64,000 bases of DNA from Macrostomum lignano (GCA_002269645.1 NIVC01000944.1:62001-126000), one strand, 5' to 3'. Shown: positions 1 through 64,000, counted from the first letter of the stretch. Numbers and translations are program-made. Notes: generated by a model from the sequence alone, not told the origin.

Positions 1-964
1 TCGAAATTTTATTTCCAATCGGCGACAAGATTTTAGCATCGATAAGAGGATTTCGAGTGACTACTCAAATTTTCGAGTCGTGTTTATTTATCGGAACCTA
101 CCTCTTTTTTGTTTGGCACGGGCGGCGGCTTCTCGCTAAAATTAACACCGAATCGCCTTTTCACTTCTCCTGCACTGGCTGTGCCTGCTGAAGCAGGAAT
201 TGGCGTGGATGAGGAGAAATGTGGCGCTGGATGCTGGCTGGCTGGGCGAGAGGCAGAAATAAGAAAAAAGCAAGCCGGCCGCCTTCAGTTCTTTTTTCAC
301 CCTTTTCTATTGATCGATTTTCTGCTTAGACAGAGGCGGGAGGAGCGAGGAGCAATCTTTACTGCGGCGCGCTCGCTCCGCCAGAAACCGGTCAATTTTT
401 CAGAGTGAGAGCAAGAGAGAGAAAGGAACGGCAGAAATTGTCGTCATTAATCAGTTCTCAACTGTCTGCCTGGCAGCAGACCGCCCTCTTCTAGGGGCAA
501 GGATAGATTCTTGGGAGGCGGCGTTCTGGCTTGGCGGATGAGGGGGCTCGGCTCAGGACTGCCGGAGGGCCCTGGCTGATCCCGGGTGCCGAGGTCGAGG
601 CCGGAGTGGCTGGTGGTGTCGCGGAGCGCGCTCAGAAATTGATGTCGCAACCATTAAGATTGAGCCGCTCCCCCAAGGTATTGGAGGGGAGCTAGCAAGC
701 AGATTTGAGGATTTGTTTGTCGGGAAAGTGAGGCTGAGATTGCAGAGTCCGCAGCGGGACGGATTATGCAGCAGATCCTAGGTTGGTTGGCGGTATTACT
801 CATCAGTGCATTCCATGCGGTGCAGCTCTAGTGCAACTTCATAAACTGGCTGGGCATTCATTTTTTCATTTAGGCTCTGGAGATTTAAAAGCAAGCCATT
901 TCCGCTGCTAGCCGTCATCTATCCAGTTGGTTCAGAGAACCAGAGAATAGAGAACCATGAGCTC

Positions 965-1545
965 GTGAGCGGGCTAGCCATCTCAGAGTCAGTCCCAGTT
1001 CCCACTGAGCAGAGCACCAGCAATCTCAGAGTCAGTCCCAGTTCTCACTGAGCAGAGCACTAGCCATCTCAGAGTCAGTCCCAGCCAGTTCCCACTGAGC
1101 AGAGCACTGGCTATCTCAGAGTCAGTCCCAGTTCTCACTGAGCAGAGCACTGGCTATCTCAGAGTCAGTCCCAGTTCTCACTGAGCAGAGCACTAGCCAT
1201 CTGAGAGTCAGTCCCAGCCAGTTCTCACTGAGCAGAGCACTAGCTATCTCAGAGTCAGTCCCAGTTCCCACTGAGCAGAGCACTAGCCATCTCAGAGTCA
1301 GTCCCAGTTCCCACTGAGCAGAGCACTAGCCATCTCAGAATCAGTCCCATTTCCCACTGAGCAGAGCACTAGCCATCTCAGAATCAGTCCCATTTCCCAC
1401 TGAGCAGAGCACTAGCCATCTCAGAGTCAGTCCCAGTTCCCACTGAGCAGAGCACTAGCCATCTGAGAGTCAGTCACAGTTCCCACTGAGCAGAGCACTA
1501 GCCATCTGAGAGTCAGTCCCAGCCAGTTCCCACTGAGCAGAGCAC
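965..1545. repeat. Minisatellite, about 43-bp unit (ctgagcagagcactagccatctcagagtcagtcccagttccca)
   Basis: About 13 tandem copies visible. Confidence 0.95.
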
Positions 1546-3007
1546 CTGATAGAAATTAAGATCGAATCGCAGAGCTTGCTCAGTTTGGATGGAGAGCTTG
1601 GCCCAGGTCGGGATCATCCTAGCTGAGCTCCTCTCGTCTCCGCCACCGATGCCGCATCGATTTCCCCCTTGCGCCGGCTTTTCACTTTTTTCCCGAGTCA
1701 GTGCCGCGGCTCCCGGTTGCGTTACCGACCGCGAGCCGCAGCTCTTGTGCAGCTTCTTGGCCTCGCCGGGGCCCACCTGAGGGAGTTGCTGTGGGTGGAG
1801 AAAGGAAAAATGGCGAGAAAATACCTGCGGATAGTAATAGACAGGCTGATGGATTGATTTTAGATAGATGGGGATTTTGCCCCGGGCGCTGTATTTCCCC
1901 TCTCCCTGCCTCTCAGGTGAGCTGGTGGGCCGGGGTCGGGTCGGGCCCACCCCAGTGCGTGTTTGCTCACTTCTGCTCGCAACTTTCTCCTGGCTGGCTG
2001 GCCGACCAGCCGGGATTTCTGGCCGCATAGATCTGCAGCCGGCCTCCGGTAATGAATTTTTGCATATTGCGGTGCGCAGCTTATTGTAGCCGCCGTGCTG
2101 ATTGGCACCCCCAGTGGCAGTCACCGCCGCTAATGGGGGGGGGCGCGAAGTCCCTTCGGTTTGTTTTCGCAGGGGTAAAGGACAGGAGAGAGTAGGGAAC
2201 GCTGCGCTCCATCCCGTCGTTACCCTCATCTCCTCACCCCATGCTTACAAAGCTGACTGACTGACCAACTCGCTTTCCTACTCAGCCCGGATTTTGTCAT
2301 CTCGGAGATTCGTCCCTCACTGGCCGGGTTTATTATTCTGCATCCTCCTTGTGTGCGGGACTCAGCCCGCCTTGCTGAGTTCTGGCTGGTGCGTGGGAGA
2401 GTGCCGCGCCCTGCTGTTTCAGGAAGCCAAGTTGTTGGAACTCGGGAGCTCAGCTACTCGAGATAAATAGAAAATTCATCTTGAAAAAAAGCCATCAAAA
2501 TTCTCAGAATGGTTCGCGATTTAAGCAAGCAAAGAATATAATTTAGACATGGCAGATCGCACAGCCGCTGCAATGACACGGCGCAGCTTGTACAGTGCCA
2601 AGACTGGTTATCTCTGAGGCTGAGCTCAGGGTCACTTAAGTTGTAACTGCGTACTAACCGCGGCCAGCTCTGCTTAACCTGTAGCTCCCATGTCCGCAAA
2701 AACTACACCAATCGAATTTAGTACTTCCGGTGTGTCTCGGTGGACACGTCTCCCATTCATACGAGCATACATGGGGAGTTTTTTGAGCCGCGGCTGTTGG
2801 AGAAAACTTCTTTCAAGATGCGGAAGGGGATGGTGAGGATTCTGCCAAGTACAGCTGCTACACTTGAGTGGGATTGATAATGAAAGGGAATAATAGGTGT
2901 GTGAACTGGGCCTCGCGGGCGCGTTGATACGCTGCAGCCTCCTACCCCCTGCCTTCTCCCTTTCCATCCTCTGAATCCTTTTCTTCCTCCTCGTCATCAT
3001 GGCGTCG

Positions 3008-3017
3008 GTCACGTGAC
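3008..3017. promoter_or_regulatory. Palindromic E-box/CLEAR-type motif GTCACGTGAC in a CpG-rich putative promoter
   Basis: Exact motif in the sequence. Function is inferred only from the MiT/TFE and USF consensus. Confidence 0.35.
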
Positions 3018-3849
3018 TGCGCTAGTGTTTCAAGGCCGCCCCAACCCCCCCTCCGGAGTGGCGATTTTGCAGCAGATTTTGAAACTGCGGTGGCGATGGC
3101 GAACGGTGGCGCGCGGCGCCGACTGAGTAATCAATGGCACTGAATGCACACCGCCCGGCCCGTGTGCCTGCGCCTTTTGAACTTGCGGGATCCGGGCTGA
3201 ACTGAAAACTGGGCCGGGCGTGGAATCCAGTCGTGCCTCAGCGCAGACTTGGTGTCTCCGTTTCTTTCTCTTTTTCTACTTTCTGATGCTTTTTTCCTTC
3301 ATGGAATTCTCCTCTCCCGCAGTTCCCGCCTTGCCCGCCCCGTGAGCTGTCGCGCGGGCATTTTTTTGCCGTCCGCCTCCCCGCCTTCGCCCTGTTTCTG
3401 CTTTCGGTCTTGCTGGCTCATGCGGCGTCTGCCGCGGGGCACTGAAGCTTGGGGTTGGGAGGAACATTGATGGATTAAAGCTTTCATGGCCAATGTCAAC
3501 TTTGCGATGCCATTATCTTTGTTTGGCTGCTGTCCTGGACGCCCCACTCCCCGCGGATTGCCGAGCCGAGCGGGAATTTGCTTAATTCAGCTCACTTTTC
3601 AATTATTGCTTTGCCTCGTGTCCCGCTGCCTCGCGCACGTTCAATATTCAGGGCGTGCGTGCAACAGAAACGGCCTAGCGGGTTTCCTACCTGTCTGGCT
3701 TTGCTCAACTCCCGGCCGAGTGAGACCAGTCCGTGTGCGGCTGACATTTTATAAAGCCTGCAGTATTTGAATGAGTTCAAAATGCACTCCCCCTCATTCT
3801 TAATCCCGCAAATCCAACCTTTGCAACCCAACCCCGAATTCCTAACTTA

Positions 3850-4205
3850 TGAACTCCCAGAGTTCCCAGCCCCTGAACTCCCAACCACTGAACTCCCAAC
3901 CACTGAACTCCCAACTCCTGAACTCCCAATTCCTGAACTCCCAACTCCTGAACTCCCAACTCCTGAACTTCCAACTCCTGAACTCCCAACTCCTGAACTC
4001 CCAACCACTAAACTCCCAACTCCTGAACTCCCAACTCCTGAACTCCCAACTCCTGAACTCCCAACCACTGAACTCCCAACTCCTGAACTCCCAACTCCTG
4101 AAATCCCAACTCCTGAAATCCCAACCACTCAACTCCCACCTCCTGAACTCCCAACCACTCAACTCCCAACTCCTGAACTCCCAACTCCTGAAATCCCAAC
4201 CCTTG
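3850..4205. repeat. Minisatellite, 15-bp unit (cctgaactcccaact)
   Basis: Tandem copies; source of the spurious PELPT and SWEFR ORFs. Confidence 0.95.
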
Positions 4206-4824
4206 AATCCAAGCATCCGATGTGCCAACTCCCTAAATCCTAGGCTATGAAATCCCATTTCTGATTCCATTAATTCCCCAGCCGTCCGGTTACCATGAAA
4301 CCAGAGTCGAGAACCCCACTAGCTGCTAAGGCTGCGGCAATCTTCCCTTCATTCGACTATTGCAGATTTATAATAACTGTATTCAAGCTCTTTTATCGCC
4401 TTAAAATACTCCTGGGGAGGGCAGCGGTCTCTCCCGCTCTCCTGCCTACCCTTACCAATTTTAAGTTGAATTCGCCCATAAATCCCTTTTCCTCTAATCT
4501 CTTGTGCCTTTATGGCTCTATACTTCTTATTCTCCTGCTCACACGATCCACTGCGACCATCTCTATCTGTCCATCCTCATCTCCGCTCCTCTCCAGCCTC
4601 ATTCACTCAAATCCCTGCCCGGGCCCGGGTCGCAGCGCTGCCATAAATTCCCAGCTCAGGCCGCCCCCCCCCCTGGAGTCCCCATTCAGAGTGTCCGGCC
4701 GAATTCTCGACGGCTCAGTCTAATTGAATTTCCTTCACAGCTCCCAGCTCTCCGCTCTCTCTGCTCAATCTGTGAGTCCGCGGCTGCAGCGATTTGCTGG
4801 TGTAAGTCTGAGCTTCCCGCCCCT

Positions 4825-6095
4825 GCCTGTCCCCTGCCAGCGTGAACTCTGCAGCTGCCACTCCAAGCCTGCGAGCTCTCGTCTGCCCCCCCCCCCCTGC
4901 CAGCGTGAACTCTGCAGCTGCCACTCCAAGCCTGCGAGCTCTCGTCTGCCCCCCCCCTGCCAGCGTGAACTCTGCAGCTGCCACTCCAAGCCTGCGAGCT
5001 CTCGTCTGCCCCCCCCCCCCTGCCAGCGTGAACTCTGCAGCTGCCACTCCAAGCCTGCGAGCTCTCGTCTGCCCCCTGCCAGCGTGAACTCTGCAGCTGC
5101 CACTCCAAGCCTGCGAGCTCTCGTCTGCCCCCACCCCCTGCCAGCGTGAACTCTGCAGCTGCCACTCCAAGCCACCGGTCTCTGGTCTGCCTCCCACTCC
5201 AAGCCACAGGGCTCTGGTCTGCCTCCCACTCCAAGCCACAGGGCTCTGGTCTGCCTCCCACCCCCTGCCAGCGTGAACTCTGCAGCTGCCACTCCAAGCC
5301 ACCGGTCTCTGGTCTGCCTCCCACTCCAAGCCACAGGGCTCTGGTCTGCCTCCCACTCCAAGCCACAGGGCTCTGGTCTGCCTCCCACTCCAAGCCACAG
5401 GGCTCTGGTCTGCCTCCCACTCCAAGCCACAGGGCTCTGGTCTGCCTCCCACTCCAAGCCACAGGGCTCTGGTCTGCCTCCCACTCCAAGTCCAAGCCAC
5501 AGGGCTCTGGTCTGCCTCCCACTCCAAGCCACAGGGCTCTGGTCTGCCTCCCACTCCAAGCCACAGGGCTCTGGTCTGCCTCCCACTCCAAGCCACAGGG
5601 CTCTGGTCTGCCTCCCACTCCAAGCCACAGGGCTCTGGTCTGCCTCCCACTCCAAGCCACAGGGCTCTGGTCTGCCTCCCACTCCAAGCCACAGGGCTCT
5701 GGTCTGCCTCCCACTCCAAGCCACAGGGCTCTGGTCTGCCTCCCACTCCAAGCCACAGGGCTCTGGTCTGCCTCCCACTCCAAGCCACAGGGCTCTGGTC
5801 TGCCTCCCACTCCAAGTCCAAGCCACAGGGCTCTGGTCTGCCTCCCACTCCAAGTCCAAGCCACAGGGCTCTGGTCTGCCTCCCACTCCAAGTCCAAGCC
5901 ACAGGGCTCTGGTCTGCCTCCCACTCCAAGTCCAAGCCACAGGGCTCTGGTCTGCCTCCCACTCCAAGTCCAAGCCACAGGGCTCTGGTCTGCCTCCCAC
6001 TCCAAGTCCAAGCCACAGGGCTCTGGTCTGCCTCCAACTCCAAGCCACAGGGCTCTGGTCTGCCTCCCACTCCAAGCCACAGGGCTCTGGTCTGA
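4825..6095. repeat. Compound minisatellite: about 60-bp unit grading into a 29/35-bp unit (ccactccaagccacagggctctggtctgcctc)
   Basis: Two unit types share the core ccactccaagcc and interdigitate at 5150-5310. Confidence 0.95.
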
Positions 6096-6777
6096 CAGCT
6101 TCAAGCCTCTGACTGGGACTGATCGCTGACCAGGTAGACCGCTGTCGTTGTTCGCTGGCTTCAGTCACAGTGAATCTTCCCTGTTCGAATCCTTCTGTCT
6201 TGTTGCTCGCATCTGAGCCTCGTTGCTCTCCCCATTCCCCCTTCATCCCGCCATGGGGCCGATCTGTCTATTGAATTCCCCACGGGAGCCGGCTTGGCTC
6301 AAGTCTGCAGTCCCGTCGCCACCCCCTCATCTCTATCGTTCTCCCGGTCCCCTGCCGACTCTACTCGCCCACGCAGCTGAGCTGAACTCTTGGCTCTCCG
6401 GCGCAAAAATCTTTTTTGTATGAAATTTTCAGCATCCGCGACTTCGCTAGCAGTTTTTATTCCGCGCAGAGATTTATTGCTTTAAGGAGCTTTGGAGACG
6501 CCCCGGCGTGTTCTCAAGCTGAGGCGACTTATTTATTTCATATTTTAGATTTCACTGAGCCTATTAATTTAAAATTGCTGATTGTTTTTACTTTTTATTT
6601 AGAAGACCGCGAAAAAACAAGTTTTTTTGATTAAAATTTCATGCTTAGCACGTTCCCTGCTCATTCAGCTCGGCATTACTGTCGGCCTTATTAACTTCAG
6701 CCGTTTTTGCTTTTTAGTTGCTGTCCTTTTCGCGTGGTTATTTGTCTCCTATTTGTCTGAGTGGATATCTGCCACAT

Positions 6778-7010
6778 TGGTACTTGTCTCACGGGTACTT
6801 GTCTCATGGGTACTTGTCTCATAGGTACTTGTCTCATGGGTACTACTTGTCTCATGGGTACTTGTCTCATGGGTACTTGTCTCATGGGTACTTGTCTCAT
6901 GGGTACTTGTCTCATGGGTACTTGTCTCATGGGTACTTGTCTCATAGGTACTTGTCTCATAGGTACTTGTCTCATGGGTACTTGTCTCATAGGTACTTGT
7001 CTCATTGGTA
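6778..7010. repeat. Minisatellite, 15-bp unit (gggtacttgtctcat), just upstream of the first dystroglycan coding exon
   Basis: About 15 tandem copies. Confidence 0.95.
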
Positions 7011-7078
7011 CCCCCACCTGTCAAATCCACCATCTCCATCCAGGCGCAGCCTCTCCAAAGTCCGCCCCGCGTCTGGCA

Positions 7079-10000
7079 ATGCCGCCAGCGACGTGGCTGC
7101 TCCGGCTGCTCCTGTCGCTGCCGCTGCTGCTGTCCGTCTTCGTGGCCGCATCGACAGCCGACGGCTCTGGCGGGAGCGGATTGCGGCTTCGCGCTCGCGT
7201 CGGCCGCGTCTTCATCCGTCGGCCACCGTCGCCGCCGCCGCCGCGTACCGAGGTGCCGTCTCCGCTGCCGGCCTGGCTGTACTTTAATTCCAGTCTGGGC
7301 GTTGTTGAAGGCGTCCCCCTTGCCGGGGATGTCGGGGTGCACCTTGTGCCGGCTCTGGGCGCCACTGTCGAGGTGCTGGACGGCCCGGCTGCCGGCAACG
7401 CCACCGGCGGCTGCTCCTGGCGGCACCCCACGATGGCCGCTGTGCTTGTCGACGCCGACCCACGCCAGCTGGGACCGGCCGGGCTCTGTCGCCTACTGCG
7501 GGACCTGTCGCTGCGGCTGAGGGTCCGTATCGCGTCGCTTGAGGTGAGCTGGGGGCCGGCTGAGATGGGCTTGCAGTCCATTCGATTTGGATCCCAGATA
7601 TTGGGATTTTAGGGGGCTGGGAGTGTAGGGGTGAGGATTCAGGTTGAAGATTCATGGGTGAGGATTCAGAGAAGGGGATTCAGGTTGTGGGGATTCGGTT
7701 GGTGGAGATTCAGGTGGTGGGGATTCAGGTGGTGGGGATTCAGATGGTGGGGATTCAGGTGGTGGGGATTCAGGTGGTGGGGATTCAGGTGGTGGGGATT
7801 CAGGTGGTGGGGATTCAGATGGTGGGGATTCAGGTGGTGGGGATTCAGGTGGTGGGGATTCAGGTGGTGGGGATTCAGGTGGTGGGGATTCAGGTGGTGG
7901 GGATTCAGGTGGTGGGGATTCAGGTGGTAGGGATTCAGGTGGTGGGGATTCAGGTGGTAGGGATTCAGGTGGTAGGGATTCAAATTTGTTGGGCATCAAA
8001 CTCCCAAAGCAAGTTCGCTCTCAAAGCTCGCCGCTGGTCTCCGCTGCCCAGGTGTCGCCCGATCGAACCGCTGTCAGCGGCGGCCAGGCGGCTCGGCCCC
8101 CGCTGTACATGCTAGCCAGCGGGCCTGGCAGCGCCAACGTGCGCCGAACAGCTGGCGCCCTGGTCACCTGGCAGGTGGGCTGCGGCTCCATCGATGCCCG
8201 CCACCTGCTGGCGCTGGAGCGACTGGAACGGCTGGCGATGACAGGCGACCTGACGGGCTGGCCGGTGCTGCTGTGGTACGTGGCCGACCGGCTGGACTCG
8301 CCCGCCTACTGGCGCCCCGGCGACTCCCCAGCCGCTGGCATTCGCCTGCGCCGGGACATCGCCGGCAACCTGCTGCTGGCCGGCCGGGTCGGCGCCGCGG
8401 ACGCTGAGGGCTCCGGGGCCTTCCTGCCGCCGCAGTACGCGGGCGGCGTCGGCCAATCAGGTGGCGGCGGCGCTGCCGGGACAACAGCATCAACTTCTTC
8501 TTGGGCCGGGTAATTTGGGGTGCATAATTTTCAGGTTGGAGATTATACATGCTTTCCATGCCTTTATTTTATACTGCGATTCTGTATTAATAATTAATTT
8601 TCAGTTCGACCATCCCCGTGCGAACAATCGAACTGCCGTCGGCACCCACGACTGATCCCGCCAGGTGAGTGCCTTCCGGTATTCGAGAATGGGATCAGAT
8701 TCGAGCATGGGATCAGATTCGAGCATGGGATCAGATTCGAGAATGGGATCAGATTCGAGCTTGGGATCAGATTCGAGAATGGGATCAGATTCGAGAATGG
8801 GATCAGATTCGAGAATGGGATCAGATTCGAGCATGGGATCAGATTCGAGAATGGGATCAGATTCGGGCATGGGATCAGATTCGAGCATGGGATCAGATTC
8901 GAGCATGGGATCAGATTCGAGCATGGGATCAGATTCGAGCATGGGATCAGATTCGAGCATGGGATCAGATTCGAGCTTGGGATCAGATTCGAGCATGGGA
9001 TCAGATTCGAGCATAGGATCAGATTCGAGCATGGGATCAGATTCGAGCATGGGATCAGATTCGAGCATGGGATCAGATTCGAGCATGGGATCAGATTCGA
9101 GCTTGGGATCAGATTCGAGCTTGGGATCAGATTCGAGCATGGGATCAGATTCGAGCATGGGATCAGATTCGAGCTTGGGATCAGATTCGAGCTTGGGATC
9201 AGATTCGAGCATGGGATCAGATTCGAGCATGGGATCAGATTCGAGCTTGGGATGAGATTCGAGCATGGGATCAGATTCGAGAATGGGATCAGATTCGAGC
9301 ATGGGATCAGATTCGAGAATGGGATCAGATTCGAGAATGGGATCAGATTCGAGAATGGGATCAGCTTCGAGAATGGGATGAGATTCGAGCATGGGATCAG
9401 ATTTGAGCTTGGGATCAGATTCGAGAATGGGATCGGATTCGAGCATGGGATCAGATTCGAGCTTGGGATCAGATTTGAGCTTGGGATCAGACTTAGGAAC
9501 TCCTAAGCCTAAAAGTCCCACTCGAACTACTTTCACTAGTCTAACAAGTTCGACTGCTCCGCCGACAACCACAACGCCCGGCCTGCCGTTGCGCCGCGCC
9601 AATCAGGAGTTCGGCAGCCGGCAGTACCTGTTCCCGGTGGACCAGGTCACCCGGGTGCCGGTGCCGAGGGACACCGTGCTGGAGCGGGCTACCGGTCGCG
9701 GCCTGGAGGCGCTGGCGAGCTCCGTGCAGAACTGCGGCACGTTGAACAGCCTGTCAGACTTTGGCCGCTACGACCCCGCCAAGCTGCAGTTGGTTGGCCG
9801 GCCGACGCGCCGGCACATCGGCGTGGCGCTGAGCTGCCGCCTGGTGGTGGAGGACAGGGCGGGCGCCAGGATCTTCATCGGCTTCAACGTGCGCGTGCCC
9901 GAGCCGCTGCCACCGGTGCCGCTGCCGCAGCAGCAGACTTTCAGCTTCAGCCTGGGCCTGCCGTTCAGCGAGGTGACTAGAGTGGAGTCGAGTTTTTGTT

Positions 10001-13000
10001 CCTTTAAAGAATTTCCGAGTAGAAAGTACGCTTGAATCTACTTTGCACTTTATTAAAATCATCGTATTTAAAATTTCGTAAATAGAATTACTCGCTTGCA
10101 GTTTCCTAGAATCCCTCACTTACACTTTCCTAGAATCACTCGTTTGCAGTTTCCTAGAATTACTCATTTGCCATTTTCTAGAATCACCCATTTGCACTTT
10201 TCTAGAATCACTCATTTGCAGTTTCCTAGAGTCATTCATTTGCAGTTTCCTAGAAACACTCATTTGCAGGTTCCTAGAATCACTCATTTGCAGGTTCCTA
10301 GAATCACTCATTTGCAGGTTCCTAGAGTCATTCATTTGCAGTTTCCTAGAATCACTCATTTGCAGGTTCCTAGAGTCATTCATTTGCAGTTTCCTAGAAA
10401 CACTCATTTGCAGGTTCCTAGAATCACTCATTTGCAGGTTCCTAGAATCACTCATTTGCAGGTTCCTAGAGTCATTCATTTGCAGTTTCCTAGAATCACT
10501 CATTTGCAGGTTCCTAGAGTCATTCATTTGCAGTTTCCTAGAAACACTCATTTGCAGGTTCCTAGAATCACTCATTTGCAGTTTCCTAGAATCACTCATT
10601 TGCAGGTTCCTAGAAACACTCATTTGCAGGTTCCTAGAATCACTCATTTGCAGGTTCCTAGAATCACTCATTTGCAGGTTCCTAGAGTCATTCATTTGCA
10701 GTTTCCTAGAATCACTCATTTGCAGGTTCCTAGAGTCATTCATTTGCAGTTTCCTAGAAACACTCATTTGCAGGTTCCTAGAATCACTCATTTGCAGTTT
10801 CCTAGAATCACTCATTTGCAGGTTCCTAGAATCACTCATTTGCAGGTTCCTAGAATCACTCATTTGCAGTTTCCTAGAGTCATTCATTTGCAGTTTCCTA
10901 GAATCACTCATTTGCAGGTTCCTAGAGTCATTCATTTGCAGTTTCCTAGAATCACTCATTTGCAGGTTCCTAGAATCAATCATTGGCAGGTTCCTAGAAT
11001 CACTCATTTGCAGGTTCCTAGAATCACTCATTTGCAGGTTCCTAGAATCACTCATTTGCAGTTTCCTAGAATCACTTATTTGCAGTTTCTTAGAATCACT
11101 CGTTTTCGGTCTGTGATGTTATTTCCTAGAACCGCGTATTTTCCATTTCTCACCGCCAGGTCATCCGCCCGGACCGCTTCTTCGCAGACGCCTCAGAGCA
11201 GAACCTGACCGTGTGTGTCTCTCTGGTTCCCGACGACTGCAGCAAAGACTTTGCAGTCAATTCCAGCGTGCAGTTCAACCGGACTTCTGGGTCTTTGTAC
11301 GGCCTGGTCTGGCAGAGAGATGACAGTGTCGGGCCAATCATCAGCATGGAGGTCTTTGTTGTTGGGATTAGCAAGTGAGATTCAAACTAATATGCCTTTG
11401 TTGTCGCAAGACTGAAAGCGATTTTGAAATGTCTGTGTAGCCAAGACTGGGTGGTCAGTAGTGTCTGGGTAGTCAGGAGGATCTGAGTAGTCAATCAGGA
11501 GTGTCTGGGTAGTCAATCAGGAGTGTCTGGGTAGCCAGGAGTGTCCGGGTAGCCAAGACTGGGTGGTCAATAGTGTCTGGGTAGTCAGGAGTGTCTGGGT
11601 AGCCAGGACTGGGTAGTCAGGAGTGTCCGGGTAGTCAGGAGTGTCCAGGTAGTCAAGACTGGGTGGTCAGGAGTGTCCAGGTAGCCCAGACTGGGTGCTC
11701 AGGAGTGTCTGGGTACTCAGGAGTGTCTGGGTAGTCAGAAGTGTCTGGGTAGTCTGGAGTGTCCGGGTAGTCAGGAGTGTCTGGGTAGTCAGGAGTGTCT
11801 GGGCAGCCAAGACTGGGTGGTCAGTAGTGTCTGGGTAGTCAGGAGTGTCCGGGTAGTCAGGAGTGTCTGGGTAGTCAGGAGTGTCCGGGTAGTCAGGAGT
11901 GTCTGGGTAGTCAGGAGTGTCTGGGTAGTCAGGAGTGTCCGGGTAGTCAAGACTGGGTGGTCAGGAGTGTCCGGGTAGCCCAGACTGGGTGCTCAGGAGT
12001 GTCTGGGTACTCGGGAGTGTCTGGGTAGTCAGGAGTGTCCGGGTAGTCAGGAGTGTCTGGGTAGTCAGGAGTGTCCGGGTAGTCAGGAGTGTCCAGGTAG
12101 TCAAGACTGGGTGGTCAGGAGTGTCCAGGTAGCCCAGACTGGGTGCTCAGGAGTGTCTGGGTACTCAGGAGTGTCTGGGTAGTCAGAAGTGTCTGGGTAG
12201 TCAGGAGTGTCTGGGTAGTCAGGAGTGTCTGGGTAGTCAGGAGTGTCTGGGTAGTCAGGAGTGTCCGGGTAGCCAGGAGTGTCCGGGTAGTCAGGAGTGT
12301 CTGGGTTAGTCAGGAATGTCTGGGTAGTCAGGAGTGTCCGGATCAGTCACGTGATCTTCAGTGCCTCCTAAAAATGGATATCCGCCCCGCCCGGCCCAGG
12401 TACGGCAAGGCCAGCAGCATCCGCGCTGCGGTGGAGATCAATCAGAACTACGTGAAGCCGGAGTGGGTGAACCACGTCTACACTCTGTTCGTTGACGGGC
12501 CCTCTGAGTACATCGACAGGCTGACCAGCAGCACGGCGCTGCTGTACAGCACTGTGAGCCGGCTGAACGACTTCTTCTTGGCCTCCGTGTTCAACTCCAC
12601 CTACCGCATCGACAGCCAGATCCACCTGCGCCGGCTGCTCCGCCCTGCTGGCACCTCGCGCAGCCTGCAATTCGACTTCGGCTACACCAGGAACTACGGC
12701 CGACTCTACTGCCCGCGCATGTCCATCATCGAGCTGGCCAAGGCCATGTACCTGCACTGTCCCGACCGGCCGAAGAGGCCCCGGCCAGAATTCTCGGCCA
12801 TCCTGCTGCCGCTGCAGCCCACCGACCTGACTGTCACCCCTCTGGACACCTGCACGAGCAGGCCGGACTACAGCTTCATGAGGTGGGCGCTTTCTAAATC
12901 AGTCATGCACTAGCAATTTTTGTTTCGTATGGCTGATATGTAAATTTAGCTAATGCCATCCACTCACTCACTCACTTACTCCATCACTCACTCACTCCCA

Positions 13001-14241
13001 CTCGCTAACTCAGTCACTCAGTCACTCACTCACTCACTCACTCACTCACTCACTCACTCACTCACTCACACACTCACTCACTCACACTCACTTACTCCAT
13101 CACTCACTCACTTCCACTCGCTAACTCAGTCACTCAGTCACTCACTCACTCAGTCACTCAGTCACTCACTCACTCACTCACTCACTCACTCACTCACTCA
13201 CTCACTCACTCACTCACTCACTCACTTACTCACTCACTCACTCACTCACTCACTCACTCACTCACTCACTCACACACTCACTCACTCACTCACTCACTCA
13301 CTCACTCACTTACTCACTCACTCACTCACTCACTCACTCACTCACTCACCCACTAACTCACTCACTCACTCACTCACTCAATCACTCACTCACTCACTCA
13401 CTTACTCACTCAATCACTCCCACTCGCTAACTCAGTCACTCACTCGAACTCACTCACTCACTCACTCACTCACTCACTCACTCACTCACTCACTCACTCA
13501 CTCACTTACTCACTCACTCACTCACTCACTCACTCAATCACTCACTCACTCACTCAATCACTCACTCACTCACTCACTCAATGACTCACTCTCACACACT
13601 AATGTTCTCACTCACTCATTCCATCCCACAGGAAGCTCTACTATTCCAGCCAGTGCAACGCCGCACCGACTTTGCCACCGAAGCCGCCGACGGACGTCCA
13701 GACGGCGCTGCAGCCAACGCCGCACCCGGCGCCGGCGCTCCGCGTGAACTACGCAACCCTGCCGCCTAGCCTGGGCGGCGGCCGTTACTGCCTGATGCCG
13801 TTCACTGTGTACGCCGGTCAGGCCTTCTACCGGCCGCTGCGGCGGCCCAACTGCGTCACGGATGCCAGCGGCCGGAAGAACCTGACTGTGCTGCACATGC
13901 AGCTGTGCACCCAGGTGCGCCAGCGCTTTTTCAATGTGATGTGCCTATTGTTTCAGTACTCATCAGCTCACACTACTGCATAAGGCTTTCAAAGTAGTAA
14001 AATCGAGACATTCGTACCGGAATTTATGTATCTCTATAATACACGTCAGGTGCTTGCCGGCGCCTGCCTGCTGCGCAGCGGCTTCATCGCTTGGAACTCG
14101 GCGGCTCTGCGATTCGAGGGCATCCCGTTCGAGGACGATGTTGGAGAGAATCGCTTTGTGGTGCTCGTGACTGACGTTAACAGCAGCCAGTATGTGAGTG
14201 TATTTACTGTCTGTCTGCCTGTCTGTATGTCTGTCTGTCGA

Positions 14242-14331
<90 letters not shown>

Positions 14332-14381
14332 GATCTGTCTGTCTGTCTGTCTGTCTTTCTGTCTGTATGTCTGTCTGCCTC

Positions 14382-14430
<49 letters not shown>

Positions 14431-14431
14431 A

Positions 14432-14526
<95 letters not shown>

Positions 14527-16669
14527 GTCTGTCTGTCTGTATGTCACGCCTATGCCCTGGTCTCCCTTTCCCTCCAGGTGCAGGTGGAGCTGCTCGTGAC
14601 GGTAGCCAGCCTGGACCACCAGTTCCGGCACCACCAGGTCGTCACCACCATCAGCGCCGACTCGTCGCTCACCAGACGGGACGGCAGCGGGCTGCACGAA
14701 TATTTCAGGCGGCTCTACGAGATGCTCAGCGCCGTTATGTCAGGGGAGAGCATCTACCTGCAGCTGCGGGCCAGGGACTTCATGCACCTGCGGATGTCGC
14801 AGCCCGCCATGTGAGTTTCAAGCTGCTAGCCAAGCCAATCTACAAACTACCCACCCAACTATCTACTTGCCTACCTAATACCGCACGCTTCCCGCAGGTT
14901 TAATCTGACGGTGACCTGGGCCTATCTGGAGGCCAACAAGGAGCTGAGCCGGGAGCGGCAGCTGCGGCTCAACACCAGCTGCCCAGTAGACGAGCTCATG
15001 CTGCTGCGCTCCCACATCCAACGCCACCTGGAGACGGTGCTGAAGTCGCACCACATCCTGCTGCAGGGCACCTACGAGCTGCTGTTCGGCGAGTGCCGCC
15101 GGCTGGACTGGGCCGGCATCAAGCGGCGGCACAAGCTGGCCATGCGGCTCGGCCCCAGAGGCCGCGTTGTGGAGCCCGGTCGCCTGCCCGACAACCGCGG
15201 CAGTCGCGGCGGCGGCGGGGGCCTCGTCGGCACCTCGGACGTCGCCCTTGGCGGCTCGGAGGACTCAAATGTGATCCTCATCACTGTGCTGCCCGCCTGC
15301 GGCTTGGTCATCCTCGCCCTGCTGGTCGCCCTCGGGGTCGCCTGCTGCCTTTACCGGCGCAAGCCAGCCTCCGCCTCCGGGCGCTCCCAGCAGCAGCAGC
15401 AGCAGCAGCAACAGATGCAGGTGATCAGTGCTCAGCTGTTTTGGCTCAGTTAGCTCTCGTTTGCTTTCCTTAGTCGGACTCAATGAAGTCTTTAAAACTA
15501 AATGAAATTTGGCGACTCACCGTAGCAGTGAAAAGGCAGAGATATGGGGGATAGAGACAGAGAGAAGGGGGATAGGGGCAGAGAGAAGGGGATAAGGGCA
15601 GAGAGAGGGGGGATAGGGGCAGACAGAGGGGGATAGGGACAGAGAGAGGGGGATAGGGGCAGAGAGAGGGGGATAGGGGCAGAGAGAGGGGGATAGGGGC
15701 AGAGAGAGGGGGATAGGGGCAGAGAGAGGGGGATAGGGGCAGAGAGAGGGGGATAGAGGCAGAGAGAGGGGTATAGGGGCAGAGAGAGGGGAATAGGGGA
15801 AGAGAGAGGGGAATAGGGACAGAGAGAGGGGGATAGGGGCAGAGAGAAGGGGATAAGGGCAGAGAGAGGGGGGATAGGGGCAGACAGAGGGGGATAGGGA
15901 CAGAGAGAGGGGGATAGGGGCAGAGAGAGGGGGATAGGGGCAGAGAGAGGGGGATAGGGGCAGAGAGAGGGGGATAGGGGCAGAGAGAGGGGGATAGGGG
16001 CAGAGAGAGGGGGATAGAGGCAGAGAGAGGGGGATAGGGGCAGAGAGAGGGGAATAGGGGAAGAGAGAGGGGAATAGGGACAGAGAGAGGGGGATAGGGG
16101 CAGAGAGAGGGGGATAGAGGCAGAGAGAGGGGGATAGGGGCAGAGAGAGGGGGATAGGGGAAGAGAGAGGGGAATAGGGGAAGAGAGAGGGGGATAGGGA
16201 CAGAGAGAGGGGGATAGGGACAGAGAGAGGGGGACAGGGACAGAGAGAGGGGGGACAGGGACAGAGAGGTACTACTTACAGTAGTGCACTTCCTCTCTCA
16301 AACCCGCAGGGCCGGCAGGCAGGCCGGGCCGATCTCAGCCTGCTGTCCAACAAGCGGGTGCCCATCATCTTCGCCGAGGAGCTGGAGGAGCGGCCGTCGG
16401 CCCCCGGCCGGCCGCTGATTTTGCCGCACGAGAAGCCGCCCGGGCCGCTGCCCGCCGACTACCAGCTGCAGCAGCAGCGGCTGCTGATGAACTCGGCTGC
16501 CGGCACAGCCGTGGAGATGTTGCCCGCTGCACAGCCGGTGTTCCAGCAGCAGCACCTGGGCAACGGGCATCACAGCCTGCAGCGGCCTCAGCAGCAGCAG
16601 CACCTGGCCCAGGGCTCGGCCACAATTCAGCAGCGCCACTTCCAGCAGAACCATTATGCCGGTTATTAA
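7079..16669 (+). CDS. DAG1: Dystroglycan-like type I membrane protein, 11 coding exons, about 1218 aa
   Basis: Exons: 7079-7543, 8052-8509, 8605-8664, 9540-9972 (acceptor could be 9516), 11160-11374, 12400-12882, 13632-13914, 14050-14193, 14578-14810, 14898-15420, 16310-16669. All are GT-AG, phase-consistent, total 3657 nt. Signal peptide [14 protein letters not shown]. Cadherin/Ig-like [12 protein letters not shown]. Alpha-DG N2-like WQVGC...[10 protein letters not shown]. Furin-like RLRR. Further CADG repeats ([13 protein letters not shown]). TM segment [11 protein letters not shown]...CCLYRRK. Cytoplasmic [11 protein letters not shown] matches dystroglycan KGVPIIFADEL. Confidence 0.88.
7625..7985. 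repeat. Intronic minisatellite, 15-bp unit (ggggattcaggtggt)
   Basis: Tandem copies in dystroglycan intron 1. Confidence 0.95.
8680..9492. repeat. Intronic minisatellite, 18-bp unit (gggatcagattcgagcat)
   Basis: About 45 copies in dystroglycan intron 3. Confidence 0.95.
10095..11130. repeat. Intronic minisatellite, 24-bp unit (ttcctagaatcactcatttgcag[g/t])
   Basis: About 42 copies in dystroglycan intron 4, with a higher-order variant pattern. Confidence 0.95.
11440..12345. repeat. Intronic minisatellite, 18-bp unit (gtagtcaggagtgtctgg)
   Basis: Tandem copies in dystroglycan intron 5. Confidence 0.95.
12955..13620. repeat. (ACTC)n microsatellite
   Basis: Fills dystroglycan intron 6. Confidence 0.97.
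14205..14540. repeat. (TCTG)n microsatellite
   Basis: Fills dystroglycan intron 8. Confidence 0.97.
15540..16268. repeat. Purine-rich minisatellite, about 20-bp unit (gagagagggggataggggca)
   Basis: Fills dystroglycan intron 10; G-run rich. Confidence 0.95.
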
Positions 16670-17859
16670 TAATTAACTCTTTGTCCTGTGCTGGGTTGCA
16701 CATGCCGACACGCGTTGCAAAATTTTATTTTAACTGCTTTCTAGCTGAACTGATGGATAGCATAGAGTTTATATAGAATCACTTCTATAATACTTTTATA
16801 TATTTTTTTCAATATATGCATGCATTGCAATGCACTGATATTTCAGCTACCAGTATCAAAGATAAAAATATAGTTATTACAAAGCTAAGGTCTGCTACTG
16901 TTTGACTGTTTGTCTGCAATTGACGCATCGGTGCTGCCCGTGTTGTGTCGCAAGCAAGCAAGCTGCTCCCAGCCTTCAATCGGTAAAAACCTAACCAGAC
17001 TGCATGCTCTGCGCTTTGCCCAAGTGTTTTGCAACACATGCTAGTCATTCTGGCTTGCTTCTGTCCTACACTTGATTTAGCTAAGCATAATAATATTGTG
17101 TACTATGGATATCAATCTCGGCTGCTACACACTGATTATCGCTGCAGATTACACCGAATTCCATTCATTCAATGCTTACTAAATGCATTATTTTTGTTAA
17201 ACCTATGACAATATGTAACTATTATTATGTGCCCGCATTGTTAGCGCATAACTGCGGCATGATTTTGCATTTTTCATATGCGCGTTTAATCTTGACCTGC
17301 GCTGATACTGTTCACATGCTCTGCCATCACTCATGCCTAGCTGGTATCTATAGTGTTTTTCCTACTCGTTGCTATTGGCAACCAGCCCGCTAATTGATGT
17401 TGTAGCATCGGATTAACTCACTCCCGAGTCAGTGGCAATAATGCTATTTCTACTAAGCCTTGTGTTGTTACTAATACATTAATTTACTACATAATACAGT
17501 ACCATTGCTTCTCTGACTGATTATTTAATTATTACAAATCACATGATTCAAATAAATCAAATTAAACCTGGTTTTATTGCCCTTGCATGAGCATAGCTGA
17601 ATGCTCAGTTTTTATTTCGGAGTTCACTTATCTAGAAATTTCTCTGCTCAAGTGAGGAACCTATTAAGTAGATAATTGAGTAGGTCAGTGAATTTATAAA
17701 ACATGAGCATAGTTATTATTCTGTTGAAGAGATCTTAAACATAGGCGGTCTATACGCCGGCCACAGAACTTGTTTGCTGAACCTTGCCTATCAGTTTCTC
17801 TAACTTCTCTTGCTATTGACCCTCACTTCCCTGACCCATCCTCCTTAGCTTGAATCTCA

Positions 17860-18245
17860 CTTGCTTGACCAACCCTCACTTCTTTGACCCACCCTCACTT
17901 CTTTGATCCACCCTCACTTCCTTGACCCACCCTCTCTTCCTTGACCCACCCTCAATTCCTTGACCCACCCTCAATTCCTTGACCCACCCTCACTTCTTTG
18001 ACCCACCCTCTCTTCTTTGATCCATCCTCACTTCTTGACCCACCCTCTCTTCCTTGACCCACCCTCTTCCTTGACCCACCCTCAATTCCTTGACCCACCC
18101 TCAATTCCTTGACCCACCCTCAATTCTTTGACCCACCCTCACTTCTTTGACCCACCCTCACTTCTTTGACCCACCCTCAATTCCTTGACCCACCCTCAAT
18201 TCCTTGACCCACTCTCACTTCTTTGACCCACCCTCACTTCTTTGA
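17860..18245. repeat. Minisatellite, about 20-bp unit (cttctttgacccaccctca)
   Basis: Lies between dystroglycan and ACO2. Confidence 0.93.
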
Positions 18246-18410
18246 CCCTCATCTCTTCAATCTTTAACTCTTTTCACCCAGCTTCTTCTGCATCTCCCCG
18301 CTGCCTTGATTTTGCCTTCTTTTTAATTTAAAGCCGCGCTTTTTGCTAAGGTGCGAGGCTTATTGGGCCACTGTCAGTCCAGCTGTCTATGGCCGCAACT
18401 CCCCGATAAG

Positions 18411-18417
18411 CGGAAGT
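18411..18417 (+). promoter_or_regulatory. ETS/GABP-like motif CGGAAGT upstream of ACO2
   Basis: About 60 nt upstream of the ATG. The motif is common in promoters of nuclear-encoded mitochondrial genes. Confidence 0.3.
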
Positions 18418-18479
18418 AAAAAGGCAGCCCGCTGCCTGGATCTCAGTTGCTAAGCCCCGATTCCGCGCCCCCCGCTTTC

Positions 18480-21400
18480 ATGTCAGCCATGCCGATGCTG
18501 CTCAACCGCCTGGCGCAGCTGCGCTCGCCGCTGCTCAGCTCCCTGCCGGCCGCCCGCGGCCTGGCCAGCAAGACCAAGGTCAAGCAGGTGGCCATGAGCC
18601 GCTTCGACCCTGAGCACTACGTCAACTTCGACGTGCTCGAGCACAACCTGGTGCTGGTACGCAAGCGCCTGGCCCGCCCCATGACTCTCAGCGAGAAGGT
18701 TCTCTACAGCCATCTGGCCGACCCCAGCAACCAGGACATCAAGCGGGGCGAGAGCTACCTGCGGCTGCACCCAGACCGGGTTGCCATGCAGGACGCCACC
18801 GCCCAGATGGCGATGCTGCAGTTCATCAGCAGCGGCCTGCCCCGCGTGGCCGTGCCGTCCACCATCCACTGCGACCACCTCATCGAGGCTCAGGTGCGGC
18901 TTGGGCGGCCTGCAAACTCGTTCACAATCTAGAGGCTCTGGGTAGCCAGGTTAAGCTATTCATCCTGAGGCCCTTGTAGAGTGTGTAATACCTGCGACTT
19001 TGGTGGCTTTCTCATTGGTCAGGCAGTTGTACACACTGCACCTTGAAGGGGTTGTACTTCCTGGACGCCATCCCTTCAATCTAAGAGCCAATAAAGTCTA
19101 GTGTCAATAAAGGTCATGGTCTCAATTGAACTTAATCTAAGCTACTTAATCAGTAGTATAAATCGATTGTTTTGTAGCACATTAAACAAAAACTTGTTTC
19201 GCTGCCGCAACACGCAGGTGGGCAGCGAGAAGGACCTGGCCCGCGCCAAGGACATCAACAAGGAGGTGTACGCCTTCCTGTCCAGCTCGGCCGCCAAATA
19301 CGGCGTGGGCTTCTGGAAGCCGGGCTCCGGCATCATCCACCAGATCGTACTGGAGAACTACGCCTACCCCGGCCTGCTGATCATCGGCACCGACTCGCAC
19401 ACGCCCAACGGCGGCGGCCTCGGCGGCCTCTGCATCGGCGTTGGCGGCGCCGACGCTGTCGACGTCATGGCTGGCATCCCCTGGGAGCTGAAGTGCCCGA
19501 AGGTCATCGGCGTCAAGCTCACCGGCAAGATGAGCGGCTGGACCAGCGCCAAGGACGTCATCCTCAAGGTGGCCGACATCCTCACCGTCAAGGGCGGCAC
19601 CGGCGCCATTGTGGAGTATTTCGGCCCCGGCGTGGACTCAATCAACTGCACCGGCATGGCCACCATCTGCAACATGGGCGCTGAGATCGGCGCTACCACC
19701 TCCGTGTTCCCCTTCAATGACCGCATGCAGGTGGGCGAGAGACTGACTGTCTGTGCGACTGTGACTGCGTCTGTCTGTCTGTGTTAGTGACGTGTGTTTG
19801 TCGATCTTTGTCAGTCCCGTGTTCTCTGCTTCCGCCTGTCTACGCATGGCCTCCAATCCAGATGTTTTTGCTTGATTCCCCTCCCCTCAGGACTACCTAT
19901 CGGCCACGGGCCGCAAGGACATCGGCGACCTGGCCAGCATGTACAAAGGCGTGCTGCTGACCGCGGACAAGGACGCCCGCTACGATCAGCTGATCGAGAT
20001 CGACCTGTCCAAACTGGAGCCGCACGTGAACGGCCCCTTCACACCCGACCTGGCGCACCCCATCAGCAAGCTGGGCCAGGCCGCCAAGGACAACTCCTGG
20101 CCCATGGACATCAGCGTCGGCCTGATCGGCTCGTGCACCAACTCCAGCTACGAGGACATGTCCCGCGCCGCCTCCTTGGCCCGCCAGGCCAGCAGCCGTG
20201 GCGTGAAGGCCAAGTCCAAGTTCGTCATCACGCCGGGCTCCGAGCAGATCCGCGCCACCATCGAGCGCGACGGCCAGGCGAAGGCGCTCGCCGACATCGG
20301 CGGAATCGTCCTGGCCAACGCCTGCGGGCCCTGCATCGGCCAGTGGGACCGCCAGGACGTGCCCAAGGGCAGCAAGAACACCATCGTGAACTCCTACAAC
20401 CGCAACTTCACCGGCCGCAACGACGCCAACCCGGCCACGCACTCCTTCGTCACCTCACCGGAGATGGTCACCGCCCTGTCTTTGGCCGGCCGCCTGGACT
20501 TCAACCCGCTCACCGACTCCCTCACCGACGCCAGCGGGGCCAAGTTCAAGCTCGAGCCGCCGCAGGGTGACGCCCTGCCTAACAAGGGATTCGATCCGGG
20601 CCAGGACACCTACCAGGCCCCGCCTGCCGACGGCAACCAGCTTCAGGTTGGCTGAGCTGGCACCGCTGCGGGGCGGATGGGGCACCGCTGCGGGGCGGAT
20701 GGGGCACGGCTGCAGGGCGGATGGGGCACCGCTGGAGGGCGGATGGGGCACCGCTGTGGGGCGGATGGGGCACCGCTGCAGGGCGGATGGGGCACCGCCG
20801 TGGGGTGGGAGCTGATGCTGCGGGGCCGGAGCCTTCAATAATACGCCAACCCAATTCTCCCCTGTAGGTCGACGTCGACCCAAAGAGTGACCGTCTACAG
20901 CTGCTGGAGCCATTCAACCGCTGGGACGGCAAGGACCTGGACGACATGCTGGTGCTGATCAAGATCAAGGGCAAGTGCACCACCGACCACATCAGCATGG
21001 CCGGGCCCTGGCTGAAGTACCGCGGCCACCTGGACAACATCTCCAACAACATGTTCATCGGGGCCATCAACTCGGAGAACGGCGAGGCCAACAAGCTGAA
21101 GAACCAGCTGACCGGTCAGTACGACACTGTGCCGGCGGTGGCCCGCGCCTACAAGGCCAAGGGCCTCGCTTGGGTGGCTATCGGCGACGAGAACTATGGC
21201 GAGGGCTCCTCGCGGGAGCACGCGGCTCTGGAGCCCCGCCACCTCGGCGCTCGGGCCATTATTGTCAAGAGCTTTGCCCGCATCCACGAGACCAACCTCA
21301 AGAAGCAGGTGCGGACTGCCGCCTCTCTGATACTCGCCTCTGACATCACCTGATACGGACTTTGACACCCAACTGACACGACTTTTGACACCCACTTCTG

Positions 21401-22442
21401 ACAGCCACATCTGACACCACCCCTGATACCCAATTGACACGACCTCTGACACCTAATTGACATGAACTCTGACACCACCTCTGACACCCAATTGACACGA
21501 CCTCTGACACCACCCCTGACACCCAATTGACACGACCTCTGACACCACCCCTGACACCCAATTGACACGACCTCTGACACCACCCCTGACACCCACCATT
21601 GGCACCTACCCCTGACACCCAACTCTGACACCACCCCTGACATCCAACTCTGACACCACCCTGACGCCCAACTCTGACATGACCTCTGACACCACTCCTG
21701 ACACCCACCGTTGGCATCCACCCCTGACACCCAACTCTGACACCACCCCTGACATCCAACTCTGACACCACCCTGACGCCCAACTCTGACATGACCTCTG
21801 ACACCACTCCTGACACCCACCGTTGGCATCCACCCCTGACATCCAACTCTGACACCACCCCTGACACCAAACTCTGACACCACCCCTGACACCAAACTCT
21901 GACACCACCCCTGACACCAATCTCTGACACCACCCCTGACACCAATCTCTGACACCACCCCTGACACCAATCTCTGACACCACCCCTGACACCAATCTCT
22001 GACACCCACTGACACCCACATCTGAAACCCAACTCTTACATCATCTGACAGCACCTCTGACATCCACGCACTTTTGACAACCCTCTTCTAGCACCCAAAC
22101 TCTGACACCCATGCCCCGCTGACACTCATTCGCCTCTCACACCGACGGCTGACACCCAGCCAACTCTGCCTGCCACCTGACACCACTCACCCCCCTCAGG
22201 GTCTGCTCCCGCTGACCTTCGAGTCGCCGGCCGACTACGACAAGATCCGGCCGGACAGCCGGGTGTCCCTGAAGGACCTCGGCCAGCTGGCCCCCGGCAA
22301 GAAGGTCCGATGCGTGGTTCGCCACGCCGACGGCGGCACGGAGGAGATCTACCTGAAGCACTCGTTGAACGAGAACCAGATCGAGTGGTTCAAGGCGGGC
22401 AGCGCGCTGAACCGGATGCGGGACCTGCAGAAGAGCCAGTAG
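18480..22442 (+). CDS. ACO2: Mitochondrial aconitate hydratase, 5 exons, 788 aa
   Basis: Exons 18480-18893, 19218-19730, 19891-20646, 20868-21308, 22200-22442, all phase 0. Basic, Leu-rich transit peptide. Hallmark motifs [67 protein letters not shown]. Confidence 0.98.
20655..20815. repeat. GC-rich 22-bp minisatellite (ggggcaccgctgcggggcggat)
   Basis: Fills ACO2 intron 3. Confidence 0.9.
21335..22190. repeat. Degenerate ctgacacc-based minisatellite (about 21-25-bp units)
   Basis: Fills ACO2 intron 4. Confidence 0.93.
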
Positions 22443-22585
22443 CGACCCCGCCTTCATATCTGATGCCGCTGCCTTCCCAGCATCCTCGTGTAGCGTTTAG
22501 CACAGAAGAAGTATAACTAAATTAATCACATATTTGTAGACTATTTCGGCTCCTGGGAAATCGAATTTTGTTTTTTTGGAAAGCC

Positions 22586-22591
22586 AATAAA
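22586..22591 (+). other. Candidate polyadenylation signal of ACO2
   Basis: AATAAA about 145 nt after the stop codon. Confidence 0.4.
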
Positions 22592-22864
22592 GACAGAATT
22601 GCATCCCTCTCTGCGTCTCCGCCTCTCCCAGCTGGGCCCGTCTCTCATCGCCTCTGTGGCCGTGCATCGATATTCCTGTTGACTGGCTGGCGCCGTTTTG
22701 TCTTCAATAAGAATTTACCGCTGGCTAAGCCTATTTTCAGTTCCTTGTGTGCAAATACGGGTCACTCATTTTTGTATTGTTCCTGTTGGCGATTTTGGCT
22801 CCGTGTTAATTCGAATAAGTATAAGATAGAGTGATTCTAGAGATGGCTGAAATTAAATGGAGCG

Positions 22865-23330
22865 ATTAGAAATCGACGAGAGATTAGAGATCGATCAGAT
22901 AGATTAGAGATTGATCAGAGAGATTAGAGATTGATCAGAGAGATTAGAGATCTACGAGAGATTTAGAAATTGATCAGAGGGATCAGAGATTGCTCAGAGA
23001 GATTAGAGATTGATCAGAGAGATAAGAGATCTACGAGAGATTTAGAAATTGATCAGAGGGATCAGAGATTGCTCAGAGAGATTAGAGATTGATCAGAGAG
23101 ATTAGAGATCGATTGAAGAGTTCAATGATCGATGGGTGAGAGATTAGAGATCAATGAGAGAAATTGGAGATCGATGAGAGAGATTAAAGATTGATTGAAG
23201 GGCTCAAAGATCGATGGGAGAGAAAGTAGAGATTGACGAGAGATTAGAGATCGATCAGAGAAATTAGACATTGGTAAAGAGAGATTAGAGATCAATGAGA
23301 GAGATCAGAGATTAATTAATGAGAAAGATG
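22865..23330. repeat. Degenerate about 20-bp minisatellite (gagagattagagattgatca)
   Basis: Downstream of ACO2. Confidence 0.85.
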
Positions 23331-23929
23331 AAAGATGAGACATTGAAATAAGGGAGAGATCAGCTGCAATTCAGAGCTACTATCAGTAGTTAGTATAGTA
23401 CAGTCTTGCGGATTGGCGCAGTCCCATCTATCGCGTGCTATTCATAGCCACGCTGTCCGGGGCAGTTTTGGCTAATTTTAAGGTCTAATTTGTTTATTGC
23501 CTAATTAAACCTGTAGCTGATTGCGTGTTTCGTGTGCCCAAACGGCCCCAGGTAGCTTAGAGACTAGCTAGACAGGCCACTAGCCGTTTGCTGGCTGCGG
23601 CTTCATCATATGTACTATTGATTATTTGTTAACAGCAAAGCTATAGCCTTACTAGAATAGAATAATACTCGCATGATGCATTGATTTCTGTAATCGCACT
23701 GTTAGCCAGTTGCCATGGTGATTTGTTTGTCGACCTGAAAAGTTTTTTCTGTATTTTAATTAAAAATAAATCTAACCTGTTCGAACTGCGGCTCTTGCAT
23801 TAAATTGATTTTGATTTTGCAATTCTATTTTTGTACGAAGGCTTTTTTGGTAAACAAGTCCCATTGCCAAGTCAGTGAGTCATTCCTTGGCGGTTTGTGT
23901 TAGCGACTGGGTGAATGTTACAGCAGATC

Positions 23930-25045
23930 ACAGTGGGCAGTGAGCAGATCACAGTAAGCAGTGAGCAGATCACAGTAAGCAGTGAGCAGATCACAGTAGG
24001 CAGTGAGCAGATCACAGTAAGCAGTGAGCAGATCACAGTGAGCAGATCACAGTGGGCAGTGAGCAGATCACAGTAAGCAGTGAGCAGATCACAGTGAGCA
24101 GATCACAGTGGGCAGTGAGCAGATCACAGTAAGCAGTGAGCAGATCACAGTAAGCAGTGAGCAGATCACAGTAAGCAGTGAGCAGATCACAGTAGGCAGT
24201 GAGCAGATCACAGTAGGCAGTGAGCAGATCACAGTAAGCAGTGAGCAGAACACAGTGAGCATATCACAGTGAGCAGTGAGCAGATCACAGTGAGCAGATC
24301 ACAGTGAGCAGATCATGAGATCACAGTGAGCAGATCACAGTGAGCAGATCACAGTGAGCAGATCACAGTAAGCAGTGAGCAGATCACAGTGAGCAGATCA
24401 CAGTAAGCAGGGAGCAGATCACAGTGAGCAGATCACAGTAAGCAGTGAGCAGATCACAGTGAGCAGATCACAGTAGGCAGTGAGCAGATCACTGTGAGCA
24501 GATCACAGTGAGCAGATCACAGTGAGCAGATCACAGTGAGCAGATCACAGTGAGTAGATCACAGTGAGCAGATCACAGTAGGCAGTGAGCAGATCACATT
24601 AAGCAGTGAGCAGATCACAGTGAGCAGATCACATTAAGCAGTGAGCAGATCACAGTGAGCAGATCACAGTGAGCAGATCACAGTAGGCAGTGAGCAGATC
24701 ACAGTAAGCAGTGAGCAGATCACAGTGAGCAGATCACAGTGAGCAGATCACAGTAGGCAGTGAGCAGATCACAGTGAGCAGATCACAGTGAGCAGATCAC
24801 AGTAGGCAGTGAGCAGATCACAGTAAGCAGTGAGAAGATCACAGTGAGCAGATCACAGTAGGCAGTGAGCAGATCACAGTAGGCAGTGAGCAGATCACAG
24901 TAGGCAGTGAGCAGATCACAGTAGGCAGTGAGCAGATCACAGTAGGCAGTGAGAAGGTCACAGTGAGCAGATCACAGTAGGCAGTGAGAAGATCACAGTG
25001 AGCAGATCACAGTAGGCAGTGAGAAGATCACAGTGAGCAGATCCA
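23930..25045. repeat. Minisatellite, 14-bp core (cagtgagcagatca) with 21/22-bp variants
   Basis: Upstream of the SHOC2-like gene. Confidence 0.95.
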
Positions 25046-25239
25046 CTTAAGCTTGTGTGCCGCCCTCGCATTTCTGCATCCCAGCGATTCGGCCCTGTAC
25101 GCTGTTTCTATCTTATTAGCTTCGCATCAGCGGCTTGTTGCCTTTTTTCAGTGCAACAAACTGCCGCCCCGCTGTTGCAATTTGAGCATCGGGTTGCACT
25201 CTACGCCTCGCTGTATTTATTTATAACCCTGCCGCTTGC

Positions 25240-27372
25240 ATGCCACAGGCCTGTCAGCAGCAGCAGCCAGACCCGCAGAGTTGCACCAGACCAGAGCAGC
25301 AGCAGTCCATGGCCCGCCCCGTGGACCGCTCCGTGAGCCAGACCAGCTCCCTGGCCTCCTCGGGCCAGCCGCCCTCCCAGTCGCCTCCCCAGCTGTCCGA
25401 TTACCGAATCTCCGAGCGGCTCAGCAACTACAACCGCGAGTACCACCTGTTCGGCTCCAGCAGCAGCGGCGGCACCGGCGGCATCCCGCAGGAGTTGCTG
25501 GACTCGGAGCCGCAGTTCTTCACCAGCGTGATGGAGCCGGACGCCTACTTTGCCATCCAGCCTGGCAGCGGCGACGACTACCAGAACCTGCCGGCCGCCC
25601 GCCTAGCCGCCACCAACGCCGCCGCAGCCGCCGCCGCTCCTGCCGTCTCGGCGCCATCCGCTGCCCCGCCACTCCCCGCCACCAGCACCAGCAGCGGCGG
25701 TGGCGGGGTGGACAACTTGGCCGGCAGCTTCAGCTCCGTGGCGGTGGACAGCCGGCACCAGCCGCACGTGAGCAGCAAGCCGAAGACCGTTATGGTGCAG
25801 ACACCATCGAGCAAGAAGCTGGAGGCGCCGCGCAAGTCGGCCGCCAACAAGAAGGAGAAGAACCCGGACGTGTCCAAGGAGGTGGCCAAGTGCAAGGCCA
25901 ACGCCGAGGCCATCCTGGATCTGTCCAGCAAGCGGCTGATGGCGCTGCCGCCCTCCGTGCGCGACCTGAACTTCGTCACCGAGCTGTACCTGTACGACAA
26001 CAAGCTGGCGCACCTGCCTGAGCAGATCGGCGCCATGGTCAGCCTGGATAAGCTCATGCTGCAGCAGAACTGCCTCACAACCCTGCCCATGGCCATGCAG
26101 TACCTCACCAAGCTGAAGGTGCTGGACCTGCGCCACAACCGCCTGGACGGCAAGTTCCCGCCCGTGATCTACAAGCTGTACGGCCTCACCCAGCTGCTGC
26201 TCACCTACAACAAGATCACCGCCATCGACCCGGAGATCGGCAACCTCATCAGCCTCATGGTGCTGGTGGTGAACCGCAACCAGATCCAGGGCACCATCCC
26301 CAGCTCCATCGGCACCCTGCGCCAGCTCATCAAGTTGGACCTGTCCCACAACCGCATCGAGCAGATCCCCGAGGAGATCGGCCGCTGCATCCTGCTGCAC
26401 GACGTCAACCTGCAGCACAACTGCCTGCGCGCCCTGCCCGAGAACATCGGCGAGCTGCGCAGCCTCACCCGGCTCAGCCTGAAGTACAACCGCCTCACCA
26501 GCATCCCCAAGACCCTCACCAACTGCCACAAGCTGGAGGAGTTCAACATAGAGAACAACGACATCTCCACCCTGCCGGAGGGCATGCTCGCCAGCATGCG
26601 GCGGCTCGGCAGCATTGTGCTGTCCCGCAACCACTTTGCCCACTTCCCGCCCGGCGGCCCCGCCCAGTTCGCCAGCTCGCTGTCTCTGGCGCTGGACAAC
26701 AACCAGATCTCCGGCATCCCAGCCGGCATCTTCAGCTCCGCCAAGCACCTCACCATGCTGAACCTAAACACCAACTCCATCCAGTCTCTGCTGGCCGAGG
26801 ACATGCCCTACCTGCGCCACCTGGTCTCTCTGGACCTCGGCAACAACAGCCTGACGGAGATTCCCAGCGACATCCGCCACTTGCAGCGCCTCGAGACCCT
26901 GGTGCTCAGCCACAACAACCTCCAGCAGCTGACTGAGGGCATCAGCGGCTGCACCTCGCTGCGCAAGCTTGAACTGGAGTACAACTGCCTGGAGACCCTG
27001 CCAGCCGAGATCGGTCACCTACACGAACTGCGCGAGCTCAACCTCACCGCCAACCGGCTCACCAGCATCCCGCTGGGCGTCACCCTGCTGCACCTGACTG
27101 TGCTGCGCCTCAGCGAGAACTGCCTGCGCGATGTGCCCCGTGAGATCGGCCAGATGTCCTCCCTCAAGGAGCTCTACCTGAACGAGAACGCCAACCTAGA
27201 CAACCTGCCGTCCACTCTGTCTGTCTGCTCAAAGCTGGAGCTGCTCAACATTGAGCACTGCCGGCTCAGCCACATTCCAGCAGAGATCGTCACCTCGGGC
27301 TCCAATGTGGTCATGCAGTTTCTCAAGCAGGTGTACAGCTACGAGCGCAACTGCCAGGTGCACGATCTCTGA
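25240..27372 (+). CDS. SHOC2: SHOC2/SUR-8-like leucine-rich repeat protein, single exon, 710 aa (603+ aa of the ORF follow the alternative Met at 25309 region; exact start uncertain)
   Basis: Uninterrupted ORF with a long run of LRRs. Pre-LRR cap DVSKEVAKCKANAEAILDLSSKRLMALPPSVRDL..TELYLYDNKL parallels SHOC2 [38 protein letters not shown]. Also GGPAQFAS and C-terminal VVMQFLK. The start could be Met at 25309 if the AG at 25246-47 is a splice acceptor. Confidence 0.85.
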   Translation: MPQACQQQQPDPQSCTRPEQQQSMARPVDRSVSQTSSLASSGQPPSQSPPQLSDYRISERLSNYNREYHLFGSSSSGGTGGIPQELLDSEPQFFTSVMEPDAYFAIQPGSGDDYQNLPAARLAATNAAAAAAAPAVSAPSAAPPLPATSTSSGGGGVDNLAGSFSSVAVDSRHQPHVSSKPKTVMVQTPSSKKLEAPRKSAANKKEKNPDVSKEVAKCKANAEAILDLSSKRLMALPPSVRDLNFVTELYLYDNKLAHLPEQIGAMVSLDKLMLQQNCLTTLPMAMQYLTKLKVLDLRHNRLDGKFPPVIYKLYGLTQLLLTYNKITAIDPEIGNLISLMVLVVNRNQIQGTIPSSIGTLRQLIKLDLSHNRIEQIPEEIGRCILLHDVNLQHNCLRALPENIGELRSLTRLSLKYNRLTSIPKTLTNCHKLEEFNIENNDISTLPEGMLASMRRLGSIVLSRNHFAHFPPGGPAQFASSLSLALDNNQISGIPAGIFSSAKHLTMLNLNTNSIQSLLAEDMPYLRHLVSLDLGNNSLTEIPSDIRHLQRLETLVLSHNNLQQLTEGISGCTSLRKLELEYNCLETLPAEIGHLHELRELNLTANRLTSIPLGVTLLHLTVLRLSENCLRDVPREIGQMSSLKELYLNENANLDNLPSTLSVCSKLELLNIEHCRLSHIPAEIVTSGSNVVMQFLKQVYSYERNCQVHDL

Positions 27373-28119
27373 GCTCTGAGACTGAGCAAATCTTATTGAC
27401 AGGTTGTGAATTCATTCAAGTATCGCCATTTTATCCGCTTACGTTAATCTCCATCGCGCCTGCCGGTCAAATCGCTTTCACAATCTGAGTTTTTGGCGGT
27501 ATAACTGTAAAAGTAATTTACTTTTCTACGTGAAACTTTTGAAGGTCATTTCCCGTTGAAAACGTTACCGTGACAAGAATCGCTAAAGAGTCATTGCGAA
27601 CTTTACAGCAACTCCAGCACGCCTCAGATACAACTCAGATGCCGCAGAGTCGCTTGCGTCGCCCTAAAGTCGTTTCAGAATCGCAGACAATAAGACGCCT
27701 TAAAATGATTTTTTGACGGCTTTTTGGTTTCCAATCCAGGCGGGCCAGGTTTTAGTAGTCCCTGAATTCGACTAACCCTTAGCTGCGTGCGATCATTGTC
27801 CGGTAACTCGGCTTGTGTTAGCCTTGCGCTGCCTTGGCTGCTGCAGTCGTGCACCCGCTGGCACCAACAAAATGGGCACAACATGGCTAGCGACTGCGGA
27901 ATTCAATTCTGCGCACTTCATATTGACCACTTAAATTTTGCCTGCCAGTTCTCATTCTGATCGTTGGTGCAGCTAACAGTTTCCACTCTGTTTTCCATTT
28001 GATTTTATGCAGTATTTTTCGTTGCCGGTTTTTTATGCTTCCGCGTTCGACCGATGCAAACAGGTCCTCTGATTCCTCTGCAGCTGCTTGGGGCGCACTG
28101 GCGCCCATGACCACATCTG

Positions 28120-29335
28120 GTTCCCCTTGTCCTCCACCTGGCGCCCCATTTCTCTCATCTAGCGCCCCTTGTCCCCCATCTGGCGCCTATTGTCCCCCAT
28201 CTGGCGCCTATTGTCCCCCATCTGGCGCCTATTGTCCCCCATCTGGCGCCTATTGTCCCCCATCTGGCGCCTATTGTCCCCCATCTGGCGCCTATTGTCC
28301 CCCATCTGGCGCCCTTTGTCCTTCATCTAGCGCCCCTTGTCCCCCATCTGGCGCCTATTGTCCCCCATCTGGCGCCTATTGTCCCCCATCTGGCGCCTAT
28401 TGTCCCCCATCTGGCGCCTATTGTCCCCCATCTGGCGCCTATTGTCCCCCATCTGGCGCCTATTGTCCCCCATCTGGCGCCCTTTGTCCTTCATCTAGCG
28501 CCCCTTGTCCCCCATCTGGCGCCTATTGTCCCCCATCTGGCGCCTATTGTCCTTCATCTGGCGCCCTTTTTCCTTCATCTAGCGCCCCTTGTCCCCCATC
28601 TGGCGCCTATTGTCCCCCATCTGGCGCGCCTTGTCCCCCATCTGGCGCCTATTGTCCCCCATCTGGCGCGCCTTGTCCCCCATCTGGCGCCCTTTGTCCC
28701 CCATCTGGCGCCTCTTGTCCCCCATCTGGCGCCTATTGTCCCCCATCTGGCGCCTATTGTCCTTCATCTGGCGCCCTTTTTCCTTCATCTAGCGCCCCTT
28801 GTCCCCCATCTGGCGCCTATTGTCCCCCATCTGGCGCCTATTGTCCTTCATCTGGCGCCCTTTTTCCTTCATCTAGCGCCCCTTGTTGTCCCCCATCTGG
28901 CGTTCTTTGTCCTTCATCTAGCGCCCCTTGTCCCCCATCTGGCGCCCCTTGTCCCCCATCTAGCGCTCTTTGTCCTTCATCTAGCGCCCCTTGTCCCCAT
29001 CTGGCGCCCCTTGTCCCCCATCTGGCGCCCCTTGTCCCCCATCTGGCGCTCTTTGTCCTTCATCTAGCGCCCCTTGTCCCCATCTGGCGCCCCTTGTCCC
29101 CCATCTAGCGCCCCTTGTCCCCCATCTGGCGCCTATTGTCCCCCATCTGGCGCCTATTGTCCTTCATCTGGCGCCCTTTTTCCTTCATCTAGCGCCCCTT
29201 GTCCCCCATCTGGCGCCTATTGTCCCCCAACTGGCGCCCCTTGTCCCCCATCTGGCGCTCTTTGTCCTTCATCTAGCGCCCCTTGTCCCCATCTGGCGCC
29301 CCTTGTCCCCCATCTGGCGCCCCTTGTCCCCATGC
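28120..29335. repeat. Minisatellite, 21-bp unit (tgtcccccatctggcgcctat) with 20-bp variants
   Basis: Source of the spurious SGAYCPP ORFs. Confidence 0.95.
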
Positions 29336-29588
29336 TGCAGCGGGCACCAGGGCGAGTTCAATGAGCGCTTCCGCCGGGCCGGTCCAGGTTGTCGAGTTGC
29401 TAAATGCTAATTTATTTTTCCACACGAAGCTCCTCTTGTGCTGTCCCCGAAAGCTGGCACCGTCTCGCTTTCCATTGCAAGTTTTTGTTGTGCCTTCGTT
29501 TTTTATTAATAGCTGTTTGCCTTTGTTATAATTCGATTCGAACTGCTGGCCCCTCATTAACTCGAAAAATTCTTGCAGTCTTGCATTA

Positions 29589-30726
29589 CGAGGGGCGCAC
29601 TGAAAGTTTTGCGATACGCCGAAACCACAAATGTCTGAAGCAAAATTTCTGTCACAATTTTTCAAAGTAGTTGCCACCAGCTTGCTCGCATTTTCTTATC
29701 CGGTGAAAGCACTGCACCCCGGCTCCAGCCCACTGTTCTTCTGGCACTGCTGACACCACCCGCTCGAGCTCGATTCTTGCTGCTTCAGGGCTCTCAAACC
29801 GAGTCCCGCACAGTTGGTTCTTCACCAAAGGGAAGAGAAAGAAGTCGCAGGGTGCCAGGTCAGGGGAATATGAGGGATGCGTCACCAACTGGACTCCATT
29901 CTCGGCCAGAAATGCTAAAGGTGCAGCAGCCGTGTGCGCACTGGCGTTGTCGTGGTGCAGCAGCAGGCCACGAAGTCCGGTGCGCGACCGGCGTCTGCGC
30001 CAAGCATCGAACACGAGCGGCAGGCACTGGTTAGTATACCAGTCGGCATTGACTGTCCGCCTGTCTTGGAGCGCTACAGTGGCCAGGTGGCCGGCCTGGC
30101 TGAAGAAAGCCGCCACCATCTGCTTCCCGACGCTGCGGGCCCGCTTGACCTTCGTTGGGGTGGCATCGTCCGGAAGGAGCCAAACTGCCGACTGCTGCTT
30201 GGTTTCCGGGTCGTACTGGTAGACCAAGGTCTCATCGCCACTGATGATCTCCCAGCATCACTTCGAGGTCCCAGAATCGAATCTTTCGAGCATGAACTCG
30301 CACCAAAGTACCCTCTCCTCTTTCTGGTCCTCCGTCAGGTTGTGGGGCACCCAGCGGGCGCACCGCTTGGAGGCTTTGGCCCCACTTAAATTTCCTGTAC
30401 AACCGAAAAACTGTGGCACTTGAAGGGGCTTGGTCTCCAAAGACAGCATGTAAACTTTCAACGCACTGCTCCTACGCGAGACCTTTTTGCTGGTTGTAAA
30501 CAATCATGACACAAAAGTCGTGGTTTGTCAACTCCATTGGAGCAAGTACAGTTTGGTAGGGGGTATTGACTTTAAAGAGTGATTGTGAAAAATTAACAAC
30601 AGCGCAAAGGCTGAAAATTACTACCCAATCATCCTAAGGGTGGTAGAGTATGTATATGAAAATTCGTGCAGTTTTGACTTATGAGTCAGTCGTACGAGTA
30701 TCTCAAAACTTTCAGTACGCTCCTCG
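29589..30726 (-). mobile_element. Decayed mariner (Tc1/mariner) DNA transposon, 1138 bp
   Basis: 29-bp TIRs at 29589-29617 and 30698-30726 (3 mismatches), TA on both flanks (29587-88, 30727-28). Transposase remnants on the minus strand: RWVPHNL, IISGDET, HHDNASAH, HPSYSPDLAPCDFFLF. Frameshift near 30250 and a disrupted N-terminus. Confidence 0.93.
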
Positions 30727-30934
30727 TACACTGCATTATTGCTGGGCTTCTCACTGGCTCGCGTTGCCCTTTTTGTGAACATTCTCTGTCTGGTTTCATA
30801 AATCCTACTTACTGTCTTGTTATCCACTGGGTAGACTCCTATATCCGCATCCTTGTACGGAGTCTTAATAAACTGGCTTCTAGTTTTTTATTTATGAATA
30901 TGAATAGCAATTTTTTAAATTGTAGTTAACAGCC

Positions 30935-31850
30935 TTTGTTGCTAGGCCACCCTCCCAGATCCTCAGTTTCTAGCCCACGCCACTCCCAGATCGTCAGTTG
31001 CTGGGCCAGCCTCCCAGATCGTCAGTTGCTGGGCCAGCCTCCCAGATCGTCAGTTGCTGGGCCAGCCTCCCAGATCGTCAGTTGCTGGGCCAGCCTCCCA
31101 GAATGTCAGTTGCTAGGCCAGCCTCCCAGATCGTCATTTGCTGGGCCATCAGCCTCCCAGATCGTCAGTTGCTGGGCCATCAGCCTCTCAGAGTGTCAGT
31201 TGCTGGGCCACCCTCCAAGATCCTCAGTTGCTGGCCCACTCCACTCCCAGATCGTCAGTAGCTGGGCCAGTCTCCCAAATCGTTAGTTGCTGGGCCAGTC
31301 TCCCAGATCCTCAGTAGCTGGGCCACCCCAGTCCCAGATCCTCAGTAGCTGGGCCACCCCAGTCTCAGATCCTCAGTAGCTGGGCCACTCCACTCCCAGA
31401 TCGTCAGTAGCTGGGCCACCCCAGTCCCAGATCCTCAGTAGCTGGGCCACTCCACTCCCAGATCCTCAGTAGCTGGGCCACCCCAGTCCCAGATCCTCAG
31501 TAGCTGGGCCACTCCACTCCCAGATCGTCAGTAGCTGGGCCACCCCAGTCCCAGATCCTCAGTAGCTGGGCCACCCCAGTCCCAGATCCTCAGTAGCTGG
31601 GCCACTCCACTCCCAGATCGTCAGTAGCTGGGCCACCCCAGTCCCAGATCCTCAGTAGCTGGGCCACTCCACTCCCAGATCGTCAGTAGCTGGGCCACCC
31701 CAGTCCCAGATCCTCAGTAGCTGGGCCACTCCACTCCCAGATCGTCAGTAGCTGGGCCACCCCAGTCCCAGATCCTCAGTAGCTGGGCCACCCCAGTCCC
31801 AGATCCTCAGTAGCTGGGCCAACCCAGTCCCAGATCCTCAGTGCTAGTCC
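30935..31850. repeat. Minisatellite, 28-31-bp unit (gtagctgggccaccccagtcccagatcctca)
   Basis: Lies between the mariner and the SLC35A gene. Confidence 0.95.
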
Positions 31851-31932
31851 CAGATACTCGGTCGCAGTTGAGCAGAGAAACCAGTACACCGCAGCGCTCA
31901 GCTGCTCAGCCGTTTGAGTCCCAGCTCATGGC

Positions 31933-31938
31933 TATAAA
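31933..31938 (+). promoter_or_regulatory. Possible TATA box upstream of SLC35A
   Basis: TATAAA about 60 nt before ATG 31997 in an otherwise GC-rich context. Confidence 0.35.
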
Positions 31939-31996
31939 GTGGCACCCGGCCGCGCTCCCGCAGCCCAGGCCGGCCCAGCCCCACTAGCCGCACGCC

Positions 31997-33312
31997 ATGG
32001 CCAGCCAGCAGCAGCTGAAGTGGATCAGCCTCACCCTGCTGGTGCTCCAGACCTCCTCGGTGGTGCTGGCCATGCGCTACACCCGCAGCGCGGCGGAGCC
32101 CGGCCAGAAGCTCTACCTGACCTCCACGGCGGTCGTCATGGCGGAGGCTGTGAAGCTGCTCACCTGCCTGCTGCTGGTTGCTAGGGAGCACGGCTTCTCA
32201 GCCAGGCTGACAATTCGCGATCTGCGCACCGAGCTGCTGGTGAACTGGCAGGACACCCTGAAGCTGGCGGTGCCGGCCGGCCTGTACACCTTGCAGAACA
32301 ACCTGCTGTTCATTGCGCTGTCGCATCTGAATGCCGCGCTGTACCAGGTGAGCGCTTCCAGCTTGTGGCGTTGTAGTCTATGTATGACTCATATCAGCTC
32401 TATGACTCATCCTCTATGACTCATATCAGCTCTCTGACTCATCCTCTATGACTCATATCAGCTCTCTGACTCATCCTCTATGACTCGCATATCAGCTCTC
32501 TGACTCATCCTTTCTCTCTGACTCACATATCAACTCTCTGACTCATCCTCTATGACTCACATATCAGCTCTCTGACTCACATATCAACTCTGACTCATCC
32601 TCTATGACACACATATCAGCTCTCTGACTCACATATCAACTCTCTGACTCACATATCAACTCTCTGACTCACATATCAGCTCTCTGACTCACATATCAAC
32701 TCTCTGACTCATCCTTTCTCTCTGACTCACATATCAACTCTCTGACTCACATATCAACTCTCTGACTCACATATCAGCTCTCTGACTCACATATCAACTC
32801 TCTGACTCACATATCAGCTCTCTGACTCACATACCAACTCTCTGACTCATCCTTTCTCTCTGACTCACATATCAGCTCTCTATGACTCGCATCATCTCTC
32901 TATGACTCACATCAGCTCTCTATGACTCACATCAGCTCTCTATGACTCACACATCAGCTAATTTGCGTGATGCCATTCGCAGGTGACCTACCAGCTGAAG
33001 ATTCTCACCACAGCGGTTTTCTCCGTCCTGATGCTGCGCAAGGCCATCTCCGGCACCAAGTGGCTCGCGCTGCTCATCCTCTTCACCGGGGTGGCGCTGG
33101 TCCAGCTGCCTAGCCAGGACGACTCGTCATCGGCAGCGGCGACGTCTGAGCAGTCAGCGAGTCTCTCCAGCCAGATGGTGGGTCTGGTGGCCGTGCTCTC
33201 CGCCTGCTGCAGCAGCGGCTTTGCCGGCGTCTACTTTGAAAAGATTTTAAAGGTGCGTTTCGGAAATGCTCGTATTTTCTTTGCCTGATATATTACTGAC
33301 AGCCTGTAAGCA

Positions 33313-33379
<67 letters not shown>

Positions 33380-33780
33380 CTCAGGGCTCGCAGGCCTCAG
33401 TGTGGATGCGCAACATTCAGCTCGGTCTGTTCGGCGCCCTCCTCGGCCTGGGCGGCGTGGCGGCCTCGGACTGGCAGCGGGTGGCCGCCGACGGCTTCTT
33501 CCAAGGCTACACGGGCTGGGTGTGGCTGGTCATCGGCCTGCACGCCTTCGGCGGCTTGGTGATCGCCGCGGTGATTAAGTATGCCGACAACATCTTGAAG
33601 GGCTTCGCCAACGCGGTGTCCATCATCCTGAGCACCCTGGTGTCCTGGCTGTGGCTGGCCGACTTCGTGCCCAGCGCCACGTTCTTCGCCGGCGCCTCGC
33701 TGGTCATCGCCGCCACAATGCTGTACGGCTGGGAGCGGCCGCAGCCTGCGCCGCCGCCCAGGCCCGCTGACAAGGTCTAG
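31997..33780 (+). CDS. SLC35A3: Golgi nucleotide-sugar transporter, SLC35A family (closest to UDP-GlcNAc transporter SLC35A3), 3 exons, 338 aa
   Basis: Exons 31997-32347, 32983-33252, 33385-33780, phase 0. Motifs [72 protein letters not shown]. The last two look more A3-like than A2-like; the A2 versus A3 call is tentative. Confidence 0.9.
32385..32958. repeat. Intronic minisatellite, about 20-bp unit (ctctctgactcacatatca[a/g])
   Basis: Fills SLC35A intron 1. Confidence 0.93.
33313..33378. repeat. (CTA)n microsatellite
   Basis: SLC35A intron 2, immediately before the acceptor. Confidence 0.95.
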
Positions 33781-33919
33781 CTGATCAAATTTCGCTGACG
33801 GTGTTCAGCCGCCTGGATTTGACTGACTCAGGTTGCTCTTCCAGGTTTTTAATATGACAGCGCTGACAGGATTGTGTCTGACAAGATTTCTCTCAAGGCT
33901 AATAGCCTAACTTTTTGAT

Positions 33920-34885
33920 AAGATCTAGCTGGCAAGAATTATCTGATGATGAGGTCTAGCTGACAAGAATTATCTGATGATGAGATCTAGCTGACAAGAA
34001 TTATCTGATGATGAGGTCTAGCTGACAAGAATTATCTGATGATGAGGTCTAGCTGACAAGAATTATCTGATGATGAGATCTAGCTGACAAGAGTTATCTG
34101 ATGATGAGGTCTGATGATGAGATCTAGCTGACAAGAATTATCTGATGATGAGGTCTAGCTGACAAGAATTATCTGATGATGAGGTCTAGCTGACAAGAAT
34201 TATCTGATGAAGAGGTCTGATGATGAGATCTAGCTGACAAGAGTTATCTGATGAAGAGGTCTAGCTGACAAGAATTATCTGATGATGAGGTCTAGCTGAC
34301 AAGAATTATCTGATGATGAGATCTAGCTGACAAGAGTTATCTGATGAAGAGATCTAGCTGACAAGAGTTATCTGATGAAGAGGTCTAGCTGACAAGAATT
34401 ATCTGATGATGAGGTCTAGCTGACAAGAATTATCTGATGATGAGATCTAGCTGACAAGAGTTATCTGATGAAGAGATCTAGCTGACAAGAGTTATCTGAT
34501 GAAGAGGTCTAGCTGACAAGAATTATCTGATGATGAGATCTAGCTGACAAGAGTTATCTGATGAAGAGGTCTAGCTGACAATAATTATCTGATGATGAGA
34601 TCTAGCTGACAAGAATTATCTGATGAAGAGGTCTAGCTGACAAGAATTATCTGATGAGGTCTAGCTGACAAGAATTATCTGATGAGGTCTAGCTGACAAG
34701 AATTATCTGATGAGGTCTAGCTGACAAGAATTATCTGATGAGGTCTAGCTGACAAGAATTATCTGATGAAGAGGTCTAGCTGGCAATAATTATCTGATGA
34801 TGAGATCTAGCTGACAATAATTAACTGATAATGAGGTCTAGCTGACAAGAATTATCTGATGATGAGGTCTAGCTGACAAAAATCA
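33920..34885. repeat. Minisatellite, 31-bp unit (ctagctgacaagaattatctgatgatgag[g/a]t)
   Basis: About 30 copies downstream of SLC35A. Confidence 0.95.
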
Positions 34886-35669
34886 TTTGATGATAAGATT
34901 TAGCAAGTCCTGTCTGCCTCTGTCAGCAGGTGCCGGTGGTTGCGACTCCCTAGGTTGACATGTACTTTAGTTTTGGATATTTTGATTTTTAGTTTTTTAT
35001 CATGCATCGGTCACTGACAGTCGTTTTTGTATTTCTGGTTCCTCTGTTAGCGCGCGGTGCAACTGCAGCCAAATCCGGCACCGCGTGAAGATTTGCCAAT
35101 GCTAAATCTAGCTGAAATCTGTGTGCCTTCTGCGATTTCACTGCCATTGTATTTCTTATTGCGCTTACTGATTAGCTATTGTACCGGGTGTTTGACTTGT
35201 GTACTCTTCATGTCATTGGTTTGCGCATGCACTTTTACTTGGAGCGATACAGTTTAGTCTGGGTGGCTTGGGTGTCTGGGATTTCACAAACTAGAAAGAA
35301 GCATTCTCATTTAGAACTTTTTAGTATTAGCTTCAACTACTTTTGCCTTTGTTAAGTTTTTTACGCTACATATCGGCAGTACGAGTAAAGGTGTTATGGT
35401 CTTACGGAGCCTCCTAGTGCAATTTTGCGGCTTTCTAACAGCTCCTTTAGGAACTTAATTGAACCGTGACCTCGCAAGCGGAAAGTTTGTGTGCCAGCTC
35501 TTGGACTTCTGAGCTCTGGGATATTCCAGTTTTTCTGGCCAGGCATTTCTCTGCTTTGAATCAGCTTAGGCTTCCATTCCAAGTGTGATCTAACACCGCT
35601 TTAAATTGAGTTTTGCACCCATCCACGGCTTATGAACCAACTTTCTGGCGCTCCTAAGTGCCTATGACC

Positions 35670-36135
35670 TAATGATCCAACTGTCCATGACCTATGACCA
35701 CTTGTCTATGACCTATAGCCCAACTATTGACCTGTGACCAAACTGTCTATGACCTGTGACCACTTGTCTATGACCTATAGCCCAACTATTGACCTGTGAC
35801 CAAACTGTCTATGACCTGTGACCACTTGTCTATGACCTATAGCCCAACTATTGACCTGTGACCAAACTGTCTATGACCTGTGACCACTTGTCTATGACCT
35901 ATAGCCCAACTATTGACCTGTGACCAAACTGTCTATGACCTGTGACCACTTGTCTATGACCTATAGCCCAACTATTGACCTGTGACCAAACTGTCTATGA
36001 CCTGTGACCACTTGTCTATGACCTATAGCCCAACTATTGACCTGTGACCAAACTGTCTATGACCTGTGACCACTTGTCTATGACCTATAGCCCAACTATT
36101 GACCTGTGACCAAACTGTCTATGACCTGTGACCAA
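35670..36135. repeat. 62-bp higher-order repeat made of three related tgacc subunits
   Basis: Near-perfect 62-bp periodicity, e.g. 35701 versus 35763. Confidence 0.93.
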
Positions 36136-36436
36136 AATTCCTGTGCCCTATGACCGAACTGCCTATGCCCTATTCAGAGAGGTGTCATCCACGCCCTGTG
36201 ACCCGCCTACCCTCACTAATGAAGCTCCGATCTTGTTTTCAATCAATGCTCGAACTTTCATTTCTTCTGTTGCCTACTTGCGTCACAACTTTATCCGCTG
36301 TTAGTCTAGCCAGAGTTAGCTGCTAGTTCGGGACTTTGTTTTTATCTCACTGAAATATACATTTAACCGTGTGCGCACCCAAGTCGACTCAAGGCTGCGA
36401 TTGCGATGCTAAATGAAGGCAAACTGGCCGGCCCCG

Positions 36437-36575
36437 CTGAGAGGCTTGTCTTCGGCTTGATCATTCATCTGGTATGGTCGAGACTGAGAGGCTTGTCTTC
36501 GGCTTGATCATTCATCTGGTATGGTCGAGACTGAGAGGCTTGTCTTCGGCTTGATCATTCATCTGGTATAGTCGA
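36437..36575. repeat. 47-bp tandem triplication
   Basis: Copies start at 36437, 36484 and 36531. Confidence 0.9.
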
Positions 36576-37879
36576 GAAAGAGAGAGAGAAGGAAATTCAG
36601 GAAACTACTAAAGTACATAAAGTGTTGGCCTTGAGCCACGCGAAGTGCGCGTGAATTAAAATTCACTGCCCGCCCGCTGAGCTGAGGATGAATCGATGCT
36701 TCTGCGGCTTGACGCGGAGCTCTTGTCTTTGGGCAGGAGCTGCTGCCAGTAGATTAACTTCTTTTAGCAGAAGACAATCCTTGAGACTTGAAGAGTGTCA
36801 GCCTTGCTTAAAAATTTTAAAACAATGCCCTGCAGCTCCACCTGCGTCCCTGCCTGGCAATTGATCTTGCGTTCCCAGCTCCCCTCTGCCTGCCGAATCT
36901 TCCCATTGTCCTTGGAGAGCAGCTGCGGGCCCCCAGCTGCAGCTGCTGCCACCAGCATCTTTTGTTGCAGTTCTCGCAGCTCTGAGAAACTTTTTCAACT
37001 TGGGCTTCTGGTGCTTTCATCGATTGAGAGGCGCCTCTTTGTCTTTGAGCTGGGAAGCTTGGCTGTGCTGGCCTGCGATCTGCATCGACTGCAGCTGCGT
37101 CTGATGCAGCTGGCATGCGTGTAGGGACTTCCCCACTCTTCAAGTTGGGGTCTTGTAACTAAGGCCACTTACTAAACCTGCTCATCAAGATGACGTCAAT
37201 TTCGACCCCTACTGGGGGTGTTTCGGCTCGTATAAGCTCCAGCTTACACCGGTACTCAAACTTAAAGAGTAATAAATGCGCTTTATAAGCATTTTACCTT
37301 CACGAATGTGGTGCAGTATTTTGTAAAGCTCTTGAAACTAAGGAACAAGTCTAGTAAATATTTCGGGTGCTCACGCCCACGAACCATCAACCTGCGGTGA
37401 CTCACTGTACAGCAGAATATATTCGTACATTACCGCTTTAAATAATAAGTAGTTTGATTATCCCGAATACATGCGGGTTGCAGGTGGCATCCCGATGACT
37501 GGCAGCCTGCAAACTCTTGAACCGCCTCCAGACTGACAAACAATGGGCGCTCGGCCCAACCGACACTTAAGGGAGGGGAGGGAAGGCGACGGCAGAGCTG
37601 GGCTGCCCCTCACCATTGCTGCCGCTCCCCAGCTGCTGGAGAGGGTCCTGCGCGGCCCCGATTCGCCCGGGTTGCCCCTGGCAAAGCCGACGCCAAGCGC
37701 CAAAACACAGCATAATACAATGGAGATTTTTAAAGATGGGATCGGCCTCAGTCTTCCCCAGCCACTGCTAACCCGGCTTAAGCCCCGCTTGTTAAGCTCT
37801 CAACTTTGAATAATTTCCCTGAGTACCTTCCGGCAAAGCTGCTGCGAGATCTCGCTGTTGAACCGGCATTTCGTCAGTC

Positions 37880-40800
37880 ATGGCTGCGGCGATCACCCAG
37901 ATGACCGTCCAGCTGCTGCTGCTGCTCATCCCGGCAGCGCCATTCGCCAGAGCCGCCGGCGCCACAAATGGTATGGGCTGGAGACTAGGCGTAGGGCTAG
38001 TTGCAGTAGCAGCTACCTGCAGACAAGAGTATTGTCTTGCCTTGATTTTTTTGTCAGCTAAAAATCCCGACCTACCATCTACTTGCACTTGGCTTCTCAT
38101 TCCTCAGCTTGCCAGCTCACGCTGTCCATCAGTTGTTCTCTTACCGTGCGTAAATTAACAACTATTTTCAGGTATAAGTTTTTGTTTTGTCTCACCATGT
38201 GACTACCCAGTGCCGCGGCAACCACTGAAGCAGTACCCAGTGCCGCGGCGACCACTGAAGCAGTACCCAGTGCCGCGGCAACCACTGAAGCAGTACCCAG
38301 TGCCGCGGCAACCACTGAAACAGTACCCAGTCCGCCGAGTATAATGCTAGCACAAGAACAAACCCTGAACAAATCCGCAGACAACCAGTGCGCCAACCTG
38401 ACCATCGATACCGACCAGTACCTGTACAACTCGAGCAACCCCGACAGTCCTGTTAACACGGTGGGCAGTCACGTGAACATCACCTGCAAGGCTGGCTGGG
38501 GATTCGTGTTTGAGAACAGCAACCAGTCCAACTGGATGCGGCTGGACTGCCTGGAGGACCAGAGCTGGTCGCTCACCTTCTTCACCGACAACCAGTCCCG
38601 GCCTTGGACCACGCAGGCCACCGAGCTGCTCGACGAGGATCTGAAGCTGCCAATGTGCAAAGGTCAGGGGACTGACTTATGTATTTACTGGTTCATGCAT
38701 TTACTGGTTCAGACATGTACTTGTTCATGCACTTAATGGTTCACGCATTAACTGGTTCACGCATTTACTGGTTCATGCATTTACTGGTTCATGCATTTAC
38801 TGGTTCAGACATGTACTTGTTCATGCACTTAATGGTTCACGCATTAACTGGTTCACGCATTTACTGGTTCATGCATTTACTGGTTCATGCATTTACTGGT
38901 TCATGCATTTACTGGTTCATGCACTTAATGGTTCACGCATTTACTGGTTCAGACATGTACTGGTCCATGCACTTACTGGTTCATGCACTTAATGGTTCAC
39001 GCATTTACTGGTTCATGCATTTACTGGTTCACGCATTTACTGGTTCATGCATTTACTGGTTCACGCATTTACTGGTTCAGACATGTACTGGTCCATGCAC
39101 TTACTGGTTCATGCACTTAATGGTTCACGCATTTACTGGTTCATGCATTTACTGGTTCACGCATTTACTGGTTCATGCACTTAATGGTTCACGCATTTAC
39201 TGGTTCACGCATTTACTGGTTCATGCATTTACTGGTTCAGAAATGTACTGGTTCATGCACTTACTGGTTCACGCATTTACTGGTTCATGCACTTACTGGT
39301 TCACGCATTTACTGGTTCACGCATTTACTGGTTCATGCATTTACTGGTTCATGCACTTACTGGTTCACGCACTTAATGGTTCACGCATTTACTGGTTCAC
39401 GCATTTACTGGTTCAGACATGTACTGGTTCACGCACTTAATGGTTCACGCATTTACTGGTTCACGCATTTACTGGTTCATGCACTTAATGGTTCACGCAT
39501 TTACTGGTTCATGCATTTACTGGTTCACGCACTTAATGGTTCACGCATTTACTGGTTCACGCATTTACTGGTTCAGACATGTACTGGTTCACGCACTTAA
39601 TGGTTCACGCATTTACTGGTTCAGACATGTACTGGTTCATGCACTTAATGGTTCACGCATTTACTGCTTCATGCATTTACTGGTTCACGCATTTACTGGT
39701 TCACGCATTTACTGGTTCACGCATTTACTGGTTCATGCATTTACTGGTTCATGCATTTACTGGTTCACGCATTTACTGGTTCAGACATGTACTGGTTCAT
39801 GCACTTAATGGTTCACGCATTAACTGGTTCACGCATTTACTGGTTCACGCATTTACTGGTTCATGCACTTAATGGTTCACGCATTTACTGGTTCACGCAT
39901 TTACTGGTTCAGACATGTACTGGTTCATGCACTTAATGGTTCATGCATTTACTGGTTCACGCATTTACTGGTTCAGACATGTACTGGTTCATGCACTTAA
40001 TGGTTCACGCATTTACTGGTTCATGCATTTACTGGTTCACGCATTTACTGGTTCACGCATTTACTGGTTCATGCATTTACTGGTTCATGCATTTACTGGT
40101 TCAGACATGTACTGGTTCATGCACTTACTGGTTCACGCATTTACTGGTTCATGCATTTACTGGTTCACGCATTTACTGGTTCATGCACTTACTGGTTCAT
40201 GCACTTAATGGTTCACGCATTTACTGGTTCATGCATTTACTGGTTCACGCATTTACTGGTTCATGCATTTACTGGTTCATGCATTTACTGGTTCACGCAT
40301 TTACTGGTTCAGACATGTACTTGTTCATGCACTTAATGGTTCACGCATTAACTGGTTCACGCATTTACTGGTTCACGCATTTACTGGTTCATGCACTTAA
40401 TGGTTCACGCATTTACTGGTTCATGCATTTACTGGTTCATGCATTTACTGGTTCACGCATTTACTGGTTCAGACATGTACTTGTTCATGCACTTAATGGT
40501 TCACGCATTAACTGGTTCACGCATTTACTGGTTCACGCATTTACTGGTTCATGCACTTAATGGTTCACGCATTTACTGGTTCACGCATTTACTGGTTCAT
40601 GCATGTACTGGTTCATGCATGTACTGGTTCATGCATGTACTGGTTCATGCATGTACTGGTTCATGCATTTACTGGTTCATGCATGTACTGGTTCATGCAT
40701 GTACTGGTTCATGCATTTACTGGTTCATGCATTTACTGGTTCATGTATTTACTGGTTCATGCATTTACTGGTTCATACATTTACTGGTTCATGCATGTAC

Positions 40801-43800
40801 TGGTTCATGCATTTACTGGTTCATGTATTTACTGGTTCATGTATGTACTGGTTCATGCATTTACTGGTTCATGCATTTACTGGTTCATGTATTTACTGGT
40901 TCATGCATGTACTGGTTCATGTATTTACTGGTTCATGCATTTACTGGTTCATGCATTTACTGGTTTATGTATTTACTGGTTCATGCATTTACTGGTTCAT
41001 GCATTTACTGGTTCATGCATTTACTGGTTCATGCATTTACTGGTTCATGCATGTACTGGTTCATGCATTTACTGGTTCATGCATTTACTGGTTCATAAAT
41101 TTACTGGATCACGCATTCCATGGTTCAGGACTTCTGCGGCTGGTTCCGTACACAGCTGCATAGTCTCTACCAAGGTCTACTAGACTAGAAGGACGCAGCA
41201 CTTGCAAATCGTGCAAATATCAAATATATAATATATAATACCTGAAACATCACAAACCTGAAATATCACAAACCCGAAATATTATAACTCCGAAAGTGCT
41301 AGCAATGTCCAACGCTATTTTGGTTTTTGGAGTTATGATATTTCGGCTTTGTGATATTTCGGGTTAATTAACCACTTCGCGCCCAAGCTTGGTTCCGCAA
41401 GATGGCTTAAAAGCCCAAAGGCCTGCAGAGCAGTCCATAGACAAATTTGTCTTTTTTGCTGAATCGAGTGCACACCCTAGAAGCCCAGAAGTAAAGTATA
41501 TCACAGAGTTTTTCAGCTAGCTCCTGTTCAAACCTTCCTACCCACAAATGGCTTTTACGCGGCCGAATAGGACAGCTAAAAGTGACGCCTTGCGTAGACT
41601 GGGACTCGATTCCGATTCGGAAGACGCTTTATCAAGCAATGACTCGACGGTTTTTGAGTCAGAAACGGAGTCGGAAGGCATGGATCCAGAAATTGATCAG
41701 AGCCAAGATGAGGCGACCGCGGAATGGGTTGAAGTAACCCCTGGAAATGACAACTCGTTTGACCACGACGGGGTGCCGGAATTCCGAGGGTTTTTGACCA
41801 TCAATCTAAGCACTGGTCTACCAGAAAATCCAGACGAAAGTATGAAATAATTTTTATCAATCTTCCTGACTGAAGAGTTTCTCACCACCGTCTTGTCACA
41901 TGGACCAATGAGCGAATGTGGTTGGCTGTCAGGGAGTTCCAGCAGGAGAGTGCAGAAATGGCGAGGAAGAGAGCGAGAGTTGTTGTTGAGCTTAGCGGCG
42001 AAGTGCTGGGGAAGGATACCACAAATACACGGACGACTCCCTGCAACGGAAGCCCAGACTCGCCCAAGCAAACGATTCCGAATTTGAAACCTGACGTTCC
42101 AGCTAAGAAGACTTAGCTGGAATTAGTATTTTGCTGCAGCCAATGTCCCGGAAATCCTGGTCTCTGTCCAGATCCATGCTAATTCATCCACGCTTTATTT
42201 CCCCTTTAACATTTCCCATTTGAGTGAAAACACAATAGAAATGCACAATGGACGTCTTTAAATCAGTCATGGCCTGCACAGCAGGCCATACTGGGCACTT
42301 GCTTTAGTGATTGGGAGATGGTTTTTGATGCCATAGACATTTTTCAATCTCTGGGTTTCTGGGCCGTTTCGGTATGGCCTGCAGTGCAGGCCTTTGGCTT
42401 CCAAATGGTTAATTCCATTTCGGATTTGTGATATTTCGGGTTTGTGATATTTCGGGTTTGTGATATTTCGGGTTTGTGATATTTCGGGTTTGTGATATTT
42501 CGGGTTTGTGATATTTCGGGTTTGTGATATTTCGGGTTTGTGATATTTCGTGAAGTGTACATGCCCAACGATAAAAAAGTTAATGCCGCTGTACACTCCT
42601 TTGTGAGTGTGTGCCTGTATGTATGACTACGTTCGTATCCGCGCGCTTGTGTGCCTGCTCAGGGGAGTCGGCAAAATGGGCAGTAATTCCTCTCGCCGAT
42701 TGTGTGACAATGTCGCTTAAAGTGCTCCAGGGTGCACACAGCACACAGGGTTGGCCTAAACAAGCGTGAAACTAACCAATTCATGCTCGATGCTCAGGTC
42801 TTCGCCTTTTGGCATTGGTTTCGTAGGCAATCAGCTCACCAAATCTATCCTCACTTGCAGCCAGCCGGTGCGCCAACGTGACAATCGACCTCGGCCAGTA
42901 TCTGTACAACTCAAGCGACCCAAACGGACTGTCGACGGCATTCGGTAGTCACGTGAACGTCACGTGCAGAATTGGTGCTGGCGCCTACTTTGAGAACAGC
43001 AGCCAGGCCAACTGGATGCGACTCGACTGCGAGGAGGGCAAAGGCTGGTCGAGGACTTTCTTCACCGGGGGTGACTCGCAACCGCAGTCCGTTCAACCAA
43101 CGGAGCTGCTGGGCAGCATCCAGCCTGTGCTGCCCCAGTGCATTCGTGAGTAGATACAAGCCGCATGCCAGCCCCGTCCTCACTCCGTCCTGTCCCAGCT
43201 GTAGGCAACTGGAAACCGGCAAACCCCGGTCGTGTTTTCTTGACGTTGTTTGCGAATGACGTTTCCCAATTAACTCCAAATAACATGGAATGCAGTCAGG
43301 CTGCCGTGTCTTCTTTGACGTTGTTTGGGAATGACGTTTCCCAATTAACTCCAAATAACATGGAATGCAGTCAGGCTGCCGTGTCTTCTTTGACGTTGTT
43401 TGGGAATGACGTTTCCCAATTAACTCCAAATAACATGGAATGCAGTCAGGCTGCCGTGTCTTCTTTGACGTTGTTTGGGAATGACGTTTCCCAATTAACT
43501 CCAAATAACATGGAATGCAGTCAGGCTGCCGTGTCTTCTTTGACGTTGTTTGGGAATGACGTTTCCCAATTAACTCCAAATAACATGGAATGCAGTCAGG
43601 ATGGCGTGTCTTATTGACGCAGATTTTGATACTGTTACAAAAGGCTGATACTTGCACGATCCCTGCTATCTAAAGATTTGTGTGCAAAGGTTTATGACAA
43701 GACCCTTGTGTAACCTGAGTCTGTAGAGGTAAAGATAAATTTATTTAACCACATTTTTTTCTTGTCTACTTTTTGAGTGCACCATCCCCTGAAACAGTCG

Positions 43801-46800
43801 TTTTTATCATCAACGTACCTAGCATTTGGATTTCTTGGAATGTGCTGATGTTGTGAGAGTATGTTGTCTATTTTAGAGTGCACAATGTCTTTCAAAAAGC
43901 TAAGAGCTAATAACCCCTGCTTTGAAGACATTCCAACGATTTGGTGCCAGCCCATGCCGCAGTACGATTCAAGTCACGTGTACCGGCTCACGAACGCCGG
44001 CCTGAACTCCAGCGTCAACTTCTCGGTCGATGCTACGCTCGAAGTGACCTGCGCCAACAGCCAGCAGGAGTTCTACCGCAAGAGCGAAGTCGGCTCTAGG
44101 CGAGCAGAGCTGCTGTGCACCCCGGCCGGCACCTGGAACCTCACCATCTATTCTCTAGGCCAGCCATCGGTCGTTCAGGAGCGCAGGAACTTCAGCACAG
44201 ATGATGTTGTTGCTGTGCCGCGTTGCACAGGTATGCATAGCAGGGGTTGCAGAAGTTCTTGCCCGGTTACTTCGTCTGAGTTATTATCTACAGTCGGTCA
44301 TTTCGTCCAATAGGTGGCAAAGTTCGTCCCATCCTCATTTGTCTCGGGCCAAGCACCCGTCAATCTAGGAGCTGGTGTTTGTTATAATAATTTCAATTGT
44401 TTCTTTCCATTGCTACTCATGGAATTTAAAATCATGCCACATCTGACGTACTGTCTCGGATTACGGATGCTGCCCGAAAGAAATATGAGTATCTTCTACT
44501 CAGAAAACGCCTCAAATCCTAAGGTATTTATATACTTAAGGATGACAACTAACCATTTCGCAGACCGAATCTGCTGGCTGGACCCGGCGCAGCCCGGCCC
44601 GCAGTCCCGTCTTGTCTCGACAGCTCCGTCGGCCAACAGAACGGAGGTGACGGCGGGCTTCACCGCGCGGTTTCGCTGCCTCAGCGGCTACAAGGGCGGG
44701 CGGTTTGACAAGGAGATCAGCAGCGTGTGCCAGGCGCAGATGGACGCGATCAATAAGTAAGAAAATGGACCTTCCAGCTGCCATGCCCCCAGAACGCATT
44801 TAAAGAGCACACATTTTTAACTGCCTTTGAAACCTGCAGCCGCGAAGTGATGTCATGGTCACAGGACGACAACTTCACCGCCGGTTCCGACCCGAACATA
44901 TGCCTGCGTGAGTGTCTATTTTGCAGTCGAGTATCTTGACGTGGGCCTTCTATTGACCTACTTTATCTCTCCTAAAACACTGCAGACCAGTCCTTCTACC
45001 GCGGCTGCTTCTCCTGGCAAGAAATCCAGGACAGACTGAACGGCTCCAGCGCCCACCTCATGGACAACTTGACGCAACCGATTTCCGTCAGTGCTTGCAG
45101 GAGCACCTGCTATTACAAGAGTTTTCAGTTGGCTGCGGCGAAGCCCGCCAGCTGCTACTGCTTCAACCGCAGCAGCTCGGCGGGGAGCTTTGGCCCCAAT
45201 GAGACAGTTCCGTTCGTGCTCAGCAAGGCTGAACTGGAAGACCGGAACTTTCGCTGCCTGTCGGAGTGCGCCGAGTTGGAGCTCTGCGGCGGCGAGGCCA
45301 CGGACGAAAGCGGAGCCTTGGGCTTCTTGTCCGTCTATGATGCGTTCGGTAGGCACTGAGCTGCTCTTTACTCGCTTTAGGGTTACCCGGCCAGCATATG
45401 GGGGTTGAGGTTGGTGCACCCGGCCAGCATATGGGGGTTGAGGTTGGTGCACCCGGCCAGCATATGGGGGTTGAGGTTGGTGCACCCGGTCAGCATATGG
45501 GGGTTGGGGTTGGTGCACCCGGCCAGCATATGCGGGTTGGGGTTGGTGCACCCGGCCAGCATATGGGGGTTGGGGTTGGTGCACCCGGCCAGCATATGGG
45601 GGTTGGGGTTGGTGCACCCGGCCAGCATATGGGGGTTGGGGTTGGTGCACCCGGCCAGCATATGGGGGTTGGGGTTGGTGCACCCGGCCAGCATATGGGG
45701 GTTGGGGTTGGTGCACCCGGCCAGCATATGGGGGTTGGGGTTGGTGCACCCGGCCAGCATATGGGGGTAGAGGATAATGATAATCCATCATTGTAAAGTG
45801 ATTTCTTACAGCTAGTGTTATCAAAATGTTTAGAAACTAACTGCGGTTTCTTCGAATGCCAAGACAGCTTATCAAACTTTGATTCCAGGCACCAAGTGCA
45901 CAAACCTGTTTATCGACAACACAAAGTACCGCTTCGTATCGAGCGATCCCACCGGGCCCCTGTCAGCCGTTGGCAGCCACGTGAACGTCACATGCAAAAA
46001 AGGGAGCGGGTTCTACTTTAACAATGAGAACAGGTCCAACTGGATGCGACTCGACTGTCTGGAGGGCAAAGGCTGGTCGAGGACCTTCTTCACGGAGGGC
46101 GACACCAGGCCGCAGTCCGTTCAGCCACCGGAGCTGCTGGGCAACGTCCAGCCTGTGCTGCCCCAGTGCATTCGTGAGTGATGCATCCTGCCTTTGACTC
46201 CCGTAAATCATCTTTATCCGGCATTTTCAGTCGTTTCGCATTGGGAGATGTTTTCATTGTACTTTACTGCTTTCTGTTAGCTGAGACCGGGCCGCATTCT
46301 CAGCTTCTGCTTGTTTGAGCACTTTCATTGGTTGACTGTGATGTTTAAGCTTGATCACTTCAGCGCCTACAGATTTAACCAGAGTCTTAACTGGGTGTTG
46401 CTTCGGATTGATGAATGGAGACGGCTCATCCGCTGCTTAAATCAATTTACCTGGACATTTCAGCCCACCGGTGTGCTGAGTTCGATTCGAGCTCCATGAA
46501 TGAAACCAGCGCTGACCTGGGCGTCCTGGACCAGAAGAACTCTTACAACGCCAACGTAACTTACAGCTGCAACAGCCCAACCGTCGGCTATCGGATTTCG
46601 GGCGTGCCAAATGGCCTGGTCAACTATGCGAACCTGACGTGCACTTTTGATGGCTGGCTGGTGACGTTTTGGAGCGTCGGCAACGGCCCCGACACCACGC
46701 TGTCGCCGCAGATCATCGCGGAGCCGAGTCTCGAGTGCGAAGGCAAGGAACTTGACTTAGCGGCCTGCTTTCTACTTTCAGTTCCTGTTTTCTGGGCTCA

Positions 46801-49800
46801 ATGATTGTTTTCTGTACTATTGCTTACTAGAGTGCTGATTGGTGTGCTGATTGGTGTGTGCTGATTAGTGTGCTGATTAGTTTGTGCTGATTAGTTTGTG
46901 CTGATTAGTGTGTGCTGATTGGTGTGCTGATTGGTGTGCTGATTAGGGTGTGCTGATTAGGGTGTGCTGATTAGTGTGCTGATTAGTGTGCTGATTAGTG
47001 TGCTGATTGGTGTGTGCTGATTGGTGTGCTGATTAGTGTGCTGATTAGTGTGCTGATTGGTGTGTGCTGATTGGTGTGCTGATTAGTGTGCTGATTAGTG
47101 TGCTGATTGGTGTGTGCTGATTGGTGTGCTGATTAGTGTGCTGATTAGTGTGTGCTGATTGGTGTGCTGATTGGTGTGCTGATTAGTGTGCTGATTAGTG
47201 TGCTGATTAGTGTGCTGATTTGTGTGCTGATTGGTGTGCTGATTAGTGTGCTGATTAGTGTGCTGATTAGTGTGCTGATTTGTGTGCTGATTTGTGTGCT
47301 GATTAGGGTGTGCTGATTGGTGTGCTGATTAGTGTGTGCTGATTAGGGTGTGCTGATTAGTGTGTGCTGATTAGTGTGTGCTGATTGGTGTGCTGATTGG
47401 TGTGCGGATTAGTGTGTGCTGATTAGTGTGTGCTGATTAGGGTGTGCTGATTAGGGTGTGCTGATTGGTGTGCTGGTTAGTGTGCTGGTTAGTGTGCTGT
47501 TTGGTGTGCTGGTTAGTGTGCTGATTGGTGTGCTGATTAGTGTACTGATTGATGTGCTGATTAGTGTGCTGATTGGTGTGCTGATTAGTGTGCTGATTGG
47601 TGTGCTGATTAGTGTGCTGATTGGTGTGCTGATTGGTGTGCTGATTAGTGTGCTGATTGGTGTGCTGATTAGTGTGCTGATTAGTGTGCTGATTGGTGTG
47701 CTGATTGGTGTGCTGATTAGTGTGCTGATTGGTGTGCTGATTAGTGTTCTGATTAGTGTGCTGATTGGTGTGCTGATTAGTGTGCTGATTGGTGTGCTGA
47801 TTAGTGTGCTGATTGGTGTGCTGATTGGTGTGCTGATTAGTGTGCTGATTGGTGTGCTGATTAGTGTGCTGATTGGTGTGCTGATTAGTGTGCTGATTGG
47901 TGTGCTGATTGGTGTGCTGATTAGTGTGCTGATTGGTGTGCTGATTGGTGTGCTGATTAGTGTGCTGATTAGTGTGCTGATTAGTGTGCTGATTAATGTG
48001 CTGATTAGTGTGCTGATTAGTGTGCTGATTAGTGTGCTGATTAGTGTGCTGATTAATGTGCTGATTAGTACGCGGAACTTTGAGCGAGAAAAGCATGAAA
48101 ACTGCGTATTTTCACGTGTGCAAATTTAGTGCCGCAGTGACTCAGAACCCGCCCCACCTGTTCCAGTGATCACGTGTCCCCAGGAGCCGCAGTTCGACCC
48201 CACGCACTCGTACGCGATACTGAACCCGGGCCTGAACTCCACCTTCAACTTCACGACCGGAGCGACCATAGAGGTGAACTGCTCGAACCCGAACTTAGAT
48301 TTCTACAGGCCGTGGCCCTCTGTCTTCGGTTCAGCGCGAGCTAGGCTGGTGTGCACCTCTGGTGGTACCTGGAGAGCGACTTACTATGCATTGGATAATA
48401 GGGTTCTAGTGTCAACGCCATTATCGAGCAGCACAGACACTGTCGCGCTCCCCCACTGCGAAGGTAATTATGCCCAACTATAAAAGCAATTTGCAGGGGC
48501 CCTTCTGTGTGCAATACCCAGAATTGACTTCAACTGGATGCAAGCTTTCTATGTAGAGACTGCAGTTTGTATAGAATAAGTAATGATAGTAATTATAATA
48601 ATTGATTACACCTGCCCTAACGGCCAGATGTGCAACCGACAGCTCAGCCTGTTCATTTTAAGGACTGTGGGGTCGCCACACACACCCTCAATTACCCCAG
48701 CTAATGCTGGCACCCATTGTACAGCTGGGTGAACTGAAGCAATGCAGAGTCAGTGTCTTGCTCAAATACAATACAAGGGTACAGTGAATTGGAAAAGCTG
48801 ATAATTTCGTATCTTGTCAATGCATTTGCATAGAAAACTGCAAATTAGCTAACCCGCTTTATTGTCCAGTCTTGAAGTTGAAAAAAATTCATTCAACCGA
48901 GATTCCTCCTCCGCCAGCTCCGCTTTGCTGGACGCAGCACGCGCAGCCGGGCCCACAGTCCTGGCTTATCTCCCCGGCGCCAACAGCTGACAGGCAGGAG
49001 GTCGTTGACGGCTTCTCGGTGCGCTTTCGCTGCCTGAGCGGCTACAAGGGACGGCGATTCGACCAGGAAATCGAAAACGAATGCAGGAACTCGTTTGACT
49101 GGAACAGAAAGTAAGGAAATGTACATTTACTCATAACGTCATCTTTTAGACTGGACACCGGAATAAGCCTTAGCCCGCGTATTTTTATTCAGGATTCGTA
49201 CAATGATTTGGACACAAAACTTTAACTTTACTACTGCAATCGACTTGAACACGTGCCAATGTAAGTACATTGAAATATTCCAGTGCAGTTTGGGATCCGC
49301 GATATAAGATCCGGGATTAAGAATTTGGGATTGGGGATCCGGGATTAAGAATTCAGGATTTGGGATTTGGGATTTATATGTGTCTATTTTACAGATGTCA
49401 TAAACTGTTCGTCCCCTGCCGAAGGAGGGGTGATTTTCCCGCATGGTTAGCAACGACAGGGGTTTAAATAAACAAATAAACAGTTTACACAGAATTAGTA
49501 GTTCGCTACGAGGCGAGGATAGGTTATTCGGTCGGTATTAGTCATTCGGCAAGATTGAGTTGTAGCGATTAGGGAAGGTCAGTCTTGAGTCCTTTTTTTC
49601 TGCTCCTGTATCGCTGTAGGACTACTCCACTCCACCGCTTCACCGCAGACCAGTCCCATTACCCAATCCGCTCCAACGCAGATCAGTCCCATTACCCAAT
49701 CCGCTCCAACTCAGACCAGTCCCATTACCCAATCCGCTCCAACTCAGACCAGTCCCATTACCCAATCCGCTCCAACTCAGACCAGTCCCATTACCCAATC

Positions 49801-52800
49801 CGCTCCACCGCAGACCAGTCCCATTACCCAATCCACTCCAACTCAGACCAGTCCCATTACCCAATCCGCTCCAACTCAGAACAGTCCCATTACCCAATTC
49901 ACTCCACCGCAGACCAGTCCCATTACCCAATCCGCTCCACCGCAGACCAGTCCTATTATCGCGGCTGCTTCACGTGGCCTGAAATCTTGGAACGGCTGAG
50001 CGGCTCAAGCACTCATCTGCAAAGCAGCCTCCCAGCCCCGATGTCAGTCAGCGACTGCAGGCGGGCCTGCTACACCCAGAAATTCCAAATGGCCGCCGCC
50101 AACTACAGCAGCTGCTACTGCTTCAGCCTGAACCTCACTGGCATCGTTCCCGACCAGGAGTCCAACGAGACGATTCCGTTCGTGCTGAGCCGGGGCTTGC
50201 TGGAGGCCAGGAACTTTCGCTGCCTGTCGCTGTGCAACGCGTCCGAGTTCTGTGGCGGAAATGCCACGGCTGACAGCGGGCCCTGGGGCTTCTTCTCTGT
50301 GTACGACTCGTTTGGTGAGGGCGCCCGCTTGTTGCATGCAGCGTTGGGCAGAGTTAGTCTGGAAAGTGATTGGTTCAAAGCCAAAAAGTTAACTTTTGAC
50401 CCGCAGAAAAAAATCTTAACCCTTTTTTAGATAAAACTGATACTAGCTAGTAAGAGCTAATATGCTGATATTTTAAATTATTTATTTATTGGGATGCACA
50501 GAAGTCCATAGGCTTTCAGAATGCGCTCCGTTAACAATGCTTATTGCTAAGTTATTCTGTAGCACTTGCTTAAGAAGCGTTCGCTGCTCTTTGCAGACGG
50601 CTGCTACTCTGTCGCATCGATCCCGCCGCTCCTCGTGGTGGATGAGACCACCATGCAGCTGCTCAGCTCAGCCGCCTGCAAGTCCTACTGCAAGGCCTTC
50701 CCCAGCAGCCTGTACGCTATGATCCGCAACGTCACGTGCACCTGCCTGAGTGACGTCATTCAAGGCGCCAGTCAGGTGCCGCGGGCTCAGTGCAACTTCG
50801 AGTGCCGAGCATCAAACGAGAGTTGCGGAGGAGCGGGCAGCATTTACAACATCTTCACGCTGGCCACGCAGGTGAAAAAGTTCCGCTCGTGCAAGGAGCA
50901 GCAGGAAGATGCGGATGTCTACGAGAGCAACTTCTACCAGTTGACAGGCACCTTTAACACCTCCACGGCCCCTGATAGTGGAACAAGAGTTTTCTGCAGC
51001 ATGATCGGTAAGCTTCCGAACTACTTTGAGCAGCTCAGTTTGACAGGAACGCAAGCGGGGCCATCAAATTTATCGAACTCCTTAATAAATAATGAATTGG
51101 TTTAGCTCCTACAAATGACACGGGATAATAACGATGCAATTCATGGCTGAAACCCCAGGTCCCTGCAGCTCCTACAAATGACACGGGATAATAACGATGC
51201 AATTCATGGCTGAAACCCCAGGTCCCTGCAGCAGGTAATTCGATCAAACGCTTATTAGACTAAAAAACATAATAATAATTGATTACACCTGCCCTAATGG
51301 GCAGATGTGCAACCGGCAGCTCAGCCGCAGCTATTGCGCAGCGCATCTGAAGGCTGCTTACAGCTGTTCAGTCCATGGACCTGGGGTCGCCACACACACC
51401 CTCAGTTACCCCAGCTAATGCTAGTACCCATTTTACAGCTGGGTGAACTGAAGCAACTGTCTTGCTCAAGGGCACAATTGCTCTGGGTGTGTCGAGAATC
51501 GAACCCCCGACCTTTCAGTCGTGAATTCGACGCTCTAACCACTAGGCTAAAACTTATTCTTAGACCAGATGGTATACACAACTCAGGGGATTTGAGCTAC
51601 CCCTATAATAAGTAAAGCTTTATCAAACCCTTTCCTCCCAGACGGCACCCCCTGCAGCCCGGGCTGGTTCGGCTACCGCGGCTCCTGCTACGCGCCCTAC
51701 CTGCGCAGCACCGACATGCTGGCCTGGGCCGACTCCGCCGAGTTCTGCGCCCGTCAGAACTCCGTGCTTTGGTTTCCCATGGACGAAAATGAGTTGGACA
51801 TCATGAAGGAGCACTTCTTCAAGTGTGAGTGCTTCCATTTGAATAAAAACTGTCATTCTATTGATCTTCAAACTACTACGCCTTTAATGTAGAGATCAGG
51901 TCTATTGCAACCTTTTAAAGCAGAACTTATGCCAGTATTGGATAGACATTTGGATAGCACACCTATTTTTCTACAAGGTTTCCTTTCACATATTCGAAAT
52001 TTCAATATACTGAACTGCTGGCAATCCGATTTCATGAACCCTAGCCTTCACTAACCCTAAAATTGGCATAGACAGTTATAGTTAGCCCAGGCTGTTGAAA
52101 CGGGGTGAAATGCAGGGCAGCCATGGATGAATCATTTTATCATTTTTATTCTTTAAAGACGGCAGCCCGCCCGCTGCAATTATCTATGGCCGACTTCAAT
52201 AAATAAAAAACTCTTATGCATATAAGTTTTTACAACTTGTATATTTCGAAAGTAAAGCTTAAGTCCAGGAGTTCTATGATTAGCAATCTAGAGCGGAAAC
52301 GAGTTTTACCTCATGAGGCCACGCCAATTGTAAAGAACAAGGAGCCAGCACTGAATGTCCATGGCTCTGTCTATGCTAGTCTGGCCTCGAGGTAAAACTG
52401 AAAAACTTGTTTCCATTCCAGGTTGCTAATTATAGAACTCCTTGGCTTAATACTGCTTAAGAATGCTTATAACGGGTGTCCCAAAAAAAGGGTAACACTT
52501 TGTGCGCTCACTGTGAGTGAGCAGTTAGGCCTAGCACAGTAATTTAACAGGTCCACAGTAAACATTTGTAAGTTTTTCCCACAAACATTTGGTTGCGAAA
52601 AATTGCTCCAGAGGCGAGTTATTGAGCACAGAAGTGTCTTTTCTGCCAAGCTTTGCCATACACAGCTGCCATAGTCAATATTTTGCTTTAAAAAATCTTA
52701 AGGAGCGTAGACTCTGAGACATGTGTGGTCAAATACCAGTTTATTTGAAAAATTCGGTAATAGCACTGGATGATCCGAAGACGAATTTCTTCTTCAAACT

Positions 52801-55800
52801 TGCAGGCCATTGACGGTTTCTTAACTATGCAGCTGCTATGGTCCATAAGAAATTTTAACGTTAGATCAGTCTCAGAGTCTATGCATGCTCTGTCATTTTT
52901 CTTACGCAAAAGATTTTCTATGGCCTCCGTCTATGGTAAAGCTTAGCAGAGAAGCTAGCGTACACTTACAAGCTCAAAAGATCAATAGCGATTTTTCAAA
53001 TAAACTGGTATTTGACCACACGCCGTCTCAGAGTCAGACATCTCAGGTTTATGAAACTGAATGCTAGTTTAGGCGCTTGGCATAGTCGCTCAGTCAACAC
53101 CATTAAAAATTGCAGACTGGACTCACTATTTTGTAAGCCGAAAAGAGCTCAACATTGGCGTTCACAGCTGGATTGAGCTGCTTCCTCAGCTGCTTGACGG
53201 GAGCGTCATGCCTGCTGGAAGCAACTATGAAAAGTTCTCCAGTACCATGACCGCTGAGGAGCTGCTAGCTCGAAACTGTTTCTACCTTGGCCTTGACACG
53301 CACTACGGTGTCAAAGTCCACGCCAACCGCACAGCGTGTTCGGACACCACGCGGAGGAAGTTCTTTTGTGTAAAAAGTGCGTTTCGGTAATGGATTATTG
53401 TTGCTTTTATGGCTCACCAATGCGTATTGACTTAACTTACTGATTTCCCGCTGTCGCGTATGTTTTGGCCTGGTAATGACAAACAGACACTGAGGTACCT
53501 CATCTACAATATAGCTCTTTTCAGCCCACTTGTGGGCTTACACAAATTGAATTTAATCCAAGATATGTTTGCCAAAGTAATGTAGCTTTCGTCTTACAGC
53601 AGCATCTAATTTGGTCCATGGCGGCCGTGAAAACCCAATCAGGTGTTACAGCTGTGCAATGCGATTTAGTTCAGCAAATTTCAATGTTACCAATACAAGG
53701 TGACATAAAAATTCAATCTGCTTAACTATGGCAAAAGCTAAGAGCTTTTAGAATGGTCAAAACTCTGTTTCAATCACCAGCCCTTGGCGTTCGTTCGAAA
53801 GTCCAGCATCAGGTCCATGCACGATTTTGAGACCGATCTTCCTCTTCCGCAGCAGTTGCAATTATGAAGCATTGCTTTTGTCCCTACTGCTTGTGGCAGT
53901 CACGTCTAAATGAAAATCTTAGGCTGAAATTATGGAGCCGCTATGGACCAAAACGATGCTTGTTGGACCAAATTAAATGCTGCTCACGCCAGCCTTGCTA
54001 CCATAGACGAAAGCTCCAATACTTTGGCAAACAGAATTTGGATTAAAACCAATGCGTGTGAGCTCAAATGGGCTGCAAAAAGCTATATTACCAGTAAAAC
54101 CACAGACTATTCTTTGGTTAAAACAGCTTACAGGCCTGCTGGGGCCTGTAAGTCGGATAGCATCACAGCACCGAAAGTCACAGTTCCAACTTAGCCGCGT
54201 GATAGGCAAGCAATGACAATGCCATCGTGGGTTCTAAAATGATTCGCACTAAATTTGGCAGGGAGCCACCACCGGGGCTGCCACAAGTACAGCAGCAGCC
54301 TGGCCAACCAGCTCAAGCAGCCCGACAACACATTCAGCTTGCGCACCGCGACTCTGCAGGAGTGCCTCAGAACCTGCACCCACCGTCTGGCTGACTCGGC
54401 GATTGTCGAAGGCGCCTCCTGCACCTGCCTGAGCGACGACGAAATGCTGGAGAATTTCCAGCCAATCACAGACCCAGCCGAGATCCTGGCCAACTGCATG
54501 AAGCCGTGCGGCACGGGCTCGTATCAGTACTGCGCTGGGGCCAGCAGTGGCGGCTACACCTATGTGTACATCATGATGAGTGAGCTTTATTGAGCACTAA
54601 ATCCGACTTCATGAACAACTGAATTAGAAGGACGCTGCACCCAATTTTCTTAGAAACACATTTTTTCGCATCGCCAGTGCATTCAGGATGCTCTGAAGAA
54701 CGCATAGCGCTGAACTGGGGTTTGGCCATAGACAAAATTGAGAAAAAATCCGTTCTCGAAAGCATGCGAAATGCATCAGCGATACGGCAAATCTTTGTTG
54801 CTTACCGGCTTCATTTCTCGGAAAATCGGAGTGTAAAGTCCTTTTACTTTCAGCTGTTTATGCTCGACTTCTGAGTGTACATCCTCTTAATCTGAAATCT
54901 AATTTAATGGAAAATTTCATGCGAATTTTCATATTTTAGTCAAAGCCTGGCACCTGGCAGCCCGAATTGAGAATAACATGCCCGTTTTTCCCGGAGACAA
55001 AGATGTTGACTCGGTGAACAAGTTCCTGTACTCAGATACTCACTACAAAGAAAATTCAGGAACCTCAACTATTAAAAGCGAGCTCAGCTCAGCGAATGAT
55101 AAAGGAGACAACCGACTTTATGGCAGCAGCAGCCCGCTTATCCTGTTGCCATGGCAGCCGCTAAGTCTGCCGAACAGGCCCTACTTACAAGCGAGAACCG
55201 ACATCAATGTGAATTACGTCAACCGTGTTTGGCAAAGACTCAACAGGGGAACAGTGACTGACCTGATCAACATGACATTCTACAAATCTGATGGACAGAT
55301 CGACTGGCTTCTTTTTAATGCAACGGAAAAGGACAGAAACTACATGCGCTTCCAGCACGATGGAATCATAGCGACGTCCAATGGCACATTTGACACTTCG
55401 AGACTTGATCTTGCGACACTGCCTATCTATTCGTAAGTTTCTAATAGTTTCTAATGCGCTCGTGTACGAACTTATGAGGAGTTCGCTTTGGCACACTAGA
55501 GAGAGGGAAGGAGAGAAGAGAGAGAGAATTAAGTCTTGTGTCTAAAGGCACAAACTCCCACTTCCAGACCGTAAGTCTGGGGACAGAATTCAGTGTGTTC
55601 ACTTACTATTAGCGGGCTCCTCTTCAATCGTAGTTCGGGCTGTAGTCGCGCGCTGAGGGTTCTCCTTGTCGATTCTGAAGTTGGCCGAATACGAGAACAA
55701 CTTTAATAGTCGTAACAATTTAATCCGTCGACGTTAAAGTGTTCATTGTGATCAATGATCGAAATCAGACATGCGCCCTAATAATCAACTTATAACAATA

Positions 55801-58800
55801 ACGAGGTCCTCCGGAAAGGGGCGTCTTCTAGAAATAACAGAATCAGAGTCGTGTGCCCCTATCCGTTACTCTAGGGTACCAAAATCAATCAATCAATAAT
55901 CCTCTAAGAGTATCGGAATCGGTCCGCAGATCCTATTCAATCCTTTAGGAATAGGGAGGCCTCAAATTCAATAAGCTCAATGAAAATTAACTAAACGATA
56001 ACGGCCGGTACTAACACAGCTCTCGATAGTCAAATAACAAAGACGACGTCAAAGGCTTACCGATAGGTATAAATTTCCCTCGGAGACTCGTCAGGTCGCT
56101 CTGAGTCTCGAGAAACTGTTTTAAGTCTCTTTGGACTGCTCCGAGTCTGAGGTTTCAGCTCGGATTTTTGGCTTGTATTTATAGGCAACTTTTGCGAAAA
56201 CAAGGTCATTTCGATGAGGTGACGGGTTAAATTTGTAGGAATTTGACCCTTTGAAAATTGAATAGAATTTTTGCGAATACAATAGCTTTCCGGCATCACT
56301 TACCATATTGGGAGTTCTAATATTAAATGTAGCGGAATGGTCATTCACTTTTTTCGTGGTATTACAAAAATAGAGTGTGACCGCATGGCATTTAAAATTT
56401 GGGGTTTTGCGCATTTTTATCTTACTACTTCTAGTAGTGTGCTTATACTGTATTTTGGAGATCTCTACACTTATTCAAATTTGCATCATGGATTTATATT
56501 TCATTAGAGGCAGGGGACTGTGCGCACCCTGGCGCACTTTAAGTGACATTCTCACACAAGCCGGCGAGAGACATTACTGGAGAATGCACGCAGGCACACA
56601 GGAGTCACAGCGGCCCTGACTTTGGAATCGTCAGGCAATGTACACTCTCTGTGCCTTGGTGGTTGGCCCTCAGTGGCGTTGATTGCACGAGCAGACCCCA
56701 TGGGCTACCTCGTACTTAAGTAGTATAAACGACAGTTAAGTAGTCCGTGGCAGACCCCAGCCGAGATTCCAATCTAGCCCCAAGTCAACGTCACCTGGAA
56801 TCGAGCCTGGGCTGCTGGCACATCAGAGCTCCGCGCTGGGCTACGGCCCCCTTGCATCATGCATCCCCGTTTAATTGCAACAATGCCCAGTGATGCACAT
56901 TTGGTCTGTACATGACCGACCTAACGGCACGAGTGAACGCTGCAACAACTGATGATACTCACTAGAATACTTTAGAAAATTTCCCTATTTTTTTGCTTAA
57001 AGCACCCGCCCCAAGAAGGAAAAATGCGGACACAAAGGAGTTCAAAGAGAGGGTGCGAGTAGAAAAGGCGAGGAAACATAATCAATGGCTCAGTCAGTCA
57101 GTATGGGACGCATTACTATGCGCGCATGACATAAGCGCGCATTTTTAAACTAGTCTCAGTGACACAAGCGCGCATCTTAACTGCATGAGTCCGGCACATT
57201 ATAAATGAGCCCTAAATGCACGATGAATACCTACAGTCACGAGTGGTTATGTGTGGCAATTTGTGCATACATCTGTTTATCGTATTAAAGCGCGCTACTA
57301 TTAAAGCCCTCGACTGAAGCGACGGTCTGAGAACAGAGGGCCTGAGAATCACCGCAGCCCTCCCGACAGTATCAGTCCCCAATAAAATTACCAATATGGT
57401 CACGCAAAATGATGCACAAATCAAGTCTAAGCTGCAATGCAGTCTTGAACTCTGCTGCCACGCTGCCACAAATCAAGGAATCTTGTTCTAAGGTGACGCA
57501 ATTTCAATGTCGGTGTCACAATTCAGCCAGTCAACTGATAATGAATAATAAGCCAGTTGGTGATTTCAGTTGGTTGGAGGGTCAGGTCAGGTGAGCACAG
57601 GCTTAACAGCCCAGCCGTGGATGCAGGGCGCAGGGCGGAGAGGCTGCCTTGGGCTGGGTGCTTACAACCCCCAATTAGCACACACTGATTGGACGCGTGA
57701 ACATGAAGAATTAGAAGAATTGGGATCGCTAATCTGAACCCAAAAATTAAAGAACCGCTCGCTTCCCAACGCAGCTTTTTATTGGCTGAGGGTGGCTGGC
57801 TGAAAGAGAATCTGCTCCTGCCATCAATATAACCCGTGATCCAATTAAAATTGACTAACTTTATAGCGCTTACAGGTAACTTTATTGACTGTGAGTAGCA
57901 TTAATTAGTTCCAGTGAAAAGTTAAGTAGGGTGGGGGAGAGTTCCAGAAAATAACTTTGGCGTTGATTCAAAATTTTTTCGAACTTATCTGTTCTCTGTT
58001 TCGATTTAAATACAGTACATGTAATGTCGCTTGTGCTATATTTGCATTTCAGAGGCTCTTTTGAACGAGTTGTCTTTAAAATCTTCGAAACGGTGTCCGG
58101 CCAGGACTCCTGCGGTGACGCTTCGCAGGGGAAAAATCTGGCATTCTTCGCGTTGCTTGACACGACCTGGAGCTGCATCTCGAGCACGCCAGTGCTGCAC
58201 GCCACCTTCACCCATCCGAAATCTTTATACAGCTTTAATGGAAGCACCGGCGTGTCTAGCATGGCTCTGTGGACAAAGACTTACCTGAACACTGACAACA
58301 TGCCGACGACCACAGACGAGAGCTGCATCGAAGCCAACATACTAAAACTGAACACAACGATTGTTACTGCTAACAACTATTCAAAGATGTCGGCGAGCCC
58401 GTGTCCCGACAGCACTGACCAGGCCGAGCCCTCCTGGCTGTCCGGCGCCGGCAGCTGCGATCCCGGCTGGATGCAGATGGGCGAATTCTGCTTCCAGATG
58501 ACCGCAATGGCGACCACCTACGATGAAGCCCGGCTGTTCTGCAACCACTTCAATGCGACCCTGGCGGCGCCTCAGAACTACTCGCAAGTCAGGAGTTTCT
58601 ACACAGCCTGGACAAGATTTTACAGTTTCAACAGAGACCAGCAGCAGACTTCGAGCTATAACGGCCCAGGCTTTTGGGTTGGCGTGGCTGACAGAACTTC
58701 GACAAATCAGCTGGACACCGCGAGCGGATCCGCTGTCAACTACAGCTCGCTGATCTGCGGAATTCCGGTGGAGAAGCTCGGCATTCGCAAATTTGACAGC

Positions 58801-61800
58801 TCAGTTAACTGCCTCGAGGTTTTTACAAATACTTACAATGGAGACAAAGAAGCTGATTTTTTGAAAACTTCAAACTGCTATGATTACTCTCGGTACTTTT
58901 CGACTGTACCTTCAATGTTATATATAGATCAATATGCCTATCGATTGCAAGACTGCAAAAAGCAGCTAGCCGGAGTATTCTGCGAGAAGCCAATTAATAA
59001 AGGTAATTACAGACAGCGGTAATTACGTACAGCGGTAATTACGGACAGCGGTTTCAGAAGAGATTTTTACTCGCCTATGCCTCTTATAAATTGCAGTTCT
59101 GCACGGCTGCTACAGGCTGCACTGGTCGCTCATTCCTGACATGCAACAGCCGGAACTCGACCCCCAGCTGCACCTGCGTCAGTGCTTGGCTACCTGTAGC
59201 TGGAAAACCGCGCAGCTGGCGGCCTTGAGTCCCTACCGGTGCTACTGCATCGATTTCTCTGAGCTGATGAACCCCGCCATCGCCGTGCAGCTTCCCAGCA
59301 AGACTTGTTCGCGCACATGCAGCGGCAATCGGTACCAGACCTGCGGCGGCAGCTCGAGTTTAGTTGACACGGACATTGTGTCCGTCTATCGAGTGGGTGA
59401 GCTGATCTCCGAGTCATTGCGAATCCTGCTCGTCCAGCAATTTTAGCATTTTGTTGTAATTTTTTTACCCTCTGCCTACGGCAAGTCATGGATAGCATGG
59501 GCCTGTGAGGCCGTCTCCCGAGACACTAAAACTTCAGCTCAAATTTTTCGAAGGCGAGGGTTTTTTCCTTAGATGTATTTCAAATGTATGTTACACTGTT
59601 ACAGGGTGTTCGACCTTAGATGTATTTCAAATGTATGTTACACTGTTACAGGGTGTTTGACCTTAGATGTATTTCAAATGTATGTTACACTGTTACAGGG
59701 TGTTCGACCTTAGATGTATTTCAAATGTATGTTACACTGTTACAGGGTGTTTGACCTTAGATGTATTTCAAATGTATGTTACACTGTTACAGGGTGTTCG
59801 ACCTTAGATGTATTTCAAATGTATGTTACACTTTTACAGGGTGTTCGACCTTAGATGTATTTCAAATGTATGTTACACTGTTACAGGGTGTTCGACCTTA
59901 GATGTATTTCAAATGTATGTTACACTTTTACAGGGTGTTCGACCTTAGATGTATTTCAAATGTATGTTACACTGTTACAGGGTGTTCGACCTTAGATGTA
60001 TTTCAAATGTATGTTACACTGTTACAGGGTGTTTGACCTTAGATGTATTTCAAATGTATGTTACACTGTTACAGGGTGTTCGACCTTAGATGTATTTCAA
60101 ATGTATGTTACACTGTTACAGGGTGTTCGACCTTAGATGTATTTCAAGTGTATGTTACACTGTTACAGGGTGTTCGACCTTAGATGTATTTTAAATGTAT
60201 GTTACACTGTTACAGGGTGTTCGACCTTAGATGTATTTCAAATGTATGTTACACTGTTACAGGGTGTTCGACCTTAGATGTATTTCAAATGTATGTTACA
60301 CTGTTACAGGGTGTTTGACCTTAGATGTATTTCAAATGTATGTTACACTGTTACAGGGTGTTCGACCTTAGATGTATTTCAAATGTATGTTACACTGTTA
60401 CAGGGTGTTCGACCTTAGATGTATTTCAAATGTATGTTACACTGTTACAGGGTGTTCGACCTTAGATGTATTTTAAATGTTACACATTTATGAAATTCTG
60501 CCCTGCACAAATGGGATTTTCAAGTTCCCCTTCCCTGCTAATGAGCTCACCAATTCTATTAATTCACCCGCTGGCTCTTCCAGACCCGGCTTATCAAGAC
60601 ATTTCCGCCAGCTCATGCATGGATATTTTCCTCAAGGGTTTCTACCTGTCCGGATACTATCTGATCAACGGCCAACATCAGTATTGCTACCTGGCGGGTG
60701 AGTGAGAAGGGACAGTTAGATTTTGCGATTGTAACACCGTAATGCCTGCTTTGATCACTTCGGTATTTACGATGAAAAGTTATGACTCGGGATTTCATAA
60801 ACAATTGATGAATCCCCTATATAACTTTTCTTCGATCAAGGAGCTGTCGCTTCCTGCTGTGCAGGGCAGCCAGAATTAATAAACTGCTCGCCTTCTTTAG
60901 GAGCTGTCAAAAGTTTTCTTGGCGCTTGTTTCTTGCTTTTTGCCCCTTGTGCAATCCGCGGTTTCCTTCTTGCTTCTTGTATTTTTGTATTCCGGTGTCC
61001 GGGCATCTGCAGTGCGGACCACCGAGAGCGCAGTTGCAACTGGTGCCCGGATGCGGATGCACTGGGCTCTCCTCTTCTAAGCTGGACTGGCCATTTTCCA
61101 GACTGCCTTAGAATTTTACTCAGATACCTCTAATCTGCTGAGAGTTAGTGGTCATTCCGAGCTAAGGGTTAGCACCAGATAGCTAACCCTTGGAGACGTC
61201 TGATCTCTGTGGAAGATTGTAGTTGGTTCACTTGTGTTGGAATTCTCTCGGTTCGGCTTGGATGTGGAAGATTGTAGTTGGTTCACTTGTGTTGGAATTC
61301 TCTCGGTTCGGCTTGGATGTGGAAGATTGTAGTTGGTTCACTTGTGTTGGAACCCTCTCGGTTCGGCTTGGATGTGGAAGATTGTAGTTGGTTCACTTGT
61401 GTTGGAATTCTCTCGGTTCGGCTTGGATGTGGAAGATTGTAGTTGGTTCACTTGTGTTGGAATTCTCTCGGTTCGGCTTGGATGTGGAAGATTGTAGTTG
61501 GTTCACTTGTGTTGGAACCCTCTCGGTTCGGCTTGGATGTGGAAGATTGTAGTTGGTTCACTTGTGTTGGAACCCTCTCGGTTCGGCTTGGATGTGGAAG
61601 ATTGTAGTTGGTTCACTTGTGTTGGAACCCTCTCGGTTCGGCTTGGATGTGGAAGATTGTAGTTGGTTCACTTGTGTTGGAATTCTCTCGGTTCGGCTTG
61701 GATGTGGAAGATTGTAGTTGGTTCACTTGTGTTGGAATTCTCTCGGTTCGGCTTGGATGTGGAAGATTGTAGTTGGTTCACTTGTGTTGGAACCCTCTCG

Positions 61801-64000
61801 GTTCGGCTTGGATGTGGAAGATTGTAGTTGGTTCACTTGTGTTGGAACCCTCTCGGTTCGGCTTGGATGTGGAAGATTGTAGTTGGTTCACTTGTGTTGG
61901 AACCCTCTCGGTTCGGCTTGGATGTGGAAGATTGTAGTTGGTTCACTTGTGTTGGAATTCTCTCGGTTCGGCTTGGATGTGGAAGATTGTAGTTGGTTCA
62001 CTTGTGTTGGAACCCTCTCGGTTCGGCTTGGATGTGGAAGATTGTAGTTGGTTCACTTGTGTTGGAATTCTCTCGGTTCGGCTTGGATGTGGAAGATTGT
62101 AGTTGGTTCACTTGTGTTGGAACCCTCTCGGTTCGGCTTGGATGTGGAAGATTGTAGTTGGTTCACTTGTGTTGGAACCCTCTCGGTTCGGCTTGGATGT
62201 GGAAGATTGTAGTTGGTTCACTTGTGTTGGAACCCTCTCGGTTCGGCTTGGATGTGGAAGATTGTAGTTGGTTCACTTGTGTTGGAATTCTCTCGGTTCG
62301 GCTTGGATGTGGAAGATTGTAGTTGGTTCACTTGTGTTGGAATTCTCTCGGTTCGGCTTGGATGTGGAAGATTGTAGTTGGTTCACTTGTGTTGGAATTC
62401 TCTCGGTTCGGCTTGGATCTCTTTTATGTCAGATTTTTGCGTTTGACATGGCATGGCATGATTTAGACTAGGGCTTTCTAGTCTACTGCAGGCGTACCTG
62501 ATTGAGTTTTGGTTACTGTCTTGGGGGATTGGCTGGTTGCGGGTGACGGATGATGAGTCATGCTGCTTTCTAAAACCGTTGGTCAGTTGACTTTCTGGTT
62601 AATGCATTGCAACTAACATGTGAATTCTATTTTTAGATTCTTTTATTTTCAAGCGCATGCTCACCGTTCAAAAATAAGAACATGGGAATTCTATTTTTAG
62701 ATTCTTTTATTTTCAAGCGCATGCTCACCGTTCAAAAATAAGTAGAATACTCCACACTCTACACAATAGGCTGTTGCCTTCGTGCTTTTTTGCTCATTTA
62801 GTCGTAAATCTGTCAAAAGAAACTTAAATTTACGCTCATGCTTTTGCACCGAAGTTCTTGATGGCTTCTCTCGTTTAATTAGCCTGAGAAAAGCGGCTCA
62901 GCTGAGAAGTTTATGAGGCACTTTAAGCCAATTTTTGAGACACCGGAGGCCTTATAAATTTAAAAATACTTCAAGATAAATGCAAAAAGTCGGCTTAAGA
63001 TGGTTTAGCGTCTAAATTTTGTGCGACAAGCGTCTCTACTCGTGATGTCTGTATCTGGCGGTTTACCTGCTCAAAAGCGGCTTAAGTGTAACATTTATCG
63101 CAAAAAACTTAAAGTGTCACTGGCGTAATGTTGCTATACTCGTATCGTTGCGATGTAGTAACTCCATTGGTTTGAAATGCTTGGACACTAAAAGTACAGT
63201 ATGAGGTAGAAGCTCTTTCAACAACGAACTCAAGTTGACGGATGTCCATAGGGCTTTATGAAGGCTCTATGATGAGTAGCTTGAAAGAAAGCTCAGGCCA
63301 TATTTTACCTTGGATCCTTATAAGATCCTTATATTTGAGTACCAAGACATTGTATTGAGAGTCAACGAAATTCTACTGAGTCTGCCGAGAACTGCATTAG
63401 ATTTGTATAGGCAGTGAAACTTGAACTATGCAGTAATTATGTCTTCATTGACTCTTCTGCTTCTGCACCGATGTAATGTTTCAGATAACTCAACACGGCT
63501 CTGCAACGAGAGCAACAGCTTTGCATACAAGGGCTCGTGCTTCACGTTTTTCCCGGGTGTGGCCACTTTCGAGTCAGCGCAGAGCAGCTGCGCTCTCAGA
63601 GGCGGAAACCTGGCGAGCTTTTCAACTCAGGGGCATCAAGAGCTTTTCCTCACGGTGTTGTCCAGTGAGATTTTTATAGCCGACAGCTTAATGAGCTGAG
63701 CAATTATGCACCAGGTACAGACTAAGCTTCTTTGTTATTTCAGGCATTTACTCGATGACGAACTCGTCCTATTGGTGGCTCGGCTTCACCGATCCCAAGA
63801 GACAAAAGACTCCCATGTGGCTCAACGGGCACGTCTACTCTCTCAGCGAGTTTTCTCCTCAAAGCAACAGGTTCCTGATGTTTCGAAACACAACCTTCGA
63901 AGTTGTCGATCAACCTGTCTCGTTACAATTGGTGGAAAAAGATTTTACAACGTCAGAATGGAACTTTACTGTTTATAAAAATGGTTTCTATTATGAACTG
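37880..64000 (+). CDS. Giant secreted or membrane mosaic lectin-like protein (Sushi/CCP-like, WSC, C-type lectin, fibrinogen-like modules), at least 22 exons, over 2260 aa, truncated by window end
   Basis: Exons: 37880-37970 (signal peptide), 38381-38662, 42861-43145, 43928-44230, 44564-44756, 44840-44907, 44986-45348 (WSC), 45889-46173, 46464-46742, 48167-48463, 48918-49110, 49620-50314 (repeat plus WSC), 50597-51007 (WSC plus FReD-N-like), 51642-51824 and 53116-53376 (CTL), 54262-54579 (WSC), 54940-55432, 58053-59002 (unknown domain plus CTL), 59097-59396 (WSC), 60584-60697 (FReD-N-like), 63485-63664 and 63744->64000 (CTL). The phases chain without frame break and most introns are phase 1. 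Confidence 0.8.
38203..38330. repeat. 30-bp tandem repeat x4 (could encode SAAATTEAVP)
   Basis: In frame with the downstream Sushi-like exon; exonic status uncertain. Confidence 0.85.
38680..41110. repeat. 2.4-kb minisatellite, 16-bp unit (catttactggttca[t/c]g) with higher-order variants
   Basis: Intron 2 of the mosaic gene; source of the many YWFMHLLVH ORFs. Confidence 0.96.
41241..42550. repeat. Foldback-like inverted repeat built of 17-bp units (gtgatatttcgggttt(g)), interrupted by the piggyBac insertion
   Basis: 41241-41295 is the reverse complement of 41326-41363. The same unit resumes in tandem at about 42418-42550, after the TTAA. Confidence 0.7.
41372..42408 (+). mobile_element. Internally deleted piggyBac-like (PGBD4-type) element
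   Basis: TTAA at 41368-71 and 42409-12. Ends CCACTT.../...AAATGG. Related subterminal ccaaaggcctgca motif at both ends. Acidic N-terminal transposase remnant (41548-41900, ..PENPDESMK*FLSIFLTEEFL). C-terminal Cys-rich remnant (PATEAQTRPSKR.. and FCCSQCPGNPGLCPDPC, about 42030-42190). The catalytic core is absent. Confidence 0.75.
43240..43612. repeat. 75-bp tandem repeat, about 5 copies
   Basis: Period 75 (43254 versus 43329); intronic. Confidence 0.93.
45385..45768. repeat. 27-bp minisatellite (cccggccagcatatgggggttggggttggtgca-type)
   Basis: About 14 copies, intronic. Confidence 0.95.
46830..48068. repeat. 12-bp minisatellite (gtgtgctgatt[a/g]) with 13/14-bp variants
   Basis: Intron after exon 46464-46742. 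Confidence 0.96.
48595..48765 (-). mobile_element. Copy of the same SINE lacking the tRNA-like head
   Basis: Shares attgattacacctgccctaa..gatgtgcaacc..cagctcagcc and ccccagctaatgct..acccatt.tacagctgggtgaactgaagcaa with 51270-51549. Confidence 0.7.
49640..49955 (+). repeat. 33-bp minisatellite derived from a splice-acceptor junction; probably coding ([A/S]DQSHYPIRS[N/T] x9)
   Basis: Each unit contains [cg/ct]cag|accagtcc. The frame is open throughout and contiguous with the WSC exon. Confidence 0.9.
51270..51549 (-). mobile_element. tRNA-derived SINE with CORE-like central segment and (TTA)n tail
   Basis: The reverse complement begins tagcctagtggttagagcg (A box) ... ggttcgattc (B box). It continues ttgagcaag...cagttcacccagctgtaaaatgggta, resembling the CORE/MIR core, and ends in an att/tta tail. 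A second copy lies at about 48595. Confidence 0.75.
56790..56850 (-). mobile_element. Degenerate tRNA-like head, possible SINE remnant
   Basis: The reverse complement reads ggggccgtagcccagcg...cccaggctcgattccagg (A/B-box-like). It does not form a complete cloverleaf. Confidence 0.35.
59567..60480. repeat. 47-bp minisatellite, about 19 copies
   Basis: Period 47 (59567 versus 59614); highly homogeneous, intronic. Confidence 0.96.
61209..62420. repeat. 54/55-bp minisatellite, about 22 copies
   Basis: Two variants (aattctctc and aaccctctc); intronic. Confidence 0.96.

What the first reader, a model, noticed from the sequence alone, without database searches (positions are those of the whole stretch)
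37880..64000. Giant Sushi-WSC-CTL-fibrinogen-like mosaic protein: candidate glycan-recognition (immune, mucus or adhesion) receptor
Seen in sequence: at least 22 phase-compatible exons give over 2260 aa. They encode a signal peptide, 8 divergent Sushi/CCP-like Cys modules, 5 WSC-like domains (Y/HxGC...C...C...CGG...SVY), 3 C-type lectin domains, 2 fibrinogen-N-like motifs (SC.E/D..SG/N.Y.I/L...C) and an unassigned domain. Established knowledge: WSC and CTL bind glycans (WSC binds beta-glucan in fungi; WSC plus CTL occur in polycystin-1), and FReDs are invertebrate pattern-recognition lectins. Inference: I do not recognise this combination as a named family. It may be a lineage-specific multi-lectin receptor or secreted matrix protein.
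Basis: partly seen in the sequence, partly recalled or inferred. Interest (0 to 1): 0.72.

Follow-up and report, generated by a model that had tools for sequence, protein, structure and literature searches.

The report
Giant flatworm lectin-like mosaic gene
This is a real, intact gene of the flatworm Macrostomum lignano that encodes the first 2,181 residues of a huge secreted or cell-surface glycoprotein built from known sugar- and protein-binding modules in an undescribed order; it is a lineage-specific curiosity, and nothing yet shows what it does.

Summary
On the + strand, 37880-64000 carries 23 exons. Every acceptor is AG; 21 donors are GT and one is GC. The exons splice into a stop-free 2,181-aa reading frame that runs off the window.

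The protein has:
- a signal peptide;
- 8 four-cysteine CCP/Sushi-like modules;
- 5 WSC domains (Pfam 85 bits, all 8 Cys invariant);
- 3 C-type-lectin-like domains, each preceded by a short two-cysteine module;
- a ~260-aa region with no detectable relatives.

An internal four-module cassette was duplicated and has evolved under purifying selection (dN/dS 0.27-0.39). The organism is Macrostomum lignano. UniProt already holds frame-shifted fragment models of this locus, auto-named 'Sushi domain-containing' and 'Peptidase S1 domain-containing', plus a paralog fragment.

An exhaustive HMMER search with exon 18 against 1.84 billion proteins found no relative outside this species beyond generic lectin-domain hits.

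- The lectin-like domains lack the canonical Ca2+/sugar-binding motifs.
- The 'fibrinogen-N-like' resemblance is not significant, and there are three such modules, not two.
- The Sushi assignment is sub-threshold.
- No transmembrane segment is seen, and the C-terminus lies outside the window.

Most likely this is a multivalent extracellular binding scaffold. Its function is untested and its interest is moderate to low.

The parts
37880..37970 (+). Exon 1: start ATG and signal peptide (MAAAITQMTVQLLLLLIPAAPFARA|AG). An AG lies 2 nt upstream of the ATG and may be a trans-splice acceptor.
   Evidence: It is the only Kyte-Doolittle hydrophobic stretch in the protein.
38381..38662 (+). Exon 2: CCP/Sushi-like module A1 (4 Cys).
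   Evidence: Pfam Sushi E = 0.015 as the only hit.
42861..43145 (+). Exon 3: CCP-like module A2. It starts duplicated cassette 1.
   Evidence: It is 66% aa identical to exon 7, with dN/dS 0.34, and 83% nt identical to exon 7. The junction to exon 4 is reproduced in P0022.
43928..44230 (+). Exon 4: CCP-like module B1.
   Evidence: Pfam Sushi E = 0.064. It is paralogous to exon 9, with dN/dS 0.34.
44564..44907 (+). Exons 5a (44564-44756) and 5b (44840-44907): CCP-like module C1, split by a phase-2 intron.
   Evidence: The junction is reproduced in P0022. It is paralogous to exons 10a/10b.
44986..45348 (+). Exon 6: WSC domain 1 (8 Cys).
   Evidence: Pfam WSC matches full length at 22.6 bits. The 8 Cys are invariant. 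dN/dS against exon 11 is 0.27.
45889..46173 (+). Exon 7: CCP-like module A3. It starts duplicated cassette 2.
46464..46742 (+). Exon 8: CCP-like module D, an extra module with no partner in cassette 1. It ends in a GC donor.
   Evidence: Pfam Sushi E = 0.037-0.08.
48167..48463 (+). Exon 9: CCP-like module B2.
48918..49260 (+). Exons 10a (48918-49110) and 10b (49193-49260): CCP-like module C2, split by a phase-2 intron at the same place as in exon 5.
   Evidence: Pfam Sushi E = 0.099.
49946..50314 (+). Exon 11: WSC domain 2.
   Evidence: Pfam WSC 21.3 bits; alignment.
50597..51007 (+). Exon 12: WSC domain 3, followed by the first two-Cys pre-CTLD module (RSCKEQ...VFCSM).
   Evidence: Pfam WSC 33.9 bits, above the cut-off.
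51642..53376 (+). Exons 13 (51642-51824) and 14 (53116-53376): C-type-lectin-like domain 1. It is long-form with 6 Cys and has no EPN/WND motifs.
   Evidence: PDB CD94/KLRD1/CLEC12A hits at residues 1164-1232; alignment.
54262..54579 (+). Exon 16: WSC domain 4.
   Evidence: Pfam WSC 23.8 bits.
54940..55432 (+). Exon 17: Cys-free region of unknown fold. The old UniProt model P0001 uses an internal donor at 55145/55146 instead.
   Evidence: The coding signal of the second half is at the 99th percentile of intron windows. There are no Pfam or PDB hits. AF2 pLDDT is 31.
58053..59002 (+). Exon 18: end of the unknown region (~100 aa), the second two-Cys pre-CTLD module, and C-type-lectin-like domain 2 (8 Cys, long inserts).
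   Evidence: Pfam UL45/Lectin_C. PDB CTLD hits at 1714-1822. P0001 is 100% identical over residues 1-71, and the paralog P0002 is 39-43% identical.
59097..59396 (+). Exon 19: WSC domain 5.
   Evidence: Pfam WSC 36.5 bits, above the cut-off.
60584..60697 (+). Exon 20: third two-Cys pre-CTLD module (SSCMDIFLKGFYLSGYYLINGQHQYC).
   Evidence: The only PDB hits are the ficolin-1 N-terminus at E ~1.
63485..64000 (+). Exons 21 (63485-63664) and 22 (63744-64000 and beyond): C-type-lectin-like domain 3, incomplete because the gene runs off the window.
   Evidence: Best Pfam Lectin_C stretch at 2063-2131. PDB hit to bitiscetin at E = 6.7e-6. No strong donor was found before the window end.

Best explanation
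This is one intact, expressed-type gene of Macrostomum lignano. It encodes the N-terminal 2,181 or more residues of a giant, heavily N-glycosylated, disulfide-rich extracellular protein.

Shown by the sequence:
- A cleavable signal peptide is followed by modules in the order A1 | [A2-B1-C1-WSC1] | [A3-D-B2-C2-WSC2] | [WSC3-p-CTLD1] | [WSC4-unknown-p-CTLD2] | [WSC5-p-CTLD3...]. Here A-D are CCP/Sushi-like four-Cys modules and p is a short two-Cys module.
- The gene grew by tandem duplication of whole cassettes along phase-1 introns.
- The copies have since been kept under purifying selection.

Inferred mechanism:
- The protein acts outside the cell as a multivalent binding scaffold.
- The five WSC domains are the likeliest carbohydrate-binding units.
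- The three CTLDs lack the Ca2+/sugar site, so they more probably bind protein or non-canonical ligands.
- The CCP-like modules act as spacers or protein-binding units.
- Many weak sites on one long chain would cross-link glycoconjugates.

I favour a secreted matrix, mucus or gland product over a signalling receptor. No membrane anchor is seen. M. lignano is documented to use small secreted WSC proteins in the prostate and a large lectin-domain protein in its adhesive. Whether the missing C-terminus carries an anchor is unknown.
For: Gene reality: see the gene model, the codon-usage signal, dN/dS of 0.27-0.39 between cassette copies, and the UniProt fragments of the same locus that reproduce junctions.

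Extracellular nature:
- The signal peptide is the only hydrophobic segment.
- There are 97 Cys, in exact multiples per module.
- There are 51 N-X-S/T sequons against 23 expected from composition.

Domains:
- WSC scores 85 bits over 5 stretches, with 8 invariant Cys plus the GC...CGG...Y pattern.
- Lectin_C scores 51 bits, and PDB CTLD hits fall at three places.
- Sushi sums to 27.6 bits, and four modules hit Sushi as the only family. A profile of the modules hits MASP-1 and C1r CCPs best among PDB chains. UniProt auto-names the N-terminal fragment 'Sushi domain-containing'.

Cassette duplication: protein and DNA similarity of E3-E6 to E7 and E9-E11.

Species context:
- Many prostate-limited secreted candidates in M. 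lignano are WSC-domain proteins (PMC5977470 supplement; PMC4490696 and PMC6953679).
- The adhesive protein Mlig-ap1 carries a C-type lectin domain next to a glycosylated partner (PMC6410801).
Against: - No expression, localisation or binding data for this gene were available.
- The C-terminus is missing, so a transmembrane anchor or signalling module cannot be excluded.
- The WSC domains are divergent; 3 of 5 fall below the Pfam cut-off individually.
- Metazoan WSC ligands are essentially unknown. Glycan binding by WSC is established mainly for fungal proteins, which I state from general knowledge.
- The CCP assignment is sub-threshold. The AlphaFold model of a CCP-like module was low-confidence (pLDDT 54), and Foldseek found no CCP match.
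- About 260 aa have no assignable fold.
- Whether all 23 exons sit on one mRNA was not shown with transcript data.
Confidence: 0.5

Rival explanations
1. It is a soluble or membrane-bound pattern-recognition (immune) lectin. The multiple WSC and lectin-like modules would recognise microbial glycans such as beta-glucan, and the CCP modules would recruit downstream factors, as in complement and Limulus factor C-type systems.
For: - WSC, CTLD and CCP modules are all present.
- CCP plus CTLD combinations occur in innate-immune proteins, which I state from general knowledge.
- The gene is lineage-specific and has a divergent paralog, as expected for fast-evolving recognition genes.
Against: - The CTLDs lack the EPN/QPD and WND sugar-binding motifs.
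- No protease or other effector domain is detectable. The 'Peptidase S1' name attached to the UniProt fragment could not be reproduced: Pfam gave no hit, and hhalign scored 11.4 against a shuffle mean of 13.0.
- dN/dS of about 0.3 shows constraint rather than diversifying selection, although the estimate is averaged over whole exons.
- There are no induction data.
Confidence: 0.15
2. It is the N-terminal ectodomain of a polycystin-1 / receptor-for-egg-jelly-type protein. The missing downstream part would then carry PKD or REJ modules, a GPS site, a PLAT domain and multi-pass membrane segments. The WSC and CTLD modules would serve as the ligand- or matrix-sensing head.
For: - PKD1 is the classic animal protein that combines a WSC domain and a C-type lectin domain in its N-terminal ectodomain (domain tables in PMC5318412).
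- The gene is very long and is cut off by the window end.
Against: - No LRR, PKD, REJ, GPS or PLAT match appears anywhere in 2,181 aa, whereas PKD1 has PKD repeats from about residue 280 and again from about residue 1000.
- There are five WSC and three CTLDs in repeated cassettes, against one of each in PKD1.
- CCP modules are not part of PKD1.
Confidence: 0.1
3. The exons do not form one gene. They would be several adjacent small genes, as in a tandem array of secreted WSC or lectin proteins like the prostate candidates, or a decaying pseudogene array.
For: - UniProt models of the older assembly cover the locus only as separate fragments (P0022 for E1-E6, P0001 for E17-E18).
- M. lignano has many small WSC-domain transcripts.
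Against: - There is only one signal peptide and one plausible start codon.
- Every internal exon begins and ends mid-codon in compatible phases, and there is no in-frame stop over 6,543 nt.
- No exon other than E1 starts with a hydrophobic leader.
- The fragmentation of the old models coincides with frame-shift errors in them.
- Purifying selection acts on the duplicated exons.
Confidence: 0.05

Closest known systems
Polycystin-1 (PKD1) N-terminal ectodomain
   Same: It is an animal protein that combines a WSC domain and a C-type lectin domain in a very long extracellular region (PMC5318412).
   Different: PKD1 has LRRs, one WSC, one CTLD, an LDL-A module, many PKD repeats, REJ, GPS, PLAT and 11 TM segments. 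Here there are 5 WSC, 3 CTLDs and 8 CCP-like modules, and no LRR, PKD or REJ within 2,181 aa. The C-terminus is unknown.
Small secreted WSC-domain proteins of the M. lignano prostate (putative seminal-fluid proteins such as Mlig-pro46 and RNA815_80.4)
   Same: Same species and same domain type. They show that M. lignano uses WSC modules in secreted gland products.
   Different: Their transcripts are 0.3-1.4 kb with one or two WSC domains. This gene is more than 6.5 kb of coding sequence with CCP-like and CTLD modules. The Mlig-pro46 RNAi primers do not match the window.
Mlig-ap1 and other large invertebrate adhesive or cohesive proteins (sea-star Sfp1)
   Same: They are giant, Cys-rich, secreted mosaics that carry lectin-type domains and are thought to cross-link glycosylated partners (PMC6410801).
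   Different: Mlig-ap1 has Lys/Arg-rich regions, a vWD-C8-TIL unit and 17 EGF modules, and Mlig-ap2 has TSP1 and LDLa modules. None of these is present here, and those proteins have no WSC or CCP modules.
CCP-plus-CTLD proteins: selectins, lecticans, Limulus factor C, MASP/C1r
   Same: They combine complement-control-protein modules with a C-type lectin domain in extracellular recognition proteins. MASP-1 and C1r CCPs are the best PDB sequence matches of the four-Cys modules.
   Different: The matches are weak (E = 0.02-0.2). The modules here are 87-101 aa rather than about 60 aa. No EGF, CUB, LCCL or active protease domain is present, and the CTLDs lack the Ca2+ site.
Fungal WSC lectins and cell-wall sensors (Wsc1, WSC3), animal KREMEN and WSCD1/2
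   Same: They share the eight-cysteine WSC fold. In fungi, tandem WSC domains bind beta-glucan; this is from general knowledge and was not tested here.
   Different: Their partners differ (a Ser/Thr-rich stalk plus TM, Kringle/CUB, or a sulfotransferase domain). None has CCP or CTLD cassettes.
Macrophage mannose receptor family and invertebrate multi-CTLD proteins
   Same: They carry several CTLDs on one chain. These were the only non-Macrostomum hits of the exhaustive search.
   Different: Those hits have canonical EPN/WND CTLDs in uninterrupted tandem, identity is only 20-30% over the CTLD, and they have no WSC or CCP-like cassettes.

Membership tests
WSC domain (Pfam PF01822) | A full-length match to the family profile at or above the curated cut-off (27.8 bits). 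| tested here: met
   The whole protein scores 85 bits (E = 4.4e-24) over 5 stretches. Exons 12 and 19 pass on their own at 33.9 and 36.5 bits. Exons 6, 11 and 16 score 21-24 bits but match profile positions 1-82 or 3-82.
WSC domain (Pfam PF01822) | Eight conserved cysteines in a module of about 90-120 aa. | tested here: met
   All 8 Cys are invariant in the alignment of the five copies, together with the leading G-C and the C-terminal Tyr. The Cys count is 8 per domain.
WSC domain (Pfam PF01822) | Carbohydrate binding. | not testable with these tools
   This needs recombinant protein and glycan arrays or pull-downs.
C-type lectin-like domain (Pfam PF00059) | A profile match above the cut-off, the conserved Cys framework and a WIGL-type core. 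| tested here: met
   Lectin_C scores 51.4 bits against a cut-off of 22.6, and UL45 (CTLD-like) scores 34.5 bits. PDB CTLD hits fall at three separate places. The C...C...C framework and W-x-G/E-L core align with DC-SIGN. CTLD3 is incomplete.
C-type lectin (Ca2+-dependent sugar-binding subgroup) | An EPN or QPD triplet and a WND triplet at Ca2+ site 2. | tested here: not met
   In the alignment with DC-SIGN and a canonical invertebrate CTLD, none of the three domains has EPN/QPD or WND at the aligned positions.
Sushi / CCP / SCR module (Pfam PF00084) | A profile match above the cut-off (20.7 bits) for individual modules. | tested here: inconclusive
   The summed score is 27.6 bits (E = 4e-6), but no single stretch is significant. 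Four of 8 modules give Sushi as their only Pfam hit at 13.5-16.1 bits, E = 0.015-0.1. A profile of the modules finds MASP-1 CCP1-2 (E = 0.023) and C1r CCP (E = 0.17) among PDB chains. UniProt auto-annotates the fragment as Sushi domain-containing.
Sushi / CCP / SCR module (Pfam PF00084) | About 60 aa, four Cys (1-3 and 2-4 disulfides), and a conserved Trp between Cys3 and Cys4. | tested here: inconclusive
   The four Cys and the Trp after Cys3 are invariant in the six aligned single-exon modules. The modules are 87-101 aa, with about 30 residues between the Trp and Cys4 instead of about 12. The disulfide pattern is untestable. The AF2 model is low-confidence (pLDDT 54), and Foldseek found no CCP match.
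Fibrinogen-related domain (FReD, Pfam PF00147) | A globular domain of about 220 aa that matches the family profile. | tested here: not met
   There is no Fibrinogen_C hit at E <= 1. Only 30-45-aa two-Cys modules exist. One gives ficolin-1 as its only PDB hit at E ~1, and another gives nothing.
Polycystin-1 / PKD1-like / REJ family | LRR and PKD repeats in the ectodomain. | tested here: not met
   No LRR or PKD family hit appears in 2,181 aa.
Polycystin-1 / PKD1-like / REJ family | A REJ module, GPS cleavage site, PLAT domain and multi-pass membrane region. | not testable with these tools
   If present, they would lie downstream of window position 64000. None occurs in the part seen.
Peptidase S1 (trypsin-like) domain, the name given by UniProt to fragment A0A1I8I2V5 | A profile match to the chymotrypsin fold and the His/Asp/Ser triad. 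| tested here: not met
   Neither the spliced region nor P0001 gives a Pfam Trypsin hit at E <= 10. No S1 protease appears among PDB hits. hhalign against an alignment of four S1 proteases scores 11.4, below the mean of 100 shuffles (13.0 +/- 2.3). Only motif-level echoes remain (PWQPLSL, GQDSCGDAS).
M. lignano adhesive proteins Mlig-ap1 / Mlig-ap2 | KR-rich regions, vWD-C8-TIL, EGF arrays (ap1); LDLa, TSP1, 221/255-aa repeats (ap2). | tested here: not met
   None of these families is hit. The architectures are as described in PMC6410801.
M. lignano prostate WSC transcript Mlig-pro46 | It contains the published RNAi primer sites. | tested here: not met
   Both primers give 0 matches in the window, even with up to 3 mismatches. 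The other prostate WSC transcripts were not tested.

The most novel reading that the evidence does not exclude
This gene and its paralog(s) may found a Macrostomum- or flatworm-specific family of giant multi-lectin surface receptors. In that reading, a new composite recognition unit (WSC + two-Cys module + Ca2+-independent CTLD) and an orphan domain of about 260 aa would sense environmental, microbial or partner-derived glycans. Alternatively it is the sensing head of a polycystin-1/REJ-like receptor used in gamete or mechanical sensing. Either reading would give a new type of metazoan WSC-based receptor in a genetically tractable worm.
Probability: 0.12. Interest if true: 0.6.

Novelty: new member of a known kind. 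Interest (0 to 1): 0.3.

Why it matters
The ligands and roles of animal WSC domains are almost unknown outside polycystin-1 and KREMEN. M. lignano seems to have expanded WSC proteins, as shown by the many prostate-limited candidates. A 2,000+-residue protein with five WSC domains and three non-canonical lectin-like domains, in an RNAi-tractable and transparent worm, could serve as a handle on what metazoan WSC modules bind. It could also show how giant secreted lectin scaffolds are built by cassette duplication.

In practical terms, the work shows that the public protein models of this locus are frame-shifted fragments with misleading automatic names (one carries 'Peptidase S1'), and it supplies a corrected 23-exon model.

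Beyond that, the gene is one of many lineage-specific extracellular mosaics typical of invertebrate genomes. Without expression or binding data it does not answer any long-standing question.

Tried and rejected
1. A word-indexed protein search with all exons concatenated (2,057 aa) and another with exons 19-22 found nothing. A search with exons 3-6 found only P0022, which turned out to be a frame-shifted model of this same locus, not a paralog.
3. AlphaFold on the alignment of six CCP-like exons gave pLDDT 54, and Foldseek against the PDB gave no hit at E <= 0.001 and no CCP match. AlphaFold on exon 17 gave pLDDT 31. Both are uninformative.
4. UniProt's name for P0001 and motif echoes (PWQPLSL, GQDSCGDAS) suggested that the unknown region is a degenerate trypsin-like domain. 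Pfam, PDB phmmer and hhalign with a shuffle control did not support this. About 50 residues of the C-terminal barrel would also be missing.
5. The fibrinogen-N idea has only one weak match, to ficolin-1 at E ~1.
6. The gene is not identical to the prostate WSC transcript Mlig-pro46, because its primers are absent from the window.
7. Look-ups of the contigs that encode P0001, P0002 and P0022 found nothing on record, so no downstream sequence could be obtained.
8. A search for further paralogous exons, and for genes on the minus strand of 37-64 kb, found none.
9. The ORF at 53928-54191, which superficially resembles a lectin-domain fragment, has no Pfam hit, shows no similarity to the other domains and is not needed for phase continuity. 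I left it out.
10. Literature searches for WSC, C-type lectin and Sushi architectures, and for flatworm WSC proteins, returned nothing that describes this architecture.
Full report
**What is there.** I translated the + strand of 37-64 kb in three frames. That gave a series of long open segments rich in regularly spaced cysteines, separated by minisatellite-filled gaps. I located AG acceptors and GT donors around each conserved segment and assembled a model of 23 exons from the ATG at 37880 to the window end.
- All 22 acceptors are AG. Twenty-one donors are GT and one is GC (AAG|GCAAGG after exon 8).
- Nineteen introns are phase 1. The other three are phase 2: two interrupt paralogous modules at the same place (E5a/b and E10a/b) and one joins E17 to E18.
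- The spliced frame is 6,543 nt, or 2,181 aa, with no stop, and it is still open at position 64000.

**Is it real?** Several independent lines say yes.
- Each of the eight four-Cys modules has exactly 4 Cys and each WSC domain exactly 8.
- Exons 3-6 and exons 7 and 9-11 are an old internal duplication, with 47-66% amino-acid identity and up to 83% nucleotide identity. Their dN/dS is 0.27-0.39 at dS 0.7-1.5, so they are coding sequence under purifying selection.
- A leave-one-out codon-usage log-likelihood is positive for 22 of the 23 exons. E10b, with 23 codons, is about zero. Intron windows average -0.60 +/- 0.31.
- tblastn of the model against the whole window finds nothing outside the annotated exons and nothing on the minus strand. 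Minus-strand and leftover ORFs have no Pfam hits.

**Organism and database status.** It searched 1.84 billion representatives and returned 21 hits.
- P0001 is 100% identical, and P0002 is 39-43% identical. Both are Macrostomum lignano UniProt entries, A0A1I8I2V5 and A0A1I8JHT8.
- The other hits are generic multi-CTLD proteins at 20-30% identity.
- A word-indexed search with exons 3-6 returned P0022 (A0A1I8JQ75, 'Sushi domain-containing protein', M. lignano).
- Mapping P0022 back shows that it is the same locus translated with frame jumps, so it is a model from an indel-ridden older assembly. It still reproduces my E3/E4, E4/E5a and E5a/E5b junctions.
- P0001 joins the first 56 residues of exon 17 directly to exon 18 through a weak internal donor (ct|gttgcc). 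The 95 codons it skips are open, end at a consensus GTAAGT donor in the same phase, and have a coding signal at the 99th percentile of intron windows. I therefore keep them as exon and flag the alternative.
- The gene is thus not new to databases, but it exists there only as mis-framed, automatically named fragments. P0002 shows that at least one paralog has the same 'two-Cys module + CTLD2' arrangement.

**Domains.**
- WSC: Pfam on the whole model gives 85 bits over five stretches. An alignment of the five WSC copies shows all eight Cys, the leading G-C and the C-terminal Tyr invariant.
- CTLD: Pfam gives Lectin_C at 51 bits and UL45 (a CTLD-like family) at 34.5 bits. PDB searches hit only C-type lectin-like domains, at three places.
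- CTLD sugar site: aligned with DC-SIGN and a canonical invertebrate CTLD, none of the three domains has EPN/QPD or WND. They are lectin-like domains, not predicted Ca2+-dependent sugar binders. CTLD3 is cut by the window, and its second half is atypical.
- Sushi: the summed Pfam score is 27.6 bits against a cut-off of 20.7, but no single stretch is significant. Four of the eight modules hit Sushi as their only family at E = 0.015-0.1.
- A profile of six modules finds MASP-1 and C1r CCP modules as its best non-antibody PDB matches, at E = 0.02-0.2. The modules share the C...C...C-x5-W...C pattern, but at 87-101 aa they are much longer than the usual ~60 aa.
- AlphaFold with the six-paralog alignment was low-confidence (pLDDT 54), and Foldseek found no CCP. 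'CCP-like' is therefore plausible but not proven.

**The small and the unknown parts.**
There are three copies, plus one in the paralog.
- Only the third copy resembles the start of a fibrinogen-related domain, and only weakly. Ficolin-1 is its sole PDB hit at E ~1. The first copy hits nothing. No Fibrinogen_C profile hit exists.
- The ~260-aa Cys-poor region between WSC4 and the second two-Cys module has no Pfam or PDB match and no confident AlphaFold model (pLDDT 31).
- The exon-18 part of that region has no relatives outside M. lignano in the exhaustive search.
- UniProt names P0001 'Peptidase S1 domain-containing', and I could see echoes of PWQVSL and GDSGGP. A controlled hhalign against four S1 proteases scored below shuffled sequences, so I reject that assignment.

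**Architecture.** The order is SP | A1 | [A2-B1-C1-WSC1] | [A3-D-B2-C2-WSC2] | [WSC3-p-CTLD1] | [WSC4-U-p-CTLD2] | [WSC5-p-CTLD3...].
- Nearly every module is one phase-1 exon, which is the classic substrate for exon shuffling and cassette duplication.
- The only hydrophobic segment is the signal peptide.
- There are 51 N-glycosylation sequons against 23 expected from composition.
- The product is therefore an extracellular glycoprotein. Whether it is anchored depends on sequence beyond the window.

**How it most likely works.**
- Shown: it is a secretory-pathway protein made of many disulfide-bonded binding-type modules that are kept under constraint.
- Inferred: it is a multivalent extracellular scaffold. 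The WSC domains are the candidate glycan binders. The CTLDs bind protein or non-canonical ligands. The CCP-like modules act as spacers or protein-binding units.
- Species context makes a secreted role plausible. Many prostate-limited putative seminal-fluid transcripts of M. lignano are small WSC proteins (PMC5977470 supplement). Its adhesive Mlig-ap1 carries a C-type lectin domain next to a glycosylated partner (PMC6410801).
- This gene is neither of those. It has no vWD, EGF, TSP1 or KR regions, and the Mlig-pro46 primers are absent from the window.
- The rivals cannot be excluded: an immune pattern-recognition lectin, the head of a PKD1/REJ-like receptor (PKD1 is the textbook WSC + CTLD protein), or several separate genes. 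I rank them 0.15, 0.10 and 0.05, against 0.5 for the scaffold reading.

**Novelty and verdict.** The architecture matches no named family, and I found no orthologue outside Macrostomum. Every assignable part nevertheless belongs to a well-known module type, and lineage-specific extracellular mosaics of this sort are common in invertebrate genomes. I rate it a new member of a known kind, with interest 0.3. The most useful concrete output is the corrected 23-exon model and the list of decisive experiments.

Noticed in passing
window 19876-22439 (+): Exons of an aconitase gene. The Pfam Aconitase and Aconitase_C hits have E = 7e-56 and 2.8e-40. Its introns are filled with minisatellites.
   Followed up: partly
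window 25186-27369 (+): A single 728-aa open reading frame with about 18 leucine-rich repeats (Pfam LRR_8, E = 4e-57). It looks like an intronless SHOC2-type gene with a low-complexity N-terminus.
   Followed up: partly
window 31988-33777 (+): Exons of a nucleotide-sugar transporter (Pfam Nuc_sug_transp, E = 1e-36 and 3e-42), directly upstream of the big glycoprotein gene. A trinucleotide run at about 33300-33380 is open in all three frames (poly-Leu, poly-Tyr, poly-Thr).
   Followed up: partly
window 29655-30257 (-): A mariner/DDE-type transposase remnant (Pfam Transposase_1 and DDE_3) lies between the LRR gene and the transporter gene.
   Followed up: partly
window 7662-8510 (+), and neighbouring ORFs 6761-10032: GC-rich ORFs with a weak alpha-dystroglycan N-terminal domain 2 hit (E = 0.003). 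They may be exons of a dystroglycan-like gene.
   Followed up: no
whole window; in the gene at 38679-41117, 43231-43619, 45385-45768, 46828-48069, 49635-49958, 59567-60480 and 61208-62418: Minisatellites are extraordinarily dense: 48 Tandem Repeats Finder rows in 64 kb. Almost every intron over 0.5 kb carries its own array, with units of 12-75 bp and lengths up to 2.4 kb. Several arrays are open in all frames and inflate naive ORF lists. The array at 49635-49958 abuts the acceptor of exon 11 and repeats that acceptor motif about ten times.
   Followed up: partly
window 46742/46743: The intron after exon 8 has a GC donor (GAAG|GCAAGG). It is the only non-GT donor in the gene.
   Followed up: yes
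window 37876-37880: An AG preceded by a pyrimidine-rich stretch lies 2 nt upstream of the start ATG (tttcgtcag|TCATGG). This would fit spliced-leader trans-splicing, but no transcript data were available to check it.
   Followed up: no
window 41521-42113 (+), in intron 2: An acidic, Ser/Asp/Glu-rich ORF of about 110-190 aa with no Pfam hit. It looks like a transposon-derived fragment, but that was not tested.
   Followed up: no
UniProt A0A1I8I2V5 (P0001) and A0A1I8JQ75 (P0022), mapped to window 54978-58266 and 37825-45344: The public protein models of this locus are fragments. P0022 switches reading frame several times within exons, and P0001 skips 95 codons of exon 17. The automatic name 'Peptidase S1 domain-containing protein' could not be reproduced with Pfam, PDB or hhalign.
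   Followed up: yes
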